Shown here piece after piece: positions 1 to 64,000 of a stretch of DNA of 64,000 bases. This DNA is from Shigella phage SH7. The translations under genes were made by a program, and so were the position numbers. The stretch is from the sequence record KX828711; one strand, written 5' to 3'. Each line of letters opens with the position of its first letter. Positions within the stretch are counted from its first letter, which is position 1. The notes beneath the pieces are model-generated. The model was not told where the DNA came from. It made no database searches and saw only the letters and a program-made list of their open reading frames with translations.

Positions 1-11
1 TTTAAAATTCT

Positions 12-275
12 TCACAAAAGATTCCTTTTAATGTATCTTTTAGACCATTCTATCATATCATCATAATCTAAAAAGTATTCATCAAATTCAGCCATGCAAA
101 CAACACCTTGTGCTGCTTTTGATGTGATATAAATTATTCCAACATATCTAGAATCTTCTTCGGTGTAATCAATATTTGCTATGAATTCATCATTAATGTC
201 AAATGTCGAAAACTTCACAGTATGCATCCTTAATACAAGATACAGCCATATCTTGTAATGATTTAGGTGTGTCAT
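12..275 (-). CDS. hypothetical small early protein; start uncertain (internal Met at 227 possible)
   Basis: Minus-strand ORF downstream of gene 47, overlapping the next ORF as is typical for T4 early operons; no recognisable motif. Confidence 0.45.
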   Translation of the reverse strand: MTHLNHYKIWLYLVLRMHTVKFSTFDINDEFIANIDYTEEDSRYVGIIYITSKAAQGVVCMAEFDEYFLDYDDMIEWSKRYIKRNLL

Positions 276-462
276 TATCTAAAATGTTGAAGTTAAAAGA
301 TACAGCCCAGTCAGTGCAGACTGTAACCTTTTTAATACAATTATCTTCAACCTCTAGCGGTTCAAACCAATATTCAATAATTTCTTTATGCCCAATATCA
401 TCTTTTACTTCACATTCAAAATGCTGACTCATCATAACATTTTTAAATTCATCAAAAGTCAT
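199..462 (-). CDS. hypothetical small early protein
   Basis: 87-aa ORF; its start overlaps the gene 47 stop by 4 nt (ATGA-type coupling). Confidence 0.55.
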   Translation of the reverse strand: MTFDEFKNVMMSQHFECEVKDDIGHKEIIEYWFEPLEVEDNCIKKVTVCTDWAVSFNFNILDNDTPKSLQDMAVSCIKDAYCEVFDI

Positions 463-1478
463 TGTGTTGCCTCTACATATAGCTGATTTGCATATTGAAT
501 AAGTGCTTCACGATCAGAATCAGTGATGTCTGGAATTGCATTAATATACTCTTCCATTAATGTCTGAAGCGATTGAACTTCAACTTCTTCACTGTCATCT
601 GACTCGACAGAGTTATCAATCTTTGACACAACTCGTAATGAATGCACAACTTTCTCTAGTTCAGATTCGAACTTCGTCAGATTTTTGTCTACTTCAGTTA
701 CTATAACACGTACTGATAGATTTGTAAAATCTTTATAGTCAATTTTTCCTTTAAATGGATAATGAATTCTACGGTGCCAGGTAGTATTGTTTGGAATAAA
801 TTCCATTCGTTCTGTTTCTGTATCAAACATCCAGAACCCACGAGGGTCATTCTCGTCACCTGCAGTTAGTGTCCATGGTGTCCCAATATATCTGACGTTA
901 GCAGCCTCAGAGATAGTATGGAAGTGACCAGACCACACCTCTTTATAAGTCTTAAGGAAATCAGGTTCAAGACCGTGAGATTTCATTCCTTTATAAAAAT
1001 AAAATCCATTCAGCTCCCAGTGACCAACACAAAAAGAAGCAGATGAAGTTTTGATATGCTCAAGAATTTCACCAGTATTTTCTTCGCACATCCAAGGAAT
1101 TAAATCAATTAAACATCCGTCAAAATCTACTGTAGTAGGCTTATCATATACTTTAACATTAGGATATTTAGCCAAAAGCTCAGTAGAGGCATTTGGAGTT
1201 AAAGTATTTTTAAAGTGCATATCATGGTTTCCTACAACAGTATGTAGGGTAATACCAGCATCATCAAGCATTTGAACTATTTCACGAGCGAATTCCATAG
1301 TTTTATGCGTGATTGCTTTTCGCACATCAAAAATATCGCCATATTGAATCCAGGTAGTAATTCCATTTTTCTTAGAATATTCTATGGCTTGTTTAATTCC
1401 ATCCAACTGAATGGATTGAACCCACTCATCATCAGCTTTAACGCCTAAATGCCAATCACCTAAATTTAAAATTTTCAT
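459..1478 (-). CDS. 47: recombination nuclease subunit gp47 (Mre11/SbcD-like metallophosphoesterase)
   Basis: 339 aa; calcineurin-like phosphoesterase motifs GDWHLG, GDIFD, GNHD; size matches T4 gp47. Confidence 0.9.
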   Translation of the reverse strand: MKILNLGDWHLGVKADDEWVQSIQLDGIKQAIEYSKKNGITTWIQYGDIFDVRKAITHKTMEFAREIVQMLDDAGITLHTVVGNHDMHFKNTLTPNASTELLAKYPNVKVYDKPTTVDFDGCLIDLIPWMCEENTGEILEHIKTSSASFCVGHWELNGFYFYKGMKSHGLEPDFLKTYKEVWSGHFHTISEAANVRYIGTPWTLTAGDENDPRGFWMFDTETERMEFIPNNTTWHRRIHYPFKGKIDYKDFTNLSVRVIVTEVDKNLTKFESELEKVVHSLRVVSKIDNSVESDDSEEVEVQSLQTLMEEYINAIPDITDSDREALIQYANQLYVEATQ

Positions 1479-1638
1479 ATATCAAGAACCGTCATTGAAA
1501 TGCAAAATAAAATTATTGAAATAAATCCATCTGGAGTGCTAAAGAACCCAATCCAACATGCTCTAGTGAATAGATAAAATGCAAGAAAAAGTATCACATA
1601 TCCAAAAAATATCATTATATCAAACTCCGTATAAAGCT

Positions 1639-1656
1639 AAAGGGCCGAAGCCCTTT
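1639..1656 (-). terminator. UUCG-tetraloop hairpin terminator after a-gt
   Basis: AAAGGGC-CGAA-GCCCTTT; symmetric A/T flanks, overlaps the a-gt stop. Confidence 0.65.
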
Positions 1657-2857
1657 ATTTTGTAATAATGTCAAACTGTTCTTTAAAGCAGAAGCTTGAA
1701 TCTTGATGCTGATACAAAAATTCATATGCTTTTTCTCGCTCACGGTCATAAAGAGTTCGGTCAGATGACAGTTCTTTAATACGCTCGAATGTTGATTCCA
1801 TGTCATTTTCATCAAACCAAATGATACCGCTATCATGCGAGGTCAAAGGAGTATTATCAACACGGAATTTTAAATTTTCGCCAGTAGATTTCCAAAATAC
1901 CGGAATTGTTCCACATGCACCAAGCTCGAGATGAGTATATTCTAAAGAGCGCTGTAGATATTTTTTATCCAACTTACTCAACTGATAACCAAATCCGGAT
2001 TTACTCATGCGTTCAAGCATTTCGCTATTTACATAACGGTCAAGAATTTGCGTTGGCAAATTAGGAGCAATTTTAATTTGGTCTACTTGATGAAGACGAT
2101 AATACTCGTATGGAATTCCTTTTTCTTTAATAGGAATGAATGCTGGAGAACGTTCCAGACCTTCCATAATAGTACTTAGTCCTGCAGGTTTAAGATGTTT
2201 TTCGTGAAAATCAAACATCTGGTAAAAACCTTTCCATGTAGTCGTACGACCAATCCATCGATTGACATTCATGTTAATTTCAGAAACATCTTTCCAGTAG
2301 GTTGACCGAACCTTCGCAATATCCATAGGAGGCTGAAAGTTATATACGGTCGGCGCTTCTTCAATATCATCAAACAGAGAAACAGTTTCTGGATACCATT
2401 CTTTCATCAGAACTTTATTAAAATCACCATTATCAGAATGGCTAAAAATAACATCAGCTCGACGAACAGTTTCTTCTAATCCCAAATTTCGGCGCAAAGA
2501 AAGAGAAGAGTGGTCATGTTGATAAACTACAACACGAACCGAAGGTTTAATGTTATCAATAATTTTTTTATAGTTATTAATAGTGTCTTCTTCAACTGAA
2601 GTAGCAGGAACTGAATTGATAATTAGAATATCACAATCATTTACCAGCTTAAGTGTTTTATCGTATTCTTTTGCCAATAAAACCGGAATTGAAAATGATT
2701 TATAATCATGTGCACAGTTACGAGTAAATGATTTATCTTTAGCATAAACCAAAGTTACTTCATGACCATTTTTAATAAACCAATCACGTTGCTCAAGAGA
2801 AAATTTAGTTACACCACAACCTTCAAGACCCCGAGCCATAAAAATACATACTTTCAT
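1655..2857 (-). CDS. a-gt: DNA alpha-glucosyltransferase
   Basis: 400 aa; sequence agrees with my recollection of T4 AGT (N-terminus CIFMARGLEGCGVTKF, C-terminus FCFKEQFDIITK); position next to gene 47. Confidence 0.8.
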   Translation of the reverse strand: MKVCIFMARGLEGCGVTKFSLEQRDWFIKNGHEVTLVYAKDKSFTRNCAHDYKSFSIPVLLAKEYDKTLKLVNDCDILIINSVPATSVEEDTINNYKKIIDNIKPSVRVVVYQHDHSSLSLRRNLGLEETVRRADVIFSHSDNGDFNKVLMKEWYPETVSLFDDIEEAPTVYNFQPPMDIAKVRSTYWKDVSEINMNVNRWIGRTTTWKGFYQMFDFHEKHLKPAGLSTIMEGLERSPAFIPIKEKGIPYEYYRLHQVDQIKIAPNLPTQILDRYVNSEMLERMSKSGFGYQLSKLDKKYLQRSLEYTHLELGACGTIPVFWKSTGENLKFRVDNTPLTSHDSGIIWFDENDMESTFERIKELSSDRTLYDREREKAYEFLYQHQDSSFCFKEQFDIITK

Positions 2858-2908
2858 TTAATATCCTCATTGTTTTGGTTTATTTTACCAAAAATTTATA
2901 AAGCAATA

Positions 2909-2926
2909 TAGGAGCCGAAGCTCCTA
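2909..2926 (-). terminator. UUCG-tetraloop hairpin upstream of a-gt
   Basis: TAGGAGC-CGAA-GCTCCTA. Confidence 0.5.
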
Positions 2927-3100
2927 TCCGCATAATACGCCATACAAAGGCTCATTAGAGCTTCTAAATTTTCTGTGCTTATATGTTATAGTTCCTTCTG
3001 CTTTAGCTTTATCATGAGACTCTTTAAAGCGTCTCATCATTTCTACTTTAGAGGAACGAATTTTATTATAATCTATTTCAGAAGTCTGGGTGTTCATCTT

Positions 3101-3307
3101 TCATAACTGCCACCATTTTTTGACTTGATAAGAATCAACCCACACTTTCATATTAGGGTCTGCTCTTACAATAGGAGGATTAACTTCTTTAATTGAACTA
3201 TCATGGTATTCTTTTTCAGAAATTTTCACACAAAGATGACCATTCAAAGATTCAGTAAATCCTGCATTAATTTTAAGACGCTTGAATTTTACGTGTGTAA
3301 GCATCAA
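3101..3307 (-). CDS. hypothetical small protein
   Basis: 68-aa ORF, overlaps the next ORF by 35 nt; weak support. Confidence 0.35.
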   Translation of the reverse strand: MMLTHVKFKRLKINAGFTESLNGHLCVKISEKEYHDSSIKEVNPPIVRADPNMKVWVDSYQVKKWWQL

Positions 3308-3590
3308 TCATATCCTCAATTTGCGATCTAGTAGTCTTCCAAAGAATACTGATGAGTTCATCGTTATATGGCTGTTTTAGAATATCCCGACTTTTCTTGA
3401 TAGCATATTCGTATTGAGCAAAATTATTATTTTCAGCTGCGATCTGAGCGTGCTTATAAAGACGATTCAGTTCGCGTTTGTTTTTAGACAATAACTTATT
3501 TGCTTTTCTTTCTGCTTCAAGACGGTTCTTTTCTTCAATAGAAGAAATAAGCTTTTCCACTTCATCATTAATTTCGGGTTTATCAGTCAT
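3273..3590 (-). CDS. hypothetical protein, predicted coiled coil
   Basis: 105 aa, charged helical sequence; tightly packed downstream of gene 55. Confidence 0.55.
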   Translation of the reverse strand: MTDKPEINDEVEKLISSIEEKNRLEAERKANKLLSKNKRELNRLYKHAQIAAENNNFAQYEYAIKKSRDILKQPYNDELISILWKTTRSQIEDMIDAYTRKIQAS

Positions 3591-3591
3591 A

Positions 3592-3810
3592 TTATTTCTC
3601 TAATATAAAATAAAAATCATCATCTGTTAAATGATACCGATAATTTAATTCTACACCATTAGATTTAAAAGCGGTATCATACGGATTTTCTGGATCAATA
3701 TCAATGTCAAGAGCTAAAACTTCCCTGAGATACATTTTAAGTAAATAGGGAATAGCTTCAACTTCAGGTATTTCTTCCAAGAATCCGGAGAGGTTAATCG
3801 TTAGCCTCAT
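3592..3810 (-). CDS. hypothetical small protein
   Basis: 72-aa ORF overlapping the gene 55 stop. Confidence 0.5.
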
Positions 3811-4351
3811 ATAAAAAATCCAAACTAGGAGAATCGTCTACAACACTTTTCTTTTCAGCCCCCGGTGTTCTATAGGTTGATTCTTCGTAATGCGTCATTT
3901 TATCGTAGATGTCTTGAATAAAAGTTTCATCTACTAACGCAACCATATCGTCGTCACGACTGTCATAGACATTGTGAACGAAGTAACTATATTTCTTTGC
4001 AACTTCCTTACGTTCTTTTTTAATACGTTGGACGAATGCATTAAAACAAGCTTGAGTTATATACGCATGTGGGTTTTTATATTTCGTTTCATCAAAATTA
4101 TGAAGCCCCTTAATAGAAGCTTCTATACCATCTGCAATCATTTCTTGTTTCCAAGACTGGGTGTATCCTGAAAAGTTGAAACGTTTAGATAAGCCTTCTG
4201 CAATAAGCATAATGGCTAATCCGATAGTATCATTTTGACGAACTACTTTATTTGGGTCTTTATTATTTGCTAATTCTGTTTTCCAATCAATAATAGCTTG
4301 TAAAAGCTCTTTATTGTTTACGTAATTATATTTAGGCTTAGTTTCTGACAT
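3794..4351 (-). CDS. 55: late-transcription sigma factor gp55
   Basis: 185 aa from [20 protein letters not shown] (third Met of the ORF); matches T4 gp55 in size and sequence as recalled. Confidence 0.9.
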
Positions 4352-4429
4352 TTTCACCTCTTAGCTCAATTCATAGATCTATTATATCATAATATTTGAA
4401 GATCTATCTTAAAGCATAGAGGATATCAG

Positions 4430-4699
4430 TTATCTAAGTAAGCAGTATGCTTGGAACACTTTCTCCATCATCTTTTTAAATTCATGAATATCTATATAAT
4501 GACTAGTTAAATCAGCATGATATAAAAAGTCTAAAAACTTTTCATGCGTGCTAACATATTCACTTTCATTTAATTCAGAAACATGACTTTCCCAATATCC
4601 AACACCAGTCTTATTTGGGAAAAATGAAATTTTCATGTATTGGTCAACATAGAAAATGCCATAATTTTCAATAGTAATAGAAATATTAATAAATTTCAT
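4430..4699 (-). CDS. hypothetical protein
   Basis: 89-aa ORF in the gene 55 - nrdH interval, overlapping neighbours. Confidence 0.5.
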   Translation of the reverse strand: MKFINISITIENYGIFYVDQYMKISFFPNKTGVGYWESHVSELNESEYVSTHEKFLDFLYHADLTSHYIDIHEFKKMMEKVFQAYCLLR

Positions 4700-4917
4700 A
4701 CATTCATCAACTTAGCCGCTTCAAGAGCTGCATCTAGTGAATCAAATTGGTCAACATATTCAATCAATTCGCCATAATTGGCATATAACCACCATTGGCT
4801 AAATTCATACTCAAGGATGAATCCATTTCCTTCAATTTGAGTTAAACCAATGCCATTTGTATTTACTTCATATCCGGCAAGACGCAAATCGTTAATAAGA
4901 GCTTCGTTCATATTCAT
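4696..4917 (-). CDS. hypothetical protein
   Basis: 73-aa acidic ORF with 4-nt overlaps to both neighbours. Confidence 0.5.
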   Translation of the reverse strand: MNMNEALINDLRLAGYEVNTNGIGLTQIEGNGFILEYEFSQWWLYANYGELIEYVDQFDSLDAALEAAKLMNV

Positions 4918-5240
4918 ACCTTAGCAATTTTCAGGTCAGCAAATTTTTTCTTGCGTTGATTTTTCATACGACGAATAGTTTTATCGGAAATTTCATGCTT
5001 TTGATAAGCTTTAGATTCTACACCAAAAGCTTTAACATCAAATTCTGACAAGATATATTGAACCAACAATTCACGGACAGTATTGCGTCCAATCTTCTGA
5101 TCATTCTGTTTCATCGTCTGATGAAGCTCTTTTTCCCATTTATCCAAAATTTGAGGAGTTACAATATCGCCTTTTTCTAGCAAAGAAACTACTTTATCAT
5201 ATGCGTAAGAATTAATGACGTTTTTAATTTGAATAGTCAT
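4914..5240 (-). CDS. hypothetical protein with basic C-terminus
   Basis: 108 aa; C-terminal RRMKNQRKKKF basic tail. Confidence 0.55.
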   Translation of the reverse strand: MTIQIKNVINSYAYDKVVSLLEKGDIVTPQILDKWEKELHQTMKQNDQKIGRNTVRELLVQYILSEFDVKAFGVESKAYQKHEISDKTIRRMKNQRKKKFADLKIAKV

Positions 5241-5275
5241 ACATTATCCTCAATTACGTTAAAATTTTATTATCC

Positions 5276-5295
5276 AAAAAAGGGCCGAAGCCCTT
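5276..5295 (-). terminator. UUCG-tetraloop rho-independent terminator
   Basis: AGGGC-CGAA-GCCCT with an A-run giving UUUUU on the minus strand. Confidence 0.65.
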
Positions 5296-5494
5296 AGCTA
5301 AACTTTTTTGCACCCTTCCAGCCTTCATACATCATTGCGGCTGATATTAATATTGCTCCTGAGCAACTTGAATATTTGTGATTCCAAAACCAGTTTAGAA
5401 AAACTTCGTCATCAATACCTTGTGCTATCATATTTTCAAAGAATTGACGACGAGCTTCGGCAATTCGCTGCGATAATTTAGATTCAGGATTCAT
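5294..5494 (-). CDS. hypothetical small protein
   Basis: 66-aa ORF followed immediately by a hairpin terminator. Confidence 0.5.
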   Translation of the reverse strand: MNPESKLSQRIAEARRQFFENMIAQGIDDEVFLNWFWNHKYSSCSGAILISAAMMYEGWKGAKKFS

Positions 5495-5633
5495 TTAAAT
5501 TTCCCAATTGCCATTTTCATCAATAAATTTAATCCAGTCATTTACTGACCACTTAGTTGTATCGCCTTTTGGAGTAACATTTAAAGTGTATAATCCTTGC
5601 TTAAAAAGCATTCGTTTGATATTCATATTTTCC

Positions 5634-5927
5634 TCAGCTGTAACGATAACACTCGTTTGATTTACGTTTAGCAACTAGTTGAGAAGTATTATAATCAAAA
5701 TCGTCATCAATGTAAACTGATTTTTTCAACTTTCTTACTTCACCACGTAATTGACGATTTAACTCATCTTTAACTTCTGAATCAATGCCTTTCATTCTAC
5801 GCCATTTATCTGAGCGAAAAATGTTTTCAACCATATCTTTATGACTTACACCATCAGGAGCTTTACGCTTTCCGAAATAGTCATAATCACGAACTTTCAA
5901 GTCTTTACGACGATACGTTTTACCCAT
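5634..5927 (-). CDS. hypothetical basic protein
   Basis: Start placed at the internal Met (MGKTYRR) whose ATG overlaps the stop of the upstream small ORF. Confidence 0.5.
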   Translation of the reverse strand: MGKTYRRKDLKVRDYDYFGKRKAPDGVSHKDMVENIFRSDKWRRMKGIDSEVKDELNRQLRGEVRKLKKSVYIDDDFDYNTSQLVAKRKSNECYRYS

Positions 5928-6096
5928 GGAGTTTAATTTCCTTAGCAACTGAACTAAATACAGCACGATCGCAAATCATCTGTTTATTCCATTTAAGTAC
6001 AGTATAATGAACATCTAGATCATCTACTGCTGTAACAATAACAATATGTCCGTTAACACGATAATACTGATCTCTTTTAATCTCTTTATCAACCAT
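5920..6096 (-). CDS. hypothetical small protein (58 aa)
   Basis: Not in the supplied track (below 60 aa); found by manual translation; GAGGA RBS 6 nt upstream; early promoter just upstream. Confidence 0.4.
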   Translation of the reverse strand: MVDKEIKRDQYYRVNGHIVIVTAVDDLDVHYTVLKWNKQMICDRAVFSSVAKEIKLHG

Positions 6097-6126
6097 ATCA
6101 AATCCTCAAAGGCAATTCATATGTTA

Positions 6127-6156
6127 ATAATACCACAGTTTGAACTTGTTGTAAAC
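6127..6156 (-). promoter_or_regulatory. early-type promoter (GTTTAC -35, TATTAT -10)
   Basis: Reverse complement reads GTTTAC..18 nt..TATTAT upstream of the 5920-6096 ORF. Confidence 0.5.
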
Positions 6157-6237
6157 AACTTTGTGAAAATTATTTTAGGGAACGATAAGAAGGGAACGAT
6201 AGCTTAGAATGGTAATATACAGAATGTGAGAAAGAAA

Positions 6238-6250
6238 GGCCCAGAGGGCC
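6238..6250 (-). terminator. hairpin terminator downstream of nrdH-like gene
   Basis: GGCCC-AGA-GGGCC stem-loop followed by a U-rich run on the minus strand. Confidence 0.5.
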
Positions 6251-6254
6251 CGTC

Positions 6255-6563
6255 TTAATCTTCTATGATATCTCTATCATATCCAAGTGAAATGAGAGTT
6301 TCTTTGAAGTGTTTAATGTTCTTTTGTCTAGAATCATTAATGAAAATGACTGGATAACGAATGTTAAGAGATGTGAATCCAGCGCGTTTAGCAAGAGATA
6401 CAATCAGTGGACGATCATACTCAATCTTACCATTATTTGTAAGAACTTTATAGAAAGTAAAAGGAGCATTGAGCTCCTTTAGAAGTTTTGTAACTGATTG
6501 ACATCCAGGACAACGACCTACTTCATCTGGAATTCCATAGACTTCAATCTTGTTTTGTTTCAC
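6255..6563 (-). CDS. nrdH: glutaredoxin/NrdH-like redoxin
   Basis: 102 aa with CPGC dithiol motif near the N-terminus; sits next to nrdG/nrdD. Confidence 0.6.
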   Translation of the reverse strand: MKQNKIEVYGIPDEVGRCPGCQSVTKLLKELNAPFTFYKVLTNNGKIEYDRPLIVSLAKRAGFTSLNIRYPVIFINDSRQKNIKHFKETLISLGYDRDIIED

Positions 6564-6565
6564 AA

Positions 6566-6802
6566 CTATTCCTTACTAAGAGCAGCATTCAGCTTGTTAG
6601 TAATTTTATCCAGACGCTCATTAAACTCGCTAGAAGATAAGCCTTTTTCTGGAGAAATTAAGCTAATCACGAAAAATATAGCAATAAAAGGAATAAGAAA
6701 AATAGCACCAACTGCCATAAACAAAAAGAACGTTACAGTTGTAAGAAAATCAGCTAAACCTTTACGAAATTTATACATATTTACCCTTAATTGATTAACC
6801 AA
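6566..6802 (-). CDS. small membrane protein
   Basis: 78 aa with one long hydrophobic segment. Confidence 0.5.
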   Translation of the reverse strand: MVNQLRVNMYKFRKGLADFLTTVTFFLFMAVGAIFLIPFIAIFFVISLISPEKGLSSSEFNERLDKITNKLNAALSKE

Positions 6803-6892
6803 GCATTGATAAGCACTAAACTATACTGCGAATAAAATTCTGGACCAAAATGAAAAATCATATCATTTATAGTGTCCATAATATAATTCAAT

Positions 6893-7363
6893 TTAATCAT
6901 GTTTCCACACCCCATCGGTATTTGACCAAAGTCGCTGATTATCTGATCCTCGCCACAACTTTTTGGTCGGAAGATTTTTCTCATATTTCCCATCAATAAT
7001 AACATCAACATATTTAAGCATTTCTAGTTGTTTAATATCTTCAAACTTATATCCTGTCCACAACCAAATGCTTTTATTGGGATAAAGATTTTTTACTGTT
7101 TGAACAATGCAATGAACAACATCTCGGTTATCAGGATAGAGAGGGTCTCCTCCAGTTATAGTTAATCCTTCTATATAATCATTATTCAAACATTCAATTA
7201 ATTGTTCCAGTGTTTCACCAGTGAATGGAACGCCATTTCTAGCATTCCACGTTGATTTATTATAACACCCTTCGCATTTATGCAAACAACCTGTAACGAA
7301 AAGAACGACCCTGCATCCAGGGCCATTCACAAAATCGCAAGGATAAAATCTATCATAATTCAT
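6893..7363 (-). CDS. nrdG: anaerobic ribonucleotide reductase activating protein (radical SAM)
   Basis: 156 aa; CxxxCxxC radical-SAM cluster in GCLHKCEGCYN. Confidence 0.9.
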   Translation of the reverse strand: MNYDRFYPCDFVNGPGCRVVLFVTGCLHKCEGCYNKSTWNARNGVPFTGETLEQLIECLNNDYIEGLTITGGDPLYPDNRDVVHCIVQTVKNLYPNKSIWLWTGYKFEDIKQLEMLKYVDVIIDGKYEKNLPTKKLWRGSDNQRLWSNTDGVWKHD

Positions 7364-9177
7364 TGGTGTTTAACCCTATGCATGATTTCTTTATTTTTGC
7401 CGAGATTAAATCCGCGTTCGTTCGGATTTCCCAAATAACCACATGTTCTTCTTATTGTATTCATCTTTTTAGGATCAGTTTCTCCACAAATAGAACAAAC
7501 AAATCCGTTTTCAGTAGGAGTCATCTCATGGGTACTTCCACATGTAAAACATTTATCTACTGGCATATTAACACCAAAATAATCTAAATGTTGTGCAGCA
7601 TAATCCCATACAGCCTCAAGACCTTTTAAGTTATTTTTCATATCAGGAAGTTCAACATAAGAAATGTGACCACCTGTCGCAATGAAATGATATGGCGCTT
7701 CACGAGAAATCTTTTCAAACGGAGTAATATTTTCTTCTACTGAAACGTGGAAACTATTAGTGTACCATCCTTTATCGGTAACATCTTTTACACTTCCATA
7801 TTTTTCGGTATCAAGTTTACAGAAGCGATAGCACAGGTTTTCAGCAGGAGTAGAATACAAACTAAAAGCAAAACCAGTTCTTTCAGTCCACTGCTTAAGA
7901 CGAGCATTCATTTTAGTTAAAATTTCCTGTCCAATATCACGACCGACAAGAATATTCAATTCGTGAATACCAATGTATCCTAAGGACACTGAACTTCTAC
8001 CGTTTTTAAATAACTCAATTATATCATCATCGGGTTTAAGACGAACCCCGAATGCACCTTCTTGGTAAAGAATAGGAGCAACAGTAGCTTTAACTCCTTT
8101 TAAGGAACTAATTCTACACATCAAAGCTTCAAAACACAAATCCATTCGCTCATTGAATAATTCAGTAAATTTCTGTTCATTGAACTGTGTTCCAATATAA
8201 GAATCTAACGCAATGCGAGGAAGATTCAGTGTTACAACGCCAAGATTATTACGTCCATCAAGAATTTCATTACCAGTCGAATCTTTCCATACGCTCAAGA
8301 AACTACGACAACCCATTGGAGAAACAGGAATAGATGAGCCGGTGATAGCTTTATTGTTCTTAGCTGAAATAATATCAGGATACATTCTTTTGCTTGCGCA
8401 CTCTAGAGCAAGCTGCTTAATATCATAGTTCGGATCATCTTTATAAAGATTAACACCCTCTTCAACGAACATAACAAGCTTAGGGAAAATAGGAGTTATC
8501 CCATCGCGACCCAGGCCTTTAATACGATTTTTCAGAATTGCTTTCTGAATCATTCGTTCAGTCCAGTCAGTTCCCGTACCAAATGTAATTGTTACAAAAG
8601 GAGTTTGTCCGTTTGAACTAAAGAGAGTATTTACTTCATATTCATAAGCTTGGAATGCATCGTATACGTCTTTTTCTGTTTTAGATTGAGCATAATTCAA
8701 CGCATCGGCGATTTGCCATTTTTCTGCATCCTCAATGTGTTTTGCATAGGTGCGTTTAACATAAGGAGAAAGTACTTTATCTACATTCGCAAAAGTCGTT
8801 CCGCCGTATTGGTGAGAAGCAACCTGTGCAGTAATTTGTGCCATAATTGCAGTAGCAACGCCAATTGATTTAGGAGTTTCAATCTGTGCATTACCAAGCT
8901 TAAATCCGTTTTCAAGCATTCCTTTTAAATCTACTAAACAGCAATTAGTAAATGGAAGAGCAGGGGAATAATCAATATCATGGAAATGGATAATTCCGCT
9001 TTCATGCGCTTTCATAATAAAAGACGGGACCATATTTTTGGCAATGTGTTTAGACACAATACCAGCCATAAGGTCCCGTTGAGTTGGAAAAACACGAGAA
9101 TCTTTATTAGCATTCTCGTTTAAAAGGTCTTTATTAGTTTTATGAATTAATCCTTCAATTTCTTTTTCAATTGTCAT
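7360..9177 (-). CDS. nrdD: anaerobic ribonucleoside-triphosphate reductase
   Basis: 605 aa uninterrupted ORF; C-terminal zinc ribbon CFTCG..CSICG and glycyl-radical motif RRTCGYLG. Confidence 0.95.
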   Translation of the reverse strand: MTIEKEIEGLIHKTNKDLLNENANKDSRVFPTQRDLMAGIVSKHIAKNMVPSFIMKAHESGIIHFHDIDYSPALPFTNCCLVDLKGMLENGFKLGNAQIETPKSIGVATAIMAQITAQVASHQYGGTTFANVDKVLSPYVKRTYAKHIEDAEKWQIADALNYAQSKTEKDVYDAFQAYEYEVNTLFSSNGQTPFVTITFGTGTDWTERMIQKAILKNRIKGLGRDGITPIFPKLVMFVEEGVNLYKDDPNYDIKQLALECASKRMYPDIISAKNNKAITGSSIPVSPMGCRSFLSVWKDSTGNEILDGRNNLGVVTLNLPRIALDSYIGTQFNEQKFTELFNERMDLCFEALMCRISSLKGVKATVAPILYQEGAFGVRLKPDDDIIELFKNGRSSVSLGYIGIHELNILVGRDIGQEILTKMNARLKQWTERTGFAFSLYSTPAENLCYRFCKLDTEKYGSVKDVTDKGWYTNSFHVSVEENITPFEKISREAPYHFIATGGHISYVELPDMKNNLKGLEAVWDYAAQHLDYFGVNMPVDKCFTCGSTHEMTPTENGFVCSICGETDPKKMNTIRRTCGYLGNPNERGFNLGKNKEIMHRVKHQ

Positions 9178-9647
9178 TTTAAACTCTTTCTAAGCTGCTT
9201 CTTGAATGAAGCTATTAACTGTGTTTTGGTATCAGATTCATTATATTCAAATCCTCTTTGAAGCATCTCGGCCATCATTTCCTCTTTTCCTAAACGAGAA
9301 AATTCCTTTGATTTATCTCCAACAAAGTTAGGGTGAATATTATTTTGGGTGTAATCGGATTTTAAATAAGTAAGTAAATTTTCTAACCATTCAAGATAAT
9401 CAACACCTTGTCCCTTTAAGCCAGAACGATTAAATTTATGTTTCATTTGACCTTCTGCGGCATTACAGAGATTGCAAAGCAATCCACGCACCTTTCCTGC
9501 TTTTGGTCCATTTAATTCATGGTCATGGTCAAGATGATTAGCTTGAACATCAGGATTTAGTTCTCGTTGGCAAATTAAGCATTTACCGTTTTGTGCATCA
9601 TAAAATTTCTGTTTTTCTTCTTTATATAATTTGCCAGTCAATAACAT
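9174..9647 (-). CDS. 49: endonuclease VII (Holliday-junction resolvase)
   Basis: 157 aa; Cys cluster CLICQ..CNLCN and HLDHDH His-Me finger motif; size matches T4 gp49. Confidence 0.9.
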   Translation of the reverse strand: MLLTGKLYKEEKQKFYDAQNGKCLICQRELNPDVQANHLDHDHELNGPKAGKVRGLLCNLCNAAEGQMKHKFNRSGLKGQGVDYLEWLENLLTYLKSDYTQNNIHPNFVGDKSKEFSRLGKEEMMAEMLQRGFEYNESDTKTQLIASFKKQLRKSLK

Positions 9648-9689
9648 AATAAAACCCTTACCTTAAATAGATAAGGGTATTTATTATTT

Positions 9690-10175
9690 TCAAGTATTGT
9701 AAAACATTTGATTCAATCGCTTATATTGCCGAATCTTTTGGTCAGAAAAAGAAATTTGAGTTTCAAGCCATTCAATGTATTCTGCGGCAGCTTGCATCAA
9801 GTTACCTTCATAGCCATCGTTATTTTCTTGCGCAGCTAATTTAGCTAATGCGTATGGAATACGTTCACCTTGAAAATCGGCTTTAGGCTTCTGAACAACT
9901 TGATTAGTTCTCTCTACAACTTCCTCGATTTCACCATTTTCTACTGATTCAGTATTCCACAAGCACCAATACGTAATTGGCTTATCGTAGATGTTAATAA
10001 TCTTTCCATCAGAAAGTTCAATTTCAATAATTCCAGTATCAGGCTCTATATCATCTTCACATTCTTTTACAAGTTCACGAACTTTAAAGACAGTACCTGC
10101 ACTAAGTTCCGGCCAGTAATTACATAGCCCTGTATCAGCACGATTAATTCTAAACCACTTATCTACTGTAATCAT
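9690..10175 (-). CDS. pin: possible Lon protease inhibitor PinA-like protein
   Basis: 161 aa from the internal Met; assigned only by position after gene 49 and size match to T4 PinA. Confidence 0.4.
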   Translation of the reverse strand: MITVDKWFRINRADTGLCNYWPELSAGTVFKVRELVKECEDDIEPDTGIIEIELSDGKIINIYDKPITYWCLWNTESVENGEIEEVVERTNQVVQKPKADFQGERIPYALAKLAAQENNDGYEGNLMQAAAEYIEWLETQISFSDQKIRQYKRLNQMFYNT

Positions 10176-10298
10176 GTCCCATCTCCATATCAATTAAGTC
10201 ATTTATCGTTGGTTCATTATATACTGTTTCTTCATCAGTGTAAACCGGTTCTTCCGGCTCTGGCTCTACAGTTTCCCATCTAGCCGCCCACCAAGGTT

Positions 10299-10619
10299 TT
10301 ATAGCGTAATCCATTCTCGTACTGTCTGAGTTACTACACGTTCTCGAAGCTCAACCAGTTCAACAGTAGGAACTGCATAATACCAGTCAGAATGGTAAGA
10401 ACCTGAGCGAGATTCATTTACAGCCACATGAACGTTATGTTTTGGACTAAAATAAACACACTGACGATATTGACATTTACCATCTTGCACCCAGTCTTCT
10501 ATTTCGATAGGTTTAAGATAGTCGGAAAAATCGAAATCATAGTTTTCCGAAAATGCATCATGGTCTTCAATGATTTCGCTCAGAACTGCATCAACATCTA
10601 ATTTATTTTCAGTATTCAT
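10299..10619 (-). CDS. hypothetical acidic protein
   Basis: 106-aa ORF, no recognised motif. Confidence 0.5.
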   Translation of the reverse strand: MNTENKLDVDAVLSEIIEDHDAFSENYDFDFSDYLKPIEIEDWVQDGKCQYRQCVYFSPKHNVHVAVNESRSGSYHSDWYYAVPTVELVELRERVVTQTVREWITL

Positions 10620-10630
10620 TTTTTCACCAA

Positions 10631-11020
10631 TTAATTTCGCAATTTATTAAGTTCTTCATAATCAATCCAGGATTCTAATCCTGATGGCAAATCAGATTCA
10701 ATTTCCCAAAGAAGTTCTTCAATTTTATGAAGACGATCTAATTCTTCGGCTGGAATAGTAACCATTGACGGAGTTCTTGATACACTAATATCGTAAATCA
10801 TATTTACCCCCAGTTTGACCATACAATCGCCGTATTTCCACTTAGAAATAGACTTTTCACCATTAGAATAATAAACTTCGAGTTTAGCACGATTATTTTT
10901 AATTTGAATAACCTTGGCTGTCATCAAAGTTCCATACCCATAATAAACTGCAACTTCATCACCTACATATACCGCGCTTCCGCGGTAATCATGAATATAG
11001 TCAGTTCCTTCGAGCATCAT
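10631..11020 (-). CDS. hypothetical protein
   Basis: 129-aa ORF overlapping the nrdC stop by 4 nt. Confidence 0.55.
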   Translation of the reverse strand: MMLEGTDYIHDYRGSAVYVGDEVAVYYGYGTLMTAKVIQIKNNRAKLEVYYSNGEKSISKWKYGDCMVKLGVNMIYDISVSRTPSMVTIPAEELDRLHKIEELLWEIESDLPSGLESWIDYEELNKLRN

Positions 11021-11280
11021 TTAAAATATTCTCGCAGTTGGTCAAATCCACCAATATGACTTCCATCAGGAGCAAATACCTGGGGCATTGTCAAGCCGAT
11101 TTGAGTATCACGACCTAGTTTAGTCAGAAGCTCAGCGATTTTCTCATCATCAAAAACACCTTTTTCCGGCATAATGTTGATAAATTCAAACGGCTGTTTC
11201 TTCACGGTCAAAAGACGTTTTGCATTATCGCAATACACGCATTTATGGATGTTGCTATCATAACCATATACTTTAAACAT
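11017..11280 (-). CDS. nrdC: phage thioredoxin/glutaredoxin
   Basis: 87 aa with CVYC active site; matches T4 NrdC in size and sequence as recalled. Confidence 0.85.
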   Translation of the reverse strand: MFKVYGYDSNIHKCVYCDNAKRLLTVKKQPFEFINIMPEKGVFDDEKIAELLTKLGRDTQIGLTMPQVFAPDGSHIGGFDQLREYFK

Positions 11281-11281
11281 A

Positions 11282-11524
11282 TTATTCCTTAATTCCTAGT
11301 ACTTGTTTAAAAGTCTCGTCGTAATCAAGACTTTGGCCCGTTTGTTCTTTATGTTTGTATATAATATCACTTACTTCTGATAGCATATTTTTATATGAAC
11401 GAGTTAAAGCAGATTTAAGCACGCTGTATCTATCAGGAAATTTACCATGTTCATTATAATAAGCTATTGCTAATTCACGGACTGCCTTTTCAGCAGTCTC
11501 CATATATTCTTTACGCTTGGTCAT
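11282..11524 (-). CDS. hypothetical protein
   Basis: Start placed at the internal Met (MTKRKEY); the longer ORF extension overlaps the upstream gene in another frame. Confidence 0.5.
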
Positions 11525-11825
11525 TTTCTTCTCGGTCAAATCGGTGTTTACAATGACGACATTTATAACGAAGATTACTAGTCTGCCAATGGACCAATTG
11601 CACCTGTTCAGTTCCACATTCAGGGCAATTAGGAACGTTTTTAGAAGCACGTTCGCGGCGTTCAACCATGACCATTACAGAATCCCAATTAACAGGAGGG
11701 CTATAATCATCACAACCGTGAATCTTTCCACGCATTTCCAGATCGTCTTCTTCACCAGCCATAATAATTTTAATTAGACTAGAATTACTTGAAGCTGCAA
11801 TGTCTTCTAATAGACGCTTTTTCAT
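11511..11825 (-). CDS. zinc-ribbon protein
   Basis: 104 aa; CPECG..(17)..CRHCKH four-Cys ribbon. Confidence 0.55.
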
Positions 11826-12751
11826 TTCAATACCTCAATAGCATTACGTAAACCATTTGCTTTTGCATTAAGAGCTTTTAACAATTTGGTGTGTTCTGCA
11901 ATCTGGGCTTCAACTTCAACCAGTCGAGATTTGAGATATTCGCGTTCTTCGCTCAAGTTATCAACCTTTTCTACTTTAGGTTCTTTTACAACTGGCTTAT
12001 ACGTATTAGGGTCCTTCAGTTTAATTAGAATGCGTGAACTGTATAACATTGAACCATTATCTTCGGTTTCATCATACATTTCTACTACGTCCATAATTTT
12101 TAACATCATGCGAAGTTTATAAGACAACGAACGAATAGTTTTGTTGTGCTTATTAATTTCTCTAGCTGTCATGGTGCCGAGATTACGTGAGTAATAATAA
12201 GGAACCTGGATATTAATTAATACTGATGAACCACCCGGCTTGTGTGTTACTTCATCAGCAATAACCCAGTCCTTAACATGAACTGTATTTGTACGGTCAT
12301 CGCCTGCGGTAAATAGTTTACGAGCATGCTTAAAAAGCATATTCACTTGGTCATTGAATTGACAAGCGAATTTATCAGCAAATTTAGTTTCAGGAATGGT
12401 AGATAACCAATCAGCCAAATGGGTCTTTTTAACATCGTTAACAATAGTAAATTCAACCAAATCGGTTATAGATGTCGCAGATTTAATGAAGCTCGGCTTC
12501 ATAAAGTTTTCAATGTTATCACGAGCTACAGTAGAAGATAACATACGAGAACGTTTAAACCATTCAAGCAAATTGCCTAACGAATGAGAATAAGCGTTCT
12601 GTGTATCTTTACAGATATGATTTTCCTGGCCAACATATTGAAGGAAATCACGAAGAATATTATTGATTACTGCTCTGTGTCCGATCTGATAATTACGGTG
12701 TTTAGTAATAAGACTGTCAAAATAATCAATATAATGTTTACGAGTTTTCAT
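11822..12751 (-). CDS. coiled-coil-tailed protein, paralog family member 1
   Basis: 309 aa; C-terminal heptad-rich tail; shares NMLFKHARKLFTAGD-type block with the next three genes. Confidence 0.65.
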   Translation of the reverse strand: MKTRKHYIDYFDSLITKHRNYQIGHRAVINNILRDFLQYVGQENHICKDTQNAYSHSLGNLLEWFKRSRMLSSTVARDNIENFMKPSFIKSATSITDLVEFTIVNDVKKTHLADWLSTIPETKFADKFACQFNDQVNMLFKHARKLFTAGDDRTNTVHVKDWVIADEVTHKPGGSSVLINIQVPYYYSRNLGTMTAREINKHNKTIRSLSYKLRMMLKIMDVVEMYDETEDNGSMLYSSRILIKLKDPNTYKPVVKEPKVEKVDNLSEEREYLKSRLVEVEAQIAEHTKLLKALNAKANGLRNAIEVLK

Positions 12752-12784
12752 GTTCTTCTCACTTGGTTAATGATTTATACTCCG

Positions 12785-12798
12785 AGCCATCCTTGGCT
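12785..12798 (-). repeat. palindromic CCATCCTTGG-core hairpin element
   Basis: AGCCA-TCCT-TGGCT; the same 10-nt core recurs at 16236, 33592 and in variant form at 13841. Confidence 0.5.
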
Positions 12799-12803
12799 TT
12801 AAA

Positions 12804-13805
12804 TTACTTAATTAACTGTAAAGCTTGTTCCAAACGATCAAGGCGATTAACAGATTCTTCCCAAATCCTTTTAGCCTGCTCATATTCTTTCTGCGCTTTA
12901 TTAGAAATTTCTAGAACTTCTTTATAAGCTTTTTCTAGTGCAATAACTTCTGGACGAATTTCTACCGGTTCAGGTGAATCGTCAAGATTATCCATTAGTT
13001 CTTCAAGGGTAGTTTCTTCTTTAGGAGTATTCACAATTTCATCACATTTTTGCTGGTAAATTTCTTTATCAGTCGGTGAGTACGCACACTTTACTTCACG
13101 AAGACTAATTATAATTTTATATCCTTCCCAACCGCATATATTCTTAAAAGGATATGTATGAATATTTTCTACTGTTTCCATACAAAGTAATGCGGTCTCT
13201 AATTGACGAGTTATAGTGCTAGCAATTGAGAAAAATTTATTAATGTTCTTTTGGTTAGTTTCTGGTGTAAAAAATCCATAATTCACAAAAATAGCTACTT
13301 TATTTTTATCAAGTTCATATTCTTTTATGATAATCATATCAGAAGCCAAAGGATGAATTTGACGATAATCGCCATAACATAATTTAGAAGCTGATTTTAG
13401 AATTTGTTTCTTAAAAAGTCTGAAATTACTAATCCAACGACGAGTAAAAATATTCTCAGGGTCTTCTTTATTATTAAGATGATAAGAATTAACATCACCG
13501 AACCAATTATATCCTACTACATCTTTGGTTCGTTTAATTTCTTTCCCAAAATTACCAAGAATATCCCGATTAACCAAATATGAAAGAAGACGAGACTCTT
13601 TAAAGGTTTTCTTGATAACATCTTTATCTACACGGCTAGAAATTTTACGAATTTCATGAATAAATTTAGTAGAAGAAACAATACTTGCATCAACACTATT
13701 GAGCCATTGATTGATAATAGAAAGAACGATATTTTGACCAAACATCGGTATAGCTTTATCATCAATAACGCTATTGAATGATTTGATATATTCGTTACGA
13801 GTCAT
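12804..13805 (-). CDS. coiled-coil-tailed protein, paralog family member 2
   Basis: 333 aa from the Met preceded by a GAGGAG RBS; the upstream ORF extension is translated promoter sequence; motif FRLFKKQILKSASKL. Confidence 0.65.
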   Translation of the reverse strand: MTRNEYIKSFNSVIDDKAIPMFGQNIVLSIINQWLNSVDASIVSSTKFIHEIRKISSRVDKDVIKKTFKESRLLSYLVNRDILGNFGKEIKRTKDVVGYNWFGDVNSYHLNNKEDPENIFTRRWISNFRLFKKQILKSASKLCYGDYRQIHPLASDMIIIKEYELDKNKVAIFVNYGFFTPETNQKNINKFFSIASTITRQLETALLCMETVENIHTYPFKNICGWEGYKIIISLREVKCAYSPTDKEIYQQKCDEIVNTPKEETTLEELMDNLDDSPEPVEIRPEVIALEKAYKEVLEISNKAQKEYEQAKRIWEESVNRLDRLEQALQLIK

Positions 13806-13833
13806 ATTAATCTCCTCAGTAGAAAGTAAGAAC

Positions 13834-13863
13834 ATTATACCACATCCTTGTGGCAAAGTAAAC
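13834..13863 (-). promoter_or_regulatory. early-type promoter (GTTTAC..TATAAT) with a hairpin in the spacer
   Basis: Reverse complement GTTTACtttgCCACAaggaTGTGGTATAAT, then GAGGAG and the ATG. Confidence 0.6.
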
Positions 13864-14885
13864 TAGTTCAGTGCATTTAGTGCATTGTTCAGTTTAGAAC
13901 GTTGCTTTGTCAGATTTTGAACCCTTGACTGAGCTTGTTCTAACACCTTTTCAGCTTCTAGCACTTCATTAGTTGCTTTAACGAGTTCATCATCTACTGC
14001 CTTGATAGACTTCTCAATCGCATCCGCGTGCCATTTTTCAACAGGTTTAAGACTCGGATTTTCAACAGGAAGAAAATTCGCTTTATTGAATTTCCATGCA
14101 TCCTTATTACCTGAACTATACATCCAAAATTTAGGATCGTTTGATGAGTAATTGGATAAATTTAAAATATCTTGCACTTCCTGCTTTTTCTCTTGCGGGA
14201 TTTCGTCCTTTCTCAAAAAATCGTATTTAAATGAAACGATCATATCAAGTTCATATGTTGTTGTGTCTAATTTAAATCGTTCGAAATGCTGTGAAATCTT
14301 AGACTGAACTGCAGCAACAACATCCATATACTTAAATGCTTCTGTCAACTGCGATTTAAGGCATTCACAAATTGAAAGAGAATTTTTTGTATTAGGTTTA
14401 AAGCTAATTCGTGCAGTTCTATTATTTTCTTTTAATGGTCTTACTTCCATCTGAAGAGTATAACCATCAAATTTCAGATTCTTTAAGTTAATATCAGAAC
14501 CTTTTAATCGACTAGCCGTCGACAAAATTTGCTTTAATTGTTTACGGAATAGAGCAATAAATCTCCATTCAATACGATAATGATTTGGATTGAAAAATCC
14601 AGATGATAAATCGACCTTACTCTGACCAACGCCTTGAACAAATAGAGGATTTTTATAATCAATAGTTTTACAGAAATCGGTGAGCTGTTCACGAGCAGTC
14701 ATTTGCGTAATATACCCCGCTTTACTAAAATGACGTAACCATTCACTGCTATTCAGATGTTTAAAGGCGTGAATGGAACAATTAACTTTACCAAGGTCTA
14801 AATTATTTTCGCACAAAAATGTCATAGCATCACGAGTATAGCTGGCATTACGAACCATATCTTCAATTTGAGAACGAGTTTTCAT
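13863..14885 (-). CDS. coiled-coil-tailed protein, paralog family member 3
   Basis: 340 aa; motif WRFIALFRKQLKQILSTASRL shared with member 2; C-terminal coiled coil. Confidence 0.65.
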   Translation of the reverse strand: MKTRSQIEDMVRNASYTRDAMTFLCENNLDLGKVNCSIHAFKHLNSSEWLRHFSKAGYITQMTAREQLTDFCKTIDYKNPLFVQGVGQSKVDLSSGFFNPNHYRIEWRFIALFRKQLKQILSTASRLKGSDINLKNLKFDGYTLQMEVRPLKENNRTARISFKPNTKNSLSICECLKSQLTEAFKYMDVVAAVQSKISQHFERFKLDTTTYELDMIVSFKYDFLRKDEIPQEKKQEVQDILNLSNYSSNDPKFWMYSSGNKDAWKFNKANFLPVENPSLKPVEKWHADAIEKSIKAVDDELVKATNEVLEAEKVLEQAQSRVQNLTKQRSKLNNALNALN

Positions 14886-14893
14886 AGTGTTCC

Positions 14894-15799
14894 TTAAGAT
14901 TTAAGTAAATCAACAATTTTAATTAATTTTTCACGCTCAGATTTAGCTTTACTACTCAGTCCAGATAGTCTGAAAATTTCATCATCATATTGTTGAATAG
15001 AAATATTCAGCTCTTCAATTTGCTTATTAAAATAATCAATTTGCTCAGAATGTTTTTCGTTACTACGAACTGGTACAGGTTTTGTAGGCAATTTAGTTGA
15101 ACTGGATTCATCCGGGCGATAAATTAAAATACAACTTGAACCAATAGGGCATTTTGCACCAGATGAATATTCTAATGTTCCGGCTTCTTTTAAAACTTCA
15201 AAAGCTAAACAGAGATGATGCCCCATATTAACATAATCTGTAGAGCGAGCTCTGATATAATAATCATCTCCACGAGTACTAAATTTAAAGCATTTAAGGT
15301 CTTCTGTATTATTGGTCTTAAAAATCATTTGTTTATCTAGACCTTTAGCTAATCGAGCGCCTAATGCTAATAATCGTCGTTGATTTTCCCACAAATCTGC
15401 GATCATTTGGTCAAATGATAATTTCGGCATTAGTCGGCCATAAAGGTCATATCCTTTATTATAATTACGAAGAATTTCACTCGCGTTAATACGAGACAAT
15501 GCTCCAATTTTATTAAGGGCTTTCATAATGCGATTAGATAAACTCATTCCAGACCCGTTTGTTCGCTGTAAATGTTTTTCTAATCCAAATCCAATATCAA
15601 CTTTAAATTTATCTAAAATTTCTGCATGAACATCTCTGTCAATAACATTCAAATCCAAAGTTGAGTTAAATCTATGAAAAAATTTATCTGGCTCTCCACG
15701 ACGAAATACAGTCCATTCATTCATCATTTTTTTATTAACTAAAGATTTAATTACTGCATTGACATTATTAATTACTACTGACATATTTTCCTCACTCAA
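14894..15799 (-). CDS. coiled-coil-tailed protein, paralog family member 4
   Basis: 301 aa; C-terminal coiled coil; weaker similarity to members 1-3. Confidence 0.6.
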   Translation of the reverse strand: MSEENMSVVINNVNAVIKSLVNKKMMNEWTVFRRGEPDKFFHRFNSTLDLNVIDRDVHAEILDKFKVDIGFGLEKHLQRTNGSGMSLSNRIMKALNKIGALSRINASEILRNYNKGYDLYGRLMPKLSFDQMIADLWENQRRLLALGARLAKGLDKQMIFKTNNTEDLKCFKFSTRGDDYYIRARSTDYVNMGHHLCLAFEVLKEAGTLEYSSGAKCPIGSSCILIYRPDESSSTKLPTKPVPVRSNEKHSEQIDYFNKQIEELNISIQQYDDEIFRLSGLSSKAKSEREKLIKIVDLLKS

Positions 15800-16200
15800 T
15801 TTTCAATTTTACTAAATACGCAGAATATGATGGAAAAGACTATATAAGCACCGCACACAGATTGAACTAATACCATTCCAAAGAACCAAACAATATTATC
15901 AAACAATGTCTGTTTTACGTCGAAAGGACGTAAACTTACAGTAATATTATCACCTTTTTCTATTGAAGAATACATCTCTGGGGAAATATATTCACTAAAT
16001 CTATAACCGTCTTTTAGTTCATATACGGCAATAAACGATAAACTAGACCCTTTTCCTTGTGTTCCCGTAATGGTATTAACTACAGTAACATCATAATCTT
16101 TATAATGCATATAATCATTAATTGCGTAATAACCATATGCAACTACTGCACATAAACAACATATCAATAAATTCAATCTTTTAATTACCAACTGTTTCAT
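15796..16200 (-). CDS. membrane protein (N- and C-terminal hydrophobic segments)
   Basis: 134 aa; hydrophobic N-terminus LLICCLCAVVAYGYYAI and C-terminal TM. Confidence 0.6.
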   Translation of the reverse strand: MKQLVIKRLNLLICCLCAVVAYGYYAINDYMHYKDYDVTVVNTITGTQGKGSSLSFIAVYELKDGYRFSEYISPEMYSSIEKGDNITVSLRPFDVKQTLFDNIVWFFGMVLVQSVCGAYIVFSIIFCVFSKIEN

Positions 16201-16255
16201 AATAATCTCAATTAAAAGGGCTTAGAACCATTATACCATCCTTGGTATAAAGCGG

Positions 16256-16783
16256 TTATGCGAGTACCGTCTTTAACCGTTCTTCAAACTTCCGAAGAGT
16301 ATTCTGGCGTTCAGCTCTTTGCTTTTTGTAAGTTTCAATACGCTCTGAAATGAGAGTGTATCGTTCATTTACTGATTCTTTCATAAAATCAGGAATTTCA
16401 CGAGAAGCTTTAATCTCATCAAATTTATCAATAACAGCTTGCTCTTCAGCAATTAAGTTATCATACATCAAAATATCTTTCTTGATGAACTCAATATCTT
16501 CTTGAGTTACACGAGATAATTTAGATGCTTTATCCTTTTTGTACTGTTCGTTAGTATCACGAGACCAGTGTAATGTACGATTTTTATTCGTATTCTTATA
16601 AATTTCTACAATACCAATCTCATCAATAATAACGATCCAATTCCAACGGGATTTGTAAATTTGTCCTCCATCAACAGTGATTTCACCTCCGATTGAGATG
16701 TCATTAAAGAACTTGCTTTGTGCTTCAGATTTAAATTTACCATCGTTGTAATTTACCAGGTTGAAAATATCTTTAGCGTTCAT
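16256..16783 (-). CDS. hypothetical coiled-coil protein
   Basis: 175 aa from MNAKDIF; GGAGG RBS; the ORF N-terminal extension (GTIQLSTT) is translated promoter sequence. Confidence 0.6.
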   Translation of the reverse strand: MNAKDIFNLVNYNDGKFKSEAQSKFFNDISIGGEITVDGGQIYKSRWNWIVIIDEIGIVEIYKNTNKNRTLHWSRDTNEQYKKDKASKLSRVTQEDIEFIKKDILMYDNLIAEEQAVIDKFDEIKASREIPDFMKESVNERYTLISERIETYKKQRAERQNTLRKFEERLKTVLA

Positions 16784-16811
16784 TTTGTGTTCCTCCGTAG
16801 TTGATAGTTGT

Positions 16812-16841
16812 ATAGTACCACAGAGGAACGGTCTTGTAAAC
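16812..16841 (-). promoter_or_regulatory. early-type promoter (GTTTACA..17 nt..TACTAT)
   Basis: Reverse complement GTTTACAagaccgttcctctgtggTACTAT upstream of the 16256-16783 gene. Confidence 0.6.
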
Positions 16842-16843
16842 AA

Positions 16844-17158
16844 CTAAAAGAAACTTCTTTCACAATTTTTTCCACTGAACCACGCACTCACTGCTTTCTT
16901 AGTCTCAGGAGCAGTGTTATCCATAAACCATTCAAAGGCAGCCTTTTTATGATTCTGGAGGGCTTCTCGGGCTTTAATCTGCTCACGGTCTATTAACACT
17001 AACATATGAGCCTTTCTTGTCACCAGGGGCTTCTTATGATTTTTTGAATACTCCCAATCATTTGTCCATCGCATCGTTGTTGCGAATTGAAGTACAGCTT
17101 CCTTAATCTTAGTTTCGTAAATTTCACGAGCCTTTGAGTATAACATCACTACCTCCAT
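16844..17158 (-). CDS. hypothetical protein
   Basis: 104-aa ORF between the ATPase gene and the downstream promoter. Confidence 0.5.
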   Translation of the reverse strand: MEVVMLYSKAREIYETKIKEAVLQFATTMRWTNDWEYSKNHKKPLVTRKAHMLVLIDREQIKAREALQNHKKAAFEWFMDNTAPETKKAVSAWFSGKNCERSFF

Positions 17159-17247
17159 TTACCAGTTTAATTCTAATCATCTTTTTGATGGCAGTCCATA
17201 TAATCTATTTCTGAACTGCCTTTTTGTCATAGAAGGCCTCTTATGAA

Positions 17248-18216
17248 TTATTTCAGAAGAGTAACCTCAGCAATTTCTTCCCAACCGTTTTTGTCGGTCA
17301 TAATAAAGTCAGCAAGATAAAGTGCAGTACGCAGTGAAACATTGCGTAAACGATTAACATTAACTTTCATCCATGATAATGCTTTATAAGTTTCTTCATC
17401 AGAAAGACCACGTTTTTGCATCATGTCAGTTGAAAGAATAACATCTTCAACCCTGACCATAATTTCTTCATTAGTGTGAACACCCAAATCTAAATAAACT
17501 GAGCGGGACACTAATGCTTGTAAATGTGGAGCAAGTTTAGTACCACGGTCTAATTCGCGGTCAATGTCAACGTTTGTGATAAAAACAATCGTTCCTTTAA
17601 ATTCAAACTCACGCTCAATGCCTTTTTCTTCTAAGTAAGAAGATGCGGTGCTCCAGCAGACTTTACGGGTCTCTCCAGTGTCCAGAGCAGCTTTCAGAAG
17701 ATTAAGAATGTCCATATCAGAGAAAACATCCACATCATCAATCAAAAGGACAGAATTCTCTTCACGATTATTCCAAAGCTGTTCATAAAGACCGATACCA
17801 GAGATTTTACCATTAATGCTTTTATACTCAATGTATCCAATATCATTTGCTTTATTTAAAGCTTTATCTAAAGAATACGTTTTACCAATACCTGCTGCTC
17901 CCGAGATAATTAATGAACGAATGTTTCCGTTAATAATACCATTCGTCATCATTCCCATAACATTAAATCTTTTATTAATGCGGGTTTTCATATCTTCATA
18001 CGATTCTTTAACTTCTTCAACTTTTACACCATCATATGAAATGTCTGATTTGTAAACCCAAACACCGCGACGTTTACCGTCAATTTCAACAAAAACTTTA
18101 CCATCTCCTTGTGCATCTACCGGAGCATTATCTGGGAACCATTCGCCTAAGAGCTCAAAAGTTCCAGAGATTTCTTTACCGAAGTAGATACCCTTATTGA
18201 TAGTTACAGTTTTCAT
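17248..18216 (-). CDS. P-loop (AAA+-like) ATPase
   Basis: 322 aa; Walker A GAAGIGKT, Walker B VLLIDDVD, sensor-like IVFITN. Confidence 0.7.
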   Translation of the reverse strand: MKTVTINKGIYFGKEISGTFELLGEWFPDNAPVDAQGDGKVFVEIDGKRRGVWVYKSDISYDGVKVEEVKESYEDMKTRINKRFNVMGMMTNGIINGNIRSLIISGAAGIGKTYSLDKALNKANDIGYIEYKSINGKISGIGLYEQLWNNREENSVLLIDDVDVFSDMDILNLLKAALDTGETRKVCWSTASSYLEEKGIEREFEFKGTIVFITNVDIDRELDRGTKLAPHLQALVSRSVYLDLGVHTNEEIMVRVEDVILSTDMMQKRGLSDEETYKALSWMKVNVNRLRNVSLRTALYLADFIMTDKNGWEEIAEVTLLK

Positions 18217-18243
18217 TTTATTCTCCTTTGATTTGATAGGACT

Positions 18244-18273
18244 ACTATAACATAGTCCTATCAGTTTGTATAC
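18244..18273 (-). promoter_or_regulatory. early-type promoter with -10 inside a 9-bp inverted repeat
   Basis: Reverse complement GTATAC..18 nt..TATAGT; arms GATAGGACT/AGTCCTATC (18236-18262) bracket the -10. Confidence 0.45.
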
Positions 18274-18474
18274 TTATTTTGACATTTCTTCGATGTCACG
18301 ACGATACCCGTCACGAACTTCACGAAGAGCTTCAAGGCCACACATAGGCTCGATACCTGTAATGTGAACTTGATTAATCTGATACTCTACATCTTCTAAC
18401 TGAGCGAAAACATAACGACGTTCAGCTGCACAACCAGATTTAGCTTTACCGAAACGTTTATTCAAAGTAGTCAT
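18274..18474 (-). CDS. hypothetical small protein
   Basis: 66-aa ORF preceded by an early-type promoter. Confidence 0.45.
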   Translation of the reverse strand: MTTLNKRFGKAKSGCAAERRYVFAQLEDVEYQINQVHITGIEPMCGLEALREVRDGYRRDIEEMSK

Positions 18475-18512
18475 TTTGTATCTCCAATTTACTCATTTGT
18501 TTTGATAGGTCT

Positions 18513-18542
18513 ATAGTATCAACAACTACAGACCATGTAAAC
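18513..18542 (-). promoter_or_regulatory. early-type promoter (GTTTAC..TACTAT)
   Basis: Reverse complement GTTTAC..18 nt..TACTAT, immediately downstream of the 18573-18590 terminator. Confidence 0.55.
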
Positions 18543-18572
18543 CGTTTTGTGAAAAATTTTTGAAATAAAAAA

Positions 18573-18590
18573 GGGAGCCCGAAGGCTCCC
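18573..18590 (-). terminator. rho-independent terminator with UUCG tetraloop
   Basis: GGGAGCC-CGAA-GGCTCCC flanked by an A-run; on the minus strand a hairpin followed by UUUUUUAUUU. Confidence 0.75.
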
Positions 18591-18592
18591 TA

Positions 18593-19606
18593 TCATTTAT
18601 AATAACTTCGATGGTTTTCAAGATAGACCTTCTCAAGGAAGTCATCCCAAAAACCCATGTCCACTTTTTGCTGCATACCGTTCTTAGAAGCTTCAGTAGA
18701 TGCTGCTTCTACTTGATCGACCACATCTTCCAAAAACTCTTGAACGGTTTTAAATGGATGTTTACCCAACTTCACGTCGAGAATAAATGGAGCATCTTGG
18801 AGTGGATAAACCAAGTCACCAGTTTTGTAAATTTCCAATAGTTGAAGTCCACCACGACAGGCATGGCTCAGAGCTTTCCAGTCAATGCCTTCGTTGGCTT
18901 CGGCCTTACGAGCACGTTCACCATATTCAGCATCTAATTTGTTCAGTGACTGCTTAAGCTCAATAAGAGAAAGCGTTGTCTGATATTTACGACCCAACAC
19001 AGTGTAAAACGTTTGTGGGCCTGTTTTCTCATGATTATGGAACACCCATTCACAGAATTCGTTTTCTGGAAGACGATGCTTAATATCTTCAACTTTGGTG
19101 TGACGCTGCTTAATAGAACCATCTTCTTGGTAATCAATCCACTGCTCAGGGATTTGATTAACTATTTTCAATACATCGCGTAATGCAGCCAAACGAGAAC
19201 CCTTGACACCGTATTTAGAAGCTTGCTTGCGAACATATCCTAAATAGGATTTCATGTTAGTCGTATAAAAACGAGAACGGTTGTCTTGAATAAACTTCCA
19301 CACATCAGGCAAATCAGATTTAACCACTAGTTCAGGTGGAGTGTGAAGCATATCCAATGCTACAGTTTCACCATCTGCTGCTAATTTAAAGAAATATTTA
19401 AGACTGTATAGTTCATGGTCAATATCATCTTTAGTGTTTTTAGATGATGTGTTGTTAGTGTTTTTACTCATGTGCTCTTTAACATTTCCAATAAGAATAT
19501 CACGAGCAGGAGGAACAAAAATTTCTTTAAAATCTACATCAGATTCTGGGGTAGAAGTTCCATAAAGATGACTACCAAAATAGCTTTTCATTACTGTTTT
19601 CATCAT
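18593..19606 (-). CDS. Pol-beta-superfamily nucleotidyltransferase-like protein
   Basis: 337 aa; N-terminal hG[GS]..(10)..DhD signature FGSHLYGTSTPESDVDF; substrate unknown. Confidence 0.6.
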   Translation of the reverse strand: MMKTVMKSYFGSHLYGTSTPESDVDFKEIFVPPARDILIGNVKEHMSKNTNNTSSKNTKDDIDHELYSLKYFFKLAADGETVALDMLHTPPELVVKSDLPDVWKFIQDNRSRFYTTNMKSYLGYVRKQASKYGVKGSRLAALRDVLKIVNQIPEQWIDYQEDGSIKQRHTKVEDIKHRLPENEFCEWVFHNHEKTGPQTFYTVLGRKYQTTLSLIELKQSLNKLDAEYGERARKAEANEGIDWKALSHACRGGLQLLEIYKTGDLVYPLQDAPFILDVKLGKHPFKTVQEFLEDVVDQVEAASTEASKNGMQQKVDMGFWDDFLEKVYLENHRSYYK

Positions 19607-20064
19607 TCAGCCTTATATTCAATAACAGGACATACTTTAGCTTTACGAGATTTTAAAAATTCAACGATAATCGATTTCTTGGGTTGAATAGGAGGTAAAC
19701 CTTTATACGCTCTATCAATATTTTCTACGTGTAAAGCATAATCCTTTTTCCATTTATAATCTTTATATTTTTCACGCAAATGTGCAGGAATAACAAATGA
19801 ACCGATAATAAGTAAAACAACCAAAAGCGCAAGTATAAATGCTGATGGAAGCAAAGTCCATAAACTACCAAAAATAAGCCAACGTTGTAGGCTTTCTGCA
19901 CAAATAATTGTTAGCCCTACGAGTATAGCACATCCAAAAATAGAAACGAAAAATGTAGGAATGGCAATAGACCAAAAATATGCGCATAGTGTCTTAGGTC
20001 GTTGCCATTCATCGTTAAACAATTTGAATAATTTATAGTGCCAAGAGTTTTCATTAATAATCAT
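19603..20064 (-). CDS. membrane protein (2-3 TM)
   Basis: 153 aa with long hydrophobic segments; 4-nt overlap with the nucleotidyltransferase gene start. Confidence 0.6.
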   Translation of the reverse strand: MIINENSWHYKLFKLFNDEWQRPKTLCAYFWSIAIPTFFVSIFGCAILVGLTIICAESLQRWLIFGSLWTLLPSAFILALLVVLLIIGSFVIPAHLREKYKDYKWKKDYALHVENIDRAYKGLPPIQPKKSIIVEFLKSRKAKVCPVIEYKAE

Positions 20065-20066
20065 AA

Positions 20067-20588
20067 TTATCCTTTCATTGAAGGCGTAACAGTTGTTAAA
20101 TACTTAATCATAGCTTCAGCTTCTGATTTTGATAATGAAATTTCTCCATTGTTTTGACGAATAGAAATAAAATCCGGATGACGGTCACCACCAGCTTTTA
20201 AAACACACATATAAGTATCAACTTCATCTTCAATATTTGAAATGATTGAAGCAGTTCCACATGAATGCGGTTTTTGATAAATCAATGCAGCTTTTCTTCC
20301 GCCATTTGACTGTTCATAAACTTTTAATACATCAAACAAATCACTTCTTTTATCAATAGCTAAAATGTTATTTTCATCTTCAATGTTAAATCCTTCGGAT
20401 ACTTCATAAAGTGTCACCCATAAATCGCCAATATCAATAACAGCGTTCACTTTTCCATGACTTTCAAGAGCATGACAAATTTTCTTGATTTCGTCATAAC
20501 TCATTTTAATAATATCATCTCCTTGAATAAGAAAGATGTCATTTTTAAATTCAACACGAATTAAACCACTTCCACTTGAAATAAACAT
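20067..20588 (-). CDS. hypothetical protein, tandem paralog A
   Basis: 173 aa; shares GFNIE and C-terminal KxYLxxVxPxM blocks with the next gene. Confidence 0.6.
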   Translation of the reverse strand: MFISSGSGLIRVEFKNDIFLIQGDDIIKMSYDEIKKICHALESHGKVNAVIDIGDLWVTLYEVSEGFNIEDENNILAIDKRSDLFDVLKVYEQSNGGRKAALIYQKPHSCGTASIISNIEDEVDTYMCVLKAGGDRHPDFISIRQNNGEISLSKSEAEAMIKYLTTVTPSMKG

Positions 20589-20594
20589 ATTTCC

Positions 20595-21140
20595 TCACTT
20601 TGAAATCATAGTTGGAATGACAGAATCAAGATAAGTCTTTAGTGCAATAGCTTCGTCTTTGGTAAATGTGACAATATGTGCTCGAAAATCATCAATTTGA
20701 CGAATAGTTAAGACATCTCCATCTTCATAACATTTTGATACGTTTAAAACAGTTTCATCATTCTGATCGCAAGCGTTAGTAATAATAGCATTGCAATTTT
20801 TAAACCATTTTAAACTATGTTTTCTTTCATTAGAATAATAAAAATATTTAATCTTATCTATAAAACTATCCCAATGGATAACTGATAAGCATATTGACTC
20901 GCTTTCAATATTAAATCCTGGGCATGAAGAATAAAAATGAATTTTATGCTCATCATTAATGCTTACAATTTTATCAGTATAAGGATTTTCAATTTTGGTT
21001 AAATGAATGATTTCACTAGGCGTAAAATACAGCATATCGTCTTCTTGTGTCAAACGATACATATTATTTACTTTTTCTATAGCCAATTCACCAAAAAGTG
21101 AACTAACTTCTAATACTAATCGTTTCGCCGCTACCGTCAT
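20595..21140 (-). CDS. hypothetical protein, tandem paralog B
   Basis: 181 aa; paralog of 20067-20588. Confidence 0.6.
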   Translation of the reverse strand: MTVAAKRLVLEVSSLFGELAIEKVNNMYRLTQEDDMLYFTPSEIIHLTKIENPYTDKIVSINDEHKIHFYSSCPGFNIESESICLSVIHWDSFIDKIKYFYYSNERKHSLKWFKNCNAIITNACDQNDETVLNVSKCYEDGDVLTIRQIDDFRAHIVTFTKDEAIALKTYLDSVIPTMISK

Positions 21141-21272
21141 TACATACTCCTCTGAATCATATCAATAATGTTGTTCACCAGATTATAAGTAAACATTGGG
21201 TAATTATATTGAATCACCACATACACAACAAACAAAACTTTCATTCTCTTCTCCTTGGCAGTTGACAAGATT

Positions 21273-21302
21273 ACTATACCATAACCTTGCCAACTTGTAA
21301 AC
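21273..21302 (-). promoter_or_regulatory. early-type promoter (GTTTACA..TATAGT)
   Basis: Reverse complement GTTTACAagttggcaaggttatggTATAGT; flanked by imperfect inverted repeat TTGGCAG/TTGCCAA. Confidence 0.55.
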
Positions 21303-21467
21303 CATTAAATGACGTTTTCGATAAAATTCTGAAGCTTTGTATGAGCATCAACCATGATTTTCATTTCTTCCTTTGCGAAAGCTGTACCTCTTTCACGAGA
21401 AGAACATTCATAGTCAGAAACTGCATTAGCATATTCTTCAATTAGCTTCATTAAAAACATCTGCTTT

Positions 21468-21662
21468 TCAGTTTTCATTATTCCACCTAATCATTTCAAG
21501 ATATTGAACTAACTTAGCTTTGGATTTATCCAAATCCTTTTTAGCTGCTTCTATACCGTCGTATGAATATCCTTCACAATGCTCAACTGCTAATTGATAT
21601 GAATCTATTTCAATATCACGTGCTAATTTAATGATTTTTTCAAACTGTTCGCGTGTTAGCAT
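21468..21662 (-). CDS. hypothetical small acidic protein
   Basis: 64-aa ORF. Confidence 0.45.
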   Translation of the reverse strand: MLTREQFEKIIKLARDIEIDSYQLAVEHCEGYSYDGIEAAKKDLDKSKAKLVQYLEMIRWNNEN

Positions 21663-21664
21663 AC

Positions 21665-21868
21665 TTAAACTCTCGTATTATGATCGATAATTTCATCAAG
21701 AAACATATCTAACGCTTCTACAGCATTATTAACTTTATCTTCAAGTTCTTCAATACTTTTATTTGCAATGCCTGACGAAAACCAAGCAAAGTCACTAAGT
21801 TCCTCATCTGCTTTACGAATTAAAGCTACCAATTCCTTAATTTTATCCGCTTGTTCGATACTAATCAT
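21665..21868 (-). CDS. hypothetical small acidic protein
   Basis: Start at the internal Met (MISIEQ) with TAATG overlap to the upstream stop. Confidence 0.45.
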   Translation of the reverse strand: MISIEQADKIKELVALIRKADEELSDFAWFSSGIANKSIEELEDKVNNAVEALDMFLDEIIDHNTRV

Positions 21869-22056
21869 TATTCCACCACATATGAAAGAGAGAATATTGC
21901 ACACGCCATGTGAGTTGCAACTTCATCACACATATTATAACGTTTCTTAAGAAATTCTACAAGTTCTTCACTAGTAACTTCATCCATGTCGACGAAAAAA
22001 TCACCATTAATGATGACGTAGATATTTCCTTCTTGATTAAGTGCTTCAATTTTCAT
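21868..22056 (-). CDS. hypothetical small protein
   Basis: 62 aa from MKIEALNQ; the ORF extension GTIQLS is promoter sequence. Confidence 0.45.
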
Positions 22057-22084
22057 GATGTTCTCCTCTTTATCCGATAGTTGT

Positions 22085-22114
22085 ATAGTACCACAGCTCA
22101 AACGGAAAGTAAAC
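22085..22114 (-). promoter_or_regulatory. early-type promoter (GTTTAC..TACTAT)
   Basis: Same ~20-nt core (gatagttgtatagtacc) as the promoters at 16812 and 33922. Confidence 0.55.
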
Positions 22115-22130
22115 CGGTAAAATGAAAAAA

Positions 22131-22146
22131 GTCTCCCGAAGGAGAC
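22131..22146 (-). terminator. rho-independent terminator with UUCG tetraloop
   Basis: GTCTCC-CGAA-GGAGAC followed by UUUUUU on the minus strand, just after the 22152 stop. Confidence 0.7.
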
Positions 22147-22151
22147 TAATG

Positions 22152-22538
22152 TTATTCGAGGGAAAGAAGATACTTACTCTGGTAAAACATTCCAGTAATA
22201 TCATCTATCGTGCTTTGGATGGCTGGAGGCATTTCTTTATAAATGCTGTTAGATTGGTCTAGTATGTGATCAATCATTTTAATTGTGTCGGTAGGAAGTT
22301 TACTGGCATCTGGAATTGAAGGTGTGTATTTTCTACCAGAATACCCCAAATATTGCTCACCAAATTTATCAATCAAATCTGGCAACTCGGAGAAAATAAA
22401 ATCGTATGCTTTGTGTCTAGCATAACTTTTAGTTTCAAAATGTGCAGAATGAAAATAAGCTTGTGCAGCCATTAATAAACCTAAGTATTCATCTGCCTTT
22501 GAAGGTTTTCCACTTTGTGAAAAGTCGCTGAATTTCAT
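22152..22538 (-). CDS. hypothetical protein
   Basis: 128-aa ORF overlapping the rI-like gene stop by 4 nt. Confidence 0.55.
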
Positions 22539-22828
22539 TCAGTCTCCAATTTAATGTTCATAATTCTAGCGTATGATTGTGCCATCTCCGCGCCTCGTTC
22601 TATACATTCAAAATCAGAAGAGCACGGGTCATTTTTATAGGTCGTTCTCATAAAACTATAGAATTGTTCAGACGATTCTACGCTTTTATTTTCAAAAAGC
22701 ATATAAACGTGCCTAATACCAGATTCCATAAATTTATCAAAATGAGGATCGACATTCGCTTCAATCGATGGAGATAAAACAAATGACAATCCTAGCATGG
22801 CAAATAGTGCCGTTGCTTTTAAGGCCAT
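22535..22828 (-). CDS. rI: lysis-inhibition antiholin RI-like periplasmic protein
   Basis: 97 aa with N-terminal signal/SAR-like segment ALFAMLGLSFVLSPSIEA; adjacent to tk as rI is in T4. Confidence 0.65.
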   Translation of the reverse strand: MALKATALFAMLGLSFVLSPSIEANVDPHFDKFMESGIRHVYMLFENKSVESSEQFYSFMRTTYKNDPCSSDFECIERGAEMAQSYARIMNIKLETE

Positions 22829-22840
22829 AAAGGCCTCCTA

Positions 22841-23053
22841 TCATTTTTGTCCTGTATTTACTTTATGCCGATGCACGGCCTTAACTTTATCAAGGTATTT
22901 TTCAAAATTTCGCAATCTAGTATAGTCTGCCGGAGATTGGTTGAGTGATACTTCTCGACGCAAAGCTGAAATAACATTTCCAACTTCCCTACGAATTTCA
23001 TCTAATTGAAGCACAGTAAGATTGCGAAGTTGCTTTTCAGTTAATTGTAACAT
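22841..23053 (-). CDS. hypothetical small protein
   Basis: 70-aa ORF between rI and tk. Confidence 0.5.
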
Positions 23054-23095
23054 ATATACCCCTTTAGTTAGATAAACCTATTTATAACTTTTGCA

Positions 23096-23677
23096 CTAAC
23101 CGAGCTTTTTAGTTAATTCATTCCAATGTTTTCTACACAAAGAAACATAAATTTCATCGCCAATACAGATTTGATTACCCTCTTTAACTGGTGTTCCATC
23201 TTCCATTAATCGAGCTGTCATAATCGCTTTTTTACCACAATGACAAACTGCCTTTAGTTCAATAAGTTTATCTGCAATCGCTAAAAGTTCTTTAGAACCT
23301 TCAAACAATTTTCCAGCGAAATCAGTCCTTAATCCATAAGCCATAACAGGAACATTATATGTATCAACAATTCGGCTCAATTGATGCACCTGTTCAGTTT
23401 TTAAAAACTGAGCTTCATCTACAAATACGCAATGAATATCTTTTTGTGCTTCAGCCCATTTATAGAACTCGAAAATATCCATATCATCTGTAATAATATT
23501 CGCTTCCTGCTTAATTCCAATGCGAGAAACGACTTCACAGACAGAATCGCGAGTATCAATAGCAGGCTTAAGAACTAATACACTCATTCCACGTTCTTTA
23601 TAATTATGTGCAGCAGTCAAAAGAGAAGCAGATTTTCCAGCATTCATTGCTGCATAAGTAAAAATTAAACTCGCCAT
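23096..23677 (-). CDS. tk: thymidine kinase
   Basis: 193 aa; P-loop MNAGKS and zinc-binding Cys pairs (CHCG..CRKH) typical of TK1-type kinases. Confidence 0.9.
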   Translation of the reverse strand: MASLIFTYAAMNAGKSASLLTAAHNYKERGMSVLVLKPAIDTRDSVCEVVSRIGIKQEANIITDDMDIFEFYKWAEAQKDIHCVFVDEAQFLKTEQVHQLSRIVDTYNVPVMAYGLRTDFAGKLFEGSKELLAIADKLIELKAVCHCGKKAIMTARLMEDGTPVKEGNQICIGDEIYVSLCRKHWNELTKKLG

Positions 23678-23678
23678 C

Positions 23679-23867
23679 TTAGTCCTTAGTTAAATTTTCT
23701 AAATATGTTTCTAAATCATTTTCAACTTTATCGATAGATTTTACTAATTCGTAATATGTTTCGGCATCTCCATATTCAGAAGATATTTCAAAAGACAAAT
23801 CCTTTTCTAAACTAATAATTTCACCAACTAAAAATAATATTTCGTTCTTTTGTTCGCGAGTAATCAT
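23679..23867 (-). CDS. hypothetical small acidic protein
   Basis: 62-aa ORF. Confidence 0.5.
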   Translation of the reverse strand: MITREQKNEILFLVGEIISLEKDLSFEISSEYGDAETYYELVKSIDKVENDLETYLENLTKD

Positions 23868-24049
23868 AAGGAATTTATATAATTAATAAGTTCTTGTTCT
23901 TTATTATCGAATTCTTTAGAAAGTTCTTCGTACTCGTTTGCACTAAAAGGACCGCATTCATTACAAACTTTTTCCAATTCACTATTTTTATCCATAACTT
24001 CGTGGATAAGAGAAAAGAGTTTGTCTTTTTGTTCTTTGCTTAGGCTCAT
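23864..24049 (-). CDS. hypothetical small acidic protein
   Basis: 61-aa ORF, weakly similar to the preceding one. Confidence 0.5.
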   Translation of the reverse strand: MSLSKEQKDKLFSLIHEVMDKNSELEKVCNECGPFSANEYEELSKEFDNKEQELINYINSL

Positions 24050-24215
24050 ATATTAATTTCCAGAAGTTTTAAAATAATTCGCTTTTGCTTAAATATTTCC
24101 ACAGTTAAATGATCAGTATCTTTTTGACCAATTCCAATGGCAAAACCTTTATTAACAGCGAGTTCAATTAAATTATCAAGTTCACGTAACACTTCATATT
24201 GTAACTCAGAACTAT

Positions 24216-24428
24216 TCATTTCGGTTTACCTTCTTTAACGAAATCTGGATAAGGATAAAATCCCGAATAAAATCCTTCACCTTTATGATTGATGCATCCT
24301 TTATTAGAACAATAGCACCAATAATCGAAATCACAAACCATTTCATCGTTGCATAAAGCAAAAACAACCGGCCATTTACACTTTTCACAGTGGGCATTTT
24401 TAAGAATACTAGTTTGGCTCATAACCAT
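24216..24428 (-). CDS. Cys-rich small protein (probable zinc binding)
   Basis: 70 aa with 9 Cys including CEKC and CYCSNKGC. Confidence 0.5.
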   Translation of the reverse strand: MVMSQTSILKNAHCEKCKWPVVFALCNDEMVCDFDYWCYCSNKGCINHKGEGFYSGFYPYPDFVKEGKPK

Positions 24429-24646
24429 GTCACCTTTAAGCAGTATTCTTCTACATGCTGTTTACGACCTTTCTTATCAATAAAGGTATATTCAACGAAT
24501 GTTCCAATGTAGTCTTTATCTACATCATGTGGACTATTAATTGGACATTTAGTACGGCAAATGCGTTCCCATTGACGAATAATTACTGCCTTATTCTTTG
24601 GGTCATACGGATGTGGATAATGTATATTCATAATAACGGTTCCCAA
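24419..24646 (-). CDS. hypothetical small protein
   Basis: 75-aa ORF with Cys pair CRTKC. Confidence 0.5.
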   Translation of the reverse strand: MGTVIMNIHYPHPYDPKNKAVIIRQWERICRTKCPINSPHDVDKDYIGTFVEYTFIDKKGRKQHVEEYCLKVTWL

Positions 24647-25095
24647 TCAACAATCACAATTTCTAATTTAGAGGAATATGTATCTAAAATCCCCTCAATA
24701 ATATCCCAGTTCCCTTTACCTATGCCTGCTCCAATCCTAGGCATATAAATTGTAGGTTTAATCAGTTTATTTTCACCAAACTCATTTAATTCTAACATAC
24801 AATTCATTAAAGCGGAATACTCAAAATTTGGCCCTGGTTGAAATTGAGTATAAAGATTAAAGCAATACGCTTTATGAGTCCTAAAGTATTTTTCATAGAC
24901 TGAGTAAGAACCGAGTTTAGTTACATCACCCCATTCAGTCTGTAATTTATCAGCTTCCAAAATTTTAGGGAAAGCTTTGGTTAATTGACCTGCGACTCCA
25001 GCTTTCATCGCGTGAAAACAATTACATCCATGCGCAATATTTTTACCTTCAGCGAAAAGGGCGACAATATCGCCCTTGATATATTTTACAATCAT
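24628..25095 (-). CDS. macro-domain (ADP-ribose binding/processing) protein
   Basis: 155 aa; GDI..AHGCNCFHAMKAGVAG and IGAGIGKG blocks resemble macro-domain signatures. Confidence 0.55.
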   Translation of the reverse strand: MIVKYIKGDIVALFAEGKNIAHGCNCFHAMKAGVAGQLTKAFPKILEADKLQTEWGDVTKLGSYSVYEKYFRTHKAYCFNLYTQFQPGPNFEYSALMNCMLELNEFGENKLIKPTIYMPRIGAGIGKGNWDIIEGILDTYSSKLEIVIVDWEPLL

Positions 25096-25439
25096 CTAGT
25101 ACTCAATCCTCGATTATAAGAATCTACCAAACGGTCAACCATTGAATGACAAGCGGCTTTATCTTTCTCCTCCGCAACTGAACATTCTAAGGTATTCCAC
25201 TTTTTAGCATATCGTTTTAATAATGTATCGTTTTTGTATCTACTTGATTTATCTCTTTCTCCGTCTTTATATGCATATATTAATTTCTGTGCAAATTCAG
25301 CTTGACATGCTTTATTTTTCCCACAATAATCTGCCGCAGTGCGGTTTACATATTCTCTAATTTCAGTATATGATGTATCTGCTGATGCAGAAGCAGAAAA
25401 TGAAATTAATCCTATACATAAAACCAAAATTTTAGTCAT
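25092..25439 (-). CDS. secreted small protein (signal peptide)
   Basis: 115 aa; N-terminal signal peptide ending ASASA; 4 Cys. Confidence 0.6.
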   Translation of the reverse strand: MTKILVLCIGLISFSASASADTSYTEIREYVNRTAADYCGKNKACQAEFAQKLIYAYKDGERDKSSRYKNDTLLKRYAKKWNTLECSVAEEKDKAACHSMVDRLVDSYNRGLSTR

Positions 25440-25977
25440 TTACTATTTCCAAAAGTTTATTATTTTTAAGGTAATTAGCCTTTTCTAGGACTTCAGAAGC
25501 ATATTTAGAACCAGCTTTAACATTCCATCCCGAATTATAAGAGGATATTGCTTTTCTTATATCGCCCTTATGTATATTTAACCAATAAGAAAGTTCAATG
25601 TACGCCCAGGAAGCTGAATTGGATCGTTTATTCAACATTCTTTTTATTTCAGCATCGGTCATATTATAACCAAGTTCCTTAACTCTTGCTCGCATAGTAG
25701 GCAAATAATTTTGGAACATTCCGTAGGCGTGATGCTTTGGTTTAGATTTTAAATTAACTCCGCCAGAGCTTTCTTGCCATAAAATAGCAGCCATTATATG
25801 ACCTAATCCGCTCTTGTGGATATTTTTGTGTGTTTTATATTTTCCATCCTTAGAAAATTGTTCCCCGAATTGATACGCGTAACGCATGTTATCGAGTTGG
25901 ACATTACTGAAAGTATGCTCGGAGCTATGTGCCATCATTGAAATGGCCAATAGACCAGCGAGTAGTGCTTTTCTCAT
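25432..25977 (-). CDS. secreted lytic transglycosylase-like protein (SLT domain)
   Basis: 181 aa; signal peptide; family-1 motifs E-S (ILWQESSG), GMFQ, YNSG. Confidence 0.7.
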   Translation of the reverse strand: MRKALLAGLLAISMMAHSSEHTFSNVQLDNMRYAYQFGEQFSKDGKYKTHKNIHKSGLGHIMAAILWQESSGGVNLKSKPKHHAYGMFQNYLPTMRARVKELGYNMTDAEIKRMLNKRSNSASWAYIELSYWLNIHKGDIRKAISSYNSGWNVKAGSKYASEVLEKANYLKNNKLLEIVND

Positions 25978-25984
25978 GCTTACC

Positions 25985-26446
25985 TCATTGAGTTTTAATT
26001 ACTGCTTTAGAAGCCTTTCCTGGTAAACGACGACTGTTGATAATTGCCATCCTACATTGAAGTGACGGGTCTTTGAACTTCTCGTTAGGTTTACAAACTG
26101 TAAATCCAAGCCAAAGATTTCCATCTGTGATTTCTAAACGTCCAGGACGATATTCAACCCCATCAATAAAATCCTCGTCAATGTCAGGACGCGGAGGCAT
26201 TCTCAGGAATTCATTAACTTCTAAAACATGGTCTTTTATTTTATGGAATAATTCAAAAACGTATGTCTCATCAATCTCCCGTTGAATTGCACGATCAAGA
26301 AGATGTTGAGAATATTTTAGATGAAACGATGAGACCCCTGCTGCTTTTGATGCCTCACGAATCTCATTGTTAATTTGACGAAACTCCGACTCAAAGTGAC
26401 GACGAAGCTTATTTCGACGGATAAAAACTTCAGTGTTGATAGTCAT
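25985..26446 (-). CDS. regB: RegB site-specific endoribonuclease
   Basis: 153 aa; size and position match T4 RegB; sequence agrees with recollection. Confidence 0.8.
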   Translation of the reverse strand: MTINTEVFIRRNKLRRHFESEFRQINNEIREASKAAGVSSFHLKYSQHLLDRAIQREIDETYVFELFHKIKDHVLEVNEFLRMPPRPDIDEDFIDGVEYRPGRLEITDGNLWLGFTVCKPNEKFKDPSLQCRMAIINSRRLPGKASKAVIKTQ

Positions 26447-26473
26447 GTTATTCTCCTCTTAACTGATAGAAAA

Positions 26474-26503
26474 ATTATACCACAGTCAAGAGGAAAAGTA
26501 AAC
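26474..26503 (-). promoter_or_regulatory. early-type promoter (GTTTAC..TATAAT)
   Basis: Reverse complement GTTTACttttcctcttgactgtggTATAAT upstream of regB. Confidence 0.55.
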
Positions 26504-26505
26504 AG

Positions 26506-26784
26506 TTATTCTTTAAATCTAATCAATTTATTCATAGACTTTGAAACTTCGGCACGAACCTCATGTAGATTTTTGAGCTGTTCAAGACGCTGCGTATAGT
26601 AAGCAATTTCATCTTCTTCGAGACAGTCCTGCGAATCTTCTTTAAGATAACGTGCATAGTCCTGGAAAGCGTTACGGATTACTTCCTGGAAGTCATCAAG
26701 ACTTTGAATTTTCTTAGGAGCAGCAGATACACGACGAGGGGCAGTATAATACTCATAACCAAACCCTGCGCTTAATTGAGCCAT
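26506..26784 (-). CDS. hypothetical protein
   Basis: 92 aa from the Met whose ATG overlaps the upstream stop (TAATG). Confidence 0.5.
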
Positions 26785-27050
26785 TAGTATTTTTCCTCTG
26801 GTTGGAACACTGCACGACAAGCCCACATACTGGCTTCTTTGAGTTTCGTTTTAGCAATAGTTAACTGATCGAGGCTTTCAGCATAATTCTTCGCGAATTC
26901 ACAGTCTTCACAATTATCTAGTGCTTCCCAGAATTCATCGTATAAAGCGTCAAAGATAAGTCCTAAACGAACTTCAGCGTCTTTGATAGCATTCACTTTA
27001 CCGATTTTCTCTTCAGTATGTGGCTTATAACCCTTAATGTCTTCAATCAT
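26784..27050 (-). CDS. small acidic helical protein; possible Vs.4/Acb2-position protein
   Basis: 88 aa from the Met with GAGGAAG RBS; second gene upstream of regB, where T4 vs.4 lies; assignment by synteny only. Confidence 0.4.
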
Positions 27051-27264
27051 ATTTAACTTCCTCACCAGTACATAAATCATATTCAACTAAACGAATAGGT
27101 TCATGAATGCCATATCCCTGAACAGAAATTTCTGTCGTAGGATAAATTCCACTAATATCACCCATATTCCACGCTTCATTAAATTGCTGTTCGCCTGAAT
27201 TACTAAACCATTCTGCGAAAGCATTTAGCACATCTTTAGAACCTTCAATAATTATCTTTGCCAT
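27043..27264 (-). CDS. hypothetical small protein
   Basis: 73-aa ORF; start overlaps the upstream stop. Confidence 0.5.
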   Translation of the reverse strand: MAKIIIEGSKDVLNAFAEWFSNSGEQQFNEAWNMGDISGIYPTTEISVQGYGIHEPIRLVEYDLCTGEEVKYD

Positions 27265-27626
27265 TACAGACTCTCAGTAAAGGTACGAGCGATAACGTCG
27301 CGCTGCTGTTCCGGAGTCAGAGAGTTAAAGCGAACTGCATAACCGGATACACGGATGGTCAGCTGCGGATATTTTTCCGGATGCTTAACTGCATCTTCCA
27401 GAGTTTCACGACGCAGAACGTTAACGTTCAGGTGTTGACCACCTTCAATTTTAACTGTAGGTTGTGTTTCAATTTCAATTTCACGGGCGTGCAAACCATA
27501 GAAAATTTCTGGGTCTACAAAAGAGTCCTCTTTAAAGGTTTTAGAGACAATAATTCGCGCTTGAATACCATCTTCAAAATAAATAGTACCTTTATGCGTG
27601 CCTTCAAGAATTTGATATGCTTTCAT
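27264..27626 (-). CDS. autonomous glycyl-radical cofactor (GrcA/YfiD-like spare-part protein)
   Basis: 120 aa; C-terminal glycyl-radical fingerprint [17 protein letters not shown]. Confidence 0.8.
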
Positions 27627-27633
27627 ATAAACC

Positions 27634-27963
27634 TCAATTAGAAAATAAATTTATCCAAGATTGTTCTTTAATTAAAAATGGCTCAGAATCATATGCCATT
27701 AAACTTTGCGTAATTAATCCTTTAAAAGGTCCATCAATAAATTCCATGGTAAAATATGGAATTTTATTCATTAGCCGTGCATTAGGAGCCGTGCACAAAA
27801 CTCTGCATCCTTTGAATACGCCTTTTTGTAATTTGTATTGCTTAGGATAAAATTCACTTAAAATGTTATTTTTTGCCAAAATTTCAAAATGATTCACCAA
27901 TTTATTTTTAATAGTTTTTGGTGAAAAATAAAGATATTCAAAAAGTTGCGCATCTGTCATCAT
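27634..27963 (-). CDS. hypothetical protein
   Basis: Start at internal Met pair with ATGA overlap to the upstream stop. Confidence 0.5.
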
Positions 27964-28499
27964 TGCATTCCGATTACGAAAAACTGTGGACGAGTAATAC
28001 CACCAATACAACATTTAATATTACAGCAGCAGTGTACAGTGTCAATATGGACGCTATAAATCTTATCCATATCAGGAGATTTGACAGGCTCATCAATTAT
28101 ATACAAAATTCGCGAAAGCGATAAACCTCTGAACTTGCTTCCTTTATTACCAATAAAACTGCGCACAGAATCAGTAAATAAACGAAAACGTATATCATCA
28201 TTAGAATAACGCGAAAATTCCTTTTTAATGTTATTTGCAGAAATTTTAGCGTAAGCTGAAGTATTAGAAAGAACAATAACTGTTCCGCCATCATACAGCC
28301 AATTAGCAGCAAAGTTAGTCACAGCAATTGATTTACCGGATTGACGTCCACCATCTAGTCGAAGTGTGCAATACTGTTTAAGTAATTCTTCAAATGGCGG
28401 AATATATTCGTTTTTACAAATTTCTTCTACTCTAGCATCAGAATGGTGTGTAAAAGCATTCATCAGGGATAGATAAGGACCAGTTAAAAATGTTCTCAT
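27960..28499 (-). CDS. small P-loop NTPase with Cys-rich C-terminus
   Basis: 179 aa; Walker A GGRQSGKS, Walker B ILYIIDEP, C-terminal HCCCNIKCC. Confidence 0.55.
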   Translation of the reverse strand: MRTFLTGPYLSLMNAFTHHSDARVEEICKNEYIPPFEELLKQYCTLRLDGGRQSGKSIAVTNFAANWLYDGGTVIVLSNTSAYAKISANNIKKEFSRYSNDDIRFRLFTDSVRSFIGNKGSKFRGLSLSRILYIIDEPVKSPDMDKIYSVHIDTVHCCCNIKCCIGGITRPQFFVIGMQ

Positions 28500-28639
28500 T
28501 TCTTCTCTCTAAGTTTGGGCCATTCCGTGGCGCATGAATTGTCCATTTCTGTATTTACCCATTACCGCGCTTGGGCTCGACCTTATTACAGGTTGGCGGG
28601 AATCCCTCATAGAATCATGAGGTCCAGGTTGTTCCCATA

Positions 28640-29113
28640 TTATTTGAACGATTTAACGTACTGAATAGAACCTTTACTATTCACAAAGGCAATTTTACCA
28701 TTTTTGTTATACATAGTAGCAGTACGTTGATAGCCATAAGTTTGTTTACCAGATTGATAACCAACTAATGCGAAATTATCTTCACCCATTTTATTCTGTT
28801 TAGCGCGAATGCGTTCATGACCATGTGCCATAAGAACCTTAGCATCACCGGTTGCAATGGATCGACGAGTTTTTTCATCTTCAACTGTATTAACAAAGTC
28901 GTCAAATGAATCAAATTTAGCATGAGATTTATTATACAGTTTTCCATCTACTGCATAATTATATCCCTGTACATCCATCTCAACTTCTGTACCATCATCC
29001 AGTACAGCAGTGATTTTCTGTCCTTTTTTAAATTTCAAAAGATCAGTAAAAGATTCAGCAATAATTTGAGAATTAATAGCTGCTTCAGTAATAAATTCTT
29101 GATAGGTTTTCAT
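28640..29113 (-). CDS. internal head protein (capsid-targeting-sequence protein), IP locus
   Basis: 157 aa; N-terminal MKTYQEFITEA matches the T4 IP capsid-targeting sequence with an LxE protease site. Confidence 0.7.
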   Translation of the reverse strand: MKTYQEFITEAAINSQIIAESFTDLLKFKKGQKITAVLDDGTEVEMDVQGYNYAVDGKLYNKSHAKFDSFDDFVNTVEDEKTRRSIATGDAKVLMAHGHERIRAKQNKMGEDNFALVGYQSGKQTYGYQRTATMYNKNGKIAFVNSKGSIQYVKSFK

Positions 29114-29129
29114 GTGTTTCCTTTAATTT

Positions 29130-29447
29130 TTATTCTTTAGGGAAGTTTTTAGAATATGCATCATAAAGCTTATTTCCAATACGGCGGAAAACTCTAGCCG
29201 CAAAACGATTTTCTGGGTTTTTAATCATGATTTGCATCATATAAGTACCCGCGTCAGAAAGAGCTTCTTCATAGTACCCGTTAATTTCTTTAAGAGTCCT
29301 ACGTTTACCACCAGGACCATCAACAGTGATTTTCCATTTACCTGTAGAAGTGCGACTTGGCGGCTCAACTTGTTCAATCCAGATATAACCGCCTTCTACA
29401 CGTTGTCCTGCAGCAGATTCTGCAATAAATTCTTGATAGGTTTTCAT
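29130..29447 (-). CDS. internal head protein (capsid-targeting-sequence protein), IP locus
   Basis: 105 aa; N-terminal MKTYQEFIAES capsid-targeting sequence; between the IP gene and lysozyme e. Confidence 0.7.
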   Translation of the reverse strand: MKTYQEFIAESAAGQRVEGGYIWIEQVEPPSRTSTGKWKITVDGPGGKRRTLKEINGYYEEALSDAGTYMMQIMIKNPENRFAARVFRRIGNKLYDAYSKNFPKE

Positions 29448-29501
29448 GTGTTTCCTTTAAATATTTTAATTAGTAATTTATCTATTCAAGTAACTGTGAA
29501 T

Positions 29502-29531
29502 ATACTATCACAATTCCAAGAGAAAGTAAAC
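29502..29531 (-). promoter_or_regulatory. early-type promoter (GTTTAC..TAGTAT)
   Basis: Reverse complement GTTTAC..18 nt..TAGTAT upstream of the IP genes. Confidence 0.5.
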
Positions 29532-29535
29532 AGCT

Positions 29536-30504
<969 letters not shown>

Positions 30505-30508
<4 letters not shown>

Positions 30509-30993
30509 TTTAATTTCCTGCATTCAGTGATAAAGTTATTTAAATTTTGAGTATATTTCTTTTCATCAAAAATCTTTTGTTGTCTGCGTAGCCGCCATGG
30601 CATTTCAATGAACGTGTACCATATCCCAGATAATATTGCTGCTGTAAAAATATTAACAAGTATGGTTAAAAGAATCCAATCTCCTATTCTGTCCATTGGA
30701 TTTTTTATAAAAAAGTAAAATACGAATGATGTCACAGGAAGACTAATAATATACCACAGAATCATAATTTTATCTGTGAACCAATCAGCGTTCGTTAACT
30801 TAGCGCGACCATTATGAATACACACGAATTTATCATCTGTTATAATAGATGGCTTAGCTGCTTGATATCCCATTCTAAACTCCCTAATCAACAAATTTTT
30901 CATATCTTCGGAACAACCATTCCAGTCAACTCTATCAACTGAAATGCCATCATCCCCATCATCTAAATCATACCAGCGAGTTTTTAAAATCAT
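30505..30993 (-). CDS. membrane protein, junction-motif family member
   Basis: 162 aa; two C-terminal TM segments; ends FITECRKLK. Confidence 0.6.
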
Positions 30994-31352
30994 TTAATTT
31001 TCCTACAATCACTCACAAACTCTTCCATTGATTCTTTTTCAATATAAGACATGTAGCTATTATATTCTTTTAATTGTATTTTGTAATCTTTTTTTCTTTG
31101 CCAATTTATTTTAAAATTATCATAATGAAAATATAACATAGTACCAAAGAATGAAAATAATGAAATAATTTTAGTATAGTGAAGTTCACTCCAAACTTCT
31201 ATTATATCTACTGTGCCGTCAATGTTTAAAATAAGACAGTCAATTAACAATCCAAAAAGACTACCCGCAAGAGCTGCTGCCAACGCCACAGCAAAAATTA
31301 AAAATGACTCAGGAAGCGAATATTTGACTTTATTTAGTTTTGGCTTTTGCAT
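30990..31352 (-). CDS. membrane protein, junction-motif family member
   Basis: 120 aa; N-terminal TM; ends FVSDCRKIK. Confidence 0.6.
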   Translation of the reverse strand: MQKPKLNKVKYSLPESFLIFAVALAAALAGSLFGLLIDCLILNIDGTVDIIEVWSELHYTKIISLFSFFGTMLYFHYDNFKINWQRKKDYKIQLKEYNSYMSYIEKESMEEFVSDCRKIK

Positions 31353-31726
31353 CGTGATTCCTTAACAAATTTCATAATTTCATCAAATTCATACGCAGCA
31401 AGTTTAAGCTGATGTTCCCTTTTAATCTTTTTACACTGTGCTTTCCAATCACGTACGCGTTTACGATAATGTCTTCCTTGATACCAGTATCCTACCCAAT
31501 TTACAGGTACTAATAAAAGTGGAACTATTAATGGAAGAATTAGCATTAACACAAGTATTTCGCCAGAATCAATATCAGTCATAACATCTAAAACACCTCC
31601 AATAATCAATAGAATTACAAATGATATGAGTATAACAGGACCTATTAATACATCAGTAGAAATTAGCTGGCGCTTTAATTCATACTTTAAGGGTTTACTT
31701 GGAAGGTATAGTGATGGCTTTGACAT
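31334..31726 (-). CDS. membrane protein, junction-motif family member
   Basis: Start at MSKPSLY (second ATG, better RBS); TM-rich; ends FVKESRCK. Confidence 0.55.
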   Translation of the reverse strand: MSKPSLYLPSKPLKYELKRQLISTDVLIGPVILISFVILLIIGGVLDVMTDIDSGEILVLMLILPLIVPLLLVPVNWVGYWYQGRHYRKRVRDWKAQCKKIKREHQLKLAAYEFDEIMKFVKESRCKSQN

Positions 31727-32309
31727 ATTCTCTACATTCCTTAACAAATTTTTCTAATAATAAATCGCTTTCAAAATTGGGATTTTCTACGAATTTATCA
31801 AAAAGATCATCAACAATAGTTAAGATATTCTTTTTACTAAGAATACGTTTATTTTCATGCTTCGTTTCAGAATCAACTATAAGAGTAAAGAAATATTTCT
31901 TGCCCTGAAATTTTACAGTAGTATCAATATAGAATAAATTTGATTTTTGTAAATTACGTTTAAACCATGCATCACTTAAACTATAAACGCCAAGATAATC
32001 ATAATCGTCGTTTAAATAACAGACCGTCCATTCAGGAGAAACAAAATCAGTAAATTCAACGTCAAAATCGCATGTTAATAAATGAATTGATTCAATACTG
32101 TTAATAAGTATTCCAGGACGTATTAAAGATTTTTTACCTCTAGAAAATCTTCCAGAAAGACTTTCATCAGTTTCATATGAAGAACCCCAATAATAATTAC
32201 GTCCTTCTGCCATACGTTTAAGAGCATTTAATAATTGGTCTGGAACATCAACCTGTCTTTGGAACTCTTCAAACATTGAATTGAAATCACTTTGCATTTT
32301 CATTTTCAT
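31695..32309 (-). CDS. hypothetical protein, junction-motif family member
   Basis: 204 aa; ends FVKECREY; GGAG RBS; preceded by a terminator hairpin. Confidence 0.6.
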   Translation of the reverse strand: MKMKMQSDFNSMFEEFQRQVDVPDQLLNALKRMAEGRNYYWGSSYETDESLSGRFSRGKKSLIRPGILINSIESIHLLTCDFDVEFTDFVSPEWTVCYLNDDYDYLGVYSLSDAWFKRNLQKSNLFYIDTTVKFQGKKYFFTLIVDSETKHENKRILSKKNILTIVDDLFDKFVENPNFESDLLLEKFVKECREYVKAITIPSK

Positions 32310-32330
32310 TCCTATTTACTCCAAGTAATA

Positions 32331-32344
32331 GGGGCCGAAGCCCC
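32331..32344 (-). terminator. UUCG-tetraloop hairpin (terminator or stabiliser)
   Basis: GGGGC-CGAA-GCCCC between the 32351 stop and the 32309 start. Confidence 0.55.
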
Positions 32345-32350
32345 TTATCA

Positions 32351-32944
32351 TTATTTCAGAGAATTAATGTATTCCTGAACATCAGCAGAGGTAGTTTCAA
32401 CCCCAGAAATATTACCGTTAAAGGTTTCAACTCGAGCAAGAGTATCTTCAATATCAACCTTAGTCAGTGCTGCAATTTCAACTACATCATCAGCAGTACT
32501 AATTCCGAGGGCATTCGCGGCGCGAGTTTCACGGATATATTCCAATTTAACTGCAAGTTCTTGGCGAGCATCATCTAACTCAACTACTTTCTTGGCGATT
32601 TCAATTCGCATTTCAGCATAACCATCAGCTTTAGTAGTTAACTGCTCAGCTGTTCGACGATATAGTAAACCGAGTTTAGCATGCATTGTTACATCTTGAC
32701 CTTCGGAAAGAAGCTTGCGAATTTCACGCTCTTTTGATTCGGCCTGTCGATTCTTTTCGACAATAAGTTCACGAATACGCTTTTCTTCATTAATAGATTT
32801 AACAGAAGCAGTTTTTAGATCTTTAATCTTATCAAGTAGTTTTGCTGCCGCAGCAGTATACTGTTCTTCAACAGATAGATTTTTAGCCATAGCAGAACCA
32901 AGTTTAGTGCGAATAAACTCAACAATTTTCTTCAGTGTGTTCAT
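32351..32944 (-). CDS. coiled-coil protein
   Basis: 197 aa, largely helical/charged; no enzymatic motif. Confidence 0.6.
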
Positions 32945-33001
32945 AGTATTTCCTTAGGTTGGTATAATTAGATAATATCACGTTTCTAATAGATTGTAAA
33001 C

Positions 33002-33337
33002 TTATTCTTCGTCTAGCTCGTCGATAAAGGCGTCGATGGCCTCGACAACGGCATCATTGATAGCCAATAAAATAAAATCATCGTCAGTACCTTTAGAAGA
33101 TTCTAAAGCATTGATATATGCTTGGTTGGCGAGTTCCCAAGCCTTTTTAAAATAAGGAGCTTCATCATCGGGGCCAACGAAACGCACGCCTTCAAAGATA
33201 CGGTTAGCATAATCCAATACCCACTGTACAGGCATGTTTTGAGAACGTTCGTTAAACTCTTTAAATTCCTTAGATTCAAAAAGCTCTTCAGGATAATCAT
33301 TTCTATTACAAAAAGCTTTACTAAAGTTACGTTTCAT
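33002..33337 (-). CDS. hypothetical acidic protein
   Basis: 111-aa ORF with an early promoter upstream. Confidence 0.55.
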   Translation of the reverse strand: MKRNFSKAFCNRNDYPEELFESKEFKEFNERSQNMPVQWVLDYANRIFEGVRFVGPDDEAPYFKKAWELANQAYINALESSKGTDDDFILLAINDAVVEAIDAFIDELDEE

Positions 33338-33363
33338 AATGTTTTCCTTGTGATGATAAGTCT

Positions 33364-33393
33364 ATAGTAACGCCTTCATACTTAGATGTAAAC
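33364..33393 (-). promoter_or_regulatory. early-type promoter (GTTTACA..TACTAT)
   Basis: Reverse complement GTTTACAtctaagtatgaaggcgtTACTAT. Confidence 0.55.
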
Positions 33394-33546
33394 TATTTCA
33401 ACATCGCCTTTTGCTGCTTTATAACCTTCAGCCCAAGATACAACCGAGTTTTTATCTGAAGATTCAAATTCTGGCATTGGGCTTTCGCCAATGTTCACGC
33501 AGTATGTTTCTTCATTTTCGTCGAACCAAATAATTAAAGTAGTCAT
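33379..33546 (-). CDS. hypothetical small protein (55 aa)
   Basis: Manual translation MTTLIIWFDENEETYC..; not in the track (below 60 aa). Confidence 0.35.
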
Positions 33547-33582
33547 TTATTTCTCCGTTTCTGTATTTGTTTTGATAAGTCT

Positions 33583-33612
33583 ATAATAACACCATCCTTG
33601 GTGTTTGTACAC
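33583..33612 (-). promoter_or_regulatory. early-type promoter with CCATCCTTGG hairpin in the spacer
   Basis: Reverse complement GTGTACaaaCACCAaggaTGGTGtTATTAT. Confidence 0.5.
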
Positions 33613-33614
33613 AA

Positions 33615-33878
33615 TTATTTCATATTATTGAAATATTCTTCTGCGATTTCGTCGTTATCATGGTAAACTTTAGAAGACAGTTTAACATAACCTTCAGCAG
33701 TGAACATGTTAATCACAACCTTTACAGTATACCACTGACCGTCTTCATTACCCATTACTGCGTAAGTTTCAAACATCGGATGATCAGGACCGATAACTTT
33801 AATATCATTCACTGTACGACCGAAATCTTCTGAAACGCATTTCATAAAGAAGTTGAACAGTTCGCCGTAATTATCCAT
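33615..33878 (-). CDS. hypothetical protein
   Basis: 87 aa from MDNYGELF (GGAG RBS); the upstream ORF extension is promoter sequence. Confidence 0.5.
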   Translation of the reverse strand: MDNYGELFNFFMKCVSEDFGRTVNDIKVIGPDHPMFETYAVMGNEDGQWYTVKVVINMFTAEGYVKLSSKVYHDNDEIAEEYFNNMK

Positions 33879-33921
33879 TTCGTTCTCCAAGTTGTTTTCT
33901 GTATCAGTAGTTGATAGTTGT

Positions 33922-33951
33922 ATAGTACCATGGAAGAACAGGGATGTAAAC
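33922..33951 (-). promoter_or_regulatory. early-type promoter (GTTTAC..TACTAT)
   Basis: Shares the gatagttgtatagtacc core with the promoters at 16812 and 22085. Confidence 0.55.
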
Positions 33952-34074
33952 AGTTTTGTGAAAAAATTTTTAGGGAATTCTAGGGCGGAGAGGGGCAATT
34001 AAAAGGTAGGATAATATATTATAAAGGGTATAAACTAAATGATGCTTAGAGAGGCCCGGAAAGGCCTAGATACC

Positions 34075-34102
34075 AAAAAGCCCCAACCTTTCGGTCGGGG
34101 CT
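34075..34102 (-). terminator. rho-independent terminator with GAAA loop; copy 1 of a 33-nt direct repeat
   Basis: Minus strand AGCCCCGACCGAAAGGUUGGGGCUUUUU just after the 34110 stop. Confidence 0.7.
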
Positions 34103-34109
34103 AAGAATG

Positions 34110-34583
34110 TTATTTGATTTGTTTAGCAGACCAAATGCGGTCTTTAATAATTTTTTGGATGTCTTCAACATACTCAAGAGAGTGAGCATGTGGGTTATCT
34201 TTGAAACTATAAGCACGAGCTAGCTTTTGGCCTTCAGTTTTGATTACTAAAAGCTCTTTAAGGATAGCTTCATATTTGGAGATAATTCCTTTAACAATAT
34301 TTTTTTCTTGTGCAGCTTTAGGATCTGCTTTAGGAGCAGGTTTACCCGAAGCCTTTGCAAAAGCAGCGCCAGTAGCAACTAGACTTTTCCAGGCCATACT
34401 AACCGCATTTCCTGTAAATCCTTCTGCTTTCATGTCGCGAGCAAATTGGAATCGCGATTCGTCAGAAGCATCTTTATAGGAATATTTACCCGCGGCAATG
34501 GCAGCTTTTGCAACAGCTTGAATTTCAGTGCTAGATGCTTCATTTAACACCGCTTCATTTAAAAATTGAGCATATGATTTCAT
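34110..34583 (-). CDS. internal-protein-like protein with capsid-targeting sequence, outside the canonical ip loci
   Basis: 157 aa; N-terminal MKSYAQFLNEA matches the IP capsid-targeting consensus with an LxE cleavage site; Ala/Lys-rich body. Confidence 0.6.
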   Translation of the reverse strand: MKSYAQFLNEAVLNEASSTEIQAVAKAAIAAGKYSYKDASDESRFQFARDMKAEGFTGNAVSMAWKSLVATGAAFAKASGKPAPKADPKAAQEKNIVKGIISKYEAILKELLVIKTEGQKLARAYSFKDNPHAHSLEYVEDIQKIIKDRIWSAKQIK

Positions 34584-34628
34584 CTTATTTCCTGTTTTAA
34601 TTCGTGGTTTTAATATACTTATTTATAC

Positions 34629-34657
34629 TAAAAAGCCCCAACCTTTCGGCTGGGGCT
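34629..34657 (-). terminator. rho-independent terminator with GAAA loop; copy 2 of the 33-nt direct repeat
   Basis: Near-identical to 34075-34102 (3 mismatches); hairpin followed by UUUUU on the minus strand. Confidence 0.7.
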
Positions 34658-34708
34658 AAGCCTTGCGGCAACCTTGTCGGGGTTCCACCTGCTAAGGCAA
34701 GTGTTTGT

Positions 34709-34800
34709 ACGAAACGCCGGGATTCGAACCCGGTTACCAAGCAGTTGACGCTACTCAATATTTTTAAAAGGCCATATCTCGACCATATCCGAACGTTCCG
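34709..34800 (-). ncRNA. tRNA-like stable RNA candidate (acceptor stem plus T-arm, no anticodon arm, no CCA)
   Basis: Minus-strand CGGAACG pairs with CGUUUCG around a canonical T-arm CCGGG-UUCGAAU-CCCGG; lies in a 315-nt ORF-free interval. Confidence 0.35.
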
Positions 34801-34968
34801 TCAAAAACGCTACTCGGCTTACGGCAAAGATATTTCCTCGAATCGATAATTCGGTGCGCCGTTTCTGCTGTGATATAAGGGGACATTAACAGATCGTAAA
34901 GATTTGTTAATGCCAGTCCTTAAACAGGGAACATCAGTCCGACGACTTACCGGTAGCGACCCGGTTTC

Positions 34969-35319
34969 TTAATATTCTTTTAAAGCATCAATCTGTTCAC
35001 GACGTTTACGCCATAAATCAATTGCTTCATACGCAGATTCAGCATTTCGAATTGGACGGCATTTATATAAAGACTTGTGATTTTGATATTGCGTAGATAA
35101 CGGAATTTTATCTAAAAGGTCTTTACGTTCAAAGTATTCGTAACCATCTAAGCCAAATGAACGATTTTTGAGAAATTGCCAATGACCATATTCGTTTTCG
35201 ACATAAACATAATCCGCGTGTTGATAAAGCAAATTAATTACACGTTCAGAAATAATAGTGTCATTGTGATTAAAATAAAATGTTAAATCATGAACTACTA
35301 AATAAACATTACCTTTCAT
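34969..35319 (-). CDS. hypothetical protein downstream of tRNA-Arg
   Basis: 116-aa ORF beginning 17 nt after tRNA-Arg with a GAGGA RBS. Confidence 0.5.
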   Translation of the reverse strand: MKGNVYLVVHDLTFYFNHNDTIISERVINLLYQHADYVYVENEYGHWQFLKNRSFGLDGYEYFERKDLLDKIPLSTQYQNHKSLYKCRPIRNAESAYEAIDLWRKRREQIDALKEY

Positions 35320-35335
35320 ATTTTCCTCACTTAAT

Positions 35336-35411
35336 TGGTCGAGGCAGTAGGGATCGAACCTACGACCTAGGACTTAGAAGGTCCTTGCTCTTCCTTCTGA
35401 GCTATGCCCCG
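35336..35411 (-). tRNA. tRNA-Arg (anticodon UCU)
   Basis: Hand-folded cloverleaf: 7-bp acceptor, anticodon loop CUUCUAA, T-loop TTCGATC, encoded CCA. Confidence 0.8.
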
Positions 35412-35415
35412 TAAT

Positions 35416-35491
35416 TGGGGTGACCGATGGGAGTCGAACCCATGACTACGAGAATCACAATCTCGAGTTCTACCAACTGAACTACGGCCAC
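35416..35491 (-). tRNA. tRNA-His (anticodon GUG), tentative
   Basis: Cloverleaf with anticodon loop UUGUGAU and discriminator C73, but no encoded G-1. Confidence 0.55.
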
Positions 35492-35605
35492 ATTAATACC
35501 TACTCCAACAATCAAGATGTCTTCACACGAAATTAAGAGAAGAGTGATCAGTTCAACCCCGATAATCGCGTCAAGTAGATATTAATGTGACAGTTGTCAC
35601 AAATT

Positions 35606-35680
35606 TGGCGGACGTGATAGGATTCGAACCTATAACCAATCGCTTAACAGGCGATCGCTCTGCCATTGAGCTACACATCC
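35606..35680 (-). tRNA. tRNA-Asn (anticodon GUU)
   Basis: Cloverleaf, anticodon loop CUGUUAA, T-loop TTCGAAT, discriminator G, CCA encoded. Confidence 0.65.
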
Positions 35681-35684
35681 AAAT

Positions 35685-35771
35685 TGGTGGGGAGTGATGG
35701 AGTCGAACCACCCGAGTCGCAATGACAATGGATTTACAGTCCACACCGCTACCTCTACGGGATAACTCCCC
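35685..35771 (-). tRNA. tRNA-Tyr (anticodon GUA), long variable arm
   Basis: 87 nt; perfect 7-bp acceptor, anticodon loop CUGUAAA, extra arm, discriminator A, CCA. Confidence 0.6.
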
Positions 35772-35784
35772 TTAATTCTTAATT

Positions 35785-35859
35785 TGGTGGCCCTAGGTGG
35801 AATTGAACCACCATCTGGCGATTATGAGTCGCTTGCTTGAACCTTCCAGCTACAGGGCC
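35785..35859 (-). tRNA. tRNA with CAU anticodon (Ile2-type or Met)
   Basis: Cloverleaf, anticodon loop CUCAUAA; occupies the position of T4 tRNA-Ile. Confidence 0.7.
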
Positions 35860-35860
35860 T

Positions 35861-35936
35861 TGGTGCTGATTGACGGAATCGAACCGCCGACCTTCTCATT
35901 ACAAGTGAGTTGCTCTACCTACTGAGCTAAATCAGC
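35861..35936 (-). tRNA. tRNA-Thr (anticodon UGU)
   Basis: Matches my recollection of T4 tRNA-Thr (GCTGATTTAGCTCAGTAGG...); anticodon loop CUUGUAA. Confidence 0.85.
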
Positions 35937-35941
35937 AAAAC

Positions 35942-36031
35942 TGGCGGAGGCAATAGGATTTGAACCTATGAGTCGCCGGAGCGACTGCCGGTTTTCAAGA
36001 CCGGTGCATTAAACCACTCTGCCACGCCTCC
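35942..36031 (-). tRNA. tRNA-Ser (anticodon UGA), long variable arm
   Basis: 90 nt; anticodon loop CUUGAAA, discriminator G, CCA encoded. Confidence 0.8.
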
Positions 36032-36033
36032 AG

Positions 36034-36107
36034 TCTCCATACAAGGATTTGAACCTTGGACCTCCTGATCCCAAATCAGGCGCTCTACCAAACTGAGCTA
36101 CACGGAG
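36034..36107 (-). tRNA. tRNA-Pro (anticodon UGG), CCA not encoded
   Basis: Anticodon loop UUUGGGA; 3 end abuts tRNA-Ser with a 2-nt spacer. Confidence 0.8.
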
Positions 36108-36117
36108 TAAATTAAAT

Positions 36118-36191
<74 letters not shown>

Positions 36192-36196
36192 AAATT

Positions 36197-36283
36197 TGGT
36201 GCGAGAAGTGGGACTCGAACCCACAAGGAAATCATTCCGCAGCATTTTAAGTGCTGTGCCTTTACCAATTTGACCATTCTCGC
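36197..36283 (-). tRNA. tRNA-Leu (anticodon UAA), long variable arm
   Basis: 87 nt; anticodon loop CUUAAAA; CCA encoded. Confidence 0.8.
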
Positions 36284-36284
36284 G

Positions 36285-36357
36285 CTGGGAATAAAGGACT
36301 CGAACCTTTGCATCCTGGAATCAAAATCCAGTGCCTTACCAACTTGGCTAATTCCCA
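36285..36357 (-). tRNA. tRNA-Gln (anticodon UUG), CCA not encoded
   Basis: Anticodon loop UUUUGAU; 1-nt spacer to tRNA-Leu. Confidence 0.8.
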
Positions 36358-36370
36358 ATTATTAACAAAG

Positions 36371-36389
36371 GCTCTTAAGCAAGAGCCCT
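36371..36389 (-). terminator. hairpin upstream of the tRNA cluster
   Basis: GGGCTCTTGCTTAAGAGCC followed by UUUGUUAAUAA on the minus strand. Confidence 0.45.
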
Positions 36390-36454
36390 TGATGATAGAG
36401 GGTATTAATCAGTGCGATATGAGTTAATAATAACAAATAATTCTTAAAGCATAT

Positions 36455-36748
36455 TTACCATTTATGATAATACATATTTACGATGCATTCAAGACCCAAA
36501 GGATTTTTGAAAATATCATATTCAAGAGGACCTTTTTCTGTTTCGATAAAGAAATCAAAATTTACTGTATTAAATTTACGGTCTTCCTTCACTAATTTAA
36601 CTTGTGAAGATGAACGGTCAATGTAAACCTTTTCAACTTCAAAATATGTTAAAATGCCATAATCATCAATCAAGGCTTTAGCTGCTTCTTGATCATATTT
36701 ATATCCATTTTCAATGGATGATACTTTCGCATAAAGAATCATTATCAA
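36455..36748 (-). CDS. hypothetical protein
   Basis: 97-aa ORF. Confidence 0.5.
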   Translation of the reverse strand: MIMILYAKVSSIENGYKYDQEAAKALIDDYGILTYFEVEKVYIDRSSSQVKLVKEDRKFNTVNFDFFIETEKGPLEYDIFKNPLGLECIVNMYYHKW

Positions 36749-37164
36749 CCTTCATCAACAATAGTATGCGTATTGGCATTTACAATTTGCCACCAATCAA
36801 AGCGATTAGAACCATAATCTGGTTTGTTTTCATTTTCTTTGATAATGTCACGGAGTTCATCTTCGGTAGCGGCTTTCGCTATTAAATCAGCATATCCACC
36901 ACGAGGATAATAATTATCACCTGCAAAAAGTAAAAAGTTTGGTTTAATGTTATTGAACTCTTCAAGAGTAATAACTTTTCCTGACGGTTGAACAATCTCT
37001 ACATATTTATATCCCAATTTTTGAGCAGCATCTACTGCTTCAAGCAAAGTATCATGAGCCCATCCAATTTGACAACCTGGCTTTTCAGATGGATTAGCCT
37101 GATAATCCGCATACACTTTATACATTCTATTCACCTTTAGAAATTTTATCCATAACGATAGCAA
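36745..37164 (-). CDS. hypothetical protein
   Basis: 139-aa ORF; start may be the internal Met MYKVYADY. Confidence 0.5.
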   Translation of the reverse strand: MLSLWIKFLKVNRMYKVYADYQANPSEKPGCQIGWAHDTLLEAVDAAQKLGYKYVEIVQPSGKVITLEEFNNIKPNFLLFAGDNYYPRGGYADLIAKAATEDELRDIIKENENKPDYGSNRFDWWQIVNANTHTIVDEG

Positions 37165-37312
37165 TTAAACCAATTAAAAATGCTACTACAAGTGAAAAAA
37201 CATTTTCTGCTGTAGTCAATAATCCGCATATAAATCCAACAAACATTGAAAAACTAAAAGCGGAAGCAGAAATTGCAATAGCAACATTTCGAATTAATTC
37301 ACAACGTTTCAT
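37127..37312 (-). CDS. small membrane protein
   Basis: 61 aa, almost entirely hydrophobic; early promoter upstream. Confidence 0.45.
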   Translation of the reverse strand: MKRCELIRNVAIAISASAFSFSMFVGFICGLLTTAENVFSLVVAFLIGLIAIVMDKISKGE

Positions 37313-37340
37313 TTTATTCTCCTCGGTAGTTGATAGGGTA

Positions 37341-37370
37341 ATAGTATCACTACTAAAACCCTATGTAAAC
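37341..37370 (-). promoter_or_regulatory. early-type promoter (GTTTAC..TACTAT)
   Basis: Reverse complement GTTTACatagggttttagtagtgaTACTAT; -10 inside an inverted repeat. Confidence 0.55.
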
Positions 37371-37388
37371 AACTTTGTGAAATATTTA

Positions 37389-37676
37389 TTACAAAAGATT
37401 TTTAGCAATAATCTTGAGATGTGCCGCAGAAATGTGTTTAGCTTTAAACAACGCAGTTTCTTCAGCAGGAGAGATAATGATTGTAGCACCATCCTTTTTA
37501 GCAGACCACCCATCACCTAGGTAAACAGTACCTTTGATTTCTTCGCCATCAACCAAGCTAATCATTGGTTTACCTTCTCGTCCTTTATTTGCTTTAATAA
37601 CTTCAGAAGTAAGAGTAGCTTCAGTAATAGTAGAAACCGGGGTAGTTGTAGAAGTAAACTCTTTGAAAGTTTTCAT
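37389..37676 (-). CDS. ipI: internal protein I (injected anti-restriction protein)
   Basis: 95 aa; MKTFKEFTSTTTPVSTITEA capsid-targeting sequence; matches T4 IPI as recalled. Confidence 0.85.
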   Translation of the reverse strand: MKTFKEFTSTTTPVSTITEATLTSEVIKANKGREGKPMISLVDGEEIKGTVYLGDGWSAKKDGATIIISPAEETALFKAKHISAAHLKIIAKNLL

Positions 37677-37708
37677 TTTTTATTTTCCTAATTAATTTTG
37701 ATGAGATA

Positions 37709-37738
37709 ATAGTATCACTACCTCATCAGCATGTAAAC
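37709..37738 (-). promoter_or_regulatory. early-type promoter (GTTTAC..TACTAT) inside inverted repeat TGATGAG/CTCATCA
   Basis: Upstream of ipI; inverted repeat arms at 37699-37705 and 37722-37728. Confidence 0.55.
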
Positions 37739-37750
37739 AACTTTGTGAAA

Positions 37751-38447
<697 letters not shown>

Positions 38448-38448
<1 letters not shown>

Positions 38449-39161
38449 TATAGTACCTTTAGTGTATTTTTAATTTTAGAAAAAAGTTCTTCAAGAGAAC
38501 CGTCGTTTGTAATTACTAAATCGCCATCACGAATTGGCAATCCAGCTTCTGTAATATGTGTATCATTGGATTTTTGACCAGGACGAACTACATGAATTAC
38601 TGTAGCACCCATCGCCCTAGCCGCATCCATTTCATGATCTTGACGAGTATCAGGAACGATATAATAATCATAACCTGAGTTAAATTTATCAAGATAATCT
38701 AAAGCAAATAATTTTACCCAATACATGCGGTCGAAGTTATTAACAATCAAATCCGTACCTAGGGCTTGCATCAGACGACGGACTGACCATTGATCTTCAA
38801 TATTATTTATAACGTCAGTAATCTTGTTAAATGCTACGAAATTAACTGCGTCATCAAAAACAAACACACCTTTAATTGGGCTTTTACTATTAAGATAGCA
38901 AAATGCTTGTTCCATAATCGTAATTACTTCTAATTTAGTCAGATTTAAATTAGTCTCACGATCATAGTTAATTCCTTCAAACTCTTTACGAGTTAAGCAA
39001 GGATAGTCAGTGTTTGCTGCAAATACACCCCATGCATAAGCCAATGCATCCTTAATAGGACCAGCAAGTTGATATTTAACTGCAGAATAATTATTCATGA
39101 TAAAATCTGCAGTAGTATCTTTTCCACTACGCTTTACACCACTTAAAAAGATTAGTTTCAT
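38448..39161 (-). CDS. 1: deoxynucleoside monophosphate kinase
   Basis: 237 aa; P-loop GVKRSGKDT. Confidence 0.9.
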
Positions 39162-39210
39162 ATGTTTCTCCTCAAATTTAGTTAAGATTATAACACATGA
39201 AACTGAAGCA

Positions 39211-39741
39211 TTAAACTTCTGCTATAATTTTGCCATCTTTTTCTACTTGAAAATACGTATAAGGAATCGTTGCTGTGCATACTAAGGCTGGGTCTGAATC
39301 TTCTGTGTAGCTAAATTCTACTTCAGACAGGTCAGAAACCCAAGGCTTATAAAAGTTTATTGACATCACGATTTCAGTTTTACTATTATCTAAAATGTAA
39401 AGTGTAATGTATTCAGGACCTGTTTTTTGGGCAGTATTTTCGCCTGTAAGATAGTTACTAGTTCCTAGCATCCATTCATACATTCCTATCCATGACTTAA
39501 GCTCTTCATCAACTATAAATCTCACGATGAGTGGATCGTACTCAAATGTAACTCCTGGACGTTGTGCTCTGCCTAGTCCAAACGGCCCAGTCACGGTATC
39601 AGTAACAGGTATTCTAATTCCCGGAATAGGAACTGACTGAGCATTTAAAGTAAAAGCAGATGTAGTATTACTATGTGGTATTGATACTACAAAGTTAGTT
39701 GTATTTGCTTGGTTAAAAATTTGTTGCAGTGCTTGCGACAT
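39211..39741 (-). CDS. 3: tail completion/sheath stabiliser gp3
   Basis: 176 aa from MSQALQQIF (GAGGAA RBS), matching T4 gp3 length; the ORF extension upstream is not used. Confidence 0.8.
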   Translation of the reverse strand: MSQALQQIFNQANTTNFVVSIPHSNTTSAFTLNAQSVPIPGIRIPVTDTVTGPFGLGRAQRPGVTFEYDPLIVRFIVDEELKSWIGMYEWMLGTSNYLTGENTAQKTGPEYITLYILDNSKTEIVMSINFYKPWVSDLSEVEFSYTEDSDPALVCTATIPYTYFQVEKDGKIIAEV

Positions 39742-39847
39742 ATATTCCTCATAATGCTTTATAAATGTTGGTGGTATAATGGGTCTAAGTCCCTTCCATT
39801 CAATTCCAATTAGAACAAACAATAGAAAAGAATGGAAGATAATAGAA

Positions 39848-40672
39848 TTAGATATTTGACCAGACTTTGTTTGCAGAGAAACGTTTTCCTTTTGAAACGA
39901 ACTGCTGAAGTGGCATTAACACAACGTTCGCCCAGTCTTTCGGGGCGATTTCAACAAGGCTACCCATAATATTACCGGGTATATATGCCTTGATCATTTG
40001 GTCTGCACCCCTAAATCCTTTCACTTGACTCCAATCAATTTTTAATTTCGTTTTATTAGTAATAGTAGGTGTATTTGCATATTGCTTTAAAAGCTCTTCT
40101 AGAAATTGCTGACGAGCTTTAGGTGGAATATAGTGCAAGTTTAATCCGTACATTAAATTATGCTTACCTAAGCCAAGGTAAATTATCAAAGGAAATTTAT
40201 CCCAGTAAGGAAGAGTTTCCTTGTGTTTAGCATCATAAGCAAAAGCATATATTCGCCCCGGCTGCAGGCGAACAACTTTATGTCCTTTTACTTGCTTAAT
40301 AGTTTCAGCAAACCACTTTCTGGTTTTATTATTAATTGCTGCGCCTTCATTACGAATTTTATCGCGCAATGTTTGTCTGAATGAATTTATCATAAGCAGT
40401 TGTCTTTCTTGCTTATTGAGTTTATTCATTGGTTTTGATTCAAGCTTTTGAATCTTTTCAGCCGTTTTAATTCCTGAAGCATATTTTGACATTGCTGAAG
40501 TAAACGTAGAGTATTTGATTCCTCTTTCTTCAGCAAATTGCTTTCCTGTCATTCCTTTTGCTTTGGCCTTTTTATATTCAAGACCTATCTGAATCCATTT
40601 CTTTTCGTTTAATGATTGCTTAACCTTTGGAACTTGGGGAGTGCTTTCATTAATTATTTGAAAAATAGCCAT
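39848..40672 (-). CDS. 2: DNA end-protector protein gp2
   Basis: 274 aa; size and position as in T4. Confidence 0.85.
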
Positions 40673-41124
40673 TATGCCCCCTTAAAGCCAAGAGCTCGTA
40701 ATCCATCTTCTGTTAGAATTCTAAATTTTATTCCACGTTTTTCAGCTAAAGCTTGCGCTGCTTTCCATTTGTCGGTATTAACAGAATATGTATAAATTTC
40801 ATTCATAAATCTTTTCTTCGCTGCAGTTGTTAGATGTGCTGGTTTAACTGGTGGTTGTGTTTCTTTTTTAGGTTTTATTTCAATAAAAAATTCTTGCCCA
40901 GAAGAATCTTTCATCCAAATATCCATGAAGTATCTACGTTTTTTCCCTTCTGCATTACAAAAATAAGGAATTACTGCTGTTTCACTACCCCATGCAATAA
41001 TTTCTGGATTTTTATCTAACCATTCAAAAAAGAATTTTTCCCAATTTGATCTATACGTAATTTTTTTAGGGTCACCTCTATACTTTGATATATTTTTAGG
41101 AACCCATTTTCCAGAATATGCCAT
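40672..41124 (-). CDS. 4: head completion protein gp4
   Basis: 150 aa; size and position as in T4. Confidence 0.85.
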
Positions 41125-41135
41125 TGGATTCTCCT

Positions 41136-41143
41136 TATAAATA
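41136..41143 (+). promoter_or_regulatory. late promoter TATAAATA for gene 53
   Basis: Exact TATAAATA 28 nt upstream of the gene 53 ATG. Confidence 0.7.
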
Positions 41144-41150
41144 GATAATA

Positions 41151-41158
41151 TATTTATA
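41151..41158 (-). promoter_or_regulatory. late promoter TATAAATA (minus strand) for gene 4
   Basis: Plus-strand tatttata; divergent from the gene 53 promoter. Confidence 0.6.
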
Positions 41159-41171
41159 AACAGGAGGGCCC

Positions 41172-41762
41172 ATGCTCTTTACATTTTTTGATCCGATTGA
41201 ATATGCGGCCAAAACGGTGAATAAAAACGCGCCGACTATTCCTATGACAGATATTTTTAGAAACTATAAAGACTATTTTAAACGCGCTCTTGCGGGATAC
41301 CGCTTACGTACTTATTATATTAAAGGTTCACCACGCCCGGAAGAATTAGCAAATACTATATATGGAAATCCACAGTTGTATTGGGTTTTATTGATGTGTA
41401 ATGATAATTATGATCCGTATTATGGATGGATTACTTCGCAAGAAGCTGCTTATCAAGCATCTATACAAAAATACAAAAATGTAGGTGGAGACCAAATAGT
41501 ATATCATGTAAATGAGAACGGTGAAAAATTTTATAATTTAGTATCATATGATGATAATCCATATGTTTGGTATGACAAAGGTGATAAAGCTAGAAAATAT
41601 CCTCAATATGAAGGAGCACTTGCTGCGGTCGATACGTATGAAGCTGCTGTTCTTGAAAATGAAAAACTTCGTCAAATAAAAATAATAGCAAAATCAGACA
41701 TCAATTCATTTATGAACGACCTTATACGTATAATGGAGAAATCTTATGGAAATGATAAGTAA
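41172..41762 (+). CDS. 53: baseplate wedge protein gp53
   Basis: 196 aa; size and position as in T4. Confidence 0.85.
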   Translation: MLFTFFDPIEYAAKTVNKNAPTIPMTDIFRNYKDYFKRALAGYRLRTYYIKGSPRPEELANTIYGNPQLYWVLLMCNDNYDPYYGWITSQEAAYQASIQKYKNVGGDQIVYHVNENGEKFYNLVSYDDNPYVWYDKGDKARKYPQYEGALAAVDTYEAAVLENEKLRQIKIIAKSDINSFMNDLIRIMEKSYGNDK

Positions 41763-43473
41763 TAACCTTAATTGGTTTGTTGGTGTTGTTGAAGATAGAA
41801 TGGACCCATTAAAATTAGGTCGTGTTCGTGTTCGTGTTGTTGGTCTGCATCCACCTCAAAGAGCACAAGGTGATGTAATGGGTATTCCAACTGAAAAATT
41901 ACCATGGATGTCAGTTATTCAACCTATAACTTCTGCAGCAATGTCAGGAATTGGAGGTTCTGTTACTGGACCGGTAGAAGGAACTAGAGTTTATGGTCAT
42001 TTTTTAGACAAATGGAAAACTAACGGAATTGTCCTTGGCACGTATGGTGGAATAGTTCGCGAAAAACCGAATAGACTTGAAGGATTTTCTGACCCAACTG
42101 GACAGTATCCTAGACGTTTAGGAAATGATACTAACGTACTAAACCAAGGCGGAGAAGTAGGATATGATTCCTCTTCTAATATTATCCAAGATAGTAATCT
42201 AGACACCGCAATAAATCCCGATGATAGACCGTTATCAGAAATTCCAACTGATGATAATCCAAATATGTCAATGGCTGAAATGCTTCGCCGCGATGAAGGA
42301 TTAAGACTAAAAGTTTATTGGGATACCGAAGGATATCCGACAATTGGTATTGGTCATCTTATCATGAAGCAGCCAGTTCGTGATATGGCTCAAATTAATA
42401 AAGTTTTATCAAAACAAGTTGGTCGTGAAATTACTGGAAACCCAGGTTCTATTACAATGGAAGAGGCGACAGCTTTATTTGAGCGTGATTTGGCTGATAT
42501 GCAACGTGACATTAAATCACATTCTAAAGTAGGACCAGTCTGGCAAGCTGTTAACCGTTCTCGTCAAATGGCGTTAGAAAATATGGCATTTCAGATGGGT
42601 GTTGGTGGTGTAGCTAAATTTAACACAATGTTAACTGCTATGTTAGCCGGAGATTGGGAAAAAGCATATAAAGCCGGTCGTGATTCATTGTGGTATCAAC
42701 AAACAAAAGGCCGTGCATCCCGTGTTACTATGATTATTCTTACGGGAAATTTGGAATCATATGGTGTTGAAGTGAAAACCCCAGCTAGATCTCTATCAGC
42801 AATGGCTGCTACTGTAGCTAAATCTTCTGACCCTGCTGACCCTCCTATTCCAAATGACTCGAGAATTTTATTCAAAGAACCAGTTTCTTCATATAAAGGT
42901 GAATATCCATATGTTCACACAATGGAAACTGAAAGCGGTCATATTCAAGAATTTGATGATACCCCTGGGCAAGAACGATACAGATTAGTTCATCCGACAG
43001 GAACATATGAGGAAGTATCACCGTCAGGAAGAAGAACAAGAAAAACTGTTGATAATTTGTATGATATAACCAACGCTGATGGTAATTTTTTGGTAGCCGG
43101 TGATAAAAAGACTAACGTCGGTGGATCAGAAATTTATTACAACATGGATAATCGTCTTCACCAAATAGATGGAAGCAATACAATATTTGTACGTGGAGAC
43201 GAAACTAAGACGGTTGAAGGTAATGGAACTATCCTAGTTAAAGGTAATGTTACTATTATAGTTGAAGGCAATGCTGACATTACAGTTAAAGGAGATGCTA
43301 CCACTTTAGTTGAAGGTAATCAAACTAATACAGTAAATGGAAACCTTTCTTGGAAAGTTGCTGGGACAGTTGATTGGGACGTTGGTGGTGATTGGACAGA
43401 AAAAATGGCATCTATGAGTTCTATTTCATCTGGTCAATACACAATTGATGGATCGAGGATTGACATTGGCTAA
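41746..43473 (+). CDS. 5: baseplate hub and tail lysozyme gp5
   Basis: 575 aa; central lysozyme domain (MAEMLRRDEGLRLKVYWDTEGYPTIGIGHL) and C-terminal VxGxxxxx beta-helix repeats. Confidence 0.95.
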   Translation: MEMISNNLNWFVGVVEDRMDPLKLGRVRVRVVGLHPPQRAQGDVMGIPTEKLPWMSVIQPITSAAMSGIGGSVTGPVEGTRVYGHFLDKWKTNGIVLGTYGGIVREKPNRLEGFSDPTGQYPRRLGNDTNVLNQGGEVGYDSSSNIIQDSNLDTAINPDDRPLSEIPTDDNPNMSMAEMLRRDEGLRLKVYWDTEGYPTIGIGHLIMKQPVRDMAQINKVLSKQVGREITGNPGSITMEEATALFERDLADMQRDIKSHSKVGPVWQAVNRSRQMALENMAFQMGVGGVAKFNTMLTAMLAGDWEKAYKAGRDSLWYQQTKGRASRVTMIILTGNLESYGVEVKTPARSLSAMAATVAKSSDPADPPIPNDSRILFKEPVSSYKGEYPYVHTMETESGHIQEFDDTPGQERYRLVHPTGTYEEVSPSGRRTRKTVDNLYDITNADGNFLVAGDKKTNVGGSEIYYNMDNRLHQIDGSNTIFVRGDETKTVEGNGTILVKGNVTIIVEGNADITVKGDATTLVEGNQTNTVNGNLSWKVAGTVDWDVGGDWTEKMASMSSISSGQYTIDGSRIDIG

Positions 43474-44002
43474 TATACTTCCAATGAGCGCTGATTTAGG
43501 AGAATCCATGGAAGGTTCTTCTATCGACGTCACCTTTACCGCTCAATTAGAAACAGGTGAAACGTTAGTATCTATAAATATAACTAGTTACGAAGAAACT
43601 CCTGGGGTTTTAGTAGAAGAAAATCGCTTATATGGAACATATGAATCTGTATTTGGTTTCGGAAATGACGCGTTGAAATATCGTTTAGGCGATGAATTTA
43701 AAACTGCTGCTTCATGGGAAGAACTTCCTACTGATTCTGATACTCAGCTGTATTTGTGGAAAGCTCCTCAAAATCTCCAGAAGACATTCACTTACGAAGT
43801 AACATTAATATATGACTACCAAGAACAAAGTGAATCTGGGGGTTCTGGCAGTAATTCTAGGTCATCTTCTGATACTACTGAACCGACGGATCCTCCTGCT
43901 CCAGTAAGAAAAACTCTCGTTAAAAATTATACTAAAACTATAGTTGGAAATTGGAGTCGTTGGGCTAATAAACTGAGAAGCTATGTATATGAGAGGCCAT
44001 AA
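43445..44002 (+). CDS. hypothetical protein between genes 5 and 5.4
   Basis: 185-aa ORF; start ambiguous (several Met codons in the first 25 residues). Confidence 0.55.
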
Positions 44003-44296
44003 ATGTCAGGATTAAGTTATGATAAGTGTGTTACTGCTGGCCATGAAGCGTGGCCTCCAACAGTTGTGAATGCTACACAAAGTAAAGTATTCACTGGAGG
44101 AATTGCTGTTTTAGTAGCAGGCGATCCAATTACAGAACACACAGAAATTAAAAAGCCATATGAAACACATGGCGGAGTGACACAACCTAGAACTTCTAAG
44201 GTATATGTCACTGGAAAGAAAGCTGTTCAAATGGCTGATCCAATATCATGCGGTGATACTGTGGCTCAGGCATCATCTAAAGTATTCATTAAATAG
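44003..44296 (+). CDS. 5.4: PAAR-repeat spike-tip protein gp5.4
   Basis: 97 aa; size and position as T4 gp5.4. Confidence 0.8.
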
Positions 44297-44304
44297 GATT
44301 TAAA

Positions 44305-46287
44305 ATGGCAAATACCCCTGTAAATTATCAATTAACAAGAACAGCAAATGCTATTCCCGAGATATTCGTCGGGGGTACGTTTGCTGAAATAAAACAAAAC
44401 CTCATTGAATGGCTTAATGGCCAAAATGAATTTTTGGATTATGATTTTGAAGGCTCAAGATTAAACGTTCTGTGCGACCTTTTGGCTTATAATACATTAT
44501 ACATTCAGCAGTTTGGTAATGCTGCTGTGTATGAAAGCTTTATGCGTACTGCTAACTTACGAAGTTCAGTTGTTCAAGCTGCGCAAGATAACGGATATTT
44601 ACCTACTTCAAAATCCGCTGCGCAGACCGAAATTATGTTAACATGCACCGACGCATTGAATAGGAATTACATTACAATTCCTCGCGGAACTCGCTTTTTA
44701 GCATATGCAAAAGATACTTCTGTTAATCCATATAACTTCGTTTCTACCGAAGACGTTATTGCTATTCGTGATAAAAATAACCAATATTTTCCACGTTTAA
44801 AATTGGCCCAGGGACGTATAGTAAGAACTGAAATCATTTATGATAAATTAACACCTATTATCATTTATGATAAAAATATTGATAGAAACCAGGTTAAATT
44901 ATATGTTGATGGAGCGGAATGGATTAACTGGACGAGAAAGTCAATGGTTCATGCTGGTTCTACATCAACAATTTATTATATGCGTGAAACTATTGATGGA
45001 AACACTGAATTCTATTTTGGTGAAGGTGAAATTTCTGTTAATGCTTCTGAAGGAGCTTTGACTGCTAATTATATTGGAGGTCTTAAACCTACTCAGAACT
45101 CTACGATTGTTATTGAGTACATTAGTACTAATGGTGCTGACGCGAACGGCGCAGTCGGATTTTCATACGCAGATACATTAACAAATATAACTGTCATCAA
45201 TATTAATGAAAATCCAAACGGTGATCCAGATTTTGTTGGGGCAGATGGCGGCGGTGATCCAGAAGATATTGAGCGTATCCGCGAATTGGGTACTATTAAA
45301 CGCGAAACCCAACAACGATGCGTAACTGCGACTGACTATGATACATTCGTTTCAGAGAGATTCGGTTCTATTATTCAAGCTGTTCAGACTTTCACTGATT
45401 CTACTAAACCTGGGTACGCATTTATTGCTGCTAAACCTAAATCAGGATTGTATTTAACTACTGTACAACGTGAAGATATTAAAAATTATCTCAAAGACTA
45501 TAATTTAGCTCCTATTACACCATCAATTATTTCTCCTAATTATCTTTTTATTAAGACTAATTTAAAAGTCACATATGCTTTAAATAAACTACAAGAATCT
45601 GAGCAGTGGCTTGAAGGTCAAATAATTGATAAAATTGATCGCTATTATACCGAAGATGTAGAAATTTTTAACTCGTCTTTCGCTAAATCTAAGATGTTGA
45701 CATATGTAGATGATGCAGATCATTCTGTCATTGGTTCATCAGCGACTATTCAAATGGTTCGTGAAGTACAAAACTTCTATAAAACACCTGAAGCAGGTAT
45801 TAAATACAATAATCAAATAAAAGATCGTTCTATGGAATCTAATACGTTTTCATTTAATTCTGGACGAAAGGTTGTAAATCCTGATACTGGTTTAGAAGAA
45901 GATGTATTATATGACGTTCGTATAGTATCAACAGACCGAGATTCTAAAGGAATTGGTAAAGTTATTATTGGTCCATTTGCTTCTGGCGATGTTACAGAAA
46001 ATGAAAACATTCAGCCATATACAGGCAATGATTTTAATAAATTAGCAAATTCTGATGGACGCGACAAATACTATGTTATCGGTGAAATAAATTATCCGGC
46101 TGACATGATTTATTGGAATATCGCTAAAATTAATTTAACATCTGAAAAATTTGAGGTTCAGACTATTGAATTATATTCTGACCCAACCGATGATGTTATC
46201 TTTACTCGCGATGGTTCACTGATTGTATTTGAAAATGACTTACGTCCACAATACTTAACTATCGATTTGGAGCCTATATCACAATGA
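44305..46287 (+). CDS. 6: baseplate wedge protein gp6
   Basis: 660 aa as in T4. Confidence 0.9.
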   Translation: MANTPVNYQLTRTANAIPEIFVGGTFAEIKQNLIEWLNGQNEFLDYDFEGSRLNVLCDLLAYNTLYIQQFGNAAVYESFMRTANLRSSVVQAAQDNGYLPTSKSAAQTEIMLTCTDALNRNYITIPRGTRFLAYAKDTSVNPYNFVSTEDVIAIRDKNNQYFPRLKLAQGRIVRTEIIYDKLTPIIIYDKNIDRNQVKLYVDGAEWINWTRKSMVHAGSTSTIYYMRETIDGNTEFYFGEGEISVNASEGALTANYIGGLKPTQNSTIVIEYISTNGADANGAVGFSYADTLTNITVININENPNGDPDFVGADGGGDPEDIERIRELGTIKRETQQRCVTATDYDTFVSERFGSIIQAVQTFTDSTKPGYAFIAAKPKSGLYLTTVQREDIKNYLKDYNLAPITPSIISPNYLFIKTNLKVTYALNKLQESEQWLEGQIIDKIDRYYTEDVEIFNSSFAKSKMLTYVDDADHSVIGSSATIQMVREVQNFYKTPEAGIKYNNQIKDRSMESNTFSFNSGRKVVNPDTGLEEDVLYDVRIVSTDRDSKGIGKVIIGPFASGDVTENENIQPYTGNDFNKLANSDGRDKYYVIGEINYPADMIYWNIAKINLTSEKFEVQTIELYSDPTDDVIFTRDGSLIVFENDLRPQYLTIDLEPISQ

Positions 46288-49200
46288 CAGTAAAAGCACC
46301 TTCAGTCACTAGTCTCAGAATTTCCAAGTTATCCGCAAATCAGGTGCAAGTACGCTGGGATGACGTTGGTGCTAATTTCTACTATTTTGTAGAAATCGCT
46401 GAGACAAAAACAGACTCGGGGGAAAATCTCCCGAGCGATCAATATCGTTGGATTAATTTAGGATATACAGCAAACAATAGTTTCTTTTTTGATGATGCTG
46501 ATCCACTAACATCATACATCATTAGAGTAGCTACAGCTGCACAAGATTTTGAGCAATCTGATTGGGTTTATACAGAAGAGTTTGAAACTTTTGCTACGAA
46601 TGCTTACACATTTCAAAACATGATTGAAATGCAATTAGCCAATAAATTCATTCAGGAAAAATTTACTCTTAACAATTCTAATTATGTCAATTTTAATAAT
46701 GACACTATAATGGCTGCATTGATGAATGAATCGTTCCAATTCAGCCCATCATATGTTGATGTTTCATCAATCAGTAATTTTATTATTGGTGAAAATGAGT
46801 ATCATGAAATACAAGGTTCCATTCAGCAAGTATGTAAGGATATTAACCGAGTTTATTTGATGGAATCAGAAGGGATTCTATATCTTTTTGAGCGCTATCA
46901 ACCCGTAGTTAAAGTATCTAATGATAAAGGACAAACCTGGAAAGCTGTAAAGCTCTTCAATGACCGTGTAGGATATCCTTTATCTAAGACAGTATATTAC
47001 CAATCTGCAAACACGACATACGTTCTAGGATACGACAAGATTTTCTACGGCCGCAAATCTACTGATGTTAGATGGTCAGCTGATGATGTCAGATTTAGTT
47101 CACAGGATATAACATTTGCTAAACTTGGTGACCAATTGCATCTAGGATTTGATGTAGAAATTTTTGCCACTTATGCGACTTTACCAGCTAATGTATACCG
47201 CATTGCAGAAGCTATTACTTGCACCGATGATTACATTTACGTTGTCGCCAGAGACAAAGTTAGATACATAAAAACGAGTAATGCACCTATAGATTCTGAT
47301 CCATTATCTCCGACATATTCGGAAAGACTTTTTGAACCTGATACAATGACTATAACTGGAAATCCTAAAGCAGTATGCTATAAAATGGATTCTATCGGTG
47401 ATAAAGTTTTTGCTCTTATTATTGGTGAAGTTGAAACATTAAATGCTAATCCTAGAACATCAAAAATAATTGATTCTGCTGATAAAGGAATATATGTTTT
47501 AAATCATGACACGAAAACATGGAAAAGAGTTTTTGGCAACACTGAAGAAGAAAGAAGACGTATTCAACCCGGATATGCGAATATGTCAACTGACGGTAAA
47601 TTAGTTTCTCTGTCTTCGAGTAATTTTAAATTTTTAAGTGATAATGTTGTTAATGACCCTGAAACTGCAGCAAAATATCAGTTAATTGGCGCTGTTAAAT
47701 ATGAATTTCCTCGTGAATGGTTAGCTGATAAGCATTATCATATGATGGCATTTATAGCGGATGAAACATCTGATTGGGAGACTTTTACTCCTCAACCAAT
47801 GAAATACTACGCAGAACCGTTCTTTAACTGGTCTAAAAAATCTAACACACGTTGTTGGATAAACAACTCTGATAGAGCTGTAGTAGTTTATGCTGATTTA
47901 AAATACACTAAAGTTATAGAAAATATTCCGGAAACATCACCAGATAGATTAGTTCATGAATACTGGGATGATGGTGATTGCACTATAGTAATGCCAAATG
48001 TTAAATTCACTGGATTTAAAAAATATGCATCAGGAATGCTTTTCTACAAATCCTCTGGTGAAATAATTTCTTACTATGATTTTAACTATCGTGTGAGAGA
48101 TACAGTAGAAATTATTTGGAAGCCAACTGGTGTATTTTTAAAAGCATTTTTACAAAACCAAGAGCATGAGACTCCTTGGTCACCAGAAGAAGAGCATGGA
48201 TTAGCTGATCCTGATTTAAGACCATTGATTGGCACAATGATGCCTGATTCTTATTTGCTACAGGATTCGAATTTTGAGGCATTTTGCGAAGCATATATTC
48301 AGTATCTTTCTGATGGATATGGAACTCAGTACAATAATTTACGAAATTTAATTCGTAATCAGTATCCTAGAGAAGAACATGCGTGGGAATATCTGTGGTC
48401 AGAGATATATAAAAGAAACATTTATTTGAACGCGGATAAGCGAGATGCTGTAGCAAGATTTTTTGAATCACGCAGTTATGATTTTTATTCTACCAAAGGA
48501 ATTGAAGCATCATACAAATTTCTTTTTAAAGTTCTTTATAATGAAGAAGTTGAAATTGAAATTGAATCTGGGGCTGGTACTGAATATGACATAATCGTTC
48601 AATCTGATTCTTTGACTGAAGATTTAGTAGGACAAACGATTTATACAGCCACAGGAAGATGTAATGTTACTTATATAGAAAGAAGTTATTCTAATGGTAA
48701 ATTGCAATGGACCGTAACTATTCATAATCTTTTGGGAAGATTAATTGCTGGTCAAGAAGTTAAAGCAGAAAGACTTCCTAGTTTTGAAGGCGAAATTATT
48801 CGTGGGGTTAAAGGAAAGGATTTGCTTCAAAACAATATAGACTATATTAATAGAAGTAGATCATACTATGTAATGAAAATTAAATCCAATTTACCTTCTT
48901 CCCGCTGGAAATCTGACGTTATTCGTTTTGTTCATCCAGTAGGATTTGGATTTATAGCAATTACTCTTTTAACAATGTTTATTAATGTTGGTTTAACTCT
49001 TAAACATACAGAGACTATAATTAATAAATACAAAAACTATAAATGGGATTCTGGATTGCCTACTGAATATGCTGATAGAGTAGCTAAATTAACTCCAACT
49101 GGTGAAATTGAGCATGATTCAGTAACAGGCGAAGCAATTTATGAGCCTGGCCCAATGGCTGGTGTAGAATATCCTCTTCCTGATGACTATAATGCTGAAA

Positions 49201-49382
49201 ATAATAATTCAATATTTCAAGGTCAATTGCCGTCTGAACGACGTAAATTAATGAGTCCTCTATTTGATGCTTCTGGAACAACATTTGCGCAATTTAGAGA
49301 TTTAGTTAATAAACGTCTAAAAGATAATATAGGAAATCCAAGAGACCCTGAAAATCCAACACAGGTTAAAATAGATGAATGA
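46284..49382 (+). CDS. 7: baseplate wedge protein gp7
   Basis: 1032 aa as in T4. Confidence 0.9.
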   Translation: MTVKAPSVTSLRISKLSANQVQVRWDDVGANFYYFVEIAETKTDSGENLPSDQYRWINLGYTANNSFFFDDADPLTSYIIRVATAAQDFEQSDWVYTEEFETFATNAYTFQNMIEMQLANKFIQEKFTLNNSNYVNFNNDTIMAALMNESFQFSPSYVDVSSISNFIIGENEYHEIQGSIQQVCKDINRVYLMESEGILYLFERYQPVVKVSNDKGQTWKAVKLFNDRVGYPLSKTVYYQSANTTYVLGYDKIFYGRKSTDVRWSADDVRFSSQDITFAKLGDQLHLGFDVEIFATYATLPANVYRIAEAITCTDDYIYVVARDKVRYIKTSNAPIDSDPLSPTYSERLFEPDTMTITGNPKAVCYKMDSIGDKVFALIIGEVETLNANPRTSKIIDSADKGIYVLNHDTKTWKRVFGNTEEERRRIQPGYANMSTDGKLVSLSSSNFKFLSDNVVNDPETAAKYQLIGAVKYEFPREWLADKHYHMMAFIADETSDWETFTPQPMKYYAEPFFNWSKKSNTRCWINNSDRAVVVYADLKYTKVIENIPETSPDRLVHEYWDDGDCTIVMPNVKFTGFKKYASGMLFYKSSGEIISYYDFNYRVRDTVEIIWKPTGVFLKAFLQNQEHETPWSPEEEHGLADPDLRPLIGTMMPDSYLLQDSNFEAFCEAYIQYLSDGYGTQYNNLRNLIRNQYPREEHAWEYLWSEIYKRNIYLNADKRDAVARFFESRSYDFYSTKGIEASYKFLFKVLYNEEVEIEIESGAGTEYDIIVQSDSLTEDLVGQTIYTATGRCNVTYIERSYSNGKLQWTVTIHNLLGRLIAGQEVKAERLPSFEGEIIRGVKGKDLLQNNIDYINRSRSYYVMKIKSNLPSSRWKSDVIRFVHPVGFGFIAITLLTMFINVGLTLKHTETIINKYKNYKWDSGLPTEYADRVAKLTPTGEIEHDSVTGEAIYEPGPMAGVEYPLPDDYNAENNNSIFQGQLPSERRKLMSPLFDASGTTFAQFRDLVNKRLKDNIGNPRDPENPTQVKIDE

Positions 49383-50379
49383 TTCAAGTGTTATCTATCG
49401 TGCGATAGTTACTTCAAAATTTAGAACAGAAAAAATGTTGAATTTTTATAATTCAATTGGAAGTGGTCCGGATAAAAACACTATCTTTATCACATTTGGA
49501 AGATCAGAACCGTGGTCATCAAATGAAAATGAGGTGGGCTTTGCTCCACCTTATCCTACCGATTCTGTATTAGGTGTAACTGACATGTGGACTCATATGA
49601 TGGGAACCGTAAAGGTTCTTCCATCTATGCTTGATGCAGTTATTCCTCGTAGAGATTGGGGAGATACTAGATATCCGGATCCATACACATTTAGAATTAA
49701 CGATATTGTAGTGTGTAACTCAGCTCCTTACAATGCTACTGAATCAGGCGCAGGCTGGTTAGTATATCGTTGTTTAGATGTTCCTGATACCGGAATGTGT
49801 TCAATAGCATCTTTAACTGATAAAGATGAATGCCTTAAGTTAGGTGGAAAATGGACTCCTTCTGTTAGGTCAATGACTCCTCCTGAAGGTCGAGGAGACG
49901 CGGAAGGAACAATCGAACCCGGCGACGGATATGTTTGGGAATATCTTTTTGAGATTCCGCCTGATGTATCTATAAATAGATGCACGAATGAATATATCGT
50001 GGTTCCTTGGCCTGAGGAATTAAAAGAAGACCCGGCTAGATGGGGGTATGAAGATAATCTCACTTGGCAACAAGATGATTTTGGATTAATTTACCGTGTT
50101 AAGGCAAATACTATCCGTTTTAAAGCATATTTAGATTCAGTTTATTTTCCTGAGGCTGCATTGCCGGGAAATAAAGGATTTAGACAAATATCAATAATCA
50201 CGAATCCTCTTGAAGCTAAAGCTCATCCAAATGACCCAAACGTTAAAGCTGAAAAGGATTATTATGATCCGGAAGATTTAATGAGGCATTCGGGCGAAAT
50301 GATTTATATGGAAAATAGGCCACCTATTATCATGGCAATGGATCAAACAGAAGAAATCAATATTCTGTTTACATTTTAA
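49375..50379 (+). CDS. 8: baseplate wedge protein gp8
   Basis: 334 aa as in T4. Confidence 0.9.
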   Translation: MNDSSVIYRAIVTSKFRTEKMLNFYNSIGSGPDKNTIFITFGRSEPWSSNENEVGFAPPYPTDSVLGVTDMWTHMMGTVKVLPSMLDAVIPRRDWGDTRYPDPYTFRINDIVVCNSAPYNATESGAGWLVYRCLDVPDTGMCSIASLTDKDECLKLGGKWTPSVRSMTPPEGRGDAEGTIEPGDGYVWEYLFEIPPDVSINRCTNEYIVVPWPEELKEDPARWGYEDNLTWQQDDFGLIYRVKANTIRFKAYLDSVYFPEAALPGNKGFRQISIITNPLEAKAHPNDPNVKAEKDYYDPEDLMRHSGEMIYMENRPPIIMAMDQTEEINILFTF

Positions 50380-50384
50380 CTTAA

Positions 50385-50408
50385 GGGAGCCCATGGGCTC
50401 CCTTTTTC
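50385..50408 (+). terminator. rho-independent terminator after gene 8
   Basis: GGGAGCCCATGGGCTCCC hairpin followed by TTTTTCTTT. Confidence 0.75.
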
Positions 50409-50410
50409 TT

Positions 50411-50418
50411 TATAAATA
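50411..50418 (+). promoter_or_regulatory. late promoter TATAAATA for gene 9
   Basis: Exact TATAAATA 25 nt upstream of the gene 9 ATG. Confidence 0.7.
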
Positions 50419-50442
50419 CTATAAACTCATAAGGAAACCGCT

Positions 50443-51309
50443 ATGTTCATTCAAGAACCAAAGAAATTGATTGATACCGGCGAAATTGGTAACGCTTCTA
50501 CTGGTGATATCTTATTCGACGGTGGTAATAAAATTAATAGTGATTTTAACGCAATTTATAATGCGTTTGGCGATCAGCGTAAAATGGCAGTAGCAAATGG
50601 TACTGGTGCTGACGGCCAAATTATCCATGCTACTGGATATTATCAAAAGCATTCTATCACAGAGTACGCAACTCCGGTGAAAGTTGGTACTAGGCATGAT
50701 ATTGATACCTCTACTGTAGGTGTTAAAGTTATCATTGAAAGAGGCGAACTTGGCGACTGTGTTGAATTTATTAACTCAAATGGATCAATATCAGTTACTA
50801 ATCCTTTAACGATTCAGGCTATTGATTCAATTAAAGGTGTTTCAGGTAATTTGGTAGTAACTGCTCCATATAGTAAAGTTACTTTACGCTGCATTTCATC
50901 TGATAATTCTACGTCGGTTTGGAATTATTCTATTGAAAGCATGTTTGGTCAAAAGGAATCACCGGTTGAAGGTACATGGAATGTTTCTACATCCGGATCA
51001 GTTGATATTCCACTATTTCATCGCACTGAATACAATATGGCTAAATTGCTAGTTACGTGCCAATCTGTAGATGGAAGAAAAATTAAAACAGCAGAAATAA
51101 ATATTCTTGTGGATACTGTTAATTCAGAGGTCATTTCTTCTGAATATGCTGTCATGCGAGTTGGGAATGAAACCGAAGAAGACGAAATCGCTAATATTGC
51201 ATTTAGTATTAAAGAAAATTATGTAACGGCGACTATAAGTTCTTCAACTGTCGGTATGAGAGCAGCAGTTAAAGTTATCGCTACGCAGAAAATCGGGGTG
51301 GCTCAATAA
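50443..51309 (+). CDS. 9: baseplate wedge / long-tail-fibre socket protein gp9
   Basis: 288 aa as in T4. Confidence 0.9.
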   Translation: MFIQEPKKLIDTGEIGNASTGDILFDGGNKINSDFNAIYNAFGDQRKMAVANGTGADGQIIHATGYYQKHSITEYATPVKVGTRHDIDTSTVGVKVIIERGELGDCVEFINSNGSISVTNPLTIQAIDSIKGVSGNLVVTAPYSKVTLRCISSDNSTSVWNYSIESMFGQKESPVEGTWNVSTSGSVDIPLFHRTEYNMAKLLVTCQSVDGRKIKTAEINILVDTVNSEVISSEYAVMRVGNETEEDEIANIAFSIKENYVTATISSSTVGMRAAVKVIATQKIGVAQ

Positions 51310-53114
51310 TGAAACAAAATATTAATATCGGTAATGTTGTAGATGATGGTACCGGTGACTACCTGCGTAAAGGTGGTATAAAAATAAATGAAAACTTTGA
51401 TGAGCTTTATTATGAACTCGGTGATGGTGATGTTCCATATTCAGCCGGTGCCTGGAAAACTTATAATGCTTCATCAGGACAAACATTAACAGCAGAATGG
51501 GGAAAATCATATGCCATTAACACTTCATCTGGAAGAGTAACTCTGCAACTTCCTAAAGGAACCGTTAATGATTATAATAAAGTAATTAAAGCTAGGGATG
51601 TATTTGCAACATGGAATGTTAATCCAGTTACTCTAGTAGCCGCTTCTGGTGATACTATTAAAGGATCATCGTCATCAGTTGAAATTAATGTCCAATTTAG
51701 CGATTTAGAGTTAGTTTATTGTGCTCCAGGACGTTGGGAATATGTCAAAAACAAGCAAATTGACAAAATTATTAGTTCAGATATTAGTAATGTAGCACGT
51801 AAAGAATTTTTAGTCGAAGTTCAAGGACAAACAGACTTTTTAGATGTTTTCCGTGGAACTAGCTATAATGTTAATAACATCCGAGTAAAACACCGCGGTA
51901 ATGAATTATATTATGGCGATGTATTTAGTGAAAACAGTGACTTTGGCTCTCCTGGGGAAAATGAAGGAGAATTGATTCCTCTTGATGGATTTAATATTAG
52001 GTTAAGACAGCCTTGTAATATTGGTGACACTGTTCAAATTGAAACATTTATGGATGGTGTATCACAATGGAGAAGTTCATATACAAGACGCCAAATAAAA
52101 GTATTAGATTCAAAATTAACGTCAAAAACTTCTTTAGAAGGAAGTATTTACGTTACTGATTTATCAACAATGAAATCAATTCCATTCTCTGCATTTGGAT
52201 TAATTCCTGGAGAACCTATTAATCCTAATTCTCTTGAAGTTCGTTTTAATGGAATTTTACAACAACAAGCTGGAACAGCCGGATATCCTCTGTTTTTGTG
52301 TGAAGGTGCTAATTCAGATACGCAAGCAGGATGTATATCTCTTGGTGGTGAATGGAAAGAATCGAATACAGATTATTCTATAGAATATGAAGATGGAAAA
52401 CCTGTCAGTCTTTTATTTGATAGAAAATTTGAATCCGGCGATATAATCGTTATAACATGGTTCAATAATGATTTAGGAACTCTTTTAGAAAAAGATGACA
52501 TTATTGAATTAACTGATGACCGTTATGTTAGTAAAGGATCATCTACTGAAGTTACTGGTGATGTAGCCTTAACAGATTTTGATAAAATCGGTTGGCCAAA
52601 TGTTGAAAAAGTTGATTCTTATACTAGAACGTATAATTCAATATCATCTATTTTCGACAGCATTTATCCTGTTGGTTCAATTTATGAAAATGCTATAAAC
52701 CCAAATAATCCGGTGACTTATATGGGATTTGGTTCATGGAAATTATTTGGTAAAGGGCAGGTTTTAGTAGGATGGAATGATGATGTTACAGATCCAAACT
52801 TTGCATTGAACAATAATGATTTAGATTCTAGCGGAAATCCTTCACATACCGCCGGTGGAACAGTTGGTACAACATCAGTAACGCTTGAAAACGCAAATCT
52901 TCCTGCGACTAAAACTGATGAAAGAGTTTTAATTGAAGACGAAAATGGATCAGTTATTATTGGAGGATGTCAATATGACCCAGACGAAACTGGTCCTATA
53001 TATACAAAATATCGTGAAGACTACGCAACAACAAACTCTTCACATACTCCTCCTACTAATATTAGTAATATTCAACCGTCTATTACTGTATACCGTTGGA
53101 TAAGGATTGCATAA
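51309..53114 (+). CDS. 10: baseplate wedge protein gp10
   Basis: 601 aa (T4 602); position. Confidence 0.9.
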
Positions 53115-53773
53115 TGAGTTTACTTAATAATAAAGCGGGAGTTATTTCCCGCTTAGCAGATTTTCTTGGTTTTAGAACTAAGAAAAATGATATTTCGGTT
53201 ATGAATAATCAGCCGGTAGGCGCTGTAACAATTTCACAAATAGCAAAAGGTTTTTATGACCCAAATGTAGAATCTGCTATCAACGATGTTAGAAATATGG
53301 CAGAGCAACAGGTTGGAGCTGTATTAATTAATATAAGCGGCGTATCTCCTACTGGCGTACAACAAACCGACTATTGGTCATTTGAAGGAACTGTTACTGA
53401 TACTTCAGCCAAACCAGGTGACCCAGTTATTGTTAACATGTTTGGTATTCCAGTTAAAGCTACTAACGGAATGACTTCAATTGAATTTACCAGTGCCGTT
53501 AGAATAGCTCTACAGGAAATGGTTGCAAAATTTATTGCAATTGATTCATTTGAAGACCATCCTACCATAGGAAATAAAATACAAGTTAAGTATTTAGATA
53601 ACCAAGAACATATCTTAGAGCAATACTCTGATAAAGGAATTACTTTCAAACAAGAAATAATTTCTCCTTCTAAACCTGGATATGGAACTTGGCAATTATT
53701 AGGTGCGCAAACTGTCACGTTAGATAGTCACACACAACCTACAGTATTTTATTATTTTGAGAGAATAGCATGA
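53114..53773 (+). CDS. 11: baseplate wedge protein gp11
   Basis: 219 aa from MSLLNNKAG (TAATG overlap with the gene 10 stop). Confidence 0.85.
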
Positions 53774-55320
53774 GTAATAATACATATCAGCACGTATCAA
53801 ATGAATCAAAATATGTTAAATTCGATCCAGTTGGATCGAATTTTCCTGACACTGTTACGACGGTGCAGTCTGCATTATCAAAAATAAGTAATATCGGCGT
53901 AAATGGTATTCCTGATGCAACTATGGAAGTTAAAGGAATAGCAATGATTGCATCAGAGCAAGAGGTTTTAGATGGAACAAATAATTCTAAAATCGTTACA
54001 CCAGCTACATTAGCAACAAGATTATTGTATCCAAATGCTACTGAAACTAAATATGGTTTAACACGTTATTCATCAAATGAAGAAACATTAGAAGGCTCAG
54101 ATAATAATTCATCAATAACACCGCAAAAACTGAAATACCATACTGATGATGTGTTTCAAAATAGATATTCGTCTGAGTCATCAAACGGGGTTATTAAAAT
54201 ATCATCTACGCCTGCAGCTTTGGCTGGTGTCGATGATACTACGGCGATGACTCCGCTGAAAACCCAAAAACTTGCAATAAAATTAATTTCACAAATAGCT
54301 CCTTCAGAAGACACTGCAACAGAATCTGTGAGAGGAGTAGTTCAATTATCTACTGTTGCACAAACTCGTCAAGGAACTCTCCGCGAAGGATATGCAATTT
54401 CCCCGTATACCTTTATGAATTCTGTTGCAACACAAGAATATAAGGGTGTTATACGTCTAGGAACACAAGCAGAAATTAATAATAATTTGGGGGATGTTGC
54501 AGTAACAGGTGAAACACTAAATGGTCGAGGAGCTACCGGTTCTATGCGTGGGGTAGTAAAATTAACGACGCAAGCTGGTATTGCTCCTGAAGGTGATAGC
54601 TCTGGGGCATTAGCCTGGAACGCAGATGTAATTAATACTCGTGGTGGACAAACTATTAATGGTTCTTTAAATTTAGATCATCTCACAGCAAATGGAATTT
54701 GGTCGCGCGGTGGAATGTGGAAAAATGGCGATCAACCTGTTGCCACTGAAAGATATGCGTCCGAAAGGGTTCCGGTTGGAACTATTATGATGTTTGCGGG
54801 TGATTCAGCACCTCCAGGTTGGATTATGTGTCATGGTGGAACTGTGTCAGGAGACCAATATCCTGATTATAGAAACACTGTTGGAACAAGATTTGGTGGG
54901 GATTGGAATAATCCAGGGATTCCTGATATGCGAGGTCTTTTTGTTAGAGGAGCGGGCACCGGTGGTCATATTTTAAATCAACGAGGACAAGATGGTTATG
55001 GGAAGGATAGACTTGGTGTAGGATGTGATGGAATGCATGTTGGCGGTGTTCAAGCACAACAAATGTCATACCATAAACATGCTGGTGGTTGGGGAGAATA
55101 TAACAGAAGTGAAGGTCCATTTGGCGCGTCTGTTTATCAAGGATATCTTGGAACTAGAAAATATTCCGACTGGGATAACGCTTCATACTTCACCAATGAT
55201 GGATTTGAATTAGGTGGACCGAGAGATGCCCTTGGTACACTTAATCGTGAAGGATTAATTGGTTATGAAACTAGACCATGGAATATATCATTAAACTATA
55301 TTATTAAAATTCATTACTAA
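53770..55320 (+). CDS. 12: short tail fibre gp12
   Basis: 516 aa; position between genes 11 and wac. Confidence 0.9.
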
Positions 55321-55329
55321 GGATTACAA

Positions 55330-56787
55330 ATGATTGAATTAAAAGAGTTACCTTTTGTTGATAGCGTTCCTGGCGAAGGTCAGGAGCGTATTTCATGGAT
55401 TAAAAATGGTGAAGAAATATTAGGAGCTAGTACTAAGTATGGAAACGATGGATCAATGAATAGACCAACTGTTTCCGTGTTTAAAAATGTTGAGGTTCTT
55501 GACGAAAATATAGGAATTCTTAAAACAGCATTAGAAACATCCCAGGAAGATATTAAAACCATTCAGGGTATCTTAGATGTATCTGGTGATATAGAAGCTT
55601 TATCGCAAATAAGTATCAATAAAAAGGATATCACTGATCTTAAAACGCTTACGAGTGAACATACCGAAATATTAAATGGAACTAATAATACTGTCGATAG
55701 CATTCTTGCTGACATTGGTCCATTTAATTCGCAAGCAAATTCAGTTTATAGAACGATTAGAAATGATTTGTTATGGATTAAAAGGGAATTAGGACAATAT
55801 GCTGGGCAAGACATTAACGGTCTTCCTGTTGTAGGAAATAGCAGCACGGGTATGAAGCACCGTATCATTAATAATACAGATGCTATAACTTCCCAAGGAA
55901 TGCGTCTAAGTGATTTGGAAGAAAAATTTATTGAATCTGATGTAGGTTCACTGACAATTGAAGTCGGAAATCTTAGACAAGAACTTGGACAAAGACCATC
56001 TTCATTTAGTGAAAGCATATATTCACGTGTGCATAATTTAGATCAATCACAGATTAATCTTAGTTCCGAAATTAAATCTATCAAAACTTCTATTGGATAT
56101 CCAGGAAATACTTCAATAATCACAGATGTTAACACTAATACACGAGAAATTTCAGCTTTAAATGATGAACTAAATAAAAGCGGAGGTGTTAAACAACGAT
56201 TAACTATTATTGAAACATCGATTGGTTCAGATGATATTCCTTCTAGTATTAAAGGTCAAATTAAAGATAATACCACATCAATCGAGTTTTTAAATGGAAT
56301 TGTTGGTGAAAACACTTCATCTGGACTACGAGCAAATGTTTCATGGTTAAACCAAATTGTTGGAACTGATTCTAGCGGTGGACAACCTTCTCCTCCTGGG
56401 TCTCTTTTAAATAGAATTTCAACAGTTGAAACATCCGTTAATAGATTGAACAATGATGTTCAAAACTTACAAGTTGAAATTGGTAATAACAATTCCGGAA
56501 TTAAAGGACAAGTTGTAGCATTAAATAAATTAGTAAATGGAACAAATCCAAATGGCTCAACTGTCGAAGAACGCGGATTGACTAATTCAATAAAAGCTAA
56601 TGAGACTAACATTGCTTCAATTAATCAAGAGATTCGTAGCATTAAAAGCGATGTATCTTCATTACAAAGGGATGTCCAGACTTTACAGGAAGCCGGTTAT
56701 ATTCCTGAAGCTCCAAGAGATGGGCAAGCTTACGTTCGTAAAGACGGCGAATGGGTATTGCTTTCTACCTTTTTATCACCAGCATAA
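55330..56787 (+). CDS. wac: fibritin (whisker antigen control)
   Basis: 485 aa coiled coil ending in the foldon [27 protein letters not shown]. Confidence 0.95.
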
Positions 56788-56790
56788 CAT

Positions 56791-56806
56791 GGGGCCGCAA
56801 GGCCCC
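56791..56806 (+). terminator. GCAA-loop hairpin after wac
   Basis: GGGGCC-GCAA-GGCCCC; no clear U-run, so possibly a stability hairpin rather than a terminator. Confidence 0.4.
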
Positions 56807-56818
56807 AAAGGATTTTAA

Positions 56819-58520
<1,702 letters not shown>

Positions 58521-58561
58521 TAAATATTATAAACTAATTAAAGCCCAGATTAGGAGAAATC

Positions 58562-61702
<3,141 letters not shown>

Positions 61703-61730
61703 TATTAAAGCATATTAAAGAGGATTAAAA

Positions 61731-63710
61731 ATGACTTTATTATCTCCGGGCATTGAGCTCAAAGAAACTACGGTTCAAAGCACCGTGGTTAATAACTCTA
61801 CTGGTACAGCAGCTTTGGCCGGTAAATTCCAGTGGGGTCCTGCTTTTCAGATTAAACAGGTTACAAATGAAGTAGATTTAGTTAATACTTTTGGTCAACC
61901 AACCGCTGAAACTGCTGACTATTTTATGTCTGCGATGAATTTCTTGCAGTACGGAAATGACTTACGAGTAGTTCGTGCTGTTGATAGAGATACCGCTAAA
62001 AACTCATCACCAATCGCTGGTAATATTGAATACACAATTTCTACCCCAGGTAGTAACTATGCGGTTGGAGATAAAATCACGGTCAAATATGTTTCAGATG
62101 ATATTGAAACTGAAGGTAAAATTACTGAAGTAGACGCAGATGGAAAAATTAAGAAAATTAATATTCCTACTGCAAAAATTATCGCTAAAGCGAAAGAAGT
62201 AGGTGAATATCCAACACTAGGTTCTAACTGGACTGCGGAAATTTCTTCGTCTTCATCTGGTTTAGCTGCGGTAATAACTCTTGGAAAAATTATTACTGAT
62301 TCTGGTATTTTATTAGCTGAAATTGAAAATGCTGAAGCTGCTGTGACAGCGGTTGACTTTCAAGCAAATCTCGAAAAATACGGAATTCCAGGAGTAGTAG
62401 CTCTTTATCCAGGCGAATTAGGCGATAAAATTGAAATTGAAATCGTATCTAAAACTGACTATGCAAAAGGAGCTTCTGCATTACTCCCAATTTATCCAGG
62501 TGGTGGTACTCGTGCATCTACTGCCAAAGCAGTGTTTGGATATGGACCGCAAACTGATTCACAGTACGCTATTATAGTTCGTCGTAATGATGCTATTGTT
62601 CAAAGCGTTGTTCTTTCAACTAAGCGTGGTGAAAAAGATATTTACGATAGTAACATCTATATCGATGACTTTTTCGCAAAAGGCGGCTCAGAATATATTT
62701 TTGCAACTGCACAAAACTGGCCAGAAGGCTTCTCTGGAATTTTAACTCTGTCTGGTGGATTATCATCAAATGCTGAAGTAACAGCAGGAGATTTGATGGA
62801 AGCTTGGGACTTCTTTGCTGACCGTGAATCCGTTGATGTTCAACTGTTTATTGCGGGTTCTTGTGCCGGTGAATCTTTAGAAACAGCATCTACTGTCCAA
62901 AAACACGTCGTTTCAATTGGGGATGCTCGCCAAGATTGCTTAGTATTGTGCTCTCCTCCGCGTGAAACTGTAGTTGGAATTCCTGTAACTCGTGCTGTTG
63001 ATAACTTAGTCAATTGGAGAACTGCAGCAGGTTCATACACTGATAATAACTTTAATATCAGTTCAACCTACGCAGCAATTGATGGTAACTACAAGTATCA
63101 GTATGACAAATATAATGATGTGAATCGTTGGGTTCCATTAGCAGCTGATATTGCTGGTTTATGCGCGAGAACCGATAACGTTTCTCAGACTTGGATGTCT
63201 CCAGCTGGTTATAATCGTGGTCAGATTCTTAACGTTATTAAACTGGCTATTGAAACTCGCCAGGCTCAGCGCGACCGTTTATACCAAGAAGCTATCAACC
63301 CAGTAACTGGTACAGGTGGCGATGGTTACGTATTGTATGGTGATAAAACAGCTACTTCTGTTCCTTCTCCGTTTGATCGTATTAACGTTCGTCGTCTGTT
63401 TAATATGTTGAAAACGAATATCGGACGTAGTTCAAAATATCGTTTGTTCGAATTAAACAACGCGTTTACTCGTTCATCATTCCGCACAGAAACTGCCCAG
63501 TACTTACAGGGAATTAAAGCTCTCGGTGGAATTTATGAATATCGTGTAGTTTGCGATACAACAAATAATACTCCGTCAGTAATTGATAGAAATGAGTTTG
63601 TTGCAACATTCTACATCCAACCGGCTAGAAGCATTAACTACATTACCTTAAACTTCGTAGCAACTGCTACTGGTGCAGATTTCGATGAGTTAACTGGTCT
63701 TGCAGGTTAA
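61731..63710 (+). CDS. 18: tail sheath protein gp18
   Basis: 659 aa as in T4. Confidence 0.95.
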   Translation: MTLLSPGIELKETTVQSTVVNNSTGTAALAGKFQWGPAFQIKQVTNEVDLVNTFGQPTAETADYFMSAMNFLQYGNDLRVVRAVDRDTAKNSSPIAGNIEYTISTPGSNYAVGDKITVKYVSDDIETEGKITEVDADGKIKKINIPTAKIIAKAKEVGEYPTLGSNWTAEISSSSSGLAAVITLGKIITDSGILLAEIENAEAAVTAVDFQANLEKYGIPGVVALYPGELGDKIEIEIVSKTDYAKGASALLPIYPGGGTRASTAKAVFGYGPQTDSQYAIIVRRNDAIVQSVVLSTKRGEKDIYDSNIYIDDFFAKGGSEYIFATAQNWPEGFSGILTLSGGLSSNAEVTAGDLMEAWDFFADRESVDVQLFIAGSCAGESLETASTVQKHVVSIGDARQDCLVLCSPPRETVVGIPVTRAVDNLVNWRTAAGSYTDNNFNISSTYAAIDGNYKYQYDKYNDVNRWVPLAADIAGLCARTDNVSQTWMSPAGYNRGQILNVIKLAIETRQAQRDRLYQEAINPVTGTGGDGYVLYGDKTATSVPSPFDRINVRRLFNMLKTNIGRSSKYRLFELNNAFTRSSFRTETAQYLQGIKALGGIYEYRVVCDTTNNTPSVIDRNEFVATFYIQPARSINYITLNFVATATGADFDELTGLAG

Positions 63711-63726
63711 TACGGTGCATTCTAAA

Positions 63727-63744
63727 GGCCTGTTTCGGCAGGCC
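63727..63744 (+). terminator. hairpin after gene 18
   Basis: GGCCTG-TTTCGG-CAGGCC; no strong U-run. Confidence 0.4.
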
Positions 63745-63745
63745 A

Positions 63746-63753
63746 TATAAATA
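63746..63753 (+). promoter_or_regulatory. late promoter TATAAATA (first of two before gene 19)
   Basis: Exact TATAAATA. Confidence 0.6.
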
Positions 63754-63804
63754 CACTATATCCTTAATTCTTTAATTCTATATGCCCTAGGTTAAACATA
63801 GGGA

Positions 63805-63812
63805 TATAAATA
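63805..63812 (+). promoter_or_regulatory. late promoter TATAAATA for gene 19
   Basis: Exact TATAAATA 15 nt upstream of the gene 19 ATG. Confidence 0.7.
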
Positions 63813-63826
63813 CTACAGAGGCTAAT

Positions 63827-64000
63827 ATGTTTGTAGATGATGTAACACGAGCGTTTGAATCTGGTGATTTTGCTCGACCTAACTTATTCCAAGTAGAAAT
63901 TTCTTATCTTGGACAAAATTTTACGTTCCAATGTAAAGCTACTGCTCTACCAGCTGGTATTGTAGAAAAAATTCCAGTCGGATTTATGAACCGTAAAATT
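63827..64000 (+). CDS. 19: tail tube protein gp19 (5-prime partial, continues past the window)
   Basis: ATG at 63827 after the late promoter; N-terminus MFVDDVTRAFESGDFARPNLFQVEISYLGQNF. Confidence 0.85.
   Translation, partial: MFVDDVTRAFESGDFARPNLFQVEISYLGQNFTFQCKATALPAGIVEKIPVGFMNRKI

Follow-up and report, generated by a model that had tools for sequence, protein, structure and literature searches.

A recurrent GGA-loop hairpin in promoter spacers of Shigella phage SH7 and other T4-type phages as a putative CsrA-type RNA site

Early and middle transcription of T4 is a textbook system, and the present work bears on promoter stem-loops, on what becomes of read-through ('delayed early') RNA and on host post-transcriptional regulators. 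Promoter/stem-loop (PeSL) cassettes have been described in T4-type phages (Arbiol 2010, PMC2839356; Comeau 2014, PMC4122927), PmSL being the version with a middle promoter. The host regulator CsrA is a homodimer with two RNA-binding surfaces (PMC2896534); its consensus is RUACARGGAUGU, with a preference for GGA in a hairpin loop, and ACA and GGA were invariant in SELEX (PMC4347634, PMC2896534).

The window analysed here is a stretch of 64,000 nucleotides of Shigella phage SH7 (KX828711), a Tequatrovirus, and T4 carries equivalent hairpin elements. The promoter and hairpin architecture is that of the published PeSL cassette. All four sites (s1 to s4) are intergenic between genes on the same strand and are followed by a Shine–Dalgarno sequence and a start codon; perfect stems of 5–8 bp lie in the promoter spacer; s2, s3 and s4 have a correctly spaced early or MotA-box promoter, that of s1 being degenerate; and the repeats accompany indels and ORFans, with s3 flanking an ORF indel relative to T4 and cassette copies occurring at unrelated loci. 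The new point is the loop, which resembles the RNA site of CsrA and may represent a binding site for it.

Four hairpins and the promoters that hold them

A first-pass annotation had reported the 10-nt core CCATCCTTGG as recurring in promoters more often than chance would allow. The counts bear this out, with three exact matches (plus-strand positions 12787, 16236 and 33592) against 0.05 expected in the 64-kb window, and none of 100 shuffles containing three or more. Described as palindromic, the core is really an interrupted inverted repeat, CCA-AGGA-TGG, and the predicted AGGA-loop hairpins in promoter spacers were found with perfect stems of 5–8 bp at all four sites on the minus strand, which is the coding strand:

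12785-12798, minus strand: hairpin s1, AGCCA-AGGA-TGGCT, 5 bp
16231-16250, minus strand: hairpin s2, TTATACCA-AGGA-TGGTATAA, 8 bp
33588-33605, minus strand: hairpin s3, AACACCA-AGGA-TGGTGTT, 7 bp
13840-13853, minus strand: hairpin s4, a variant, CCACA-AGGA-TGTGG, 5 bp, containing ACAAGGAUGU

The interval first given for s2 (16233-16246) does hold a hairpin, but only its inner part, and the stem of s4 lengthens to 7 bp (13838-13855) if one G·U pair is counted. No other CA-N-GGA-N-G hairpin occurs in the window; searching it with a covariance model of the family added only a single weak, intragenic match, and an Rfam scan of the window returned tRNAs only, with no known RNA family at the hairpins. 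Local hairpin energies are weak (about -4 to -8 kcal/mol), and folding z-scores for 44–51 nt windows around the hairpins range from +0.05 to -1.8. In a genome-wide ranking of tetraloops UUCG was dominant, AGGA occurring 4 times in the window (about 1 expected) and also 4 times in T4; this count is modest, so the family stands out by where it lies and how its stems co-vary. Window promoters showed no significant excess of hairpins with stems of 5 bp or more (8 of 16; random 45-mers, 43%), and at 7 bp or more the difference, 3 of 16 against 4%, is only suggestive.

The surrounding promoters belong to different types:

12774-12803, minus strand: decayed 'class A' promoter around s1, TTTAAA (12803-12798), N18, TATAAA (12779-12774)
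13834-13862, minus strand: T4-type early promoter of nrdC.4 with s4 filling the spacer, TTTACT-N17-TATAAT plus TGn
16223-16253, minus strand: MotA-dependent middle promoter PnrdC.7 (s2), MotA box GCTTTA (16253-16248), 12-bp spacer, TATAAT (16235-16230)
33583-33611, minus strand: early-type promoter of a 54-aa ORF with s3 filling the spacer, TGTACA-N17-TATTAT
33364-33546, minus strand: cassette absent from T4, comprising the 54-aa ORF (33382-33546) and the next promoter, TTTACA...TACTAT (33392-33364)

The earlier description of these as early promoters holds for s4 (nrdC.4) and probably for s3 (e.8 region), but not for s2, which lies in the MotA-box promoter PnrdC.7, or for s1, whose promoter has decayed. 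Hairpin s1, identical to T4 49893-49906, lies 5 nt past the stop codon of nrdC.4, ahead of nrdC.3. Its promoter was assigned by alignment with the canonical TTTACA-hairpin-nGGAG-TATAAT class A copies of other genera; the 18-nt spacer includes CGGAG (GGAG at 12783-12780), and in every Tequatrovirus copy the hexamers are degenerate while the hairpin is still perfect. The nrdC.4 early promoter shows 100% identity to T4, and near-identical 30-bp cassettes are found at T4 2457 (gene 60/rIIA.1), at T4 50972 and, in Klebsiella phage PKO111, ahead of cef. Hairpin s2 begins 6 nt past the nrdC.8 stop codon. The start of PnrdC.7 has been mapped in T4 at 53325 (Hinton 2010, PMC2988021, Table 1), and from this homologue, identical in sequence, we infer a start at 16223 in the window. 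Three genera share an identical PnrdC.7 promoter throughout its length, and the conserved-loop hairpin is no part of the middle-promoter definition. The cassette with the 54-aa ORF sits between e.8 and e.7, where T4 has none, and TATAGACTTATCA is common to both promoters flanking this ORF. At s2, s3 and s4, the TGn extended -10 element is supplied by the 3' stem arm. Mini-ORFs following TATAATG (MVLSPFN-stop at s2, an in-frame extension at s4) were considered and judged coincidental.

Conservation and covariation across phages

Orthologous sites in Gaprivervirus, Dhakavirus, Mosigvirus and Jiaodavirus carry the same loop on different stems, and the family spans at least five Tevenvirinae genera as well as uncultured phages; a search for loci related to NrdC.4 gave only five. 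Across 19 distinct hairpins, a set to which some sequences were added after inspection and in which many copies are related by descent, paired cells amounted to 85% against 61% in shuffles (0 of 500 as high), with a covariation score of 0.609 against 0.157 in shuffles and at most 0.213 in slid controls. One stem position shows all four Watson–Crick types (AU, CG, UA and GC), and internal G·U pairs occur five times and A·C pairs never. The positions invariant in all 19 hairpins (C, A, A, G, G, A and G) spell CAAGGA(Y)G, the CAAGGAUG loop being fixed. An IMG/VR scan made without selection for outer pairing gave 22 matches in a promoter context, 21 of which extend the stem, and the remaining 90 matches look random. 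Two uncultured contigs hold, in other promoters, spacer hairpins with CAGGGAUG, CAUGGACG and CACGGAUG, in which N varies and GGA is kept.

These comparisons support a genuine hairpin that is maintained by selection. Between the core and the -10 element the spacing ranges over 0–10 bp, and this variation, together with the covariation, points to a hairpin of the sense strand, most likely in RNA, over a double-stranded DNA operator.

The loop as a putative CsrA site

At all window sites GGA lies within the loop of a short hairpin. Hairpin s4 agrees with RUACARGGAUGU at 10 of 12 positions, ACA and GGA included; s1, s2 and s3 have CCA where SELEX has ACA, and all four fit CA-N-GGA-N-G. The 8-mer CAAGGAUG is found exactly in E. 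coli CsrB, which contains GUCAAGGAUGAGC, ACACCAGGAUGGUGU and CUCCAGGAUGGAG, and s3 resembles ACACCAGGAUGGUGU. The phage covariance model gave weak matches on the CsrB repeats (5–8 bits, E about 1). When loop triplets were compared among CA-N-xyz-N-G hairpins in 1.19 Mb of fetched loci, a noisy control consisting mostly of unrelated coding DNA, GGA was no outlier, and a literature search returned nothing linking CsrA to T4 RNA. As a separate observation, the CsrA motif is short and Shine–Dalgarno-like, which counts against a CsrA reading.

Our leading reading, which we hold tentatively, is that of an intercistronic RNA hairpin present only on read-through transcripts, its loop being read by a trans-acting factor for which host CsrA would be the best candidate. 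The short hairpin would fold in the sense strand, most likely in RNA reading through from the upstream gene; since it lies upstream of the local start, it would be carried by read-through transcripts only and be absent from locally initiated ones. With intergenic regions of 50–70 bp, the spacer would be nearly the sole unconstrained sequence, and the hairpin would be housed there in the manner of a PeSL. The CAAGGA[U/C]G loop and the closing pairs are fixed whereas the stem is free to change as long as it pairs, which implies a trans-acting factor, and the high-affinity CsrA site, ACA-R-GGA-UGU with GGA looped, would make CsrA the best candidate. The dimeric regulator envisaged in the first-pass annotation may still exist, as an RNA-binding protein, the homodimer CsrA being the candidate.

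The second GGA site bound by CsrA usually lies 10–60 nt away, typically in the Shine–Dalgarno sequence. Here the Shine–Dalgarno sequence is found 27–41 nt downstream of the hairpins (the loop being 33–51 nt from the start codon), and a hairpin-tethered CsrA dimer could reach it, by analogy with glgC and ColE7 cei-cel. Tethered CsrA could repress translation or alter how stable the read-through message is; CsrA could also be titrated. The downstream Shine–Dalgarno sequence contains GGA at s3, at s4 and in most other genera, but not at s1 and s2, and with two of the four window sequences lacking GGA such bridging cannot be general. In a wider form, which is possible but which we consider doubtful, T-even-type and some unrelated uncultured phages would place high-affinity CsrA-binding hairpins in promoter spacers, giving each gene two mRNA classes, the read-through one with the CsrA site and the locally initiated one lacking it. 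Early genes would then be regulated differentially in translation or stability, or the abundant early RNA would titrate the regulator; the protein involved would be CsrA or a phage protein of the same GGA-loop specificity.

The outcome is a family of hairpins, conserved in at least five genera, that combine a constant CsrA-type loop with co-varying stems, and a specific hypothesis that can be tested at little cost. The arrangement also suggests a design principle in which the spacer of a promoter can encode an RNA mark borne by read-through transcripts only. If CsrA does not bind, the family would still be a well-defined PeSL sub-family.

Alternative explanations and comparison with known systems

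It is also possible, though we rather doubt it, that these are ordinary PeSL stem-loops, acting as an attenuator, a weak terminator or a 3'-end stabiliser and offering a patch of homology for cassette shuffling, with an identical loop owed to descent or gene conversion and no loop-specific factor. Both the architecture and terminator activity have been published for RB49 and phi1, and s4, alone among the window sites, scored as terminator-like in a simple scan; s3 adjoins an indel relative to T4, the 30-bp cassettes at T4 2457, T4 50972 and PKO111 are near-identical, and T4 early promoters generally form near-identical families. Against this, the loop is unchanged between genera despite divergence of the stems and flanks, and likewise upstream of paralogues only 24% identical; the stems are short, those of class A are followed by GGAG instead of a U-tract, and hairpins of at least 5 bp are about as frequent at window promoters as in random 45-mers. 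The pattern of an intrinsic terminator, a GC-rich stem with a U-tract directly after it, does not describe the family, the stems of s1 and class A preceding GGAGUAUAA and s4 alone passing the simple scan.

A Shine–Dalgarno mimic or a link to RegB appears unlikely. In such a case the exposed AAGGA, which complements the anti-Shine–Dalgarno sequence, would hold the 30S subunit at a standby site, or GGA, which RegB recognises, would be a RegB target or decoy, cleavage in the class A GGAG placing the hairpin at the 3' end as protection; GGAGUAUAA(A/U), which follows the stem in class A and s1, is indeed close to GGAGRAYARAA. However, the loops AGGGA, AUGGA and ACGGA of related hairpins pair poorly with the anti-Shine–Dalgarno sequence, the loop lies 33–51 nt from the start codon, and classes B, C and D lack GGAG after the stem. 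Among 30 intergenic GGAU sites tested in T4, RegB cut only those at 55.2 and motB.2 (PMC1702504). The GGAU of the loop lies within structure, and on these published cleavage data a RegB target was rejected (PMC1702504).

The first-pass annotation had favoured a double-stranded DNA element, either the operator of a DNA-binding regulator acting as a dimer or a feature of the spacer that tunes RNA polymerase, which fits poorly and which we now regard as very unlikely. Its inverted-repeat symmetry, its constant position inside promoters, the derivation of TGn from the 3' arm at s2, s3 and s4 and the identity of PnrdC.7 throughout three genera would agree with it. Yet the outer half-site positions co-vary where an operator would conserve them, and G·T but not A·C is accepted. 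The register against the -10 and -35 elements moves by as much as 10 bp, and the orientation of the loop is constant; early, middle and decayed promoters all contain the motif, and a TGn overlap is missing from the class A copies. Templated correction of quasipalindromes occurs in T4, and the 8-bp stem of s2 draws part of its sequence from the MotA-box end and the -10 element, but the absence of any selected function, with inverted repeats kept by template-switch mutation or arising by chance from promoter elements, is highly improbable given a loop sequence and strand orientation that are invariant across genera and a recurrence far beyond chance.

[quoted passage not shown] In RB49, the GGGGATC stems are conserved and the loops vary, and GGA loops, when checked there, proved to be no general PeSL feature; the window family shows the reverse, with short variable stems and an invariant loop. 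For PST/T4, Comeau 2014 (PMC4122927) located the stem-loops ahead of the promoter and did not describe the loop motif, and a further contrast with PeSLs is that one window copy (s1) persists in a decayed promoter. In promoter-coupled bacterial terminators (Fletcher et al., bioRxiv 2026, 10.64898/2026.08.19.745784), a stem-loop of the upstream transcript likewise overlaps the promoter of the next unit, but there the stem-loop DNA provides the -35 element and the T-tract fills the spacer, whereas the phage hairpin lies inside the spacer, is weak and has no T-tract. With the CsrB repeats, the glgC leader and the T1 stem-loop of ColE7 cei-cel (PMC2896534) the phage hairpins share a short stem, a looped GGA and CA/UG closing pairs, although the phage loop has one A more than most CsrB repeats. 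The likeness to ColE7 cei-cel extends to an intercistronic stem-loop followed by a Shine–Dalgarno sequence that often has GGA. What would set the phage candidate apart from known CsrA hairpins is its place inside a promoter, by which it would appear on read-through RNA only.

Recurrence and promoter context of the AGGA-loop hairpins

The window derives from a Tequatrovirus with ~97% identity to vB_Eco_NR1, and its T4 counterpart covers roughly 37-101 kb. Exact matches to CCATCCTTGG occurred three times in the whole window, on the plus strand at 12787, 16236, and 33592, against a mean of 0.05 in dinucleotide-preserving shuffles (three copies in 0/100), so the recurrence proposed in the first-pass annotation exceeds chance. 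GC skew and ORFs indicated that the minus strand is coding around these sites, and on that strand four perfect hairpins with an AGGA loop were identified.

12785-12798, minus strand: s1, stem AGCCA/TGGCT, upstream of nrdC.3
13840-13853, minus strand: s4, annotated at first pass as a variant, stem CCACA/TGTGG, upstream of nrdC.4
16231-16250, minus strand: s2, stem TTATACCA/TGGTATAA, upstream of nrdC.7
33588-33605, minus strand: s3, stem AACACCA/TGGTGTT, upstream of a 54-aa ORF absent from T4

No other CA-N-GGA-N-G hairpin was found in the whole window. T4 also has s1, s4, and s2, with a fourth copy at 2433-2450 between gene 60 and rIIA.1, and its denB promoter carries a related hairpin (CCAC-AAGGACC-GTGG). 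At 25837-25860 (minus strand), UUUUCUAAGGAUGGAAAA pairs over 7 bp, including one G·U, around an AGGA loop like those of s1-s4; this hairpin lies inside a vs.1-like ORF (covariance model 17.5 bits, E 0.12) and may be a chance occurrence. Genome-wide, the most over-represented tetraloop of perfect hairpins was by far UUCG (20 vs 2.3 expected in T4, 6 vs 0.8 in the window), corresponding to the C(UUCG)G hairpin classically known from T4. NrdC.3 and NrdC.4 (11825-13805, minus strand) are distantly related paralogues, with 24% identity across 270 aa (E 6e-8); despite this divergence, the hairpins upstream of their genes have an identical loop. A single cluster at 35339-36357 (minus strand) comprises eleven tRNA genes, compared with eight in the T4 annotation.

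All four hairpins are embedded in promoters, which had been taken to be early ones. This holds for s4, whose TTTACT-N17-TATAAT with TGn is canonical for T4 early promoters, and for s3, which is early-type (TGTACA-N17-TATTAT, followed 3' of the -10 by the sequence usual in T4 early promoters), but not for s2 (GCTTTA-N12-TATAAT), whose T4 homologue is the MotA-dependent middle promoter PnrdC.7, with a start experimentally mapped at 53325 (Hinton 2010, PMC2988021, Table 1), exactly 7 nt after the -10. The s1 site aligns with a widespread layout, class A, TTTACA-hairpin-nGGAG-TATAAT; all Tequatrovirus copies combine degenerate hexamers (TTTAAA and TATAAA) with a perfect hairpin, from which we infer that the hairpin is maintained independently of promoter function. 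At s2, the TATAATG after the hairpin opens a 7-codon mini-ORF (MVLSPFN*; 16203-16232, minus strand) that stops 5 nt short of the nrdC.7 start codon, inside the Shine-Dalgarno region of that gene. At s4 (13803-13835, minus strand), the ATG of TATAATG lies 10 codons upstream of nrdC.4 and shares its reading frame. The loop AAGGA precedes this ATG by 7-9 nt at both sites.

Stem covariation across genera

Across other genera, sites orthologous or paralogous to these retain the loop on altered stems.

Gaprivervirus: CUUCCA/UGGAGG, one G·U pair
Dhakavirus: CAUCC/GGAUG
Mosigvirus: CAACCA/UGGUUG and ACCC/GGGU
Jiaodavirus: CCACA/UGUGG, upstream of cef, a different gene context

IMG/VR was scanned with CCAAGGAYGG-N0-10-TATAAT, a pattern that leaves outer pairing unconstrained. 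Of 22 distinct matches in promoter context, 21 had a stem extended by 1 bp or more, and in 13 the extension reached 2 bp or more, whereas 61 of 90 matches outside promoter context had no extension, which is near random. In an alignment of 19 distinct hairpins, several related by descent and three (s4, T4 2457, and locus L130C) entered after inspection, 85% of cells were paired against 61% in shuffles (reached by 0/500), and the covariation score was 0.609 against 0.157, with slid controls at or below 0.213. One stem position takes AU, CG, UA, and GC pairs, and the invariant columns read CAAGGA.G.

The motif is thus real, structured, and promoter-embedded, as first annotated. Its interpretation as a dimeric-regulator site or RNA polymerase feature, suggested by that shared placement, appears unlikely in the form of a double-stranded DNA operator or a fixed RNA polymerase contact, since the stems covary, non-Watson-Crick internal pairs are G·U (n=5) and never A·C (n=0), the sense-strand loop is AGGA in every case, and the core lies 0 to 10 bp from the -10. 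Together, these patterns make folding of the sense strand upon itself, most simply as RNA, the favoured reading.

Relation to promoter/stem-loop cassettes

Promoters with a stem-loop between -35 and -10 are published as PeSL cassettes of T4-type phages, typically followed by a Shine-Dalgarno and start codon, copied at unrelated loci, and positioned beside ORFan indels; a middle-promoter form, PmSL, is also published (PMC2839356, PMC4122927). The AGGA-loop element belongs to this kind, and its loop-conserved, CsrA-like variant is previously undescribed. Relative to T4, the 54-aa ORF cassette (33364-33611) is inserted between the e.8 and e.7 homologues, with TATAGACTTATCA common to the promoters on both sides; s3 fits the PeSL indel model. 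About 188 phage records contain this cassette, T2 and RB3 among them. Since overall hairpin enrichment at window promoters is weak, the case rests on the recurrence and covariation of the AGGA family.

Early promoters starting at 37737, 37369, 33392, 33000, 29530, and 18541 (minus strand) bear longer inverted repeats spanning the -10 hexamer (e.g., TGATGAG...CTCATCA and ATAGGGT...ACCCTAT), another PeSL class with the -10 in the loop, as do T4 ipII, ipIII, and cd.3. In RB49 (115000-164018), the conserved palindrome GGGGATC-N3-5-GATCCCC of PeSL spacers (e.g., record positions 117409, 121736, 122881, 123294, and 158969) holds two GATC sites. RB49 PeSL hairpins keep their stems (GGGGATC...GATCCCC) and differ in their loops; the AGGA family reverses this pattern, which points to the loop as the part that would be recognised.

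CsrA as a candidate loop-binding factor

The invariant CAAGGA(U/C)G, placed in a hairpin loop, matches the high-affinity CsrA consensus RUACARGGAUGU, whose GGA is looped out on stems that are short and variable (PMC4347634, PMC2896534). Site s4 includes ACAAGGAUGU; the sequence of E. coli CsrB, which was also folded, includes GUCAAGGAUGAGC, ACACCAGGAUGGUGU, and CUCCAGGAUGGAG, comparable with ACACCAAGGAUGGUGU of s3. In two uncultured contigs found through the motif, spacer hairpins of other promoters carry CAGGGAUG, CAUGGACG, and CACGGAUG; because N varies while GGA stays constant, these variants fit CsrA better than a Shine-Dalgarno mimic. An 8.4-kb locus of a 363-kb uncultured viral contig (L049), without a nucleotide-level match in the phage collection, contains a dense array of near-identical TTGACA...TATAAT promoter cassettes (aatagttaTTGACA...cgtcaacaaaca), several with GGA-loop spacer hairpins.

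The CsrA motif is itself short and Shine-Dalgarno-like. CCA replaces ACA at three of the four window sites, the downstream Shine-Dalgarno lacks GGA at two of four, and the covariance model matches CsrB repeats weakly. None of the papers in the searched library connected CsrA with T4 RNA; CsrB is reported to be stabilised in T4 infection (PMC9697503). RegB is unlikely as the loop factor, since only 2 of 30 intergenic GGAU tested in T4 were cut, at 55.2 and motB.2.

The CsrA mechanism is a testable proposal drawn from sequence comparison, and a sense-strand hairpin on read-through RNA, its fixed loop bound by host CsrA, is the preferred but tentative explanation, somewhat more probably wrong than right. 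The broader reading, that T-even-type and some uncultured phages place putative CsrA hairpins in promoter spacers, marking read-through RNA only, seems rather unlikely. The closest precedent is T1 of ColE7, an intercistronic stem-loop whose loop is bound by CsrA together with the downstream cel Shine-Dalgarno (PMC2896534); at the phage sites, 27-41 nt separate the loop GGA from the downstream Shine-Dalgarno.

Follow-up and report, generated by a model that had tools for sequence, protein, structure and literature searches.

The 337-aa protein encoded by Shigella phage SH7 at 18593-19606 is, as judged from its sequence, the ortholog of T4 NrdC.11 and a long-form RlaP (PF10127) nucleotidyltransferase (NTase) of the Pol-beta type. 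On balance, we lean towards the proposal that this RlaP enzyme mends cut tRNA for counter-defense, and that its gene neighbors function separately from it. The locus was studied within a window of 64,000 nucleotides of SH7 DNA (sequence record KX828711). The finding is real but already known, as the region holds near-identical copies of the T4 genes nrdC.10 and nrdC.11, accompanied by a small membrane gene that is variable. No new concept was added, because others have already linked RlaP to RloC (Iyer et al. 2021; Carruthers et al. 2025, citing Burroughs and Aravind).

Organization and transcription of the locus

The SH7 window was assigned to a Tequatrovirus, and the locus was syntenic with that of T4. 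The four open reading frames were located at 17248-18216, 18274-18474, 18593-19606 and 19603-20064, exactly as the first-pass annotation had placed them. The following features were recorded:

17248..18216, minus strand, NrdC.10 ortholog, AAA+ ATPase, 322 aa
18233..18264, no strand assigned, hairpin (12-bp stem) in the gap from orf66 to the ATPase, marking the right-hand edge of the inserted cassette
18274..18474, minus strand, orf66, 66 aa (phrog_6200), on an inserted cassette, not in T4
18513..18542, minus strand, T4 early-type promoter, GTTTACA-17-TACTAT, with TG ahead of the -10 element (sequence scan)
18572..18591, minus strand, intrinsic terminator, AGGGAGCC-TTCG-GGCTCCCT followed by a T-run, right after the NTase stop codon
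18593..19606, minus strand, NrdC.11 ortholog, long-form RlaP (PF10127) NTase by sequence, 337 aa
19603..20064, minus strand, small membrane protein, 153 aa, its stop overlapping the NTase start (ATGA) (hydropathy; phrog_944 'membrane protein', phrog_22816)
20067..21140, minus strand, tandem pair of y05I/MobD.1-like genes (181 aa and 173 aa), preceding the membrane ORF in the predicted unit of the NTase (Pfam T4_y05I_N/C, E 1e-21 to 1e-38)
21273..21302, minus strand, T4 early-type promoter-like site, GTTTACA-17-TATAGT (regex scan, consensus match only)

The predicted order of transcription was membrane ORF, NTase, terminator, promoter, orf66 and ATPase. This is the reverse of the order narrated earlier, because every gene lies on the minus strand. 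Hence, the statement that the NTase follows the small ORF and has a promoter of its own was incorrect. The promoter at 18542-18513 is positioned downstream of the NTase and of the strong terminator at 18591-18572, therefore it serves orf66 and the ATPase and not the NTase. The terminator was common to T4 and its relatives in the alignment, and together with the promoter at 18513..18542 it forms, by its sequence features, a PeSL-type element (PMC2839356, PMC4122927). The promoter-like site at 21273..21302 is the probable start of a unit containing the two y05I-like genes, the membrane ORF and the NTase. The 4-nt overlap of the last two was confirmed at GAATGATGAAA, where the TGA stop codon of the membrane ORF lies over the first ATG of the NTase. 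The tandem y05I-like genes were regarded as the context of the NTase and not as a part of the enzyme; T4 possesses a single mobD.1. Of the loci that were compared, only L002 and L003 carried orf66.

Three T4 early-type promoters were detected on the minus strand by a regex scan, and no MotA-box middle promoters were found by a sequence scan of 16800-21400. Both observations are consistent with the earlier description of these genes as early. The description of them as one block was weakened: the ORFs stood as reported, but the conserved terminator and promoter split the NTase from the ATPase, and the two genes were unlinked in distant phages.

Identity and structure of the nucleotidyltransferase

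The 337-aa protein was identical to T4 NrdC.11 (NP_049709) at 327 of 336 positions (97%). It matched PF10127 with 44.1 bits (E 2.7e-11) against a gathering score of 23 bits, residues 7-135 being aligned to profile positions 23-142 of 249; the alignment ended at residue 135 because of an insertion. The close NrdC.11 homologs were all precomputed as PF10127 members, and the protein matched phrog_388 'nucleotidyltransferase' at 1.7e-136. NrdC.11 was present in 1503 records and was widespread in Straboviridae. The first-pass annotation did not recognize the known T4 genes nrdC.10 and nrdC.11, while all three of its domain calls, namely an AAA+-like ATPase, a Pol-beta-type NTase and a membrane protein, were right.

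The NTase domain covered approximately residues 1-135 and contained G11-S12, D23, D25 and a KNTKDDxD loop at 56-63 that included D63. A beta-rich insertion (approximately residues 150-236) followed, and then a helical domain with a DWKAxSHAxR motif. The previously reported motifs FGSHLYG at 10 and SDVDF at 22 were verified and were invariant in the family alignments. Residues G11, S12, D23, D25, D61 and D63 were invariant across 32 phage sequences (29-84% identity). D63 was invariant in all sampled clades, canonical RlaP included, and opened the beta-strand 62-68 in the structure model (pLDDT 87.7), which also contained a helical C-terminal domain. The Pol-beta catalytic signature was complete, consisting of hG[GS], DxD and a third acidic residue (D63) on the neighboring strand. 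Position 85, occupied by D or E, was also conserved; D85 was tried as the third catalytic carboxylate and was replaced by D63, as position 85 is located in a helix and the invariant D63 on a strand.

The T4 clade differed from canonical RlaP by about 100 inserted residues and by the KNTKDDxD loop that canonical members lack, therefore its specificity could be different. The DWKAxSHAxR motif resembled the canonical GYDxK..H..RL at the level of the motifs.

No solved RlaP was found in the PDB by a single sequence or two profiles, the troponin matches being noise, and a PfRlaP crystal structure was not found among the PDB entries searched by sequence, profile and fold. The best fold match of the NTase was Hailong HalB, and it was weak (Foldseek E 6.8e-3, TM 0.26-0.39, 14-15% identity), level with those of kanamycin NTase and 3c18.

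Further, the protein was compared with the CD-NTase, MNT, CCA-adding and AbiEii families, as had been recommended, and every such assignment failed. The CD-NTases (cGAS/DncV-like, CBASS) had neither profile nor fold support (fold probability 0.13), MNT/MntA (NF047752) reached 13.2 bits against a cut-off of 60, and no PADLOC AbiE match was obtained for an AbiEii-type assignment. The CCA-adding enzymes and poly(A) polymerases gave no Pfam match and a Foldseek probability of 0.04 for 3h3a. Membership in the aminoglycoside NTases had no profile or fold support.

The AAA+ ATPase and the membrane protein

The 322-aa protein was identical to T4 NrdC.10 (NP_049708) at 314 of 316 positions (99%). An N-terminal beta domain (1-61), an AAA+ core (73-243) and a helical lid (249-320) were distinguished, with Walker A at 106-113, Walker B residues D160/D161, N215 and R238 in the core. 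The motifs GAAGIGKT at residue 106 and LLIDDVD at 157 were present as annotated and were invariant in the family alignments. The core has an alpha-beta-alpha architecture with Walker A, Walker B, sensor-1 and an arginine, and the helical lid comes after it; the NrdC.10 ortholog is a true AAA+ fold. None of the cut-offs of the curated AAA+ families (AAA_14, AAA_22, nSTAND, Hda, clamp loader) was reached: the scores were 23.5 against 27 for AAA_14, still less for the other Pfam families, and 14.7 against 194.8 for Hda, and the PHROG clamp-loader families gave E values of about 1e-4. A fold ranking against the clamp-loader, initiator and MoxR groups (RFC, Hda/DnaA, Cdc6/ORC, NorQ/CbbQ, MCM) singled out no clade; in contrast to these groups, NrdC.10 has a distinct N-terminal beta domain.

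NrdC.10 was found in 1310 records and was widespread in Straboviridae. In distant phages, 40 of 72 ATPase loci had a UvsW-type helicase gene downstream, and this conserved company weakly points to DNA or nucleoprotein transactions for NrdC.10. A 166-aa protein encoded after UvsW in the distant ATPase loci was considered as gp55; it had no similarity to it and belonged to phrog_11279. The ATPase was absent from all 47 loci in which the NTase had less than 50% identity, and the NTase was absent from 72 of the 73 distant ATPase loci. NrdC.10 is probably a separately transcribed AAA+ ATPase that is not a part of the machine of the NTase.

The hydropathy profile of the 153-aa ORF showed two long hydrophobic segments, at residues 29-60 and at 62-98, therefore a membrane protein with 2-4 helices is plausible. 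The ORF was present in 849 phage records. In the enterobacterial T4-likes it accompanied the NTase at 23 of 26 loci, and such linkage was restricted to these phages. The ORF was found neither in the T4 region, where its slot is occupied by the mobD homing endonuclease, nor in any of the 47 loci whose NTase had less than 50% identity. In view of the 23/26 linkage and the start-codon overlap, the two genes may be functionally tied. The membrane ORF is probably an early gene that is restricted to one lineage and replaceable; it shares a predicted transcript with the NTase, and its product is probably not a part of the NTase machine.

Gene neighborhoods of NTase relatives

In the SH7 window and in T4, the neighbors of NrdC.11 were y05I-like genes and the AAA+ ATPase, with the membrane ORF in SH7; no RNA ligase or pseT/rnlA was among them. 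In other phages, the relatives were found within RNA-repair cassettes. One locus encoded Pnkp, the NTase and Rnl1 (L054), another an HD-kinase, a 112-aa ORF, Rnl1 and the NTase (L033), and two more contained Rnl1 (L034) and an Rnl2-like ligase (L058). An AAA_5 ATPase beside the NTase in L032 was considered as an NrdC.10 relative and was rejected, as it did not match the NrdC.10 profile.

RNA-repair-type neighbors were found in 31 of 72 cellular NTase loci. Canonical RlaP was encoded in 21, RtcB in 6, and a kinase-phosphoesterase-Rnl1 fusion, Ro60 and HD proteins in 4 each; a ligase, Pnkp or Ro60 was within 5 kb of the NTase in only 12 of the 72. The cellular long-form RlaP genes often directly preceded canonical RlaP, with RtcB, Ro60 and Pnkp genes nearby. 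Taken as genomic context, these neighborhoods support a predicted tRNA-repair, counter-defense role for NrdC.11.

The pseT gene was carried by Tequatrovirus genomes. A search for T4 rnlA using the ligase from L054 retrieved 240 records and no Tequatrovirus, the query being too diverged; hence, the presence of Rnl1 in T4 was taken from the literature.

It had been suggested beforehand that the NTase could modify host tRNA or RNA or act in counter-defense, and this alternative was supported by PF10127/RlaP membership and by the RNA-repair neighborhoods of relatives. The competing suggestion of a signaling module was not sustained, as the protein had no CD-NTase similarity and no PADLOC match, and the NTase-membrane pair was confined to the enterobacterial T4-likes. 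The opinion that the enzymatic activity cannot be read from the sequence was too pessimistic, because the family of the NTase has a biochemically characterized activity.

Proposed function of NrdC.11

The T4 Pnk and Rnl1 pathway is the founding case of RNA repair as a viral counter-defense. Nucleases of the RloC type were proposed in 2008-2012 to beat Pnk/Rnl1 by excising the wobble nucleotide. Such excision is expected to defeat T4 repair (PMC3458546), and RlaP was predicted to put back the nucleotides lost to RloC (PMC7824862). The activity of RlaP has been characterized for two enzymes only, those of Pseudomonas fluorescens and P. aeruginosa, which add 1-2 NMP to an RNA 3'-OH with a preference for Mn2+, favor damaged tRNA and are inactive on DNA or protein (bioRxiv 10.64898/2025.12.29.696909). 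In vitro, they showed little NTP or RNA specificity, labeling rRNA-sized and tRNA-sized species, and among tRNA ends they preferred the 3' end of the 5' half to the acceptor end. In the same 2025 preprint, T4 NrdC.11 was listed as an RlaP member of unknown function, and the T4 clade formed an SSN cluster separate from Pseudomonas RlaP (bioRxiv 10.64898/2025.12.29.696909). T4 was viable with an nrdC.11-mobD.3 deletion (PMC9825161), therefore no phenotype is seen in laboratory conditions.

The analysis showed to which family NrdC.11 belongs, that its catalytic residues are conserved, what fold it has and that its relatives lie in RNA-repair contexts. We infer the activity, substrate and in vivo role of the SH7 protein itself. 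NrdC.11 would use NTPs, probably with Mn2+, by means of the acidic triad D23, D25 and D63, and would add one or two nucleotides, untemplated, to the 3'-OH of a broken RNA. In the infected cell, it would act between the end-healing Pnk and the 5'-phosphate RNA ligase Rnl1, replacing the nucleotide excised by a host RloC-type anticodon nuclease. Ligation by Rnl1 would then regenerate a usable tRNA, and this would be the counter-defense step.

It is possible, and we consider it unlikely, that NrdC.11 is an RNA 3'-end NTase with a purpose other than anticodon-loop repair, such as 3'-CCA mending, RNA tailing for stability or end capping against exonucleases. The low specificity of the family in vitro, with the labeling of both rRNA-sized and tRNA-sized species, agrees with such a role, as do the absence of linkage between nrdC.11 and ligase genes in T4-likes and the clade-specific insertion and KNTKDDxD loop, which could confer a new specificity. 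However, the relatives repeatedly adjoined RNA ligases and end-healing enzymes rather than decay factors, and the preference of Pseudomonas RlaP for the 3' end of the 5' half argues for anticodon-loop repair. It is far less to be expected that NrdC.11 transfers nucleotides to a small molecule or a protein instead of RNA, as aminoglycoside NTases or MNT/AMPylating enzymes do. Kanamycin, lincosamide and streptomycin NTases, DrrA and GlnE were among its fold matches, and these and the HEPN-like helical C-terminal domain are compatible with such an activity.

Two further explanations involve the gene neighbors. A two-component machine, in which the AAA+ protein would, for example, remodel or deliver the RNA substrate of the NTase, seems very unlikely. 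In the enterobacterial T4-likes, 19 of 26 loci had the two genes side by side, as did the seven closest of the ATPase loci (L076-L082), and both are widespread in Straboviridae. However, a conserved terminator and promoter separate them, seven close loci hold the NTase without the ATPase, and in distant phages no partner was found within 6-8 kb, the two being 39 kb apart on one contig (L027, L084). In addition, the NrdC.10 profile matched nothing near phage NTases (even at E <= 10) or cellular NTases. The ATPase was rejected as a partner of the NTase on the grounds of the two-way co-occurrence and the conserved terminator and promoter. The least probable explanation is that the NTase and the membrane protein constitute a pair related to Hailong, a system in which oligo-dA made by the NTase HalB gates the membrane channel HalA and keeps it closed. 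As a phage-borne copy of that system, NrdC.11 would make an oligonucleotide, protein-primed or free, that gates the membrane protein; as an anti-Hailong enzyme, it would resupply the HalA inhibitor. The HalB fold match was weak and on a par with those of kanamycin NTase and 3c18, no HalB sequence similarity was found even at E <= 10, and there was no PADLOC match. Moreover, the NTase is retained in T4, which lacks the membrane ORF, and no recurrent membrane partner was found at 72 cellular or 47 distant phage homologs, where RNA-repair genes were present instead. HalA also has a large cytoplasmic crown, whereas the 153-aa ORF has no large cytoplasmic domain.

The proposal that long-form RlaP is a distinct subfamily, paired with canonical RlaP in cells and serving in T4 as the missing third tRNA-repair enzyme that defeats RloC, is better supported than the Hailong-like reading. 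If NrdC.11 restores the excised nucleotide, T4 already holds an answer to RloC, and an old prediction becomes testable. The additions made here are modest: a long-form RlaP clade with its own insertion and KNTKDDxD loop, its cellular tandem with canonical RlaP, and the observation that the ATPase and the membrane ORF are not conserved partners.

Comparison with known systems

In T4, the gene order, the orientation and the terminator-promoter element between nrdC.11 and nrdC.10 are the same as in SH7. T4 differs in having mobD in place of the 153-aa membrane ORF, no orf66 cassette, and one y05I-like gene instead of two. In the T4 reference, the C-terminus of NrdC.10 is frameshifted and one base of nrdC.11 is ambiguous.

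Hailong HalB (PDB 9dbh, 9dbj), the best structural neighbor, is likewise a minimal NTase with an N-terminal DxD followed by a helical region and with an adjoining membrane-protein gene. However, HalB is a tetrameric 217-aa protein and a Tyr-primed poly-dA maker, that is, a DNA-synthesizing defense NTase, to which NrdC.11 has no detectable sequence similarity. The relatives of NrdC.11 occur in RNA-repair contexts without a conserved membrane partner.

Pseudomonas RlaP shares with NrdC.11 the Pfam family, the acidic triad, relatives tied to RNA ligases and, as far as the structure model of NrdC.11 indicates, the layout of an N-terminal NTase and a helical domain. Proteins of the T4 clade exceed it in length by about 70-90 residues and contain the beta-rich insertion and the KNTKDDxD loop. 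In T4-likes the gene is not beside a ligase, and the activity of the phage enzyme is a predicted one.

The T4 tRNA repair system (Pnk/PseT and Rnl1 against PrrC) is similar in that tRNA cuts inflicted by the host are mended, and NrdC.11 homologs are located inside such cassettes in L054 and L033. NrdC.11, a putative participant, would add to this system the replacement of a nucleotide, which is needed only against nucleotide-excising nucleases.

Organization of the locus

All four ORFs that the first-pass annotation had placed in this region of phage SH7 were found at exactly the coordinates claimed, and their strand was corrected to minus. In the order of transcription they were as follows.

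20064 to 19603, minus strand: membrane ORF, 153 aa
19606 to 18593, minus strand: nucleotidyltransferase (NTase), 337 aa
18474 to 18274, minus strand: orf66, 66 aa
18216 to 17248, minus strand: AAA+ ATPase, 322 aa

The TGA stop codon of the membrane ORF overlapped the first ATG of the NTase gene, as had been noted, and the motifs quoted previously were present and invariant in the family alignments. The original observation was confirmed after correction of its promoter and strand assignments, and its interpretation was supported in part.

The NTase and ATPase genes are the known T4 genes nrdC.11 and nrdC.10. According to the T4 reference annotation, 327 of 336 residues were identical between the NTase and NrdC.11, and 314 of 316 between the ATPase and NrdC.10. 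The region was flanked by rI, rI.-1, tk, nrdC.9, nrdC.8 and nrdC.7 in synteny with T4, and the position of gp55 agreed with that predicted from the T4 map. The G+C content of the window was ~35%. The 3.7-kb stretch around the finding matched 772 phage records, with a best identity of 98.6% (Tequatrovirus BCH953P4 and Citrobacter phage PhiZZ23).

Several irregularities were observed in public records. The T4 reference (L001) carried an additional base close to the 3' end of nrdC.10 (10344-10400; GCTACGGGTTAC versus GCTGAGGTTAC in the window), which replaced the family-wide C-terminus AEVTLLK by another tail, and an ambiguous base N in nrdC.11 (12125-12160); these were either sequencing errors or strain-specific changes. 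In GenBank and UniRef, the NrdC.10 and NrdC.11 homologues were widely mislabelled "thioredoxin", apparently after the nrdC locus name. One NTase homologue was entered as a "putative HNH homing endonuclease" and the T6 copy of the membrane ORF as a "prohead core protein". The commonest public ATPase call was 377 aa long (protein cluster P0121, with 246 members and 100% identity across the 322 residues); its 55-residue N-terminal extension relative to the ORF called here probably reflects an overextended prediction that reaches the orf66 region.

The stop codon of the NTase gene was directly followed by a strong intrinsic terminator (AGGGAGCC-TTCG-GGCTCCCT plus a T-run), and then by a T4 early-type promoter (GTTTACA-17-TACTAT). 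The alignment showed this terminator-promoter element to be kept base for base in T4 and its relatives. Because of this order, the promoter serves orf66 and the ATPase rather than the NTase, to which it had earlier been assigned. The NTase is the last gene of a predicted upstream unit, in which it is preceded by the membrane ORF and two y05I-like genes; this unit probably starts at another early-type promoter at 21302. The promoter scan around the locus found no MotA boxes. The two y05I/MobD.1 "putative transcription factor" paralogues (173 and 181 aa) lay in tandem at 20067-21140, where T4 has one.

One boundary of the inserted orf66 cassette (18217-18592) was a repeated copy of the early promoter (GTTTACA...TACTATAGACCTATCAA), and the other a hairpin of 12 bp. 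It was missing from T4 and the phage locus L026, and two cassettes occupied the same place in L003. This pattern fits the promoter/stem-loop (PeSL) shuffling published for T4-type phages (PMC2839356, PMC4122927).

Conserved residues of the NTase

NrdC.11 matched the RNA 3'-nucleotidyltransferase family RlaP (PF10127) with 44.1 bits, above the Pfam gathering score of 23, as well as phrog_388, "nucleotidyltransferase". Among 32 phage homologues (29-84% identity), the residues G11, S12, S22, D23, D25, N57, T58, D61, D63, Q128, G136, R138, G229, R231, K244, H248 and R251 were invariant. D23, D25 and D63 were taken as the putative catalytic triad, since D63 was also invariant in the canonical RlaP clades and began a beta-strand in the AlphaFold model (pLDDT 87.7). 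Position 85 was D or E and helical in the model.

The T4 clade was a long form of RlaP with a highly conserved KNTKDDxD loop (residues 56-63, window 19418-19441) that ranked with the best-conserved segments in the phage clades. It was nevertheless the one part of the model with low confidence (residues 53-60, pLDDT below 50) and was modelled as flexible; it may be mobile and bind substrate or metal. About 100 residues were inserted ahead of the conserved DWKAxSHAxR motif, so that the Pfam alignment ended at residue 135. This motif is probably the counterpart of the canonical GYDxK..H..RL.

Gene neighbourhoods of NTase relatives

Loci with NTase homologues were fetched (73 viral, 80 cellular), and neighbours were identified in 28 non-redundant distant phage loci and 72 cellular loci. 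The phage neighbours included T4-type Rnl1 ligases, an Rnl2-like ligase, a Pnkp of T4 type and an HD-kinase; the gene order was Pnkp, NTase, Rnl1 in L054 and HD-kinase, 112-aa ORF, Rnl1, NTase in L033. An RNA-repair-type neighbour occurred within 5 kb in 31 of the 72 cellular loci. A canonical full-length RlaP lay immediately downstream of the NTase in 18 of them (21 by iterative search), RtcB was nearby in six, and a kinase-metallophosphoesterase-Rnl1 fusion, Ro60 and HD proteins in four each. The end-healing gene pseT is present in Tequatrovirus genomes. This context supports an RNA-repair role of the NTase independently of the Pfam name.

The same-strand pairs of a long-form and then a canonical RlaP (PF10127, E 4e-73), seen among L156-L235 (e.g. 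L208 5001-6777), suggest a two-paralogue arrangement, of which no description was found in the literature searched. In L044 (1492-3519), an NrdC.11 homologue was directly 5' of the anti-Gabija gene Gad1 (PF25705, E 1.9e-69), which made this an anti-defence neighbourhood. In L032 (4557-5663), an NrdC.11 homologue was preceded by an AAA_5 (MoxR/dynein-type) ATPase, with a 100-aa ORF in between; the NrdC.10 profile detected no relation to this ATPase.

The ATPase adjoined the NTase in 19 of 26 viral-contig loci with an NTase at least 62% identical and was missing in seven; beside more distant NTases it was absent in 47/47 viral loci. The NrdC.10 profile had no match beside phage and cellular NTases. 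The ATPase family was large (at least 575 viral stretches), and the reverse search found the NTase next door only in the seven closest ATPase loci; it was absent from 72 of 73 distant ones. The 183-kb contig IMGVR_UViG_3300045988_066415 carried homologues of NrdC.11 (49% identity, L027) and NrdC.10 (55%, L084) ~39 kb apart, hence the two can share a genome unlinked. A UvsW-type helicase followed the NrdC.10-type ATPase by one to four genes in 40/72 distant viral loci (L083-L155, e.g. L129 7629-9086). In 32 loci a 166-aa protein (phrog_11279) was present as well; it showed no similarity to gp55 and is not that protein.

The membrane ORF and the Hailong alternative

The membrane ORF contained two long hydrophobic stretches. 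Of 26 enterobacterial T4-like loci, 23 carried it together with the NTase; often it was the gene immediately upstream, and sometimes it was displaced 0.4-2.3 kb by inserted DNA. Its copies in most enterobacterial T4-likes were diverged (26-50% identity). It was absent from T4 and all distant phage loci compared; the slot upstream of nrdC.11 that it fills in the window (19603-20064) is occupied in T4 by the HNH homing endonuclease mobD (L001 12430-13209). It was present in 849 phage records versus 1503 for the NTase. Since these genomes are collinear by descent, the synteny shows co-expression at most.

The earlier suggestion of a module formed by the NTase and a membrane protein was weighed as a real hypothesis, because the top structural match of the NTase was HalB of the Hailong defence system, whose effector HalA is a membrane channel. 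A 2026 review describes HalB as a homotetramer making Tyr-primed poly-dA, and HalA as a tetrameric channel that bears a crown on its cytoplasmic side. However, the fold scores were weak, comparable to those of kanamycin NTase, and the sequence search gave no signal between the NTase and HalB. No membrane partner recurred among NTase relatives, whose gene context was RNA repair. A Hailong-related pair was therefore considered improbable, failing on most counts.

Relation to published RlaP enzymes

The RNA-repair reading agrees with earlier work. NrdC.11 has been placed in COG3541 since 2006 (PMC1524935), and T4 NrdC.11 was assigned to SSN cluster 5 of the RlaP family in December 2025 (bioRxiv 10.64898/2025.12.29.696909). 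In the same study, two Pseudomonas RlaP enzymes put one or two NMPs on the RNA 3'-OH, preferred Mn2+ and damaged tRNA, and were inactive on DNA and protein; RlaP pre-treatment improved aminoacylation of tRNA repaired after nucleotide loss. The family, likely activity and proposed role of the NTase had hence appeared in the literature before.

In a comparative study of jumbo phages, the distribution of RlaP mirrored that of RNA ligases, and RlaP was predicted to put back the nucleotides removed by the anticodon nuclease RloC prior to ligation (PMC7824862). Wobble-nucleotide excision by RloC has been proposed to frustrate the T4 repair enzymes (PMC3458546), and T4 with nrdC.11-mobD.3 deleted is viable (PMC9825161). 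A direct test of this RloC counter-repair hypothesis is possible in T4, and the main interest of the locus lies there.

Follow-up and report, generated by a model that had tools for sequence, protein, structure and literature searches.

Five early promoters in the window, the 64,000-nucleotide stretch of Shigella phage SH7 DNA (KX828711) analysed here, carry inverted repeats around the −10 element that are selected, structure-forming elements. Judging from the sequence, they are probably composite promoter/stem-loop cassettes of a T-even phage that act in read-through RNA. Promoter/stem-loop cassettes (PeSLs) have already been described for phages RB49 and phi1, and the five sites would be the T-even version.

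The window comes from a Tequatrovirus that is 98% identical to phage Ozark, and its genes lie on the minus strand from position 1 to about 41000. An earlier note on this DNA had taken the five sites for early promoters with the −10 in the loop or stem of an inverted repeat. Both observations were confirmed: all five are minus-strand, T4-type early promoters of the form GTTTAC-N18-TAnnnT, and the repeats were recovered by a combination of repeat search and RNA folding (Table 1). The pattern GTTTAC-N16-19-TANNAT has 15 matches in the window against 1.14 expected. At every site the −35/−10 spacer is complementary to the bases directly 3' of the −10, which places the −10/TGn in the loop or 3' arm of 10–15 bp stems. 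The right arm of the nrdC.10 cassette (AGTCCTATCA) spans −6 to +4, the 3' arm at the 18513 promoter holds most of the −10, and at trna.4 the −10 itself forms part of the inner stem. At the DNA level, four of the five sites are imperfect palindromes. At 18507-18534, the inverted-repeat search (Watson-Crick, 6 nt or longer) did not recover the GGTCT/AGACC arms; nearby it gave TTGATA/TATCAA and the palindrome CTATAG. The 10-bp stem at this site emerges solely from RNA folding of the sense strand.

Table 1. Promoters, stem-loops, terminators and the additional ORF in the window (all on the minus strand; class a, the five sites; class b, stems that pair with the Shine-Dalgarno region). Inverted repeats are Watson-Crick; z-scores are for the sense strand folded as RNA against 200 dinucleotide shuffles.
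Feature	Coordinates	−35	−10	Stem	dG (kcal/mol)	z	Inverted repeat or remark
nrdC.10 early promoter (class a)	18234..18263	GTATAC 18268-18273	TATAGT 18244-18249	12 bp, 6-nt loop	−17.7	−6.0	18234-18244 / 18253-18263; 11 nt, 100% complementary, 8-nt gap
Promoter of extra 66-aa ORF (class a)	18508..18534	18537-18542	TACTAT 18513-18518	10 bp, GGUCUGUAGU/ACUAUAGACC	−15.2	−3.3	
mobD.2-type early promoter (class a)	21260..21295	21297-21302	TATAGT 21273-21278	15 bp including two G.U	−19.2	−5.1	21255-21260 / 21288-21293; 6 nt, TTGGCA/TGCCAA
trna.4 early promoter (class a)	37333..37364	37365-37370	TACTAT 37341-37346	7+5 bp; outer ATAGGGT/ACCCTAT, inner TAGTA/TACTA	−15.6	−3.4	37333-37346 / 37351-37364; 14 nt, 86%
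ipI early promoter (class a)	37699..37728	37733-37738	TACTAT 37709-37714	13 bp, 4-nt loop	−14.8	−4.5	37699-37708 / 37719-37728; 10 nt, 90%
nrdC.8 early promoter (class b)	16789..16829		16812-16817	spacer + Shine-Dalgarno region, GUUCCUCUGUGG / CUACGGAGGAAC	−20.9		
regB early promoter (class b)	26451..26497		26474-26479	18 bp, spacer + regB Shine-Dalgarno region	−22.4		
e.8-type early promoter (class b)	33881..33940		33922-33927	weaker, GUUCU-U-CCA / UGG-AGAAC			
Canonical intrinsic terminator	18572..18591			AGGGAGCC-TTCG-GGCTCCCT + TTTTTT			just upstream of 18513 promoter; identical in T4
Canonical intrinsic terminator	22130..22147						upstream of 22085 promoter
66-aa ORF	18274..18474						absent from T4; flanked by cassettes at 18513 and 18244

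The TTGATAG-like box that had been noticed beside the −10 is also real, and is the plus-strand reading of CTATCA at −2 to +4. This is a start-site consensus with a fixed position, and +1 is A in 80% of promoters. We pooled 154 T4-like promoter sequences, 142 after further deduplication; CTATCA is exact in 44 of the 142, in 11 of 32 promoters of T4 and in three of the five sites, the other two having CTCATCA and CTTGTCA. As to the start-site assignment, the T4 GenBank name Pe133295 falls 7 nt after the −10 called at 133302.

The stems exceed chance. For 14 promoters in the window, the spacer forms a duplex of −11.0 with its own downstream 40 nt and of −7.3 with those of other promoters (dG; permutation p < 5e-5); for 32 promoters of T4 the values are −11.4 with own arms and −7.1 with swapped ones. 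An ungapped stem score of at least 9 is reached by 35% of T4-like promoters versus 2.4% of chimeras. Overall, the share of early promoters with a stem is no more than about 35-60%. Two registers are used, one centred at −11.5 and the other at −14.5, and some stems reach the Shine-Dalgarno sequence. Among 122 unselected promoters, 50.2% of positions are paired in the register centred at −11.5, falling to 44.8 ± 1.0% if partners are shuffled and to 32-41% if the register is slid. It is quite improbable that the repeats have no function, as chance matches in AT-rich DNA or by-products of cassette duplication or quasipalindrome-templated mutation. In T4, quasipalindromes are well known to undergo templated correction, which can perfect imperfect repeats without selection. 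Common descent is evident for many cassettes, a match of five bases is no more than chance gives (the mode for pairings across promoters being 4-5 bp), and about half of early promoters are at background. Nevertheless, the own-versus-swapped comparisons and the shuffle z-scores argue against this, as does the building of the same architecture from unrelated arm sequences in T-even phages and RB49. Nor would a neutral DNA process predict the sense-strand G.T bias or the anti-correlation with terminators described below.

The earlier note had tied its reading to conservation of the repeats in orthologous promoters, and the repeat is kept in T4 and in relatives from IMG/VR. Arm sequences vary between promoters and between orthologues, while complementarity is maintained via compensatory changes and G.U intermediates. 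Covarying arms include GATAGG/CCTATC and GGTAGG/CCTACC, with GGTAGG/CCTATC as the intermediate, and AGGTCT/AGACCT versus AGGGCT/AGCCCT; covariation is also seen at the IP-locus and nrdC.10 cassettes. The nrdC.10 cassette has an identical copy in L172 and relatives in L016-L018 (GGTAGGACT/AGTCCTA(C/T)C), and relatives of the 18513 cassette are found in L020-L026 (GGTCTATAG/CTATAGACC). The trna.4 stem-loop is conserved in T4, with variants in L013, L043 and L044. The mobD.2-type orthologue in T4 is a perfect 14-bp stem (AGTTGACAAGATTA/TAATCTTGTCAACT), from which the window differs by two A->G changes that both yield G.U. At ipI, G-C in T4 (ACCTCATCA) becomes G.U in the window (ATCTCATCA); all three arm differences between the window and T4 create G.U. 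The regB stem is kept with compensatory changes in three diverged lineages (TTTTCCTCTTGACTG/CAGTTAAGAGGAGAA; TTCTCCTCTAGTTG/CAACTAGAGGAGAA; TCTCCTGTAAG/CTTACAGGAGA).

This pattern bears on the first idea of the earlier note, an operator at which a dimeric phage early protein would bind the repeat over −10/+1 and shut off early transcription. Overlap with the −10 and +1 is a typical repressor position, the CTATCA box is common to many promoters, and, according to reviews, the shut-off of T4 early promoters is independent of AsiA or ModA and still of unknown mechanism (PMC2988021; PMC3014915). However, the arms covary rather than being conserved, and the sole shared sequence is the start-site box, a half-site with a fixed start-site position that occurs equally in promoters without any repeat (e.g., T4 55355 and 163644). 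The stems use at least two registers, with a third class reaching the Shine-Dalgarno sequence, and are present in just 35-60% of early promoters, yet shut-off is general. In addition, protein-DNA recognition is indifferent to G.U-compatible substitutions. The early promoters and inverted repeats of the earlier reading stand, and the operator site falls because the arms covary and have no common sequence. Taken together, the sequences argue against a repressor binding site, and the operator idea is almost certainly wrong.

The strand on which the stems are best formed points to RNA. G.T and A.C pairs in the stems number 44:19, versus 368:385 in chimeric controls; outside conserved elements the counts are 27:14 versus 249:249, a modest excess of G.T where positions are unconstrained. 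Such counts are not independent, since the promoters are evolutionarily related. The sense strand is more stable than the antisense strand at all five sites, by 1.8-10.3 kcal/mol (−19.2 and −8.9 kcal/mol at 21260-21295; −14.8 and −8.2 kcal/mol at 37699-37728). Several class-a stems in T4 are perfect Watson-Crick palindromes, equally stable on both strands, and carry no strand information. We infer that the stem-loops work at the RNA level, with a cruciform as the weaker option.

It is rather unlikely that the palindrome acts as DNA, in the form of a cruciform or single-stranded hairpin serving as a cassette recombination hot spot or a supercoil-sensitive promoter switch. T4 encodes Endo VII, a cutter of branched DNA, and several T4 versions are perfect over 10-14 bp (e.g., 57961, 73910 and 129890), as is the 11-nt window repeat at 18234-18263. 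The cassette swap between the window and T4 has its breakpoints inside the promoter, and in the PeSL papers recombination crossovers are located within the stem-loop or next to it (PMC2839356). However, a cruciform needs both strands folded, with G.T on one being A.C on the other, and G.T is favoured about 2:1 when controls give 1:1. Antisense hairpins are weak at four of the five sites (−8.2 to −13.0 kcal/mol, z about −2). Stems that are interrupted or have loops of 6-10 nt extrude poorly as cruciforms, which further disfavours a DNA element. Depletion of stems beside upstream terminators is unexpected for a DNA element and expected for an RNA element, and homologous recombination between cassettes requires only shared promoter sequence, not a palindrome. 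In coliphage N4, the virion RNA polymerase recognises an extruded DNA hairpin at early promoters. The inverted repeats here are likewise centred just upstream of an early start site, but unlike those of N4 they sit in ordinary duplex sigma70 promoters with full −35/TGn/−10 elements and variable arms.

Embedded stems and canonical intrinsic terminators are largely exclusive of each other. A stem score of at least 8 was found for 4 of 23 promoters with an upstream terminator versus 63 of 118 without one (Fisher p = 0.0024), an anti-correlation that could partly reflect descent from a few cassette families. In T4, terminators are absent upstream of all 12 strong-stem promoters, whose −35 lies no more than 12 nt from the preceding stop codon. 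Within the window, the 22085 promoter has a terminator and no strong embedded stem; the 18513 promoter, one of the five sites, carries both. Like Rho-independent terminators, the five stems would be RNA hairpins at gene junctions, and the promoter-embedded hairpins of distant relatives do have a U-tract (L201, L203 and RB49 3174). Those of L201 (GCCCAGGCA-GTTTACAT-TGCCTGGGC-TTTT) and RB49 3174 (AAGGGAGAUUCUC-UAUAAU-GGGAGUCUCCCUU-UUUUCUUUU) are plain terminators. In contrast, the five stems are AT-richer, with loops of 4-8 nt, and at none of the five sites does a U-tract follow the stem, A/C-rich leaders being found instead (e.g., CAAAACAAA). Class-a stems are therefore not canonical intrinsic terminators.

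The RNA explanation that we favour starts from the tightness of these junctions. Because the upstream gene ends roughly a dozen bases or fewer from the −35, a separate intergenic hairpin does not fit, and the hairpin would therefore be built from unconstrained promoter positions. Its 5' arm lies in the −35/−10 spacer (about −29 to −16) and its 3' arm in the discriminator and start region (−7 to +5, including the CTATCA start box), leaving the constrained TGn/−10 in the loop or at the stem top. A transcript from the promoter itself would start inside the 3' arm and hence be unable to form the hairpin. Since only read-through RNA from upstream would fold, the structure would mark read-through transcripts at a gene junction. 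At class-a sites it would most likely serve as an intercistronic boundary, attenuating or pausing read-through and/or blocking exonucleolytic decay of the upstream message, and may replace the canonical terminator of roomier junctions. The exact role, attenuator or decay barrier, is a guess on our part because the ribosome site is left unmasked (accessibility ratios of 0.9-1.4 at four of the five sites) and no U-tract is present.

Hiding of the ribosome binding site in read-through RNA, as in T4 e, soc, 49 and I-TevI, is very unlikely at the five sites, although it clearly fits sister promoters. Predicted accessibility of the translation start region is 0.18 in read-through RNA versus 0.53 in the promoter's own RNA at regB, and 0.36 versus 0.60 at nrdC.8. 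At the e.8-type promoter (T4 orthologue at 70667), where the spacer pairs with a distant Shine-Dalgarno sequence, the predicted values are 0.30 and 0.39. Some relatives also nest a class-a stem inside an outer Shine-Dalgarno-pairing stem (e.g., TTTCCTTG-AGGGCTAT...ATAGCCCT...CAAGGAGA). At the five sites, however, the 3' arms stop 10-20 nt short of the Shine-Dalgarno sequence, and the predicted accessibility from there to the AUG stays the same or increases in read-through RNA at 18244 (ratio 1.03), 21273 (1.43), 37341 (0.90) and 37709 (1.00), dropping at 18513 alone (0.56). In the T4 hairpins, as here, the 5' arm or loop contains the promoter; upstream-initiated RNA folds, and promoter-proximal RNA lacks the 5' arm (PMC3014915). 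The documented cases (PMC3014915) involve late, or middle and late, internal promoters that delay expression, whereas the internal promoter here is early. The regB, nrdC.8 and e.8 promoters (class b) fit this logic and may act in the same way, with masking, against translation and RegB alike, confined to read-through RNA and absent from promoter-proximal RNA. The five sites differ in keeping the Shine-Dalgarno sequence out of the stem.

In the RB49/phi1 PeSLs, the stem-loop most often overlaps the −10 or occupies the stretch from −35 to −10, as at the five sites; the published drawings of the stems include G-T pairs, and in a lacZ assay one stem-loop behaved much like a terminator (Arbiol et al. 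2010, PMC2839356). As here, a strong sigma70-type early promoter is combined with an AT-rich upstream region and a stem-loop, a small gene with its Shine-Dalgarno sequence and start codon follows, and many copies lie in hyperplastic regions, on either side of ORFs that vary between close relatives (PMC2839356). When we re-derived the RB49 layout, the −10 hexamer was in the loop at 3174, 36958, 39102 and 42327. The promoters here follow the consensus GTTTAC/TGn/TAYTAT, unlike those of RB49 with TTGACA/TATAAT. In RB49 the stems are G/C-rich and directly flank the hexamer with a centre at about −9.5, whereas stems here are AT-richer and centred at −11.5 or −14.5, with the CTATCA start box within the 3' arm. 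Some RB49 stems have a U-tract and are plain terminators, unlike the five here.

The PeSLs of PST and T4 come from the same phage group and share the consensus TTTACW-N17-TAYWAT (Comeau, Arbiol and Krisch 2014, PMC4122927). Their terminator-plus-promoter layout is found in the window at 18572-18591/18513 and 22130-22147/22085. The stems here differ in lying inside the promoter, at junctions without room for a hairpin further upstream, and seldom coexist with an upstream terminator. As in PST/T4 PeSLs, the 66-aa ORF locus appears to be a PeSL-type cassette swap relative to T4, since alignment with T4 55295-55480 puts the breakpoints inside promoter elements.

The five sites that the earlier note had singled out are best explained as promoter/stem-loop elements of the PeSL (promoter-early stem-loop cassette) type, in which the hairpin exists only in read-through RNA from upstream promoters. 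The window belongs to a Tequatrovirus, with 98% identity to Escherichia phage Ozark and hundreds of T4-like matches. Early and middle genes, arranged as in T4 from a-gt.x/55 to gene 3, occupy positions 1 to ~41000, and since these genes lie on the minus strand we read the five sites on that strand. All five are, as had been claimed, early promoters; they are of the T4 type, with -35, TGn, -10, Shine-Dalgarno (SD) sequence and ATG, and their orthologues are T4 early promoters. One promoter of the same class, Pe133295, is named in the T4 record. PeSL promoters were defined by a -35/-10 spacing of 17+/-1 bp and an AT-rich upstream region (PMC2839356); the five share GTTTAC-N18-TA(C/T)(T/A)(A/G)T, with TGn closing the 18-nt spacer, and an upstream A/T tract of the TTTCACAAA type, with one -35 variant (see table). 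As in PeSLs, stop codons lie about 0-12 nt upstream of the -35, and GGAG or AGGA plus an ATG follow 20-40 nt 3' of the -10 at all five.

The arrangement recurs many times, as do PeSLs, which favour hyperplastic regions made up of small, non-essential ORFs. GTTTAC-N16-19-TANNAT matched the window 15 times against 1.14 expected, and 14 such promoters were accepted between 6 and 38 kb, in the nrdC.x, mobD.x, vs.x, e.x and IP/tRNA regions. Two good GTTTAC-N18-TATAAT matches within coding sequence (5688-5717 and 10216-10245, minus strand) are kept in T4 at 41232 and 47423; they have neither TGn nor a close start codon and are candidate internal early promoters only.

Promoters, repeats and stems. 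For the five promoters the position is that of the -10, and the details give, in order, sense-RNA stem length, sense free energy (kcal/mol), z against dinucleotide shuffles, antisense free energy (kcal/mol) and SD..AUG accessibility (read-through/own RNA, own RNA being that started at the embedded promoter).
Feature	Position	Strand	Details
nrdC.10 promoter	18244-18249	minus	12 bp; -17.7; -6.0; -15.9; 1.03
-35 of nrdC.10 promoter	18268-18273	minus	GTATAC instead of GTTTAC
Promoter of 66-aa ORF absent from T4	18513-18518	minus	10 bp; -15.2; -3.3; -10.7; 0.56
mobD.2 promoter	21273-21278	minus	15 bp; -19.2; -5.1; -8.9; 1.43
trna.4 promoter	37341-37346	minus	7+5 bp; -15.6; -3.4; -13.0; 0.90
ipI promoter	37709-37714	minus	13 bp; -14.8; -4.5; -8.2; 1.00
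Watson-Crick repeat	18234-18244/18253-18263		11 nt, 100%, 8-nt spacer
Watson-Crick repeat	21255-21293		6 nt, TTGGCA/TGCCAA
Watson-Crick repeat	37333-37346/37351-37364		14 nt, 86%
Watson-Crick repeat	37699-37708/37719-37728		10 nt, 90%
regB class-b stem	26451-26497	minus	18 bp, -22.4 kcal/mol
nrdC.8 class-b stem	16789-16829	minus	-20.9 kcal/mol
e.8 class-b stem	33881-33940	minus	weaker
L201 embedded terminator			GCCCAGGCA-GTTTACAT-TGCCTGGGC-TTTT
RB49 embedded terminator	3174		AAGGGAGAUUCUC-UAUAAU-GGGAGUCUCCCUU-UUUUCUUUU
ACAACTATCAACTAC in window	16812, 33922, 22085
ACAACTATCAACTAC in T4	27051, 53914, 55355, 70667, 163644, 167057

At the DNA level, counting Watson-Crick pairs only, the inverted repeats lie where they had been reported at four of the five sites. 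For 18507-18534 no Watson-Crick repeat of 6 nt or more corresponded to the proposed arms, but a 10-bp stem formed when the sense RNA was folded. Stable sense-RNA stems, a PeSL feature, formed at all five, and the -10 and TGn occupy the loop or the top of the 3' arm, in agreement with the reported placement of the -10 inside loop or stem. An Rfam scan of the entire window at the gathering threshold assigned no family to the five stems and returned only tRNAs; these 11 tRNA genes (35339-36357, minus strand) compare with 8 annotated in the T4 record, so there are extra tRNAs here.

Two classes of stem could be distinguished. In class a, which includes all five sites, the spacer at about -29 to -16 pairs with -7 to +5, start box included; in class b the spacer pairs with the SD region. 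Class-a stems are nested within class-b stems in some relatives. Since transcripts started at the promoter begin within the 3' arm, only RNA derived from upstream can fold.

Because short repeats are frequent in AT-rich DNA, we used a control that keeps promoter composition, pairing the spacer of each promoter with the 40 nt downstream in the same promoter or in each of the others. Own arms gave -11.0 kcal/mol and swapped arms -7.3 across the 14 window promoters (p < 5e-5). For 32 unique TGn promoters of the T4 early regions the values were -11.4 and -7.1 kcal/mol, with about 13 of the 32 clearly above background, at or past the edge of the swapped distribution. We also pooled window, T4 and IMG/VR promoters (154 sequences, 142 after further removal of duplicates). 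The IMG/VR pattern, GTTTAC-N15-TGnTACTAT, produced among the matches listed many chance hits in unrelated contigs, and only those with a downstream SD and ATG were kept. In the pooled set, which because of this selection is not a clean phylogenetic sample, a stem score of at least 7 was reached among the matches listed by 62% of own pairs versus 16% of swapped pairs, and a score of at least 9 by 35% versus 2.4%.

Small hairpins wholly within the spacer were seen at 13834-13863 in the window and at the T4 early promoters at 2429, 50944, 167057, 55355 and 146846. Some use the extended -10 (CCACA-AGGA-TGTGG) and others form the perfect palindrome CATAAAG/CTTTATG; they correspond to another published PeSL subclass and fall outside the scope of the spacer-versus-downstream statistic.

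The earlier note had looked to orthologous promoters of related phages for conservation of the repeats, and T4 keeps the stems there. At mobD.2 the T4 stem is perfect over 14 bp and both A->G changes in the window yield G.U pairs; a C->T change between T4 and the window at ipI also yields G.U. Upstream of regB (loci L002-L012), the spacer-SD stem is kept with different sequences in three diverged lineages at 100%, 77% and 68% protein identity. At 36 loci downstream of 57B and 37 loci upstream of nrdC.10, nearly every promoter cassette has a stem whose arms vary while complementarity is kept. Compensatory series include GATAGG/CCTATC, GGTAGG/CCTATC, GGTAGG/CCTACC; AGGTCT/AGACCT, AGGTCT/AGGCCT, AGGGCT/AGCCCT; and GGTATGAG with CCTCATACC or CTTCATACC. 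IMG/VR neighbours of mobD.1 comprised just four near-identical loci and added nothing.

Class-a stems occupy one of two exact registers, with centres at -11.5 (17% of promoters versus 2% with shuffled partners) and -14.5 (8.5% versus 2%). When 122 unique promoters were aligned without gaps and without selection, pairing in the -11.5 register was 50.2%, compared with 44.8 +/- 1.0% for shuffled partners (maximum 48.4% in 500 shuffles) and 32-41% when the register was slid by 1-3 nt. These comparisons indicate that the repeats are conserved as structure rather than as sequence. The -14.5 register showed no excess among the same 122 promoters (41.3% versus 41.2%) and is a feature of a subset only.

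A cassette swap of the PeSL type relative to T4 is seen at the nrdC.11/nrdC.10 junction. A 66-aa ORF absent from T4, MTTLNKRFGKAKSGCAAERRYVFAQLEDVEYQINQVHITGIEPMCGLEALREVRDGYRRDIEEMSK (18274-18474, minus strand), lies there between the promoters at 18513 and 18244. The window is identical to T4 up to the -35, then carries this ORF and a second cassette, and T4 resumes at GGAGAATAAAATG, the nrdC.10 ribosome site; the insertion breakpoints fall inside the promoter, between the -35 and the SD. At least three distinct cassettes occupy this junction in IMG/VR relatives, and both the IP locus and the region upstream of nrdC.10 hold many unlike cassettes, in line with the insertions, deletions or replacements that distinguish close relatives and have their junctions in the PeSL cassette.

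The earlier note had also suggested that the repeats could be cruciform-prone. Near-palindromes are indeed present, but only one of the five is perfect, the others being 86-90% complementary or just 6 nt long, and antisense folds are much weaker, with sense RNA the more stable at all five sites. Since a cruciform involves both strands and wobble pairing makes no difference to a protein site, a bias towards G.T pairs and sense stability favours sense RNA. With scoring symmetric for G.T and A.C, own stems held 44 G.T against 19 A.C, while chimeric controls held 368:385; outside conserved promoter elements the counts were 27 and 14, with chimeras at 249:249. The T4 sense advantage was also greater for own pairs (-1.95 kcal/mol) than for chimeras (-0.73). 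The bias is a modest one, drawn from promoters that are related, and in T4 several class-a stems form perfect palindromes and carry no strand information. On the whole we disfavour the cruciform reading, which keeps a low probability. It is very improbable that superhelical change minutes into infection extrudes these palindromes on the injected DNA, leaving the -10 and TGn in a single-stranded loop and destroying the duplex sigma70 promoter. Were it so, extrusion would be the long-sought cause of abrupt early-promoter shut-off, independent of AsiA and ModA, and the same structures would be Endo VII targets seeding cassette shuffling.

Reviews describe early-promoter shut-off as mechanistically unexplained (PMC2988021, PMC3014915), which made the suggestion of operator-like sites worth testing. 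We reject it. The arms differ between promoters and covary, leaving no common recognition sequence, and CTATCA, the sole motif in common, is one start-site box that occurs also where it has no dyad partner. Nor is there a stem at every regulated promoter, the proportion among the matches listed being the 62% or 35% set by the two score thresholds. This removes a tempting but wrong candidate for the unsolved shut-off.

The TTGATAG-like box that had been noted downstream of the -10 exists; it is what a start-site consensus fixed at -3 to +5, C(C/T)TATCAA, looks like when read on the plus strand. The +1 is A in 80% of promoters and CTATCA is exact in 44 of 142; this +1 placement matches the T4 record, in which Pe133295 is 7 nt past the -10 called at 133302. 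The plus-strand TTGATA resembles a -35, and we considered an antisense promoter; inspection found no -10-like hexamer at usable spacing (gaps 6-15 nt), and a promoter scan gave no plus-strand promoter using the TTGATA boxes beside the 18244 and 18513 promoters. The same 15-nt start region, ACAACTATCAACTAC, lies 3' of TACTAT in many otherwise unlike early promoters. Its conservation far exceeds start-site need, and it could be a leader element (e.g., for translation, S1 binding or RNase) or recombination homology.

The stems themselves are not rho-independent terminators. A minus-strand terminator scan flagged none of the five, and A/C-rich sequence rather than a U-tract follows them. Just two minus-strand terminators were flagged, at 18572-18591 and 22130-22147, both canonical and closely upstream of a promoter in the published T4/PST layout. 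In T4 such a terminator precedes 0 of 12 strong-stem promoters versus 7 of 19 others, and the strong-stem promoters have an upstream stop codon within 12 nt. Among the matches listed in the pooled set, a stem score of at least 8 was found at 4 of 23 promoters with an upstream terminator versus 63 of 118 without (Fisher p = 0.0024; Mann-Whitney p = 0.00026). In more distant relatives (L201, L203 and RB49 3174) the embedded hairpin is a terminator in its own right, and its loop holds a promoter hexamer. This exclusion, together with the terminators embedded in relatives, points to an element acting on read-through RNA and fitted into the promoter at junctions with little room. The five stems would probably serve as intercistronic attenuators or decay barriers.

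Among these more distant relatives, the hairpin upstream of the nrdC.10 homologue (L177, L199, L201, L203) spans the -35, not the -10. The L201 and L203 versions are G+C-rich with TTTT after them and so are intrinsic terminators, in which the loop contains the -35 hexamer and the U-tract falls within the spacer of the promoter.

Masking of the ribosome site was rejected as a role for four of the five stems, since the computed SD..AUG accessibility is not reduced in read-through RNA; only 18513 drops. Accessibility did fall at the class-b stems of regB (ratio 0.34) and nrdC.8 (0.60). The regB SD, GGAG, is RegB's own cleavage site and is paired with the promoter spacer. From structure and covariation, the regB class likely masks both the ribosome site and the RegB site, and regB read-through RNA should be hidden from ribosomes and RegB alike. 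This offers a testable reason for the same GGAG to behave differently in promoter-proximal and read-through RNA, in translation as well as in RegB cleavage. Class b resembles the hairpins of T4 e, soc, 49 and I-TevI (PMC3014915), but here the promoter inside the hairpin is an early one. Promoter-embedded stems are not discussed in a RegB paper (PMC1702504), and we found no mention of the regB spacer-SD pairing in the RegB reviews consulted. Our literature search turned up no paper on T4 3' ends or Term-seq.

Arbiol et al. (2010) described the PeSLs of RB49 and phi1 as strong sigma70-type early promoters with stem-loops, most commonly between the -35 and -10 or over the -10 and drawn with G-T pairs; one had terminator-like activity, and the cassettes take part in cassette shuffling (PMC2839356). 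The experimental evidence for terminator/attenuator activity and for mini-circle formation by cassette recombination concerns RB49/phi1 elements only (PMC2839356). Comeau et al. (2014) extended PeSLs to PST and T4 (PMC4122927). We reproduced the stem-loop/promoter layout from the RB49 sequence, and the window stems over the -10 match one published RB49/phi1 position subclass. They are a T-even instance of a published kind, and novelty is limited; what is added here is the exclusivity with upstream terminators, the fixed registers using the start box and clear covariation. The published T4/PST picture, with the hairpin upstream of the promoter, is therefore incomplete: at compact T-even gene junctions the promoter itself contains the hairpin, as it does in RB49. 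Promoter-embedded stems give two mRNA isoforms per gene, with or without the hairpin, and in synthetic T4 cassettes altering spacer or start-region bases also breaks RNA structure.

A GenBank note to T4 AF158101 says of the 14 nt at 133300-133313 (14301-14314 in L170) that their inverted complement had been given earlier, and that the revision "corrects" early promoter Pe133295. The 14 nt make up the loop and -10 of the class-a hairpin GGTAGAG...CTCTACC. The discrepancy is either a sequencing artefact caused by the palindrome or a real loop-inversion polymorphism.

What the first reader, a model, noticed from the sequence alone, without database searches (positions are those of the whole stretch)
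24628..25095. Early-expressed macro-domain protein near tk
The 155-aa protein carries macro-domain-like blocks (GDI..AHGCNCFHAMKAGVAG and RIGAGIGKG). Macro domains bind or hydrolyse ADP-ribose adducts. T4-type phages ADP-ribosylate host proteins themselves (Alt, ModA/B) and bacteria use ADP-ribosylating toxins such as DarT in defence, so a phage macro domain could reverse host-inflicted ADP-ribosylation or tune the phage's own modifications.
Basis: partly seen in the sequence, partly recalled or inferred. Interest (0 to 1): 0.55.

Follow-up and report, generated by a model that had tools for sequence, protein, structure and literature searches.

The report
T-even phage anti-DarT2 macrodomain (tk.4/adfM)

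Summary
The 155-aa ORF at 24628..25095 (minus strand) is real and is a macrodomain: Pfam Macro above its gathering score, family profile against solved macrodomains E=1e-21, and an AlphaFold model (pLDDT 95.9) that matches TARG1, Poa1p, BT1257 and DarG. The window is a T6-like Tequatrovirus and the gene is tk.4, 98.1% identical to T4 Tk.4.

- Tk.4 is not a DarG-type (lysine) macrodomain. An invariant Gln84 sits where DarG K80 and TARG1 K84 lie, as in SCO6735, whose equivalent Gln is essential for removing ADP-ribose from thymidine in DNA.
- PhiKZ "AdfM" is a true DarG-like lysine enzyme, so the two proteins that share this name belong to separate lineages.
- Bacterial relatives are stand-alone genes with no DarT neighbour.

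The window allele differs from T4 only by a 22-nt mosaic patch that rewrites three residues of the substrate loop (T6-type versus T4-type). No Tk.4 biochemistry was found in the papers searched.

The parts
24628..25095 (-). tk.4 / adfM coding sequence: 155-aa single-domain macrodomain, T6-type allele
   Evidence: ORF. It is 152/155 identical to T4 Tk.4 and 100% identical to Shigella phage JK38 'macro domain-containing protein'. Pfam Macro match; AF2 model pLDDT 95.9.
25018..25032 (-). H22-G23-C24-N25-C26 motif. H22 and N25 are equivalent to SCO6735 H24 and N27; N25 is also equivalent to PhiKZ AdfM N23.
   Evidence: Profile alignment to SCO6735 and motif table. H22 is conserved in 70/73 and N25 in 72/73 phage-family members, and both in 74/74 bacterial relatives. 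SCO6735 N27S and PhiKZ N23A lose activity.
24991..25012 (-). 22-nt hyper-divergent mosaic patch (codons 28-35) in ADP-ribose/DNA-contacting loop 1. The window has FHAMKAGVA and T4 has FHTMGSGVA.
   Evidence: 11 of the 18 nucleotide differences from T4 fall in these 22 nt, and 0 of 200,000 permutations reach that clustering. Four of the changed codons are synonymous. The patch is shared with T6, JK38, AR1 and wV7 (about 36 records). About 160 records fall at 80-90% identity over the 61-nt query, the level expected for the T4-type patch; those records were not individually listed. Position 32 aligns with SCO6735 K34, whose K34E mutant nearly abolishes DNA activity.
24844..24858 (-). N80-L-Y-T-Q84 motif. 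Q84 (codon 24844..24846) occupies the position of the DarG K80 / TARG1 K84 catalytic lysine and of SCO6735 Q85.
   Evidence: HMM alignment to TARG1, MAFFT motif table with DarG, TARG1, SCO6735, BT1257 and PhiKZ gp104, and the equivalence stated in PMC9411070. Q84 is invariant in 73/73 and 74/74.
24706..24741 (-). Phosphate-binding loop P119-R-I-G-A-G-I-G-K-G-N-W130. G126 sits where TARG1 has catalytic D125.
   Evidence: P119 and G122 are invariant, and G124, G128 and W130 are at least 90% conserved.
25092..25095 (-). ATGA overlap of the vs stop codon and the tk.4 start codon (translational coupling)
   Evidence: Read from the sequence, with ORF coordinates.
24628..24631 (-). ATGA overlap of the tk.4 stop codon and the tk.3 start codon
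   Evidence: Read from the sequence. The tk.3 product is identical to T4 Tk.3.
26474..26503 (-). Early-type sigma-70 promoter (GTTTACT, 17 nt, TGgTATAAT) upstream of regB. It is the nearest candidate promoter for the regB-vs.1-vs-tk.4-tk.3 transcription unit.
   Evidence: No minus-strand terminator-like site lies between it and tk.4. Its function is inferred, not shown.
25092..26446 (-). Upstream co-oriented genes regB (25985..26446), vs.1 (25432..25977, SLT domain) and vs (25092..25439)
   Evidence: ORFs, T4 annotation, Pfam SLT.

Best explanation
The ORF is the T6-type allele of the T-even phage gene tk.4 (adfM). It is transcribed early as part of the regB-vs.1-vs-tk.4-tk.3 unit and is translationally coupled to vs. 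The product is a stand-alone macrodomain ADP-ribosylglycohydrolase. When the host DarT2 toxin ADP-ribosylates thymidines in single-stranded phage DNA, which blocks replication, Tk.4 binds the ADP-ribose in its macrodomain cleft and hydrolyses the thymine-ribose bond. This restores the DNA and lets the phage grow on DarTG2 hosts. Catalysis is probably of the lysine-independent SCO6735 type: Gln84, held in place by Asn25, positions the distal ribose and a water network does the chemistry. It is not the DarG/TARG1 lysine mechanism. What is shown: the macrodomain identity, the active-site residue pattern, orthology to T4 tk.4, and (in the literature, for T4) the DarTG2-specific requirement. What is inferred: that Tk.4 itself hydrolyses dT-ADP-ribose, that it uses the Gln mechanism, and that the T6-type loop allele works like the T4 allele.
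For: Identity: 98.1% identical to T4 Tk.4 with the same synteny. T4 genetics: tk.4 was the sole hit in the DarTG2 screen and the deletion mutant was sensitised; T2 and T4 lacking adfN remain DarTG2-resistant. Fold and profile. Active site: Q84 aligns with DarG K80, TARG1 K84 and SCO6735 Q85, and N25 aligns with SCO6735 N27. These residues are invariant or nearly so in 73 phage-family and 74 bacterial members. Precedent: SCO6735, also Gln-type, cleaves thymidine-linked ADP-ribose on DNA; its Q85A and N27S mutants are inactive, and it rescues cells from DarT. That activity was reconfirmed with synthetic substrates. Timing: the T4 tk.4 transcript is early, and an early-type promoter with no intervening minus-strand terminator is present here.
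Against: No enzymatic assay of any Tk.4-family protein was found in the papers searched; the preprint itself says only that hydrolysis 'seems likely'. The only phage AdfM with biochemistry, PhiKZ gp104, is a Lys-type DarG-like protein of a different lineage, so its data do not transfer directly. Tk.4 lacks SCO6735's longer mobile loop with Lys89, and has Gly23 where SCO6735 has Val25. The window allele differs from the tested T4 allele at exactly three substrate-loop residues. Whether T6-type phages resist DarTG2 could not be checked because the relevant paper is not held.
Confidence: 0.78

Rival explanations
1. Tk.4 neutralises DarT2 mainly by binding and inhibiting the toxin, as an antitoxin mimic, rather than by hydrolysing the DNA adduct.
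For: Catalytically dead SCO6735 Q85A inhibits DarT in vitro more strongly than dead DarG or TARG1 does (PMC9411070). Other anti-DarT factors, AdfA and AdfB, are described as acting on the toxin.
Against: H22, N25, Q84 and the glycine loops are almost perfectly conserved across 147 phage and bacterial members, most of which have no DarT partner. That pattern points to a conserved enzymatic function, not a toxin-specific interface. Tk.4 has no DarG-like C-terminal DarT-binding domain, being 155 aa with a single domain.
Confidence: 0.07
2. Its main substrate is a small ADP-ribose derivative, such as ADP-ribose-1''-phosphate (Poa1p-type 'phosphatase'), O-acetyl-ADP-ribose, or an immune signal or toxin, and not DNA. 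The DarTG2 phenotype would then be secondary.
For: PHROG 335, T4 RefSeq and many other phage records call it 'phosphatase' or 'A1pp'. Poa1p shares the HxCNC motif and gives the highest query-normalised TM-scores, 0.81. A comparative-genomics survey argued that most phage macro domains target low-molecular-weight ADP-ribose derivatives (PMC9503650).
Against: In the single-sequence alignment Poa1p has Ser, not Gln, at the position-84 equivalent. The T4 screen gave a specific hit with DarTG2. Gln-type SCO6735 is a DNA dT-ADP-ribose hydrolase. A secondary small-molecule activity is not excluded.
Confidence: 0.08
3. It reverses or tunes ADP-ribosylation or RNAylation installed by the phage's own Alt, ModA and ModB enzymes.
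For: T-even phages encode three ADP-ribosyltransferases (background knowledge; PMC9503650). SCO6735 and TARG1 also act on protein Glu/Asp-ADP-ribose.
Against: No tool result links tk.4 to alt or mod. From background knowledge, Alt/Mod enzymes modify arginine, a linkage that macrodomains are not known to cleave. Close relatives occur as stand-alone genes in many bacteria and in many non-T4 phages.
Confidence: 0.04
4. It removes ADP-ribose from RNA, countering RNA-targeting ADP-ribosyltransferase defences.
For: Some macrodomains reverse RNA ADP-ribosylation (PMC11833690).
Against: CmdTAC, an mRNA ADP-ribosyltransferase, defends robustly against T-even phages even though they carry tk.4 (abstract of PMC11618068). 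SCO6735 was inactive on 2'-OH RNA ADP-ribosylation, and the paper's statements on 5'-phosphate-linked substrates conflict: inactive in its Results, active on RNA phosphate ends in its Discussion.
Confidence: 0.03

Closest known systems
T4 Tk.4 = AdfM (anti-DarT factor Macrodomain; bioRxiv 10.1101/2025.11.20.689424)
   Same: Orthologue: 152/155 identical, with the same position between vs and tk.3 and the same operon. All catalytic-site residues are identical.
   Different: Three residues of loop 1 differ (A29/K31/A32 here against T29/G31/S32 in T4), carried on a 22-nt mosaic patch. The window phage also has two extra small ORFs between tk.2 and tk.3.
Streptomyces coelicolor SCO6735 (PDB 5e3b) and Bacteroides BT1257 (2fg1/2afc)
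   Same: All are stand-alone ALC1-like-class macrodomains with Gln at the catalytic position and the His/Asn pair. SCO6735 hydrolyses thymidine-linked ADP-ribose on DNA and protects against DarT. BT1257 is the best sequence hit.
   Different: Only about 19-26% identical. Tk.4 has HGCNC rather than HVCND, a mobile loop 5-6 residues shorter and lacking Lys89, and Gly23 in place of Val25.
DarG antitoxin macrodomain (T. aquaticus 5m31/5m3e, M. tuberculosis 5m3i)
   Same: Same fold class (Foldseek E about 1e-7, TM about 0.77), the same conserved Asn, and the same presumed substrate (DarT2-modified thymidine).
   Different: DarG uses a catalytic lysine in an FPTK motif, has a C-terminal DarT-binding domain and is encoded next to darT. 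Tk.4 has Gln and a single domain, and no DarT neighbour was detected.
PhiKZ gp104, also named AdfM (Cell Rep 2026, PMC13309987)
   Same: A phage macrodomain that counters DarTG2. It removes DarT2 ADP-ribose from DNA in vitro.
   Different: It is a genuine DarG-like, Lys-type protein: NCBIfam DarG 137.8 bits against 24.9 for Tk.4, PADLOC DarG 132.9 against 29.5, and best PDB hit Mtb DarG at 9e-25. It groups with the DarGs in the NJ tree, not with Tk.4. It is imported into the phage nucleus.
Yeast Poa1p (ADP-ribose 1''-phosphate phosphatase; 6lfq-6lfu)
   Same: Shares the HxCNC motif and has high structural similarity (TM 0.81). It is the source of the 'phosphatase / Poa1p-like' annotations.
   Different: In the single-sequence alignment Poa1p has Ser, not Gln, at the position-84 equivalent. 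It acts on a small molecule, and no DNA role is known for it.

Membership tests
Macro domain superfamily (Pfam PF01661) | Profile match at or above the curated gathering score | tested here: met
   24.3 bits against a cutoff of 22, E=3.2e-5, covering profile positions 2-113 of 118. The family profile against PDB macrodomains reaches 1.5e-21.
Macro domain superfamily (Pfam PF01661) | Three-layer alpha/beta/alpha macro fold with glycine-rich ADP-ribose loops | tested here: met
   AF2 model with pLDDT 95.9. Foldseek probability is 1.00 to more than 50 macrodomain structures. G33, G122 and G124 are invariant or nearly so. Ligand binding itself was not testable.
T-even Tk.4 / AdfM orthologous group | High identity to T4 Tk.4 and conserved position between vs and tk.3 | tested here: met
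   98.1% identity. Synteny regB-vs.1-vs-tk.4-tk.3 as in NC_000866.
T-even Tk.4 / AdfM orthologous group | Required for growth on DarTG2-expressing hosts | not testable with these tools
   Shown for T4 only, in a preprint. Not known for the T6-type allele.
DarG antitoxin (NCBIfam NF048014 equivalog; PADLOC DarG) | Strong match to the DarG model over its macrodomain | tested here: not met
   NCBIfam 24.9 bits (cutoff 250) and PADLOC 29.5 bits. The positive control PhiKZ gp104, which is also macro-only, scores 137.8 and 132.9 bits.
DarG antitoxin (NCBIfam NF048014 equivalog; PADLOC DarG) | Catalytic lysine (K80) in the FPTK motif | tested here: not met
   Tk.4 has LYTQ, with Gln84 at that column. 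The equivalence is stated in PMC9411070.
DarG antitoxin (NCBIfam NF048014 equivalog; PADLOC DarG) | C-terminal DarT-binding domain and an adjacent darT gene | tested here: not met
   Tk.4 is a 155-aa single domain matching only positions 2-146 of the 338-position model. Its neighbours are vs and tk.3. None of 80 bacterial loci has a DarT2-like neighbour by tblastn, and none has a recurrent partner gene. The single-sequence probe has limited sensitivity.
Gln-type ALC1-like macrodomains (SCO6735 / BT1257) | Gln at the catalytic position, held by the conserved Asn, with His in the preceding strand | tested here: met
   Q84, N25 and H22 align with SCO6735 Q85, N27 and H24, and are invariant or nearly so.
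Gln-type ALC1-like macrodomains (SCO6735 / BT1257) | SCO6735-specific Val/Ile25 and the extended Lys-bearing mobile loop | tested here: not met
   Tk.4 has Gly23 at that position, and its loop is 5-6 residues shorter with no lysine. The proposed role of Val25 is through its backbone, so this does not exclude the mechanism.
Gln-type ALC1-like macrodomains (SCO6735 / BT1257) | Hydrolysis of thymidine-linked ADP-ribose on single-stranded DNA | not testable with these tools
   Needs an enzyme assay. Shown for SCO6735.
Poa1p-like ADP-ribose-1''-phosphate phosphatases | HxCNC motif and close structural similarity | tested here: met
   HGCNC against HSCNC. TM-score 0.81.
Poa1p-like ADP-ribose-1''-phosphate phosphatases | Appr-1''-p phosphatase activity | not testable with these tools
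In the single-sequence alignment the position-84 residue differs, Ser in Poa1p and Gln here.

The most novel reading that the evidence does not exclude
The T-even AdfM is not a captured DarG antitoxin. It is an independently recruited member of a widespread family of stand-alone Gln-type macrodomains (HGCNC ... NxYTQ ... IGxGxAGGxW) that uses lysine-independent, SCO6735-like chemistry, so phages have countered DarT2 at least twice with different macrodomain lineages. In addition, the loop-1 cassette that distinguishes T6-type (AMKAG) from T4-type (TMGSG) alleles, exchanged by short-patch recombination, would tune substrate or DarT2-variant specificity in an ongoing arms race.
Probability: 0.2. 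Interest if true: 0.5.

Novelty: already known. Interest (0 to 1): 0.27.

Why it matters
The gene itself is not a discovery. It has long been annotated as an A1pp/macro-domain protein and was functionally assigned as the T4 anti-DarTG2 factor in 2025. It matters as one layer of the T-even phages' stacked anti-DarT arsenal, alongside AdfA and AdfN. What this analysis adds is that the name AdfM now covers two mechanistically different enzymes: the Lys-type, DarG-like PhiKZ gp104 and the Gln-type, SCO6735-like T-even Tk.4. The only published AdfM biochemistry belongs to the former. Anyone extrapolating mechanism, designing catalytic-dead controls or predicting DarTG2 resistance from a genome should use Q84 and N25, not a lysine, for the T-even protein. 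They should also be aware of the two co-circulating loop-1 alleles. Homologues occur in 2,814 of 50,697 phage records, so the family is relevant to predicting the host range of therapeutic phages.

Tried and rejected
1. I looked for MotA-box middle promoters (TGCTTYA, 11-13 nt, TANNNT). None lies on the minus strand between tk.4 and about 35 kb, so only the early-type promoter upstream of regB is proposed.
2. The GC-rich hairpin at 25057..25077, flagged as a plus-strand terminator-like site, forms a 9-bp stem in the mRNA sense. The region's folding energy is not unusual (z = -1.1), so I give it no role.
3. I looked for a DarT neighbour of bacterial relatives to test the 'orphan antitoxin' origin. 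None was found in 80 loci, and no recurrent partner gene appeared. The largest 'cluster' was an antisense shadow ORF inside the macro gene itself.
4. The named 'bacterial MAG' homologues P0053 and P0076 turned out to sit on T4-like phage contigs, so they are not evidence of a bacterial origin.
5. I tried to find out whether T6, which carries the window-type loop, resists DarTG2. LeRoux et al. 2022 (PMC9250638) is not held, and no bioRxiv version was found.
6. I wanted to check the Q84-N25 side-chain geometry in the AF2 model, but coordinates are not exposed to scripts.
7. I searched for Tk.4 biochemistry in recent ADP-ribosylation papers and found none.
8. I did not use the search of protein representatives, because its hits cannot be placed in genomic context.

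Full report
OBSERVATION. The ORF at 24628..25095 on the minus strand exists, starts with ATG and encodes 155 aa. The macro-domain assignment is robust. Pfam PF01661 scores 24.3 bits against a gathering score of 22, with E=3.2e-5. The single sequence finds only macrodomains in the PDB, led by BT1257 at 1.3e-8 and followed by Poa1p, SCO6735, TARG1 and DarG. A profile of 73 homologues gives BT1257 1.5e-21, SCO6735 5.8e-18, TARG1 2e-17, Poa1p 5.5e-15 and DarG 1.7e-14. An AlphaFold2 model built on that alignment has mean pLDDT 95.9 and pTM 0.91. Its top Foldseek matches are TARG1, Poa1p, BT1257, DarG, SCO6735 and ALC1, all at probability 1.00.

IDENTITY. The region is 98.5-99.1% identical to T6, T2 and Shigella phage JK38, so the window comes from a Tequatrovirus. 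The gene is tk.4. It lies between vs and tk.3, downstream of regB and vs.1, exactly as in T4 NC_000866, where it is annotated 'phosphatase; contains A1pp phosphatase motif'. The protein is 152/155 identical to T4 Tk.4 and 100% identical to the JK38 'macro domain-containing protein'. Homologues occur in 2,814 of 50,697 phage records. These include Tequatrovirus and other T4-like phages of Klebsiella, Acinetobacter, Aeromonas and Vibrio, Felixounavirus, and Pseudomonas phages.

WHAT IS ALREADY KNOWN. The HIDEN-SEQ preprint (bioRxiv 10.1101/2025.11.20.689424) challenged a T4 transposon library with DarTG2. It found tk.4 as the single significant hit, showed that a clean deletion sensitises T4 to DarTG2, and renamed the gene adfM. 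Hydrolysis of DNA-linked ADP-ribose was proposed there but not assayed. This fits earlier work showing that T2 and T4 lacking adfN stay DarTG2-resistant (PMC11825919). T4 omics class tk.4 as early at the RNA level and middle at the protein level (PMC9697503 supplement).

EXPRESSION CONTEXT IN THE WINDOW. The vs stop and tk.4 start overlap as ATGA at 25092..25095. The tk.4 stop and tk.3 start overlap as ATGA at 24628..24631. The nearest upstream sigma-70-type site on the minus strand is GTTTACT, 17 nt, TGgTATAAT at 26503..26474, just upstream of regB. From my own knowledge it resembles the T4 early-promoter pattern. No minus-strand terminator-like site lies between it and tk.4, and no MotA-box middle promoter was found nearby. 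Early transcription of this allele is therefore inferred, not shown.

MECHANISTIC REFINEMENT. The preprint describes Tk.4 as a DarG homologue. The alignments show it belongs to the same structural class but is not a DarG-type enzyme. Where TARG1 has catalytic K84 (ITKK) and DarG has K80 (FPTK), Tk.4 has Gln84 in an NLYTQ motif. Where TARG1 has D125, Tk.4 has G126. The same Gln is found in SCO6735 and BT1257. PMC9411070 states that SCO6735 Gln85 is equivalent to DarG K80 and TARG1 K84. It also reports that SCO6735 cleaves thymidine-linked ADP-ribose from DNA and rescues E. coli from DarT. Q85A is dead, and N27S (Asn27 positions Gln85) is almost dead. The authors propose a water-mediated, lysine-independent mechanism. 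The activity was reconfirmed with synthetic substrates (PMC12879935). Tk.4 H22, N25 and Q84 align with SCO6735 H24, N27 and Q85. Q84 is invariant in 73/73 phage-family sequences and N25 is present in 72/73. There are also differences from SCO6735. Tk.4 has Gly23 instead of Val25, although the proposed role of Val25 is through its backbone. Its mobile loop is 5-6 residues shorter and lacks Lys89.

TWO DIFFERENT 'AdfM' PROTEINS. A 2026 Cell Reports paper (PMC13309987) independently named PhiKZ gp104 AdfM. It showed that the protein removes DarT2-installed ADP-ribose from DNA in vitro, with an N23A mutant impaired. I translated the published sequence. It carries FPTK and scores 137.8 bits on NCBIfam DarG and 132.9 bits on PADLOC DarG, with Mtb DarG as its best PDB hit at 9e-25. 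Tk.4 scores 24.9 and 29.5 bits on the same models. In a motif table and a crude NJ tree without support values, gp104 groups with the DarGs and TARG1, while the Tk.4 family groups with BT1257 and SCO6735. The two proteins are homologous only at the superfamily level (hhalign probability 97%). The existing AdfM biochemistry therefore does not directly cover the T-even protein.

ORIGIN. A scan of species-representative bacterial genomes found more than 366 relatives at 31-42% identity, and 80 loci were kept. The 74 full-length ORFs are mostly stand-alone proteins of 150-160 aa. H22, G23, N25, C26, N80, Q84, G122, G124, G128 and W130 are invariant in all 74. tblastn with P. aeruginosa DarT2 found no neighbour, and clustering the flanking ORFs found no recurrent partner, only housekeeping genes and an antisense shadow ORF. 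Two 'bacterial MAG' homologues are in fact on T4-like phage contigs. Within the sensitivity of a single-sequence DarT probe, Tk.4 looks like a recruited stand-alone hydrolase rather than an orphaned antitoxin.

ALLELIC PATCH. The three amino-acid differences from T4 (A29T, K31G, A32S) are contiguous in loop 1. At the DNA level, 11 of the 18 differences fall in 22 nt (gene positions 84-105, window 24991..25012), and four of the changed codons are synonymous. Only 7 differences lie in the other 446 nt, and 0 of 200,000 permutations reach that clustering. This is the signature of short-patch recombination with a diverged allele, not of point mutation. The window-type patch is shared by T6, JK38, AR1, wV7 and others, about 36 records in all. 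About 160 records fall at 80-90% identity over the 61-nt query, the level expected for the T4-type patch, although those records were not individually listed. Position 32 aligns with SCO6735 K34, which contacts the distal ribose and phosphate and whose K34E mutant nearly abolishes DNA activity. Positions 29, 31 and 32 vary across the family, with K31 seen in 6 of 73 members, so the allele is probably functional. Whether the patch changes specificity is unknown.

RIVALS. Toxin binding rather than hydrolysis has a precedent in SCO6735 Q85A, but it does not explain the near-perfect conservation of the catalytic residues. Small-molecule processing (the Poa1p-type 'phosphatase' annotation; the argument in PMC9503650) remains possible as a side activity. 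In the single-sequence alignment, however, Poa1p has Ser at the Gln position, and the T4 phenotype is DarTG2-specific. Reversal of the phage's own Alt/Mod modifications and RNA de-ADP-ribosylation have no supporting evidence here.

VERDICT. The T-even AdfM is a Gln-type, SCO6735-like enzyme and not a DarG-type one. It belongs to a separate lineage from PhiKZ AdfM. Its bacterial relatives are stand-alone genes. T-even phages carry two loop-1 alleles exchanged as a short mosaic patch. None of the papers I could search or read holds an enzymatic assay of a Tk.4-family protein.

Noticed in passing
window 24046..24428 (minus strand): The window has two small ORFs between tk.2 (23864..24049) and tk.3 (24419..24631) that T4 lacks; in T4, tk.2 abuts tk.3. 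One is 24046..24219 (57 aa, PHROG 3452, unknown function). The other is 24216..24428 (70 aa, Cys-rich, Pfam PF23895 'Phage zinc binding domain', E=2e-29). Both overlap their neighbours by 4 nt. This is a variable mini-cassette right next to an anti-defence gene.
   Followed up: partly
window 25092..25439 (vs) and 25432..25977 (vs.1): Both proteins begin with signal-peptide-like hydrophobic N-termini (MTKILVLCIGLISFSASASA... and MRKALLAGLLAISMMAHS...). vs.1 has an SLT transglycosylase domain (Pfam E=1.4e-5). A secretion-type N-terminus is unexpected for Vs, which is annotated as a modifier of cytoplasmic valyl-tRNA synthetase. The HIDEN-SEQ preprint reports that vs becomes important in minimal medium.
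   Followed up: no
window 26453..26456 (minus strand): The regB ribosome-binding site (AAGAGGAGAATAAC-ATG) contains GGAG, the RegB cleavage motif, directly downstream of the early-type promoter at 26503..26474. This is consistent with RegB acting on its own mRNA (RegB specificity from the T4 annotation).
   Followed up: no
window 25057..25077: A perfect 8-9 bp GC-rich hairpin (AAGGGCGA-loop-TCGCCCTT) sits at codons 7-13 of tk.4 and was flagged as a plus-strand (antisense) terminator-like site. It also folds in the mRNA sense, and a second stem partly covers the tk.4 AUG. The region's folding energy is not unusual (z = -1.1).
   Followed up: yes
L002 (GCA_051648945.1, 'Bacilli bacterium' MAG) and L003/L005 (GCA_051660865.1, 'Culicoidibacterales' MAG): Contigs of 41-44 kb deposited in bacterial MAGs encode T4-type Rnl1, PNKP, a Dda-like helicase, dCMP deaminase, a T4 spanin and Phage_Y01A around the macro gene. 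They look like T4-like phage contigs binned into bacterial genomes. In L002 the macro gene sits two genes downstream of a DUF4326 gene and an Rnl1 gene.
   Followed up: partly
Literature (PMC13309987 and bioRxiv 10.1101/2025.11.20.689424): The name AdfM was given independently to two non-orthologous proteins: PhiKZ gp104 (Lys-type, DarG-like) and T4 Tk.4 (Gln-type). This nomenclature collision could mislead annotation transfer.
   Followed up: yes
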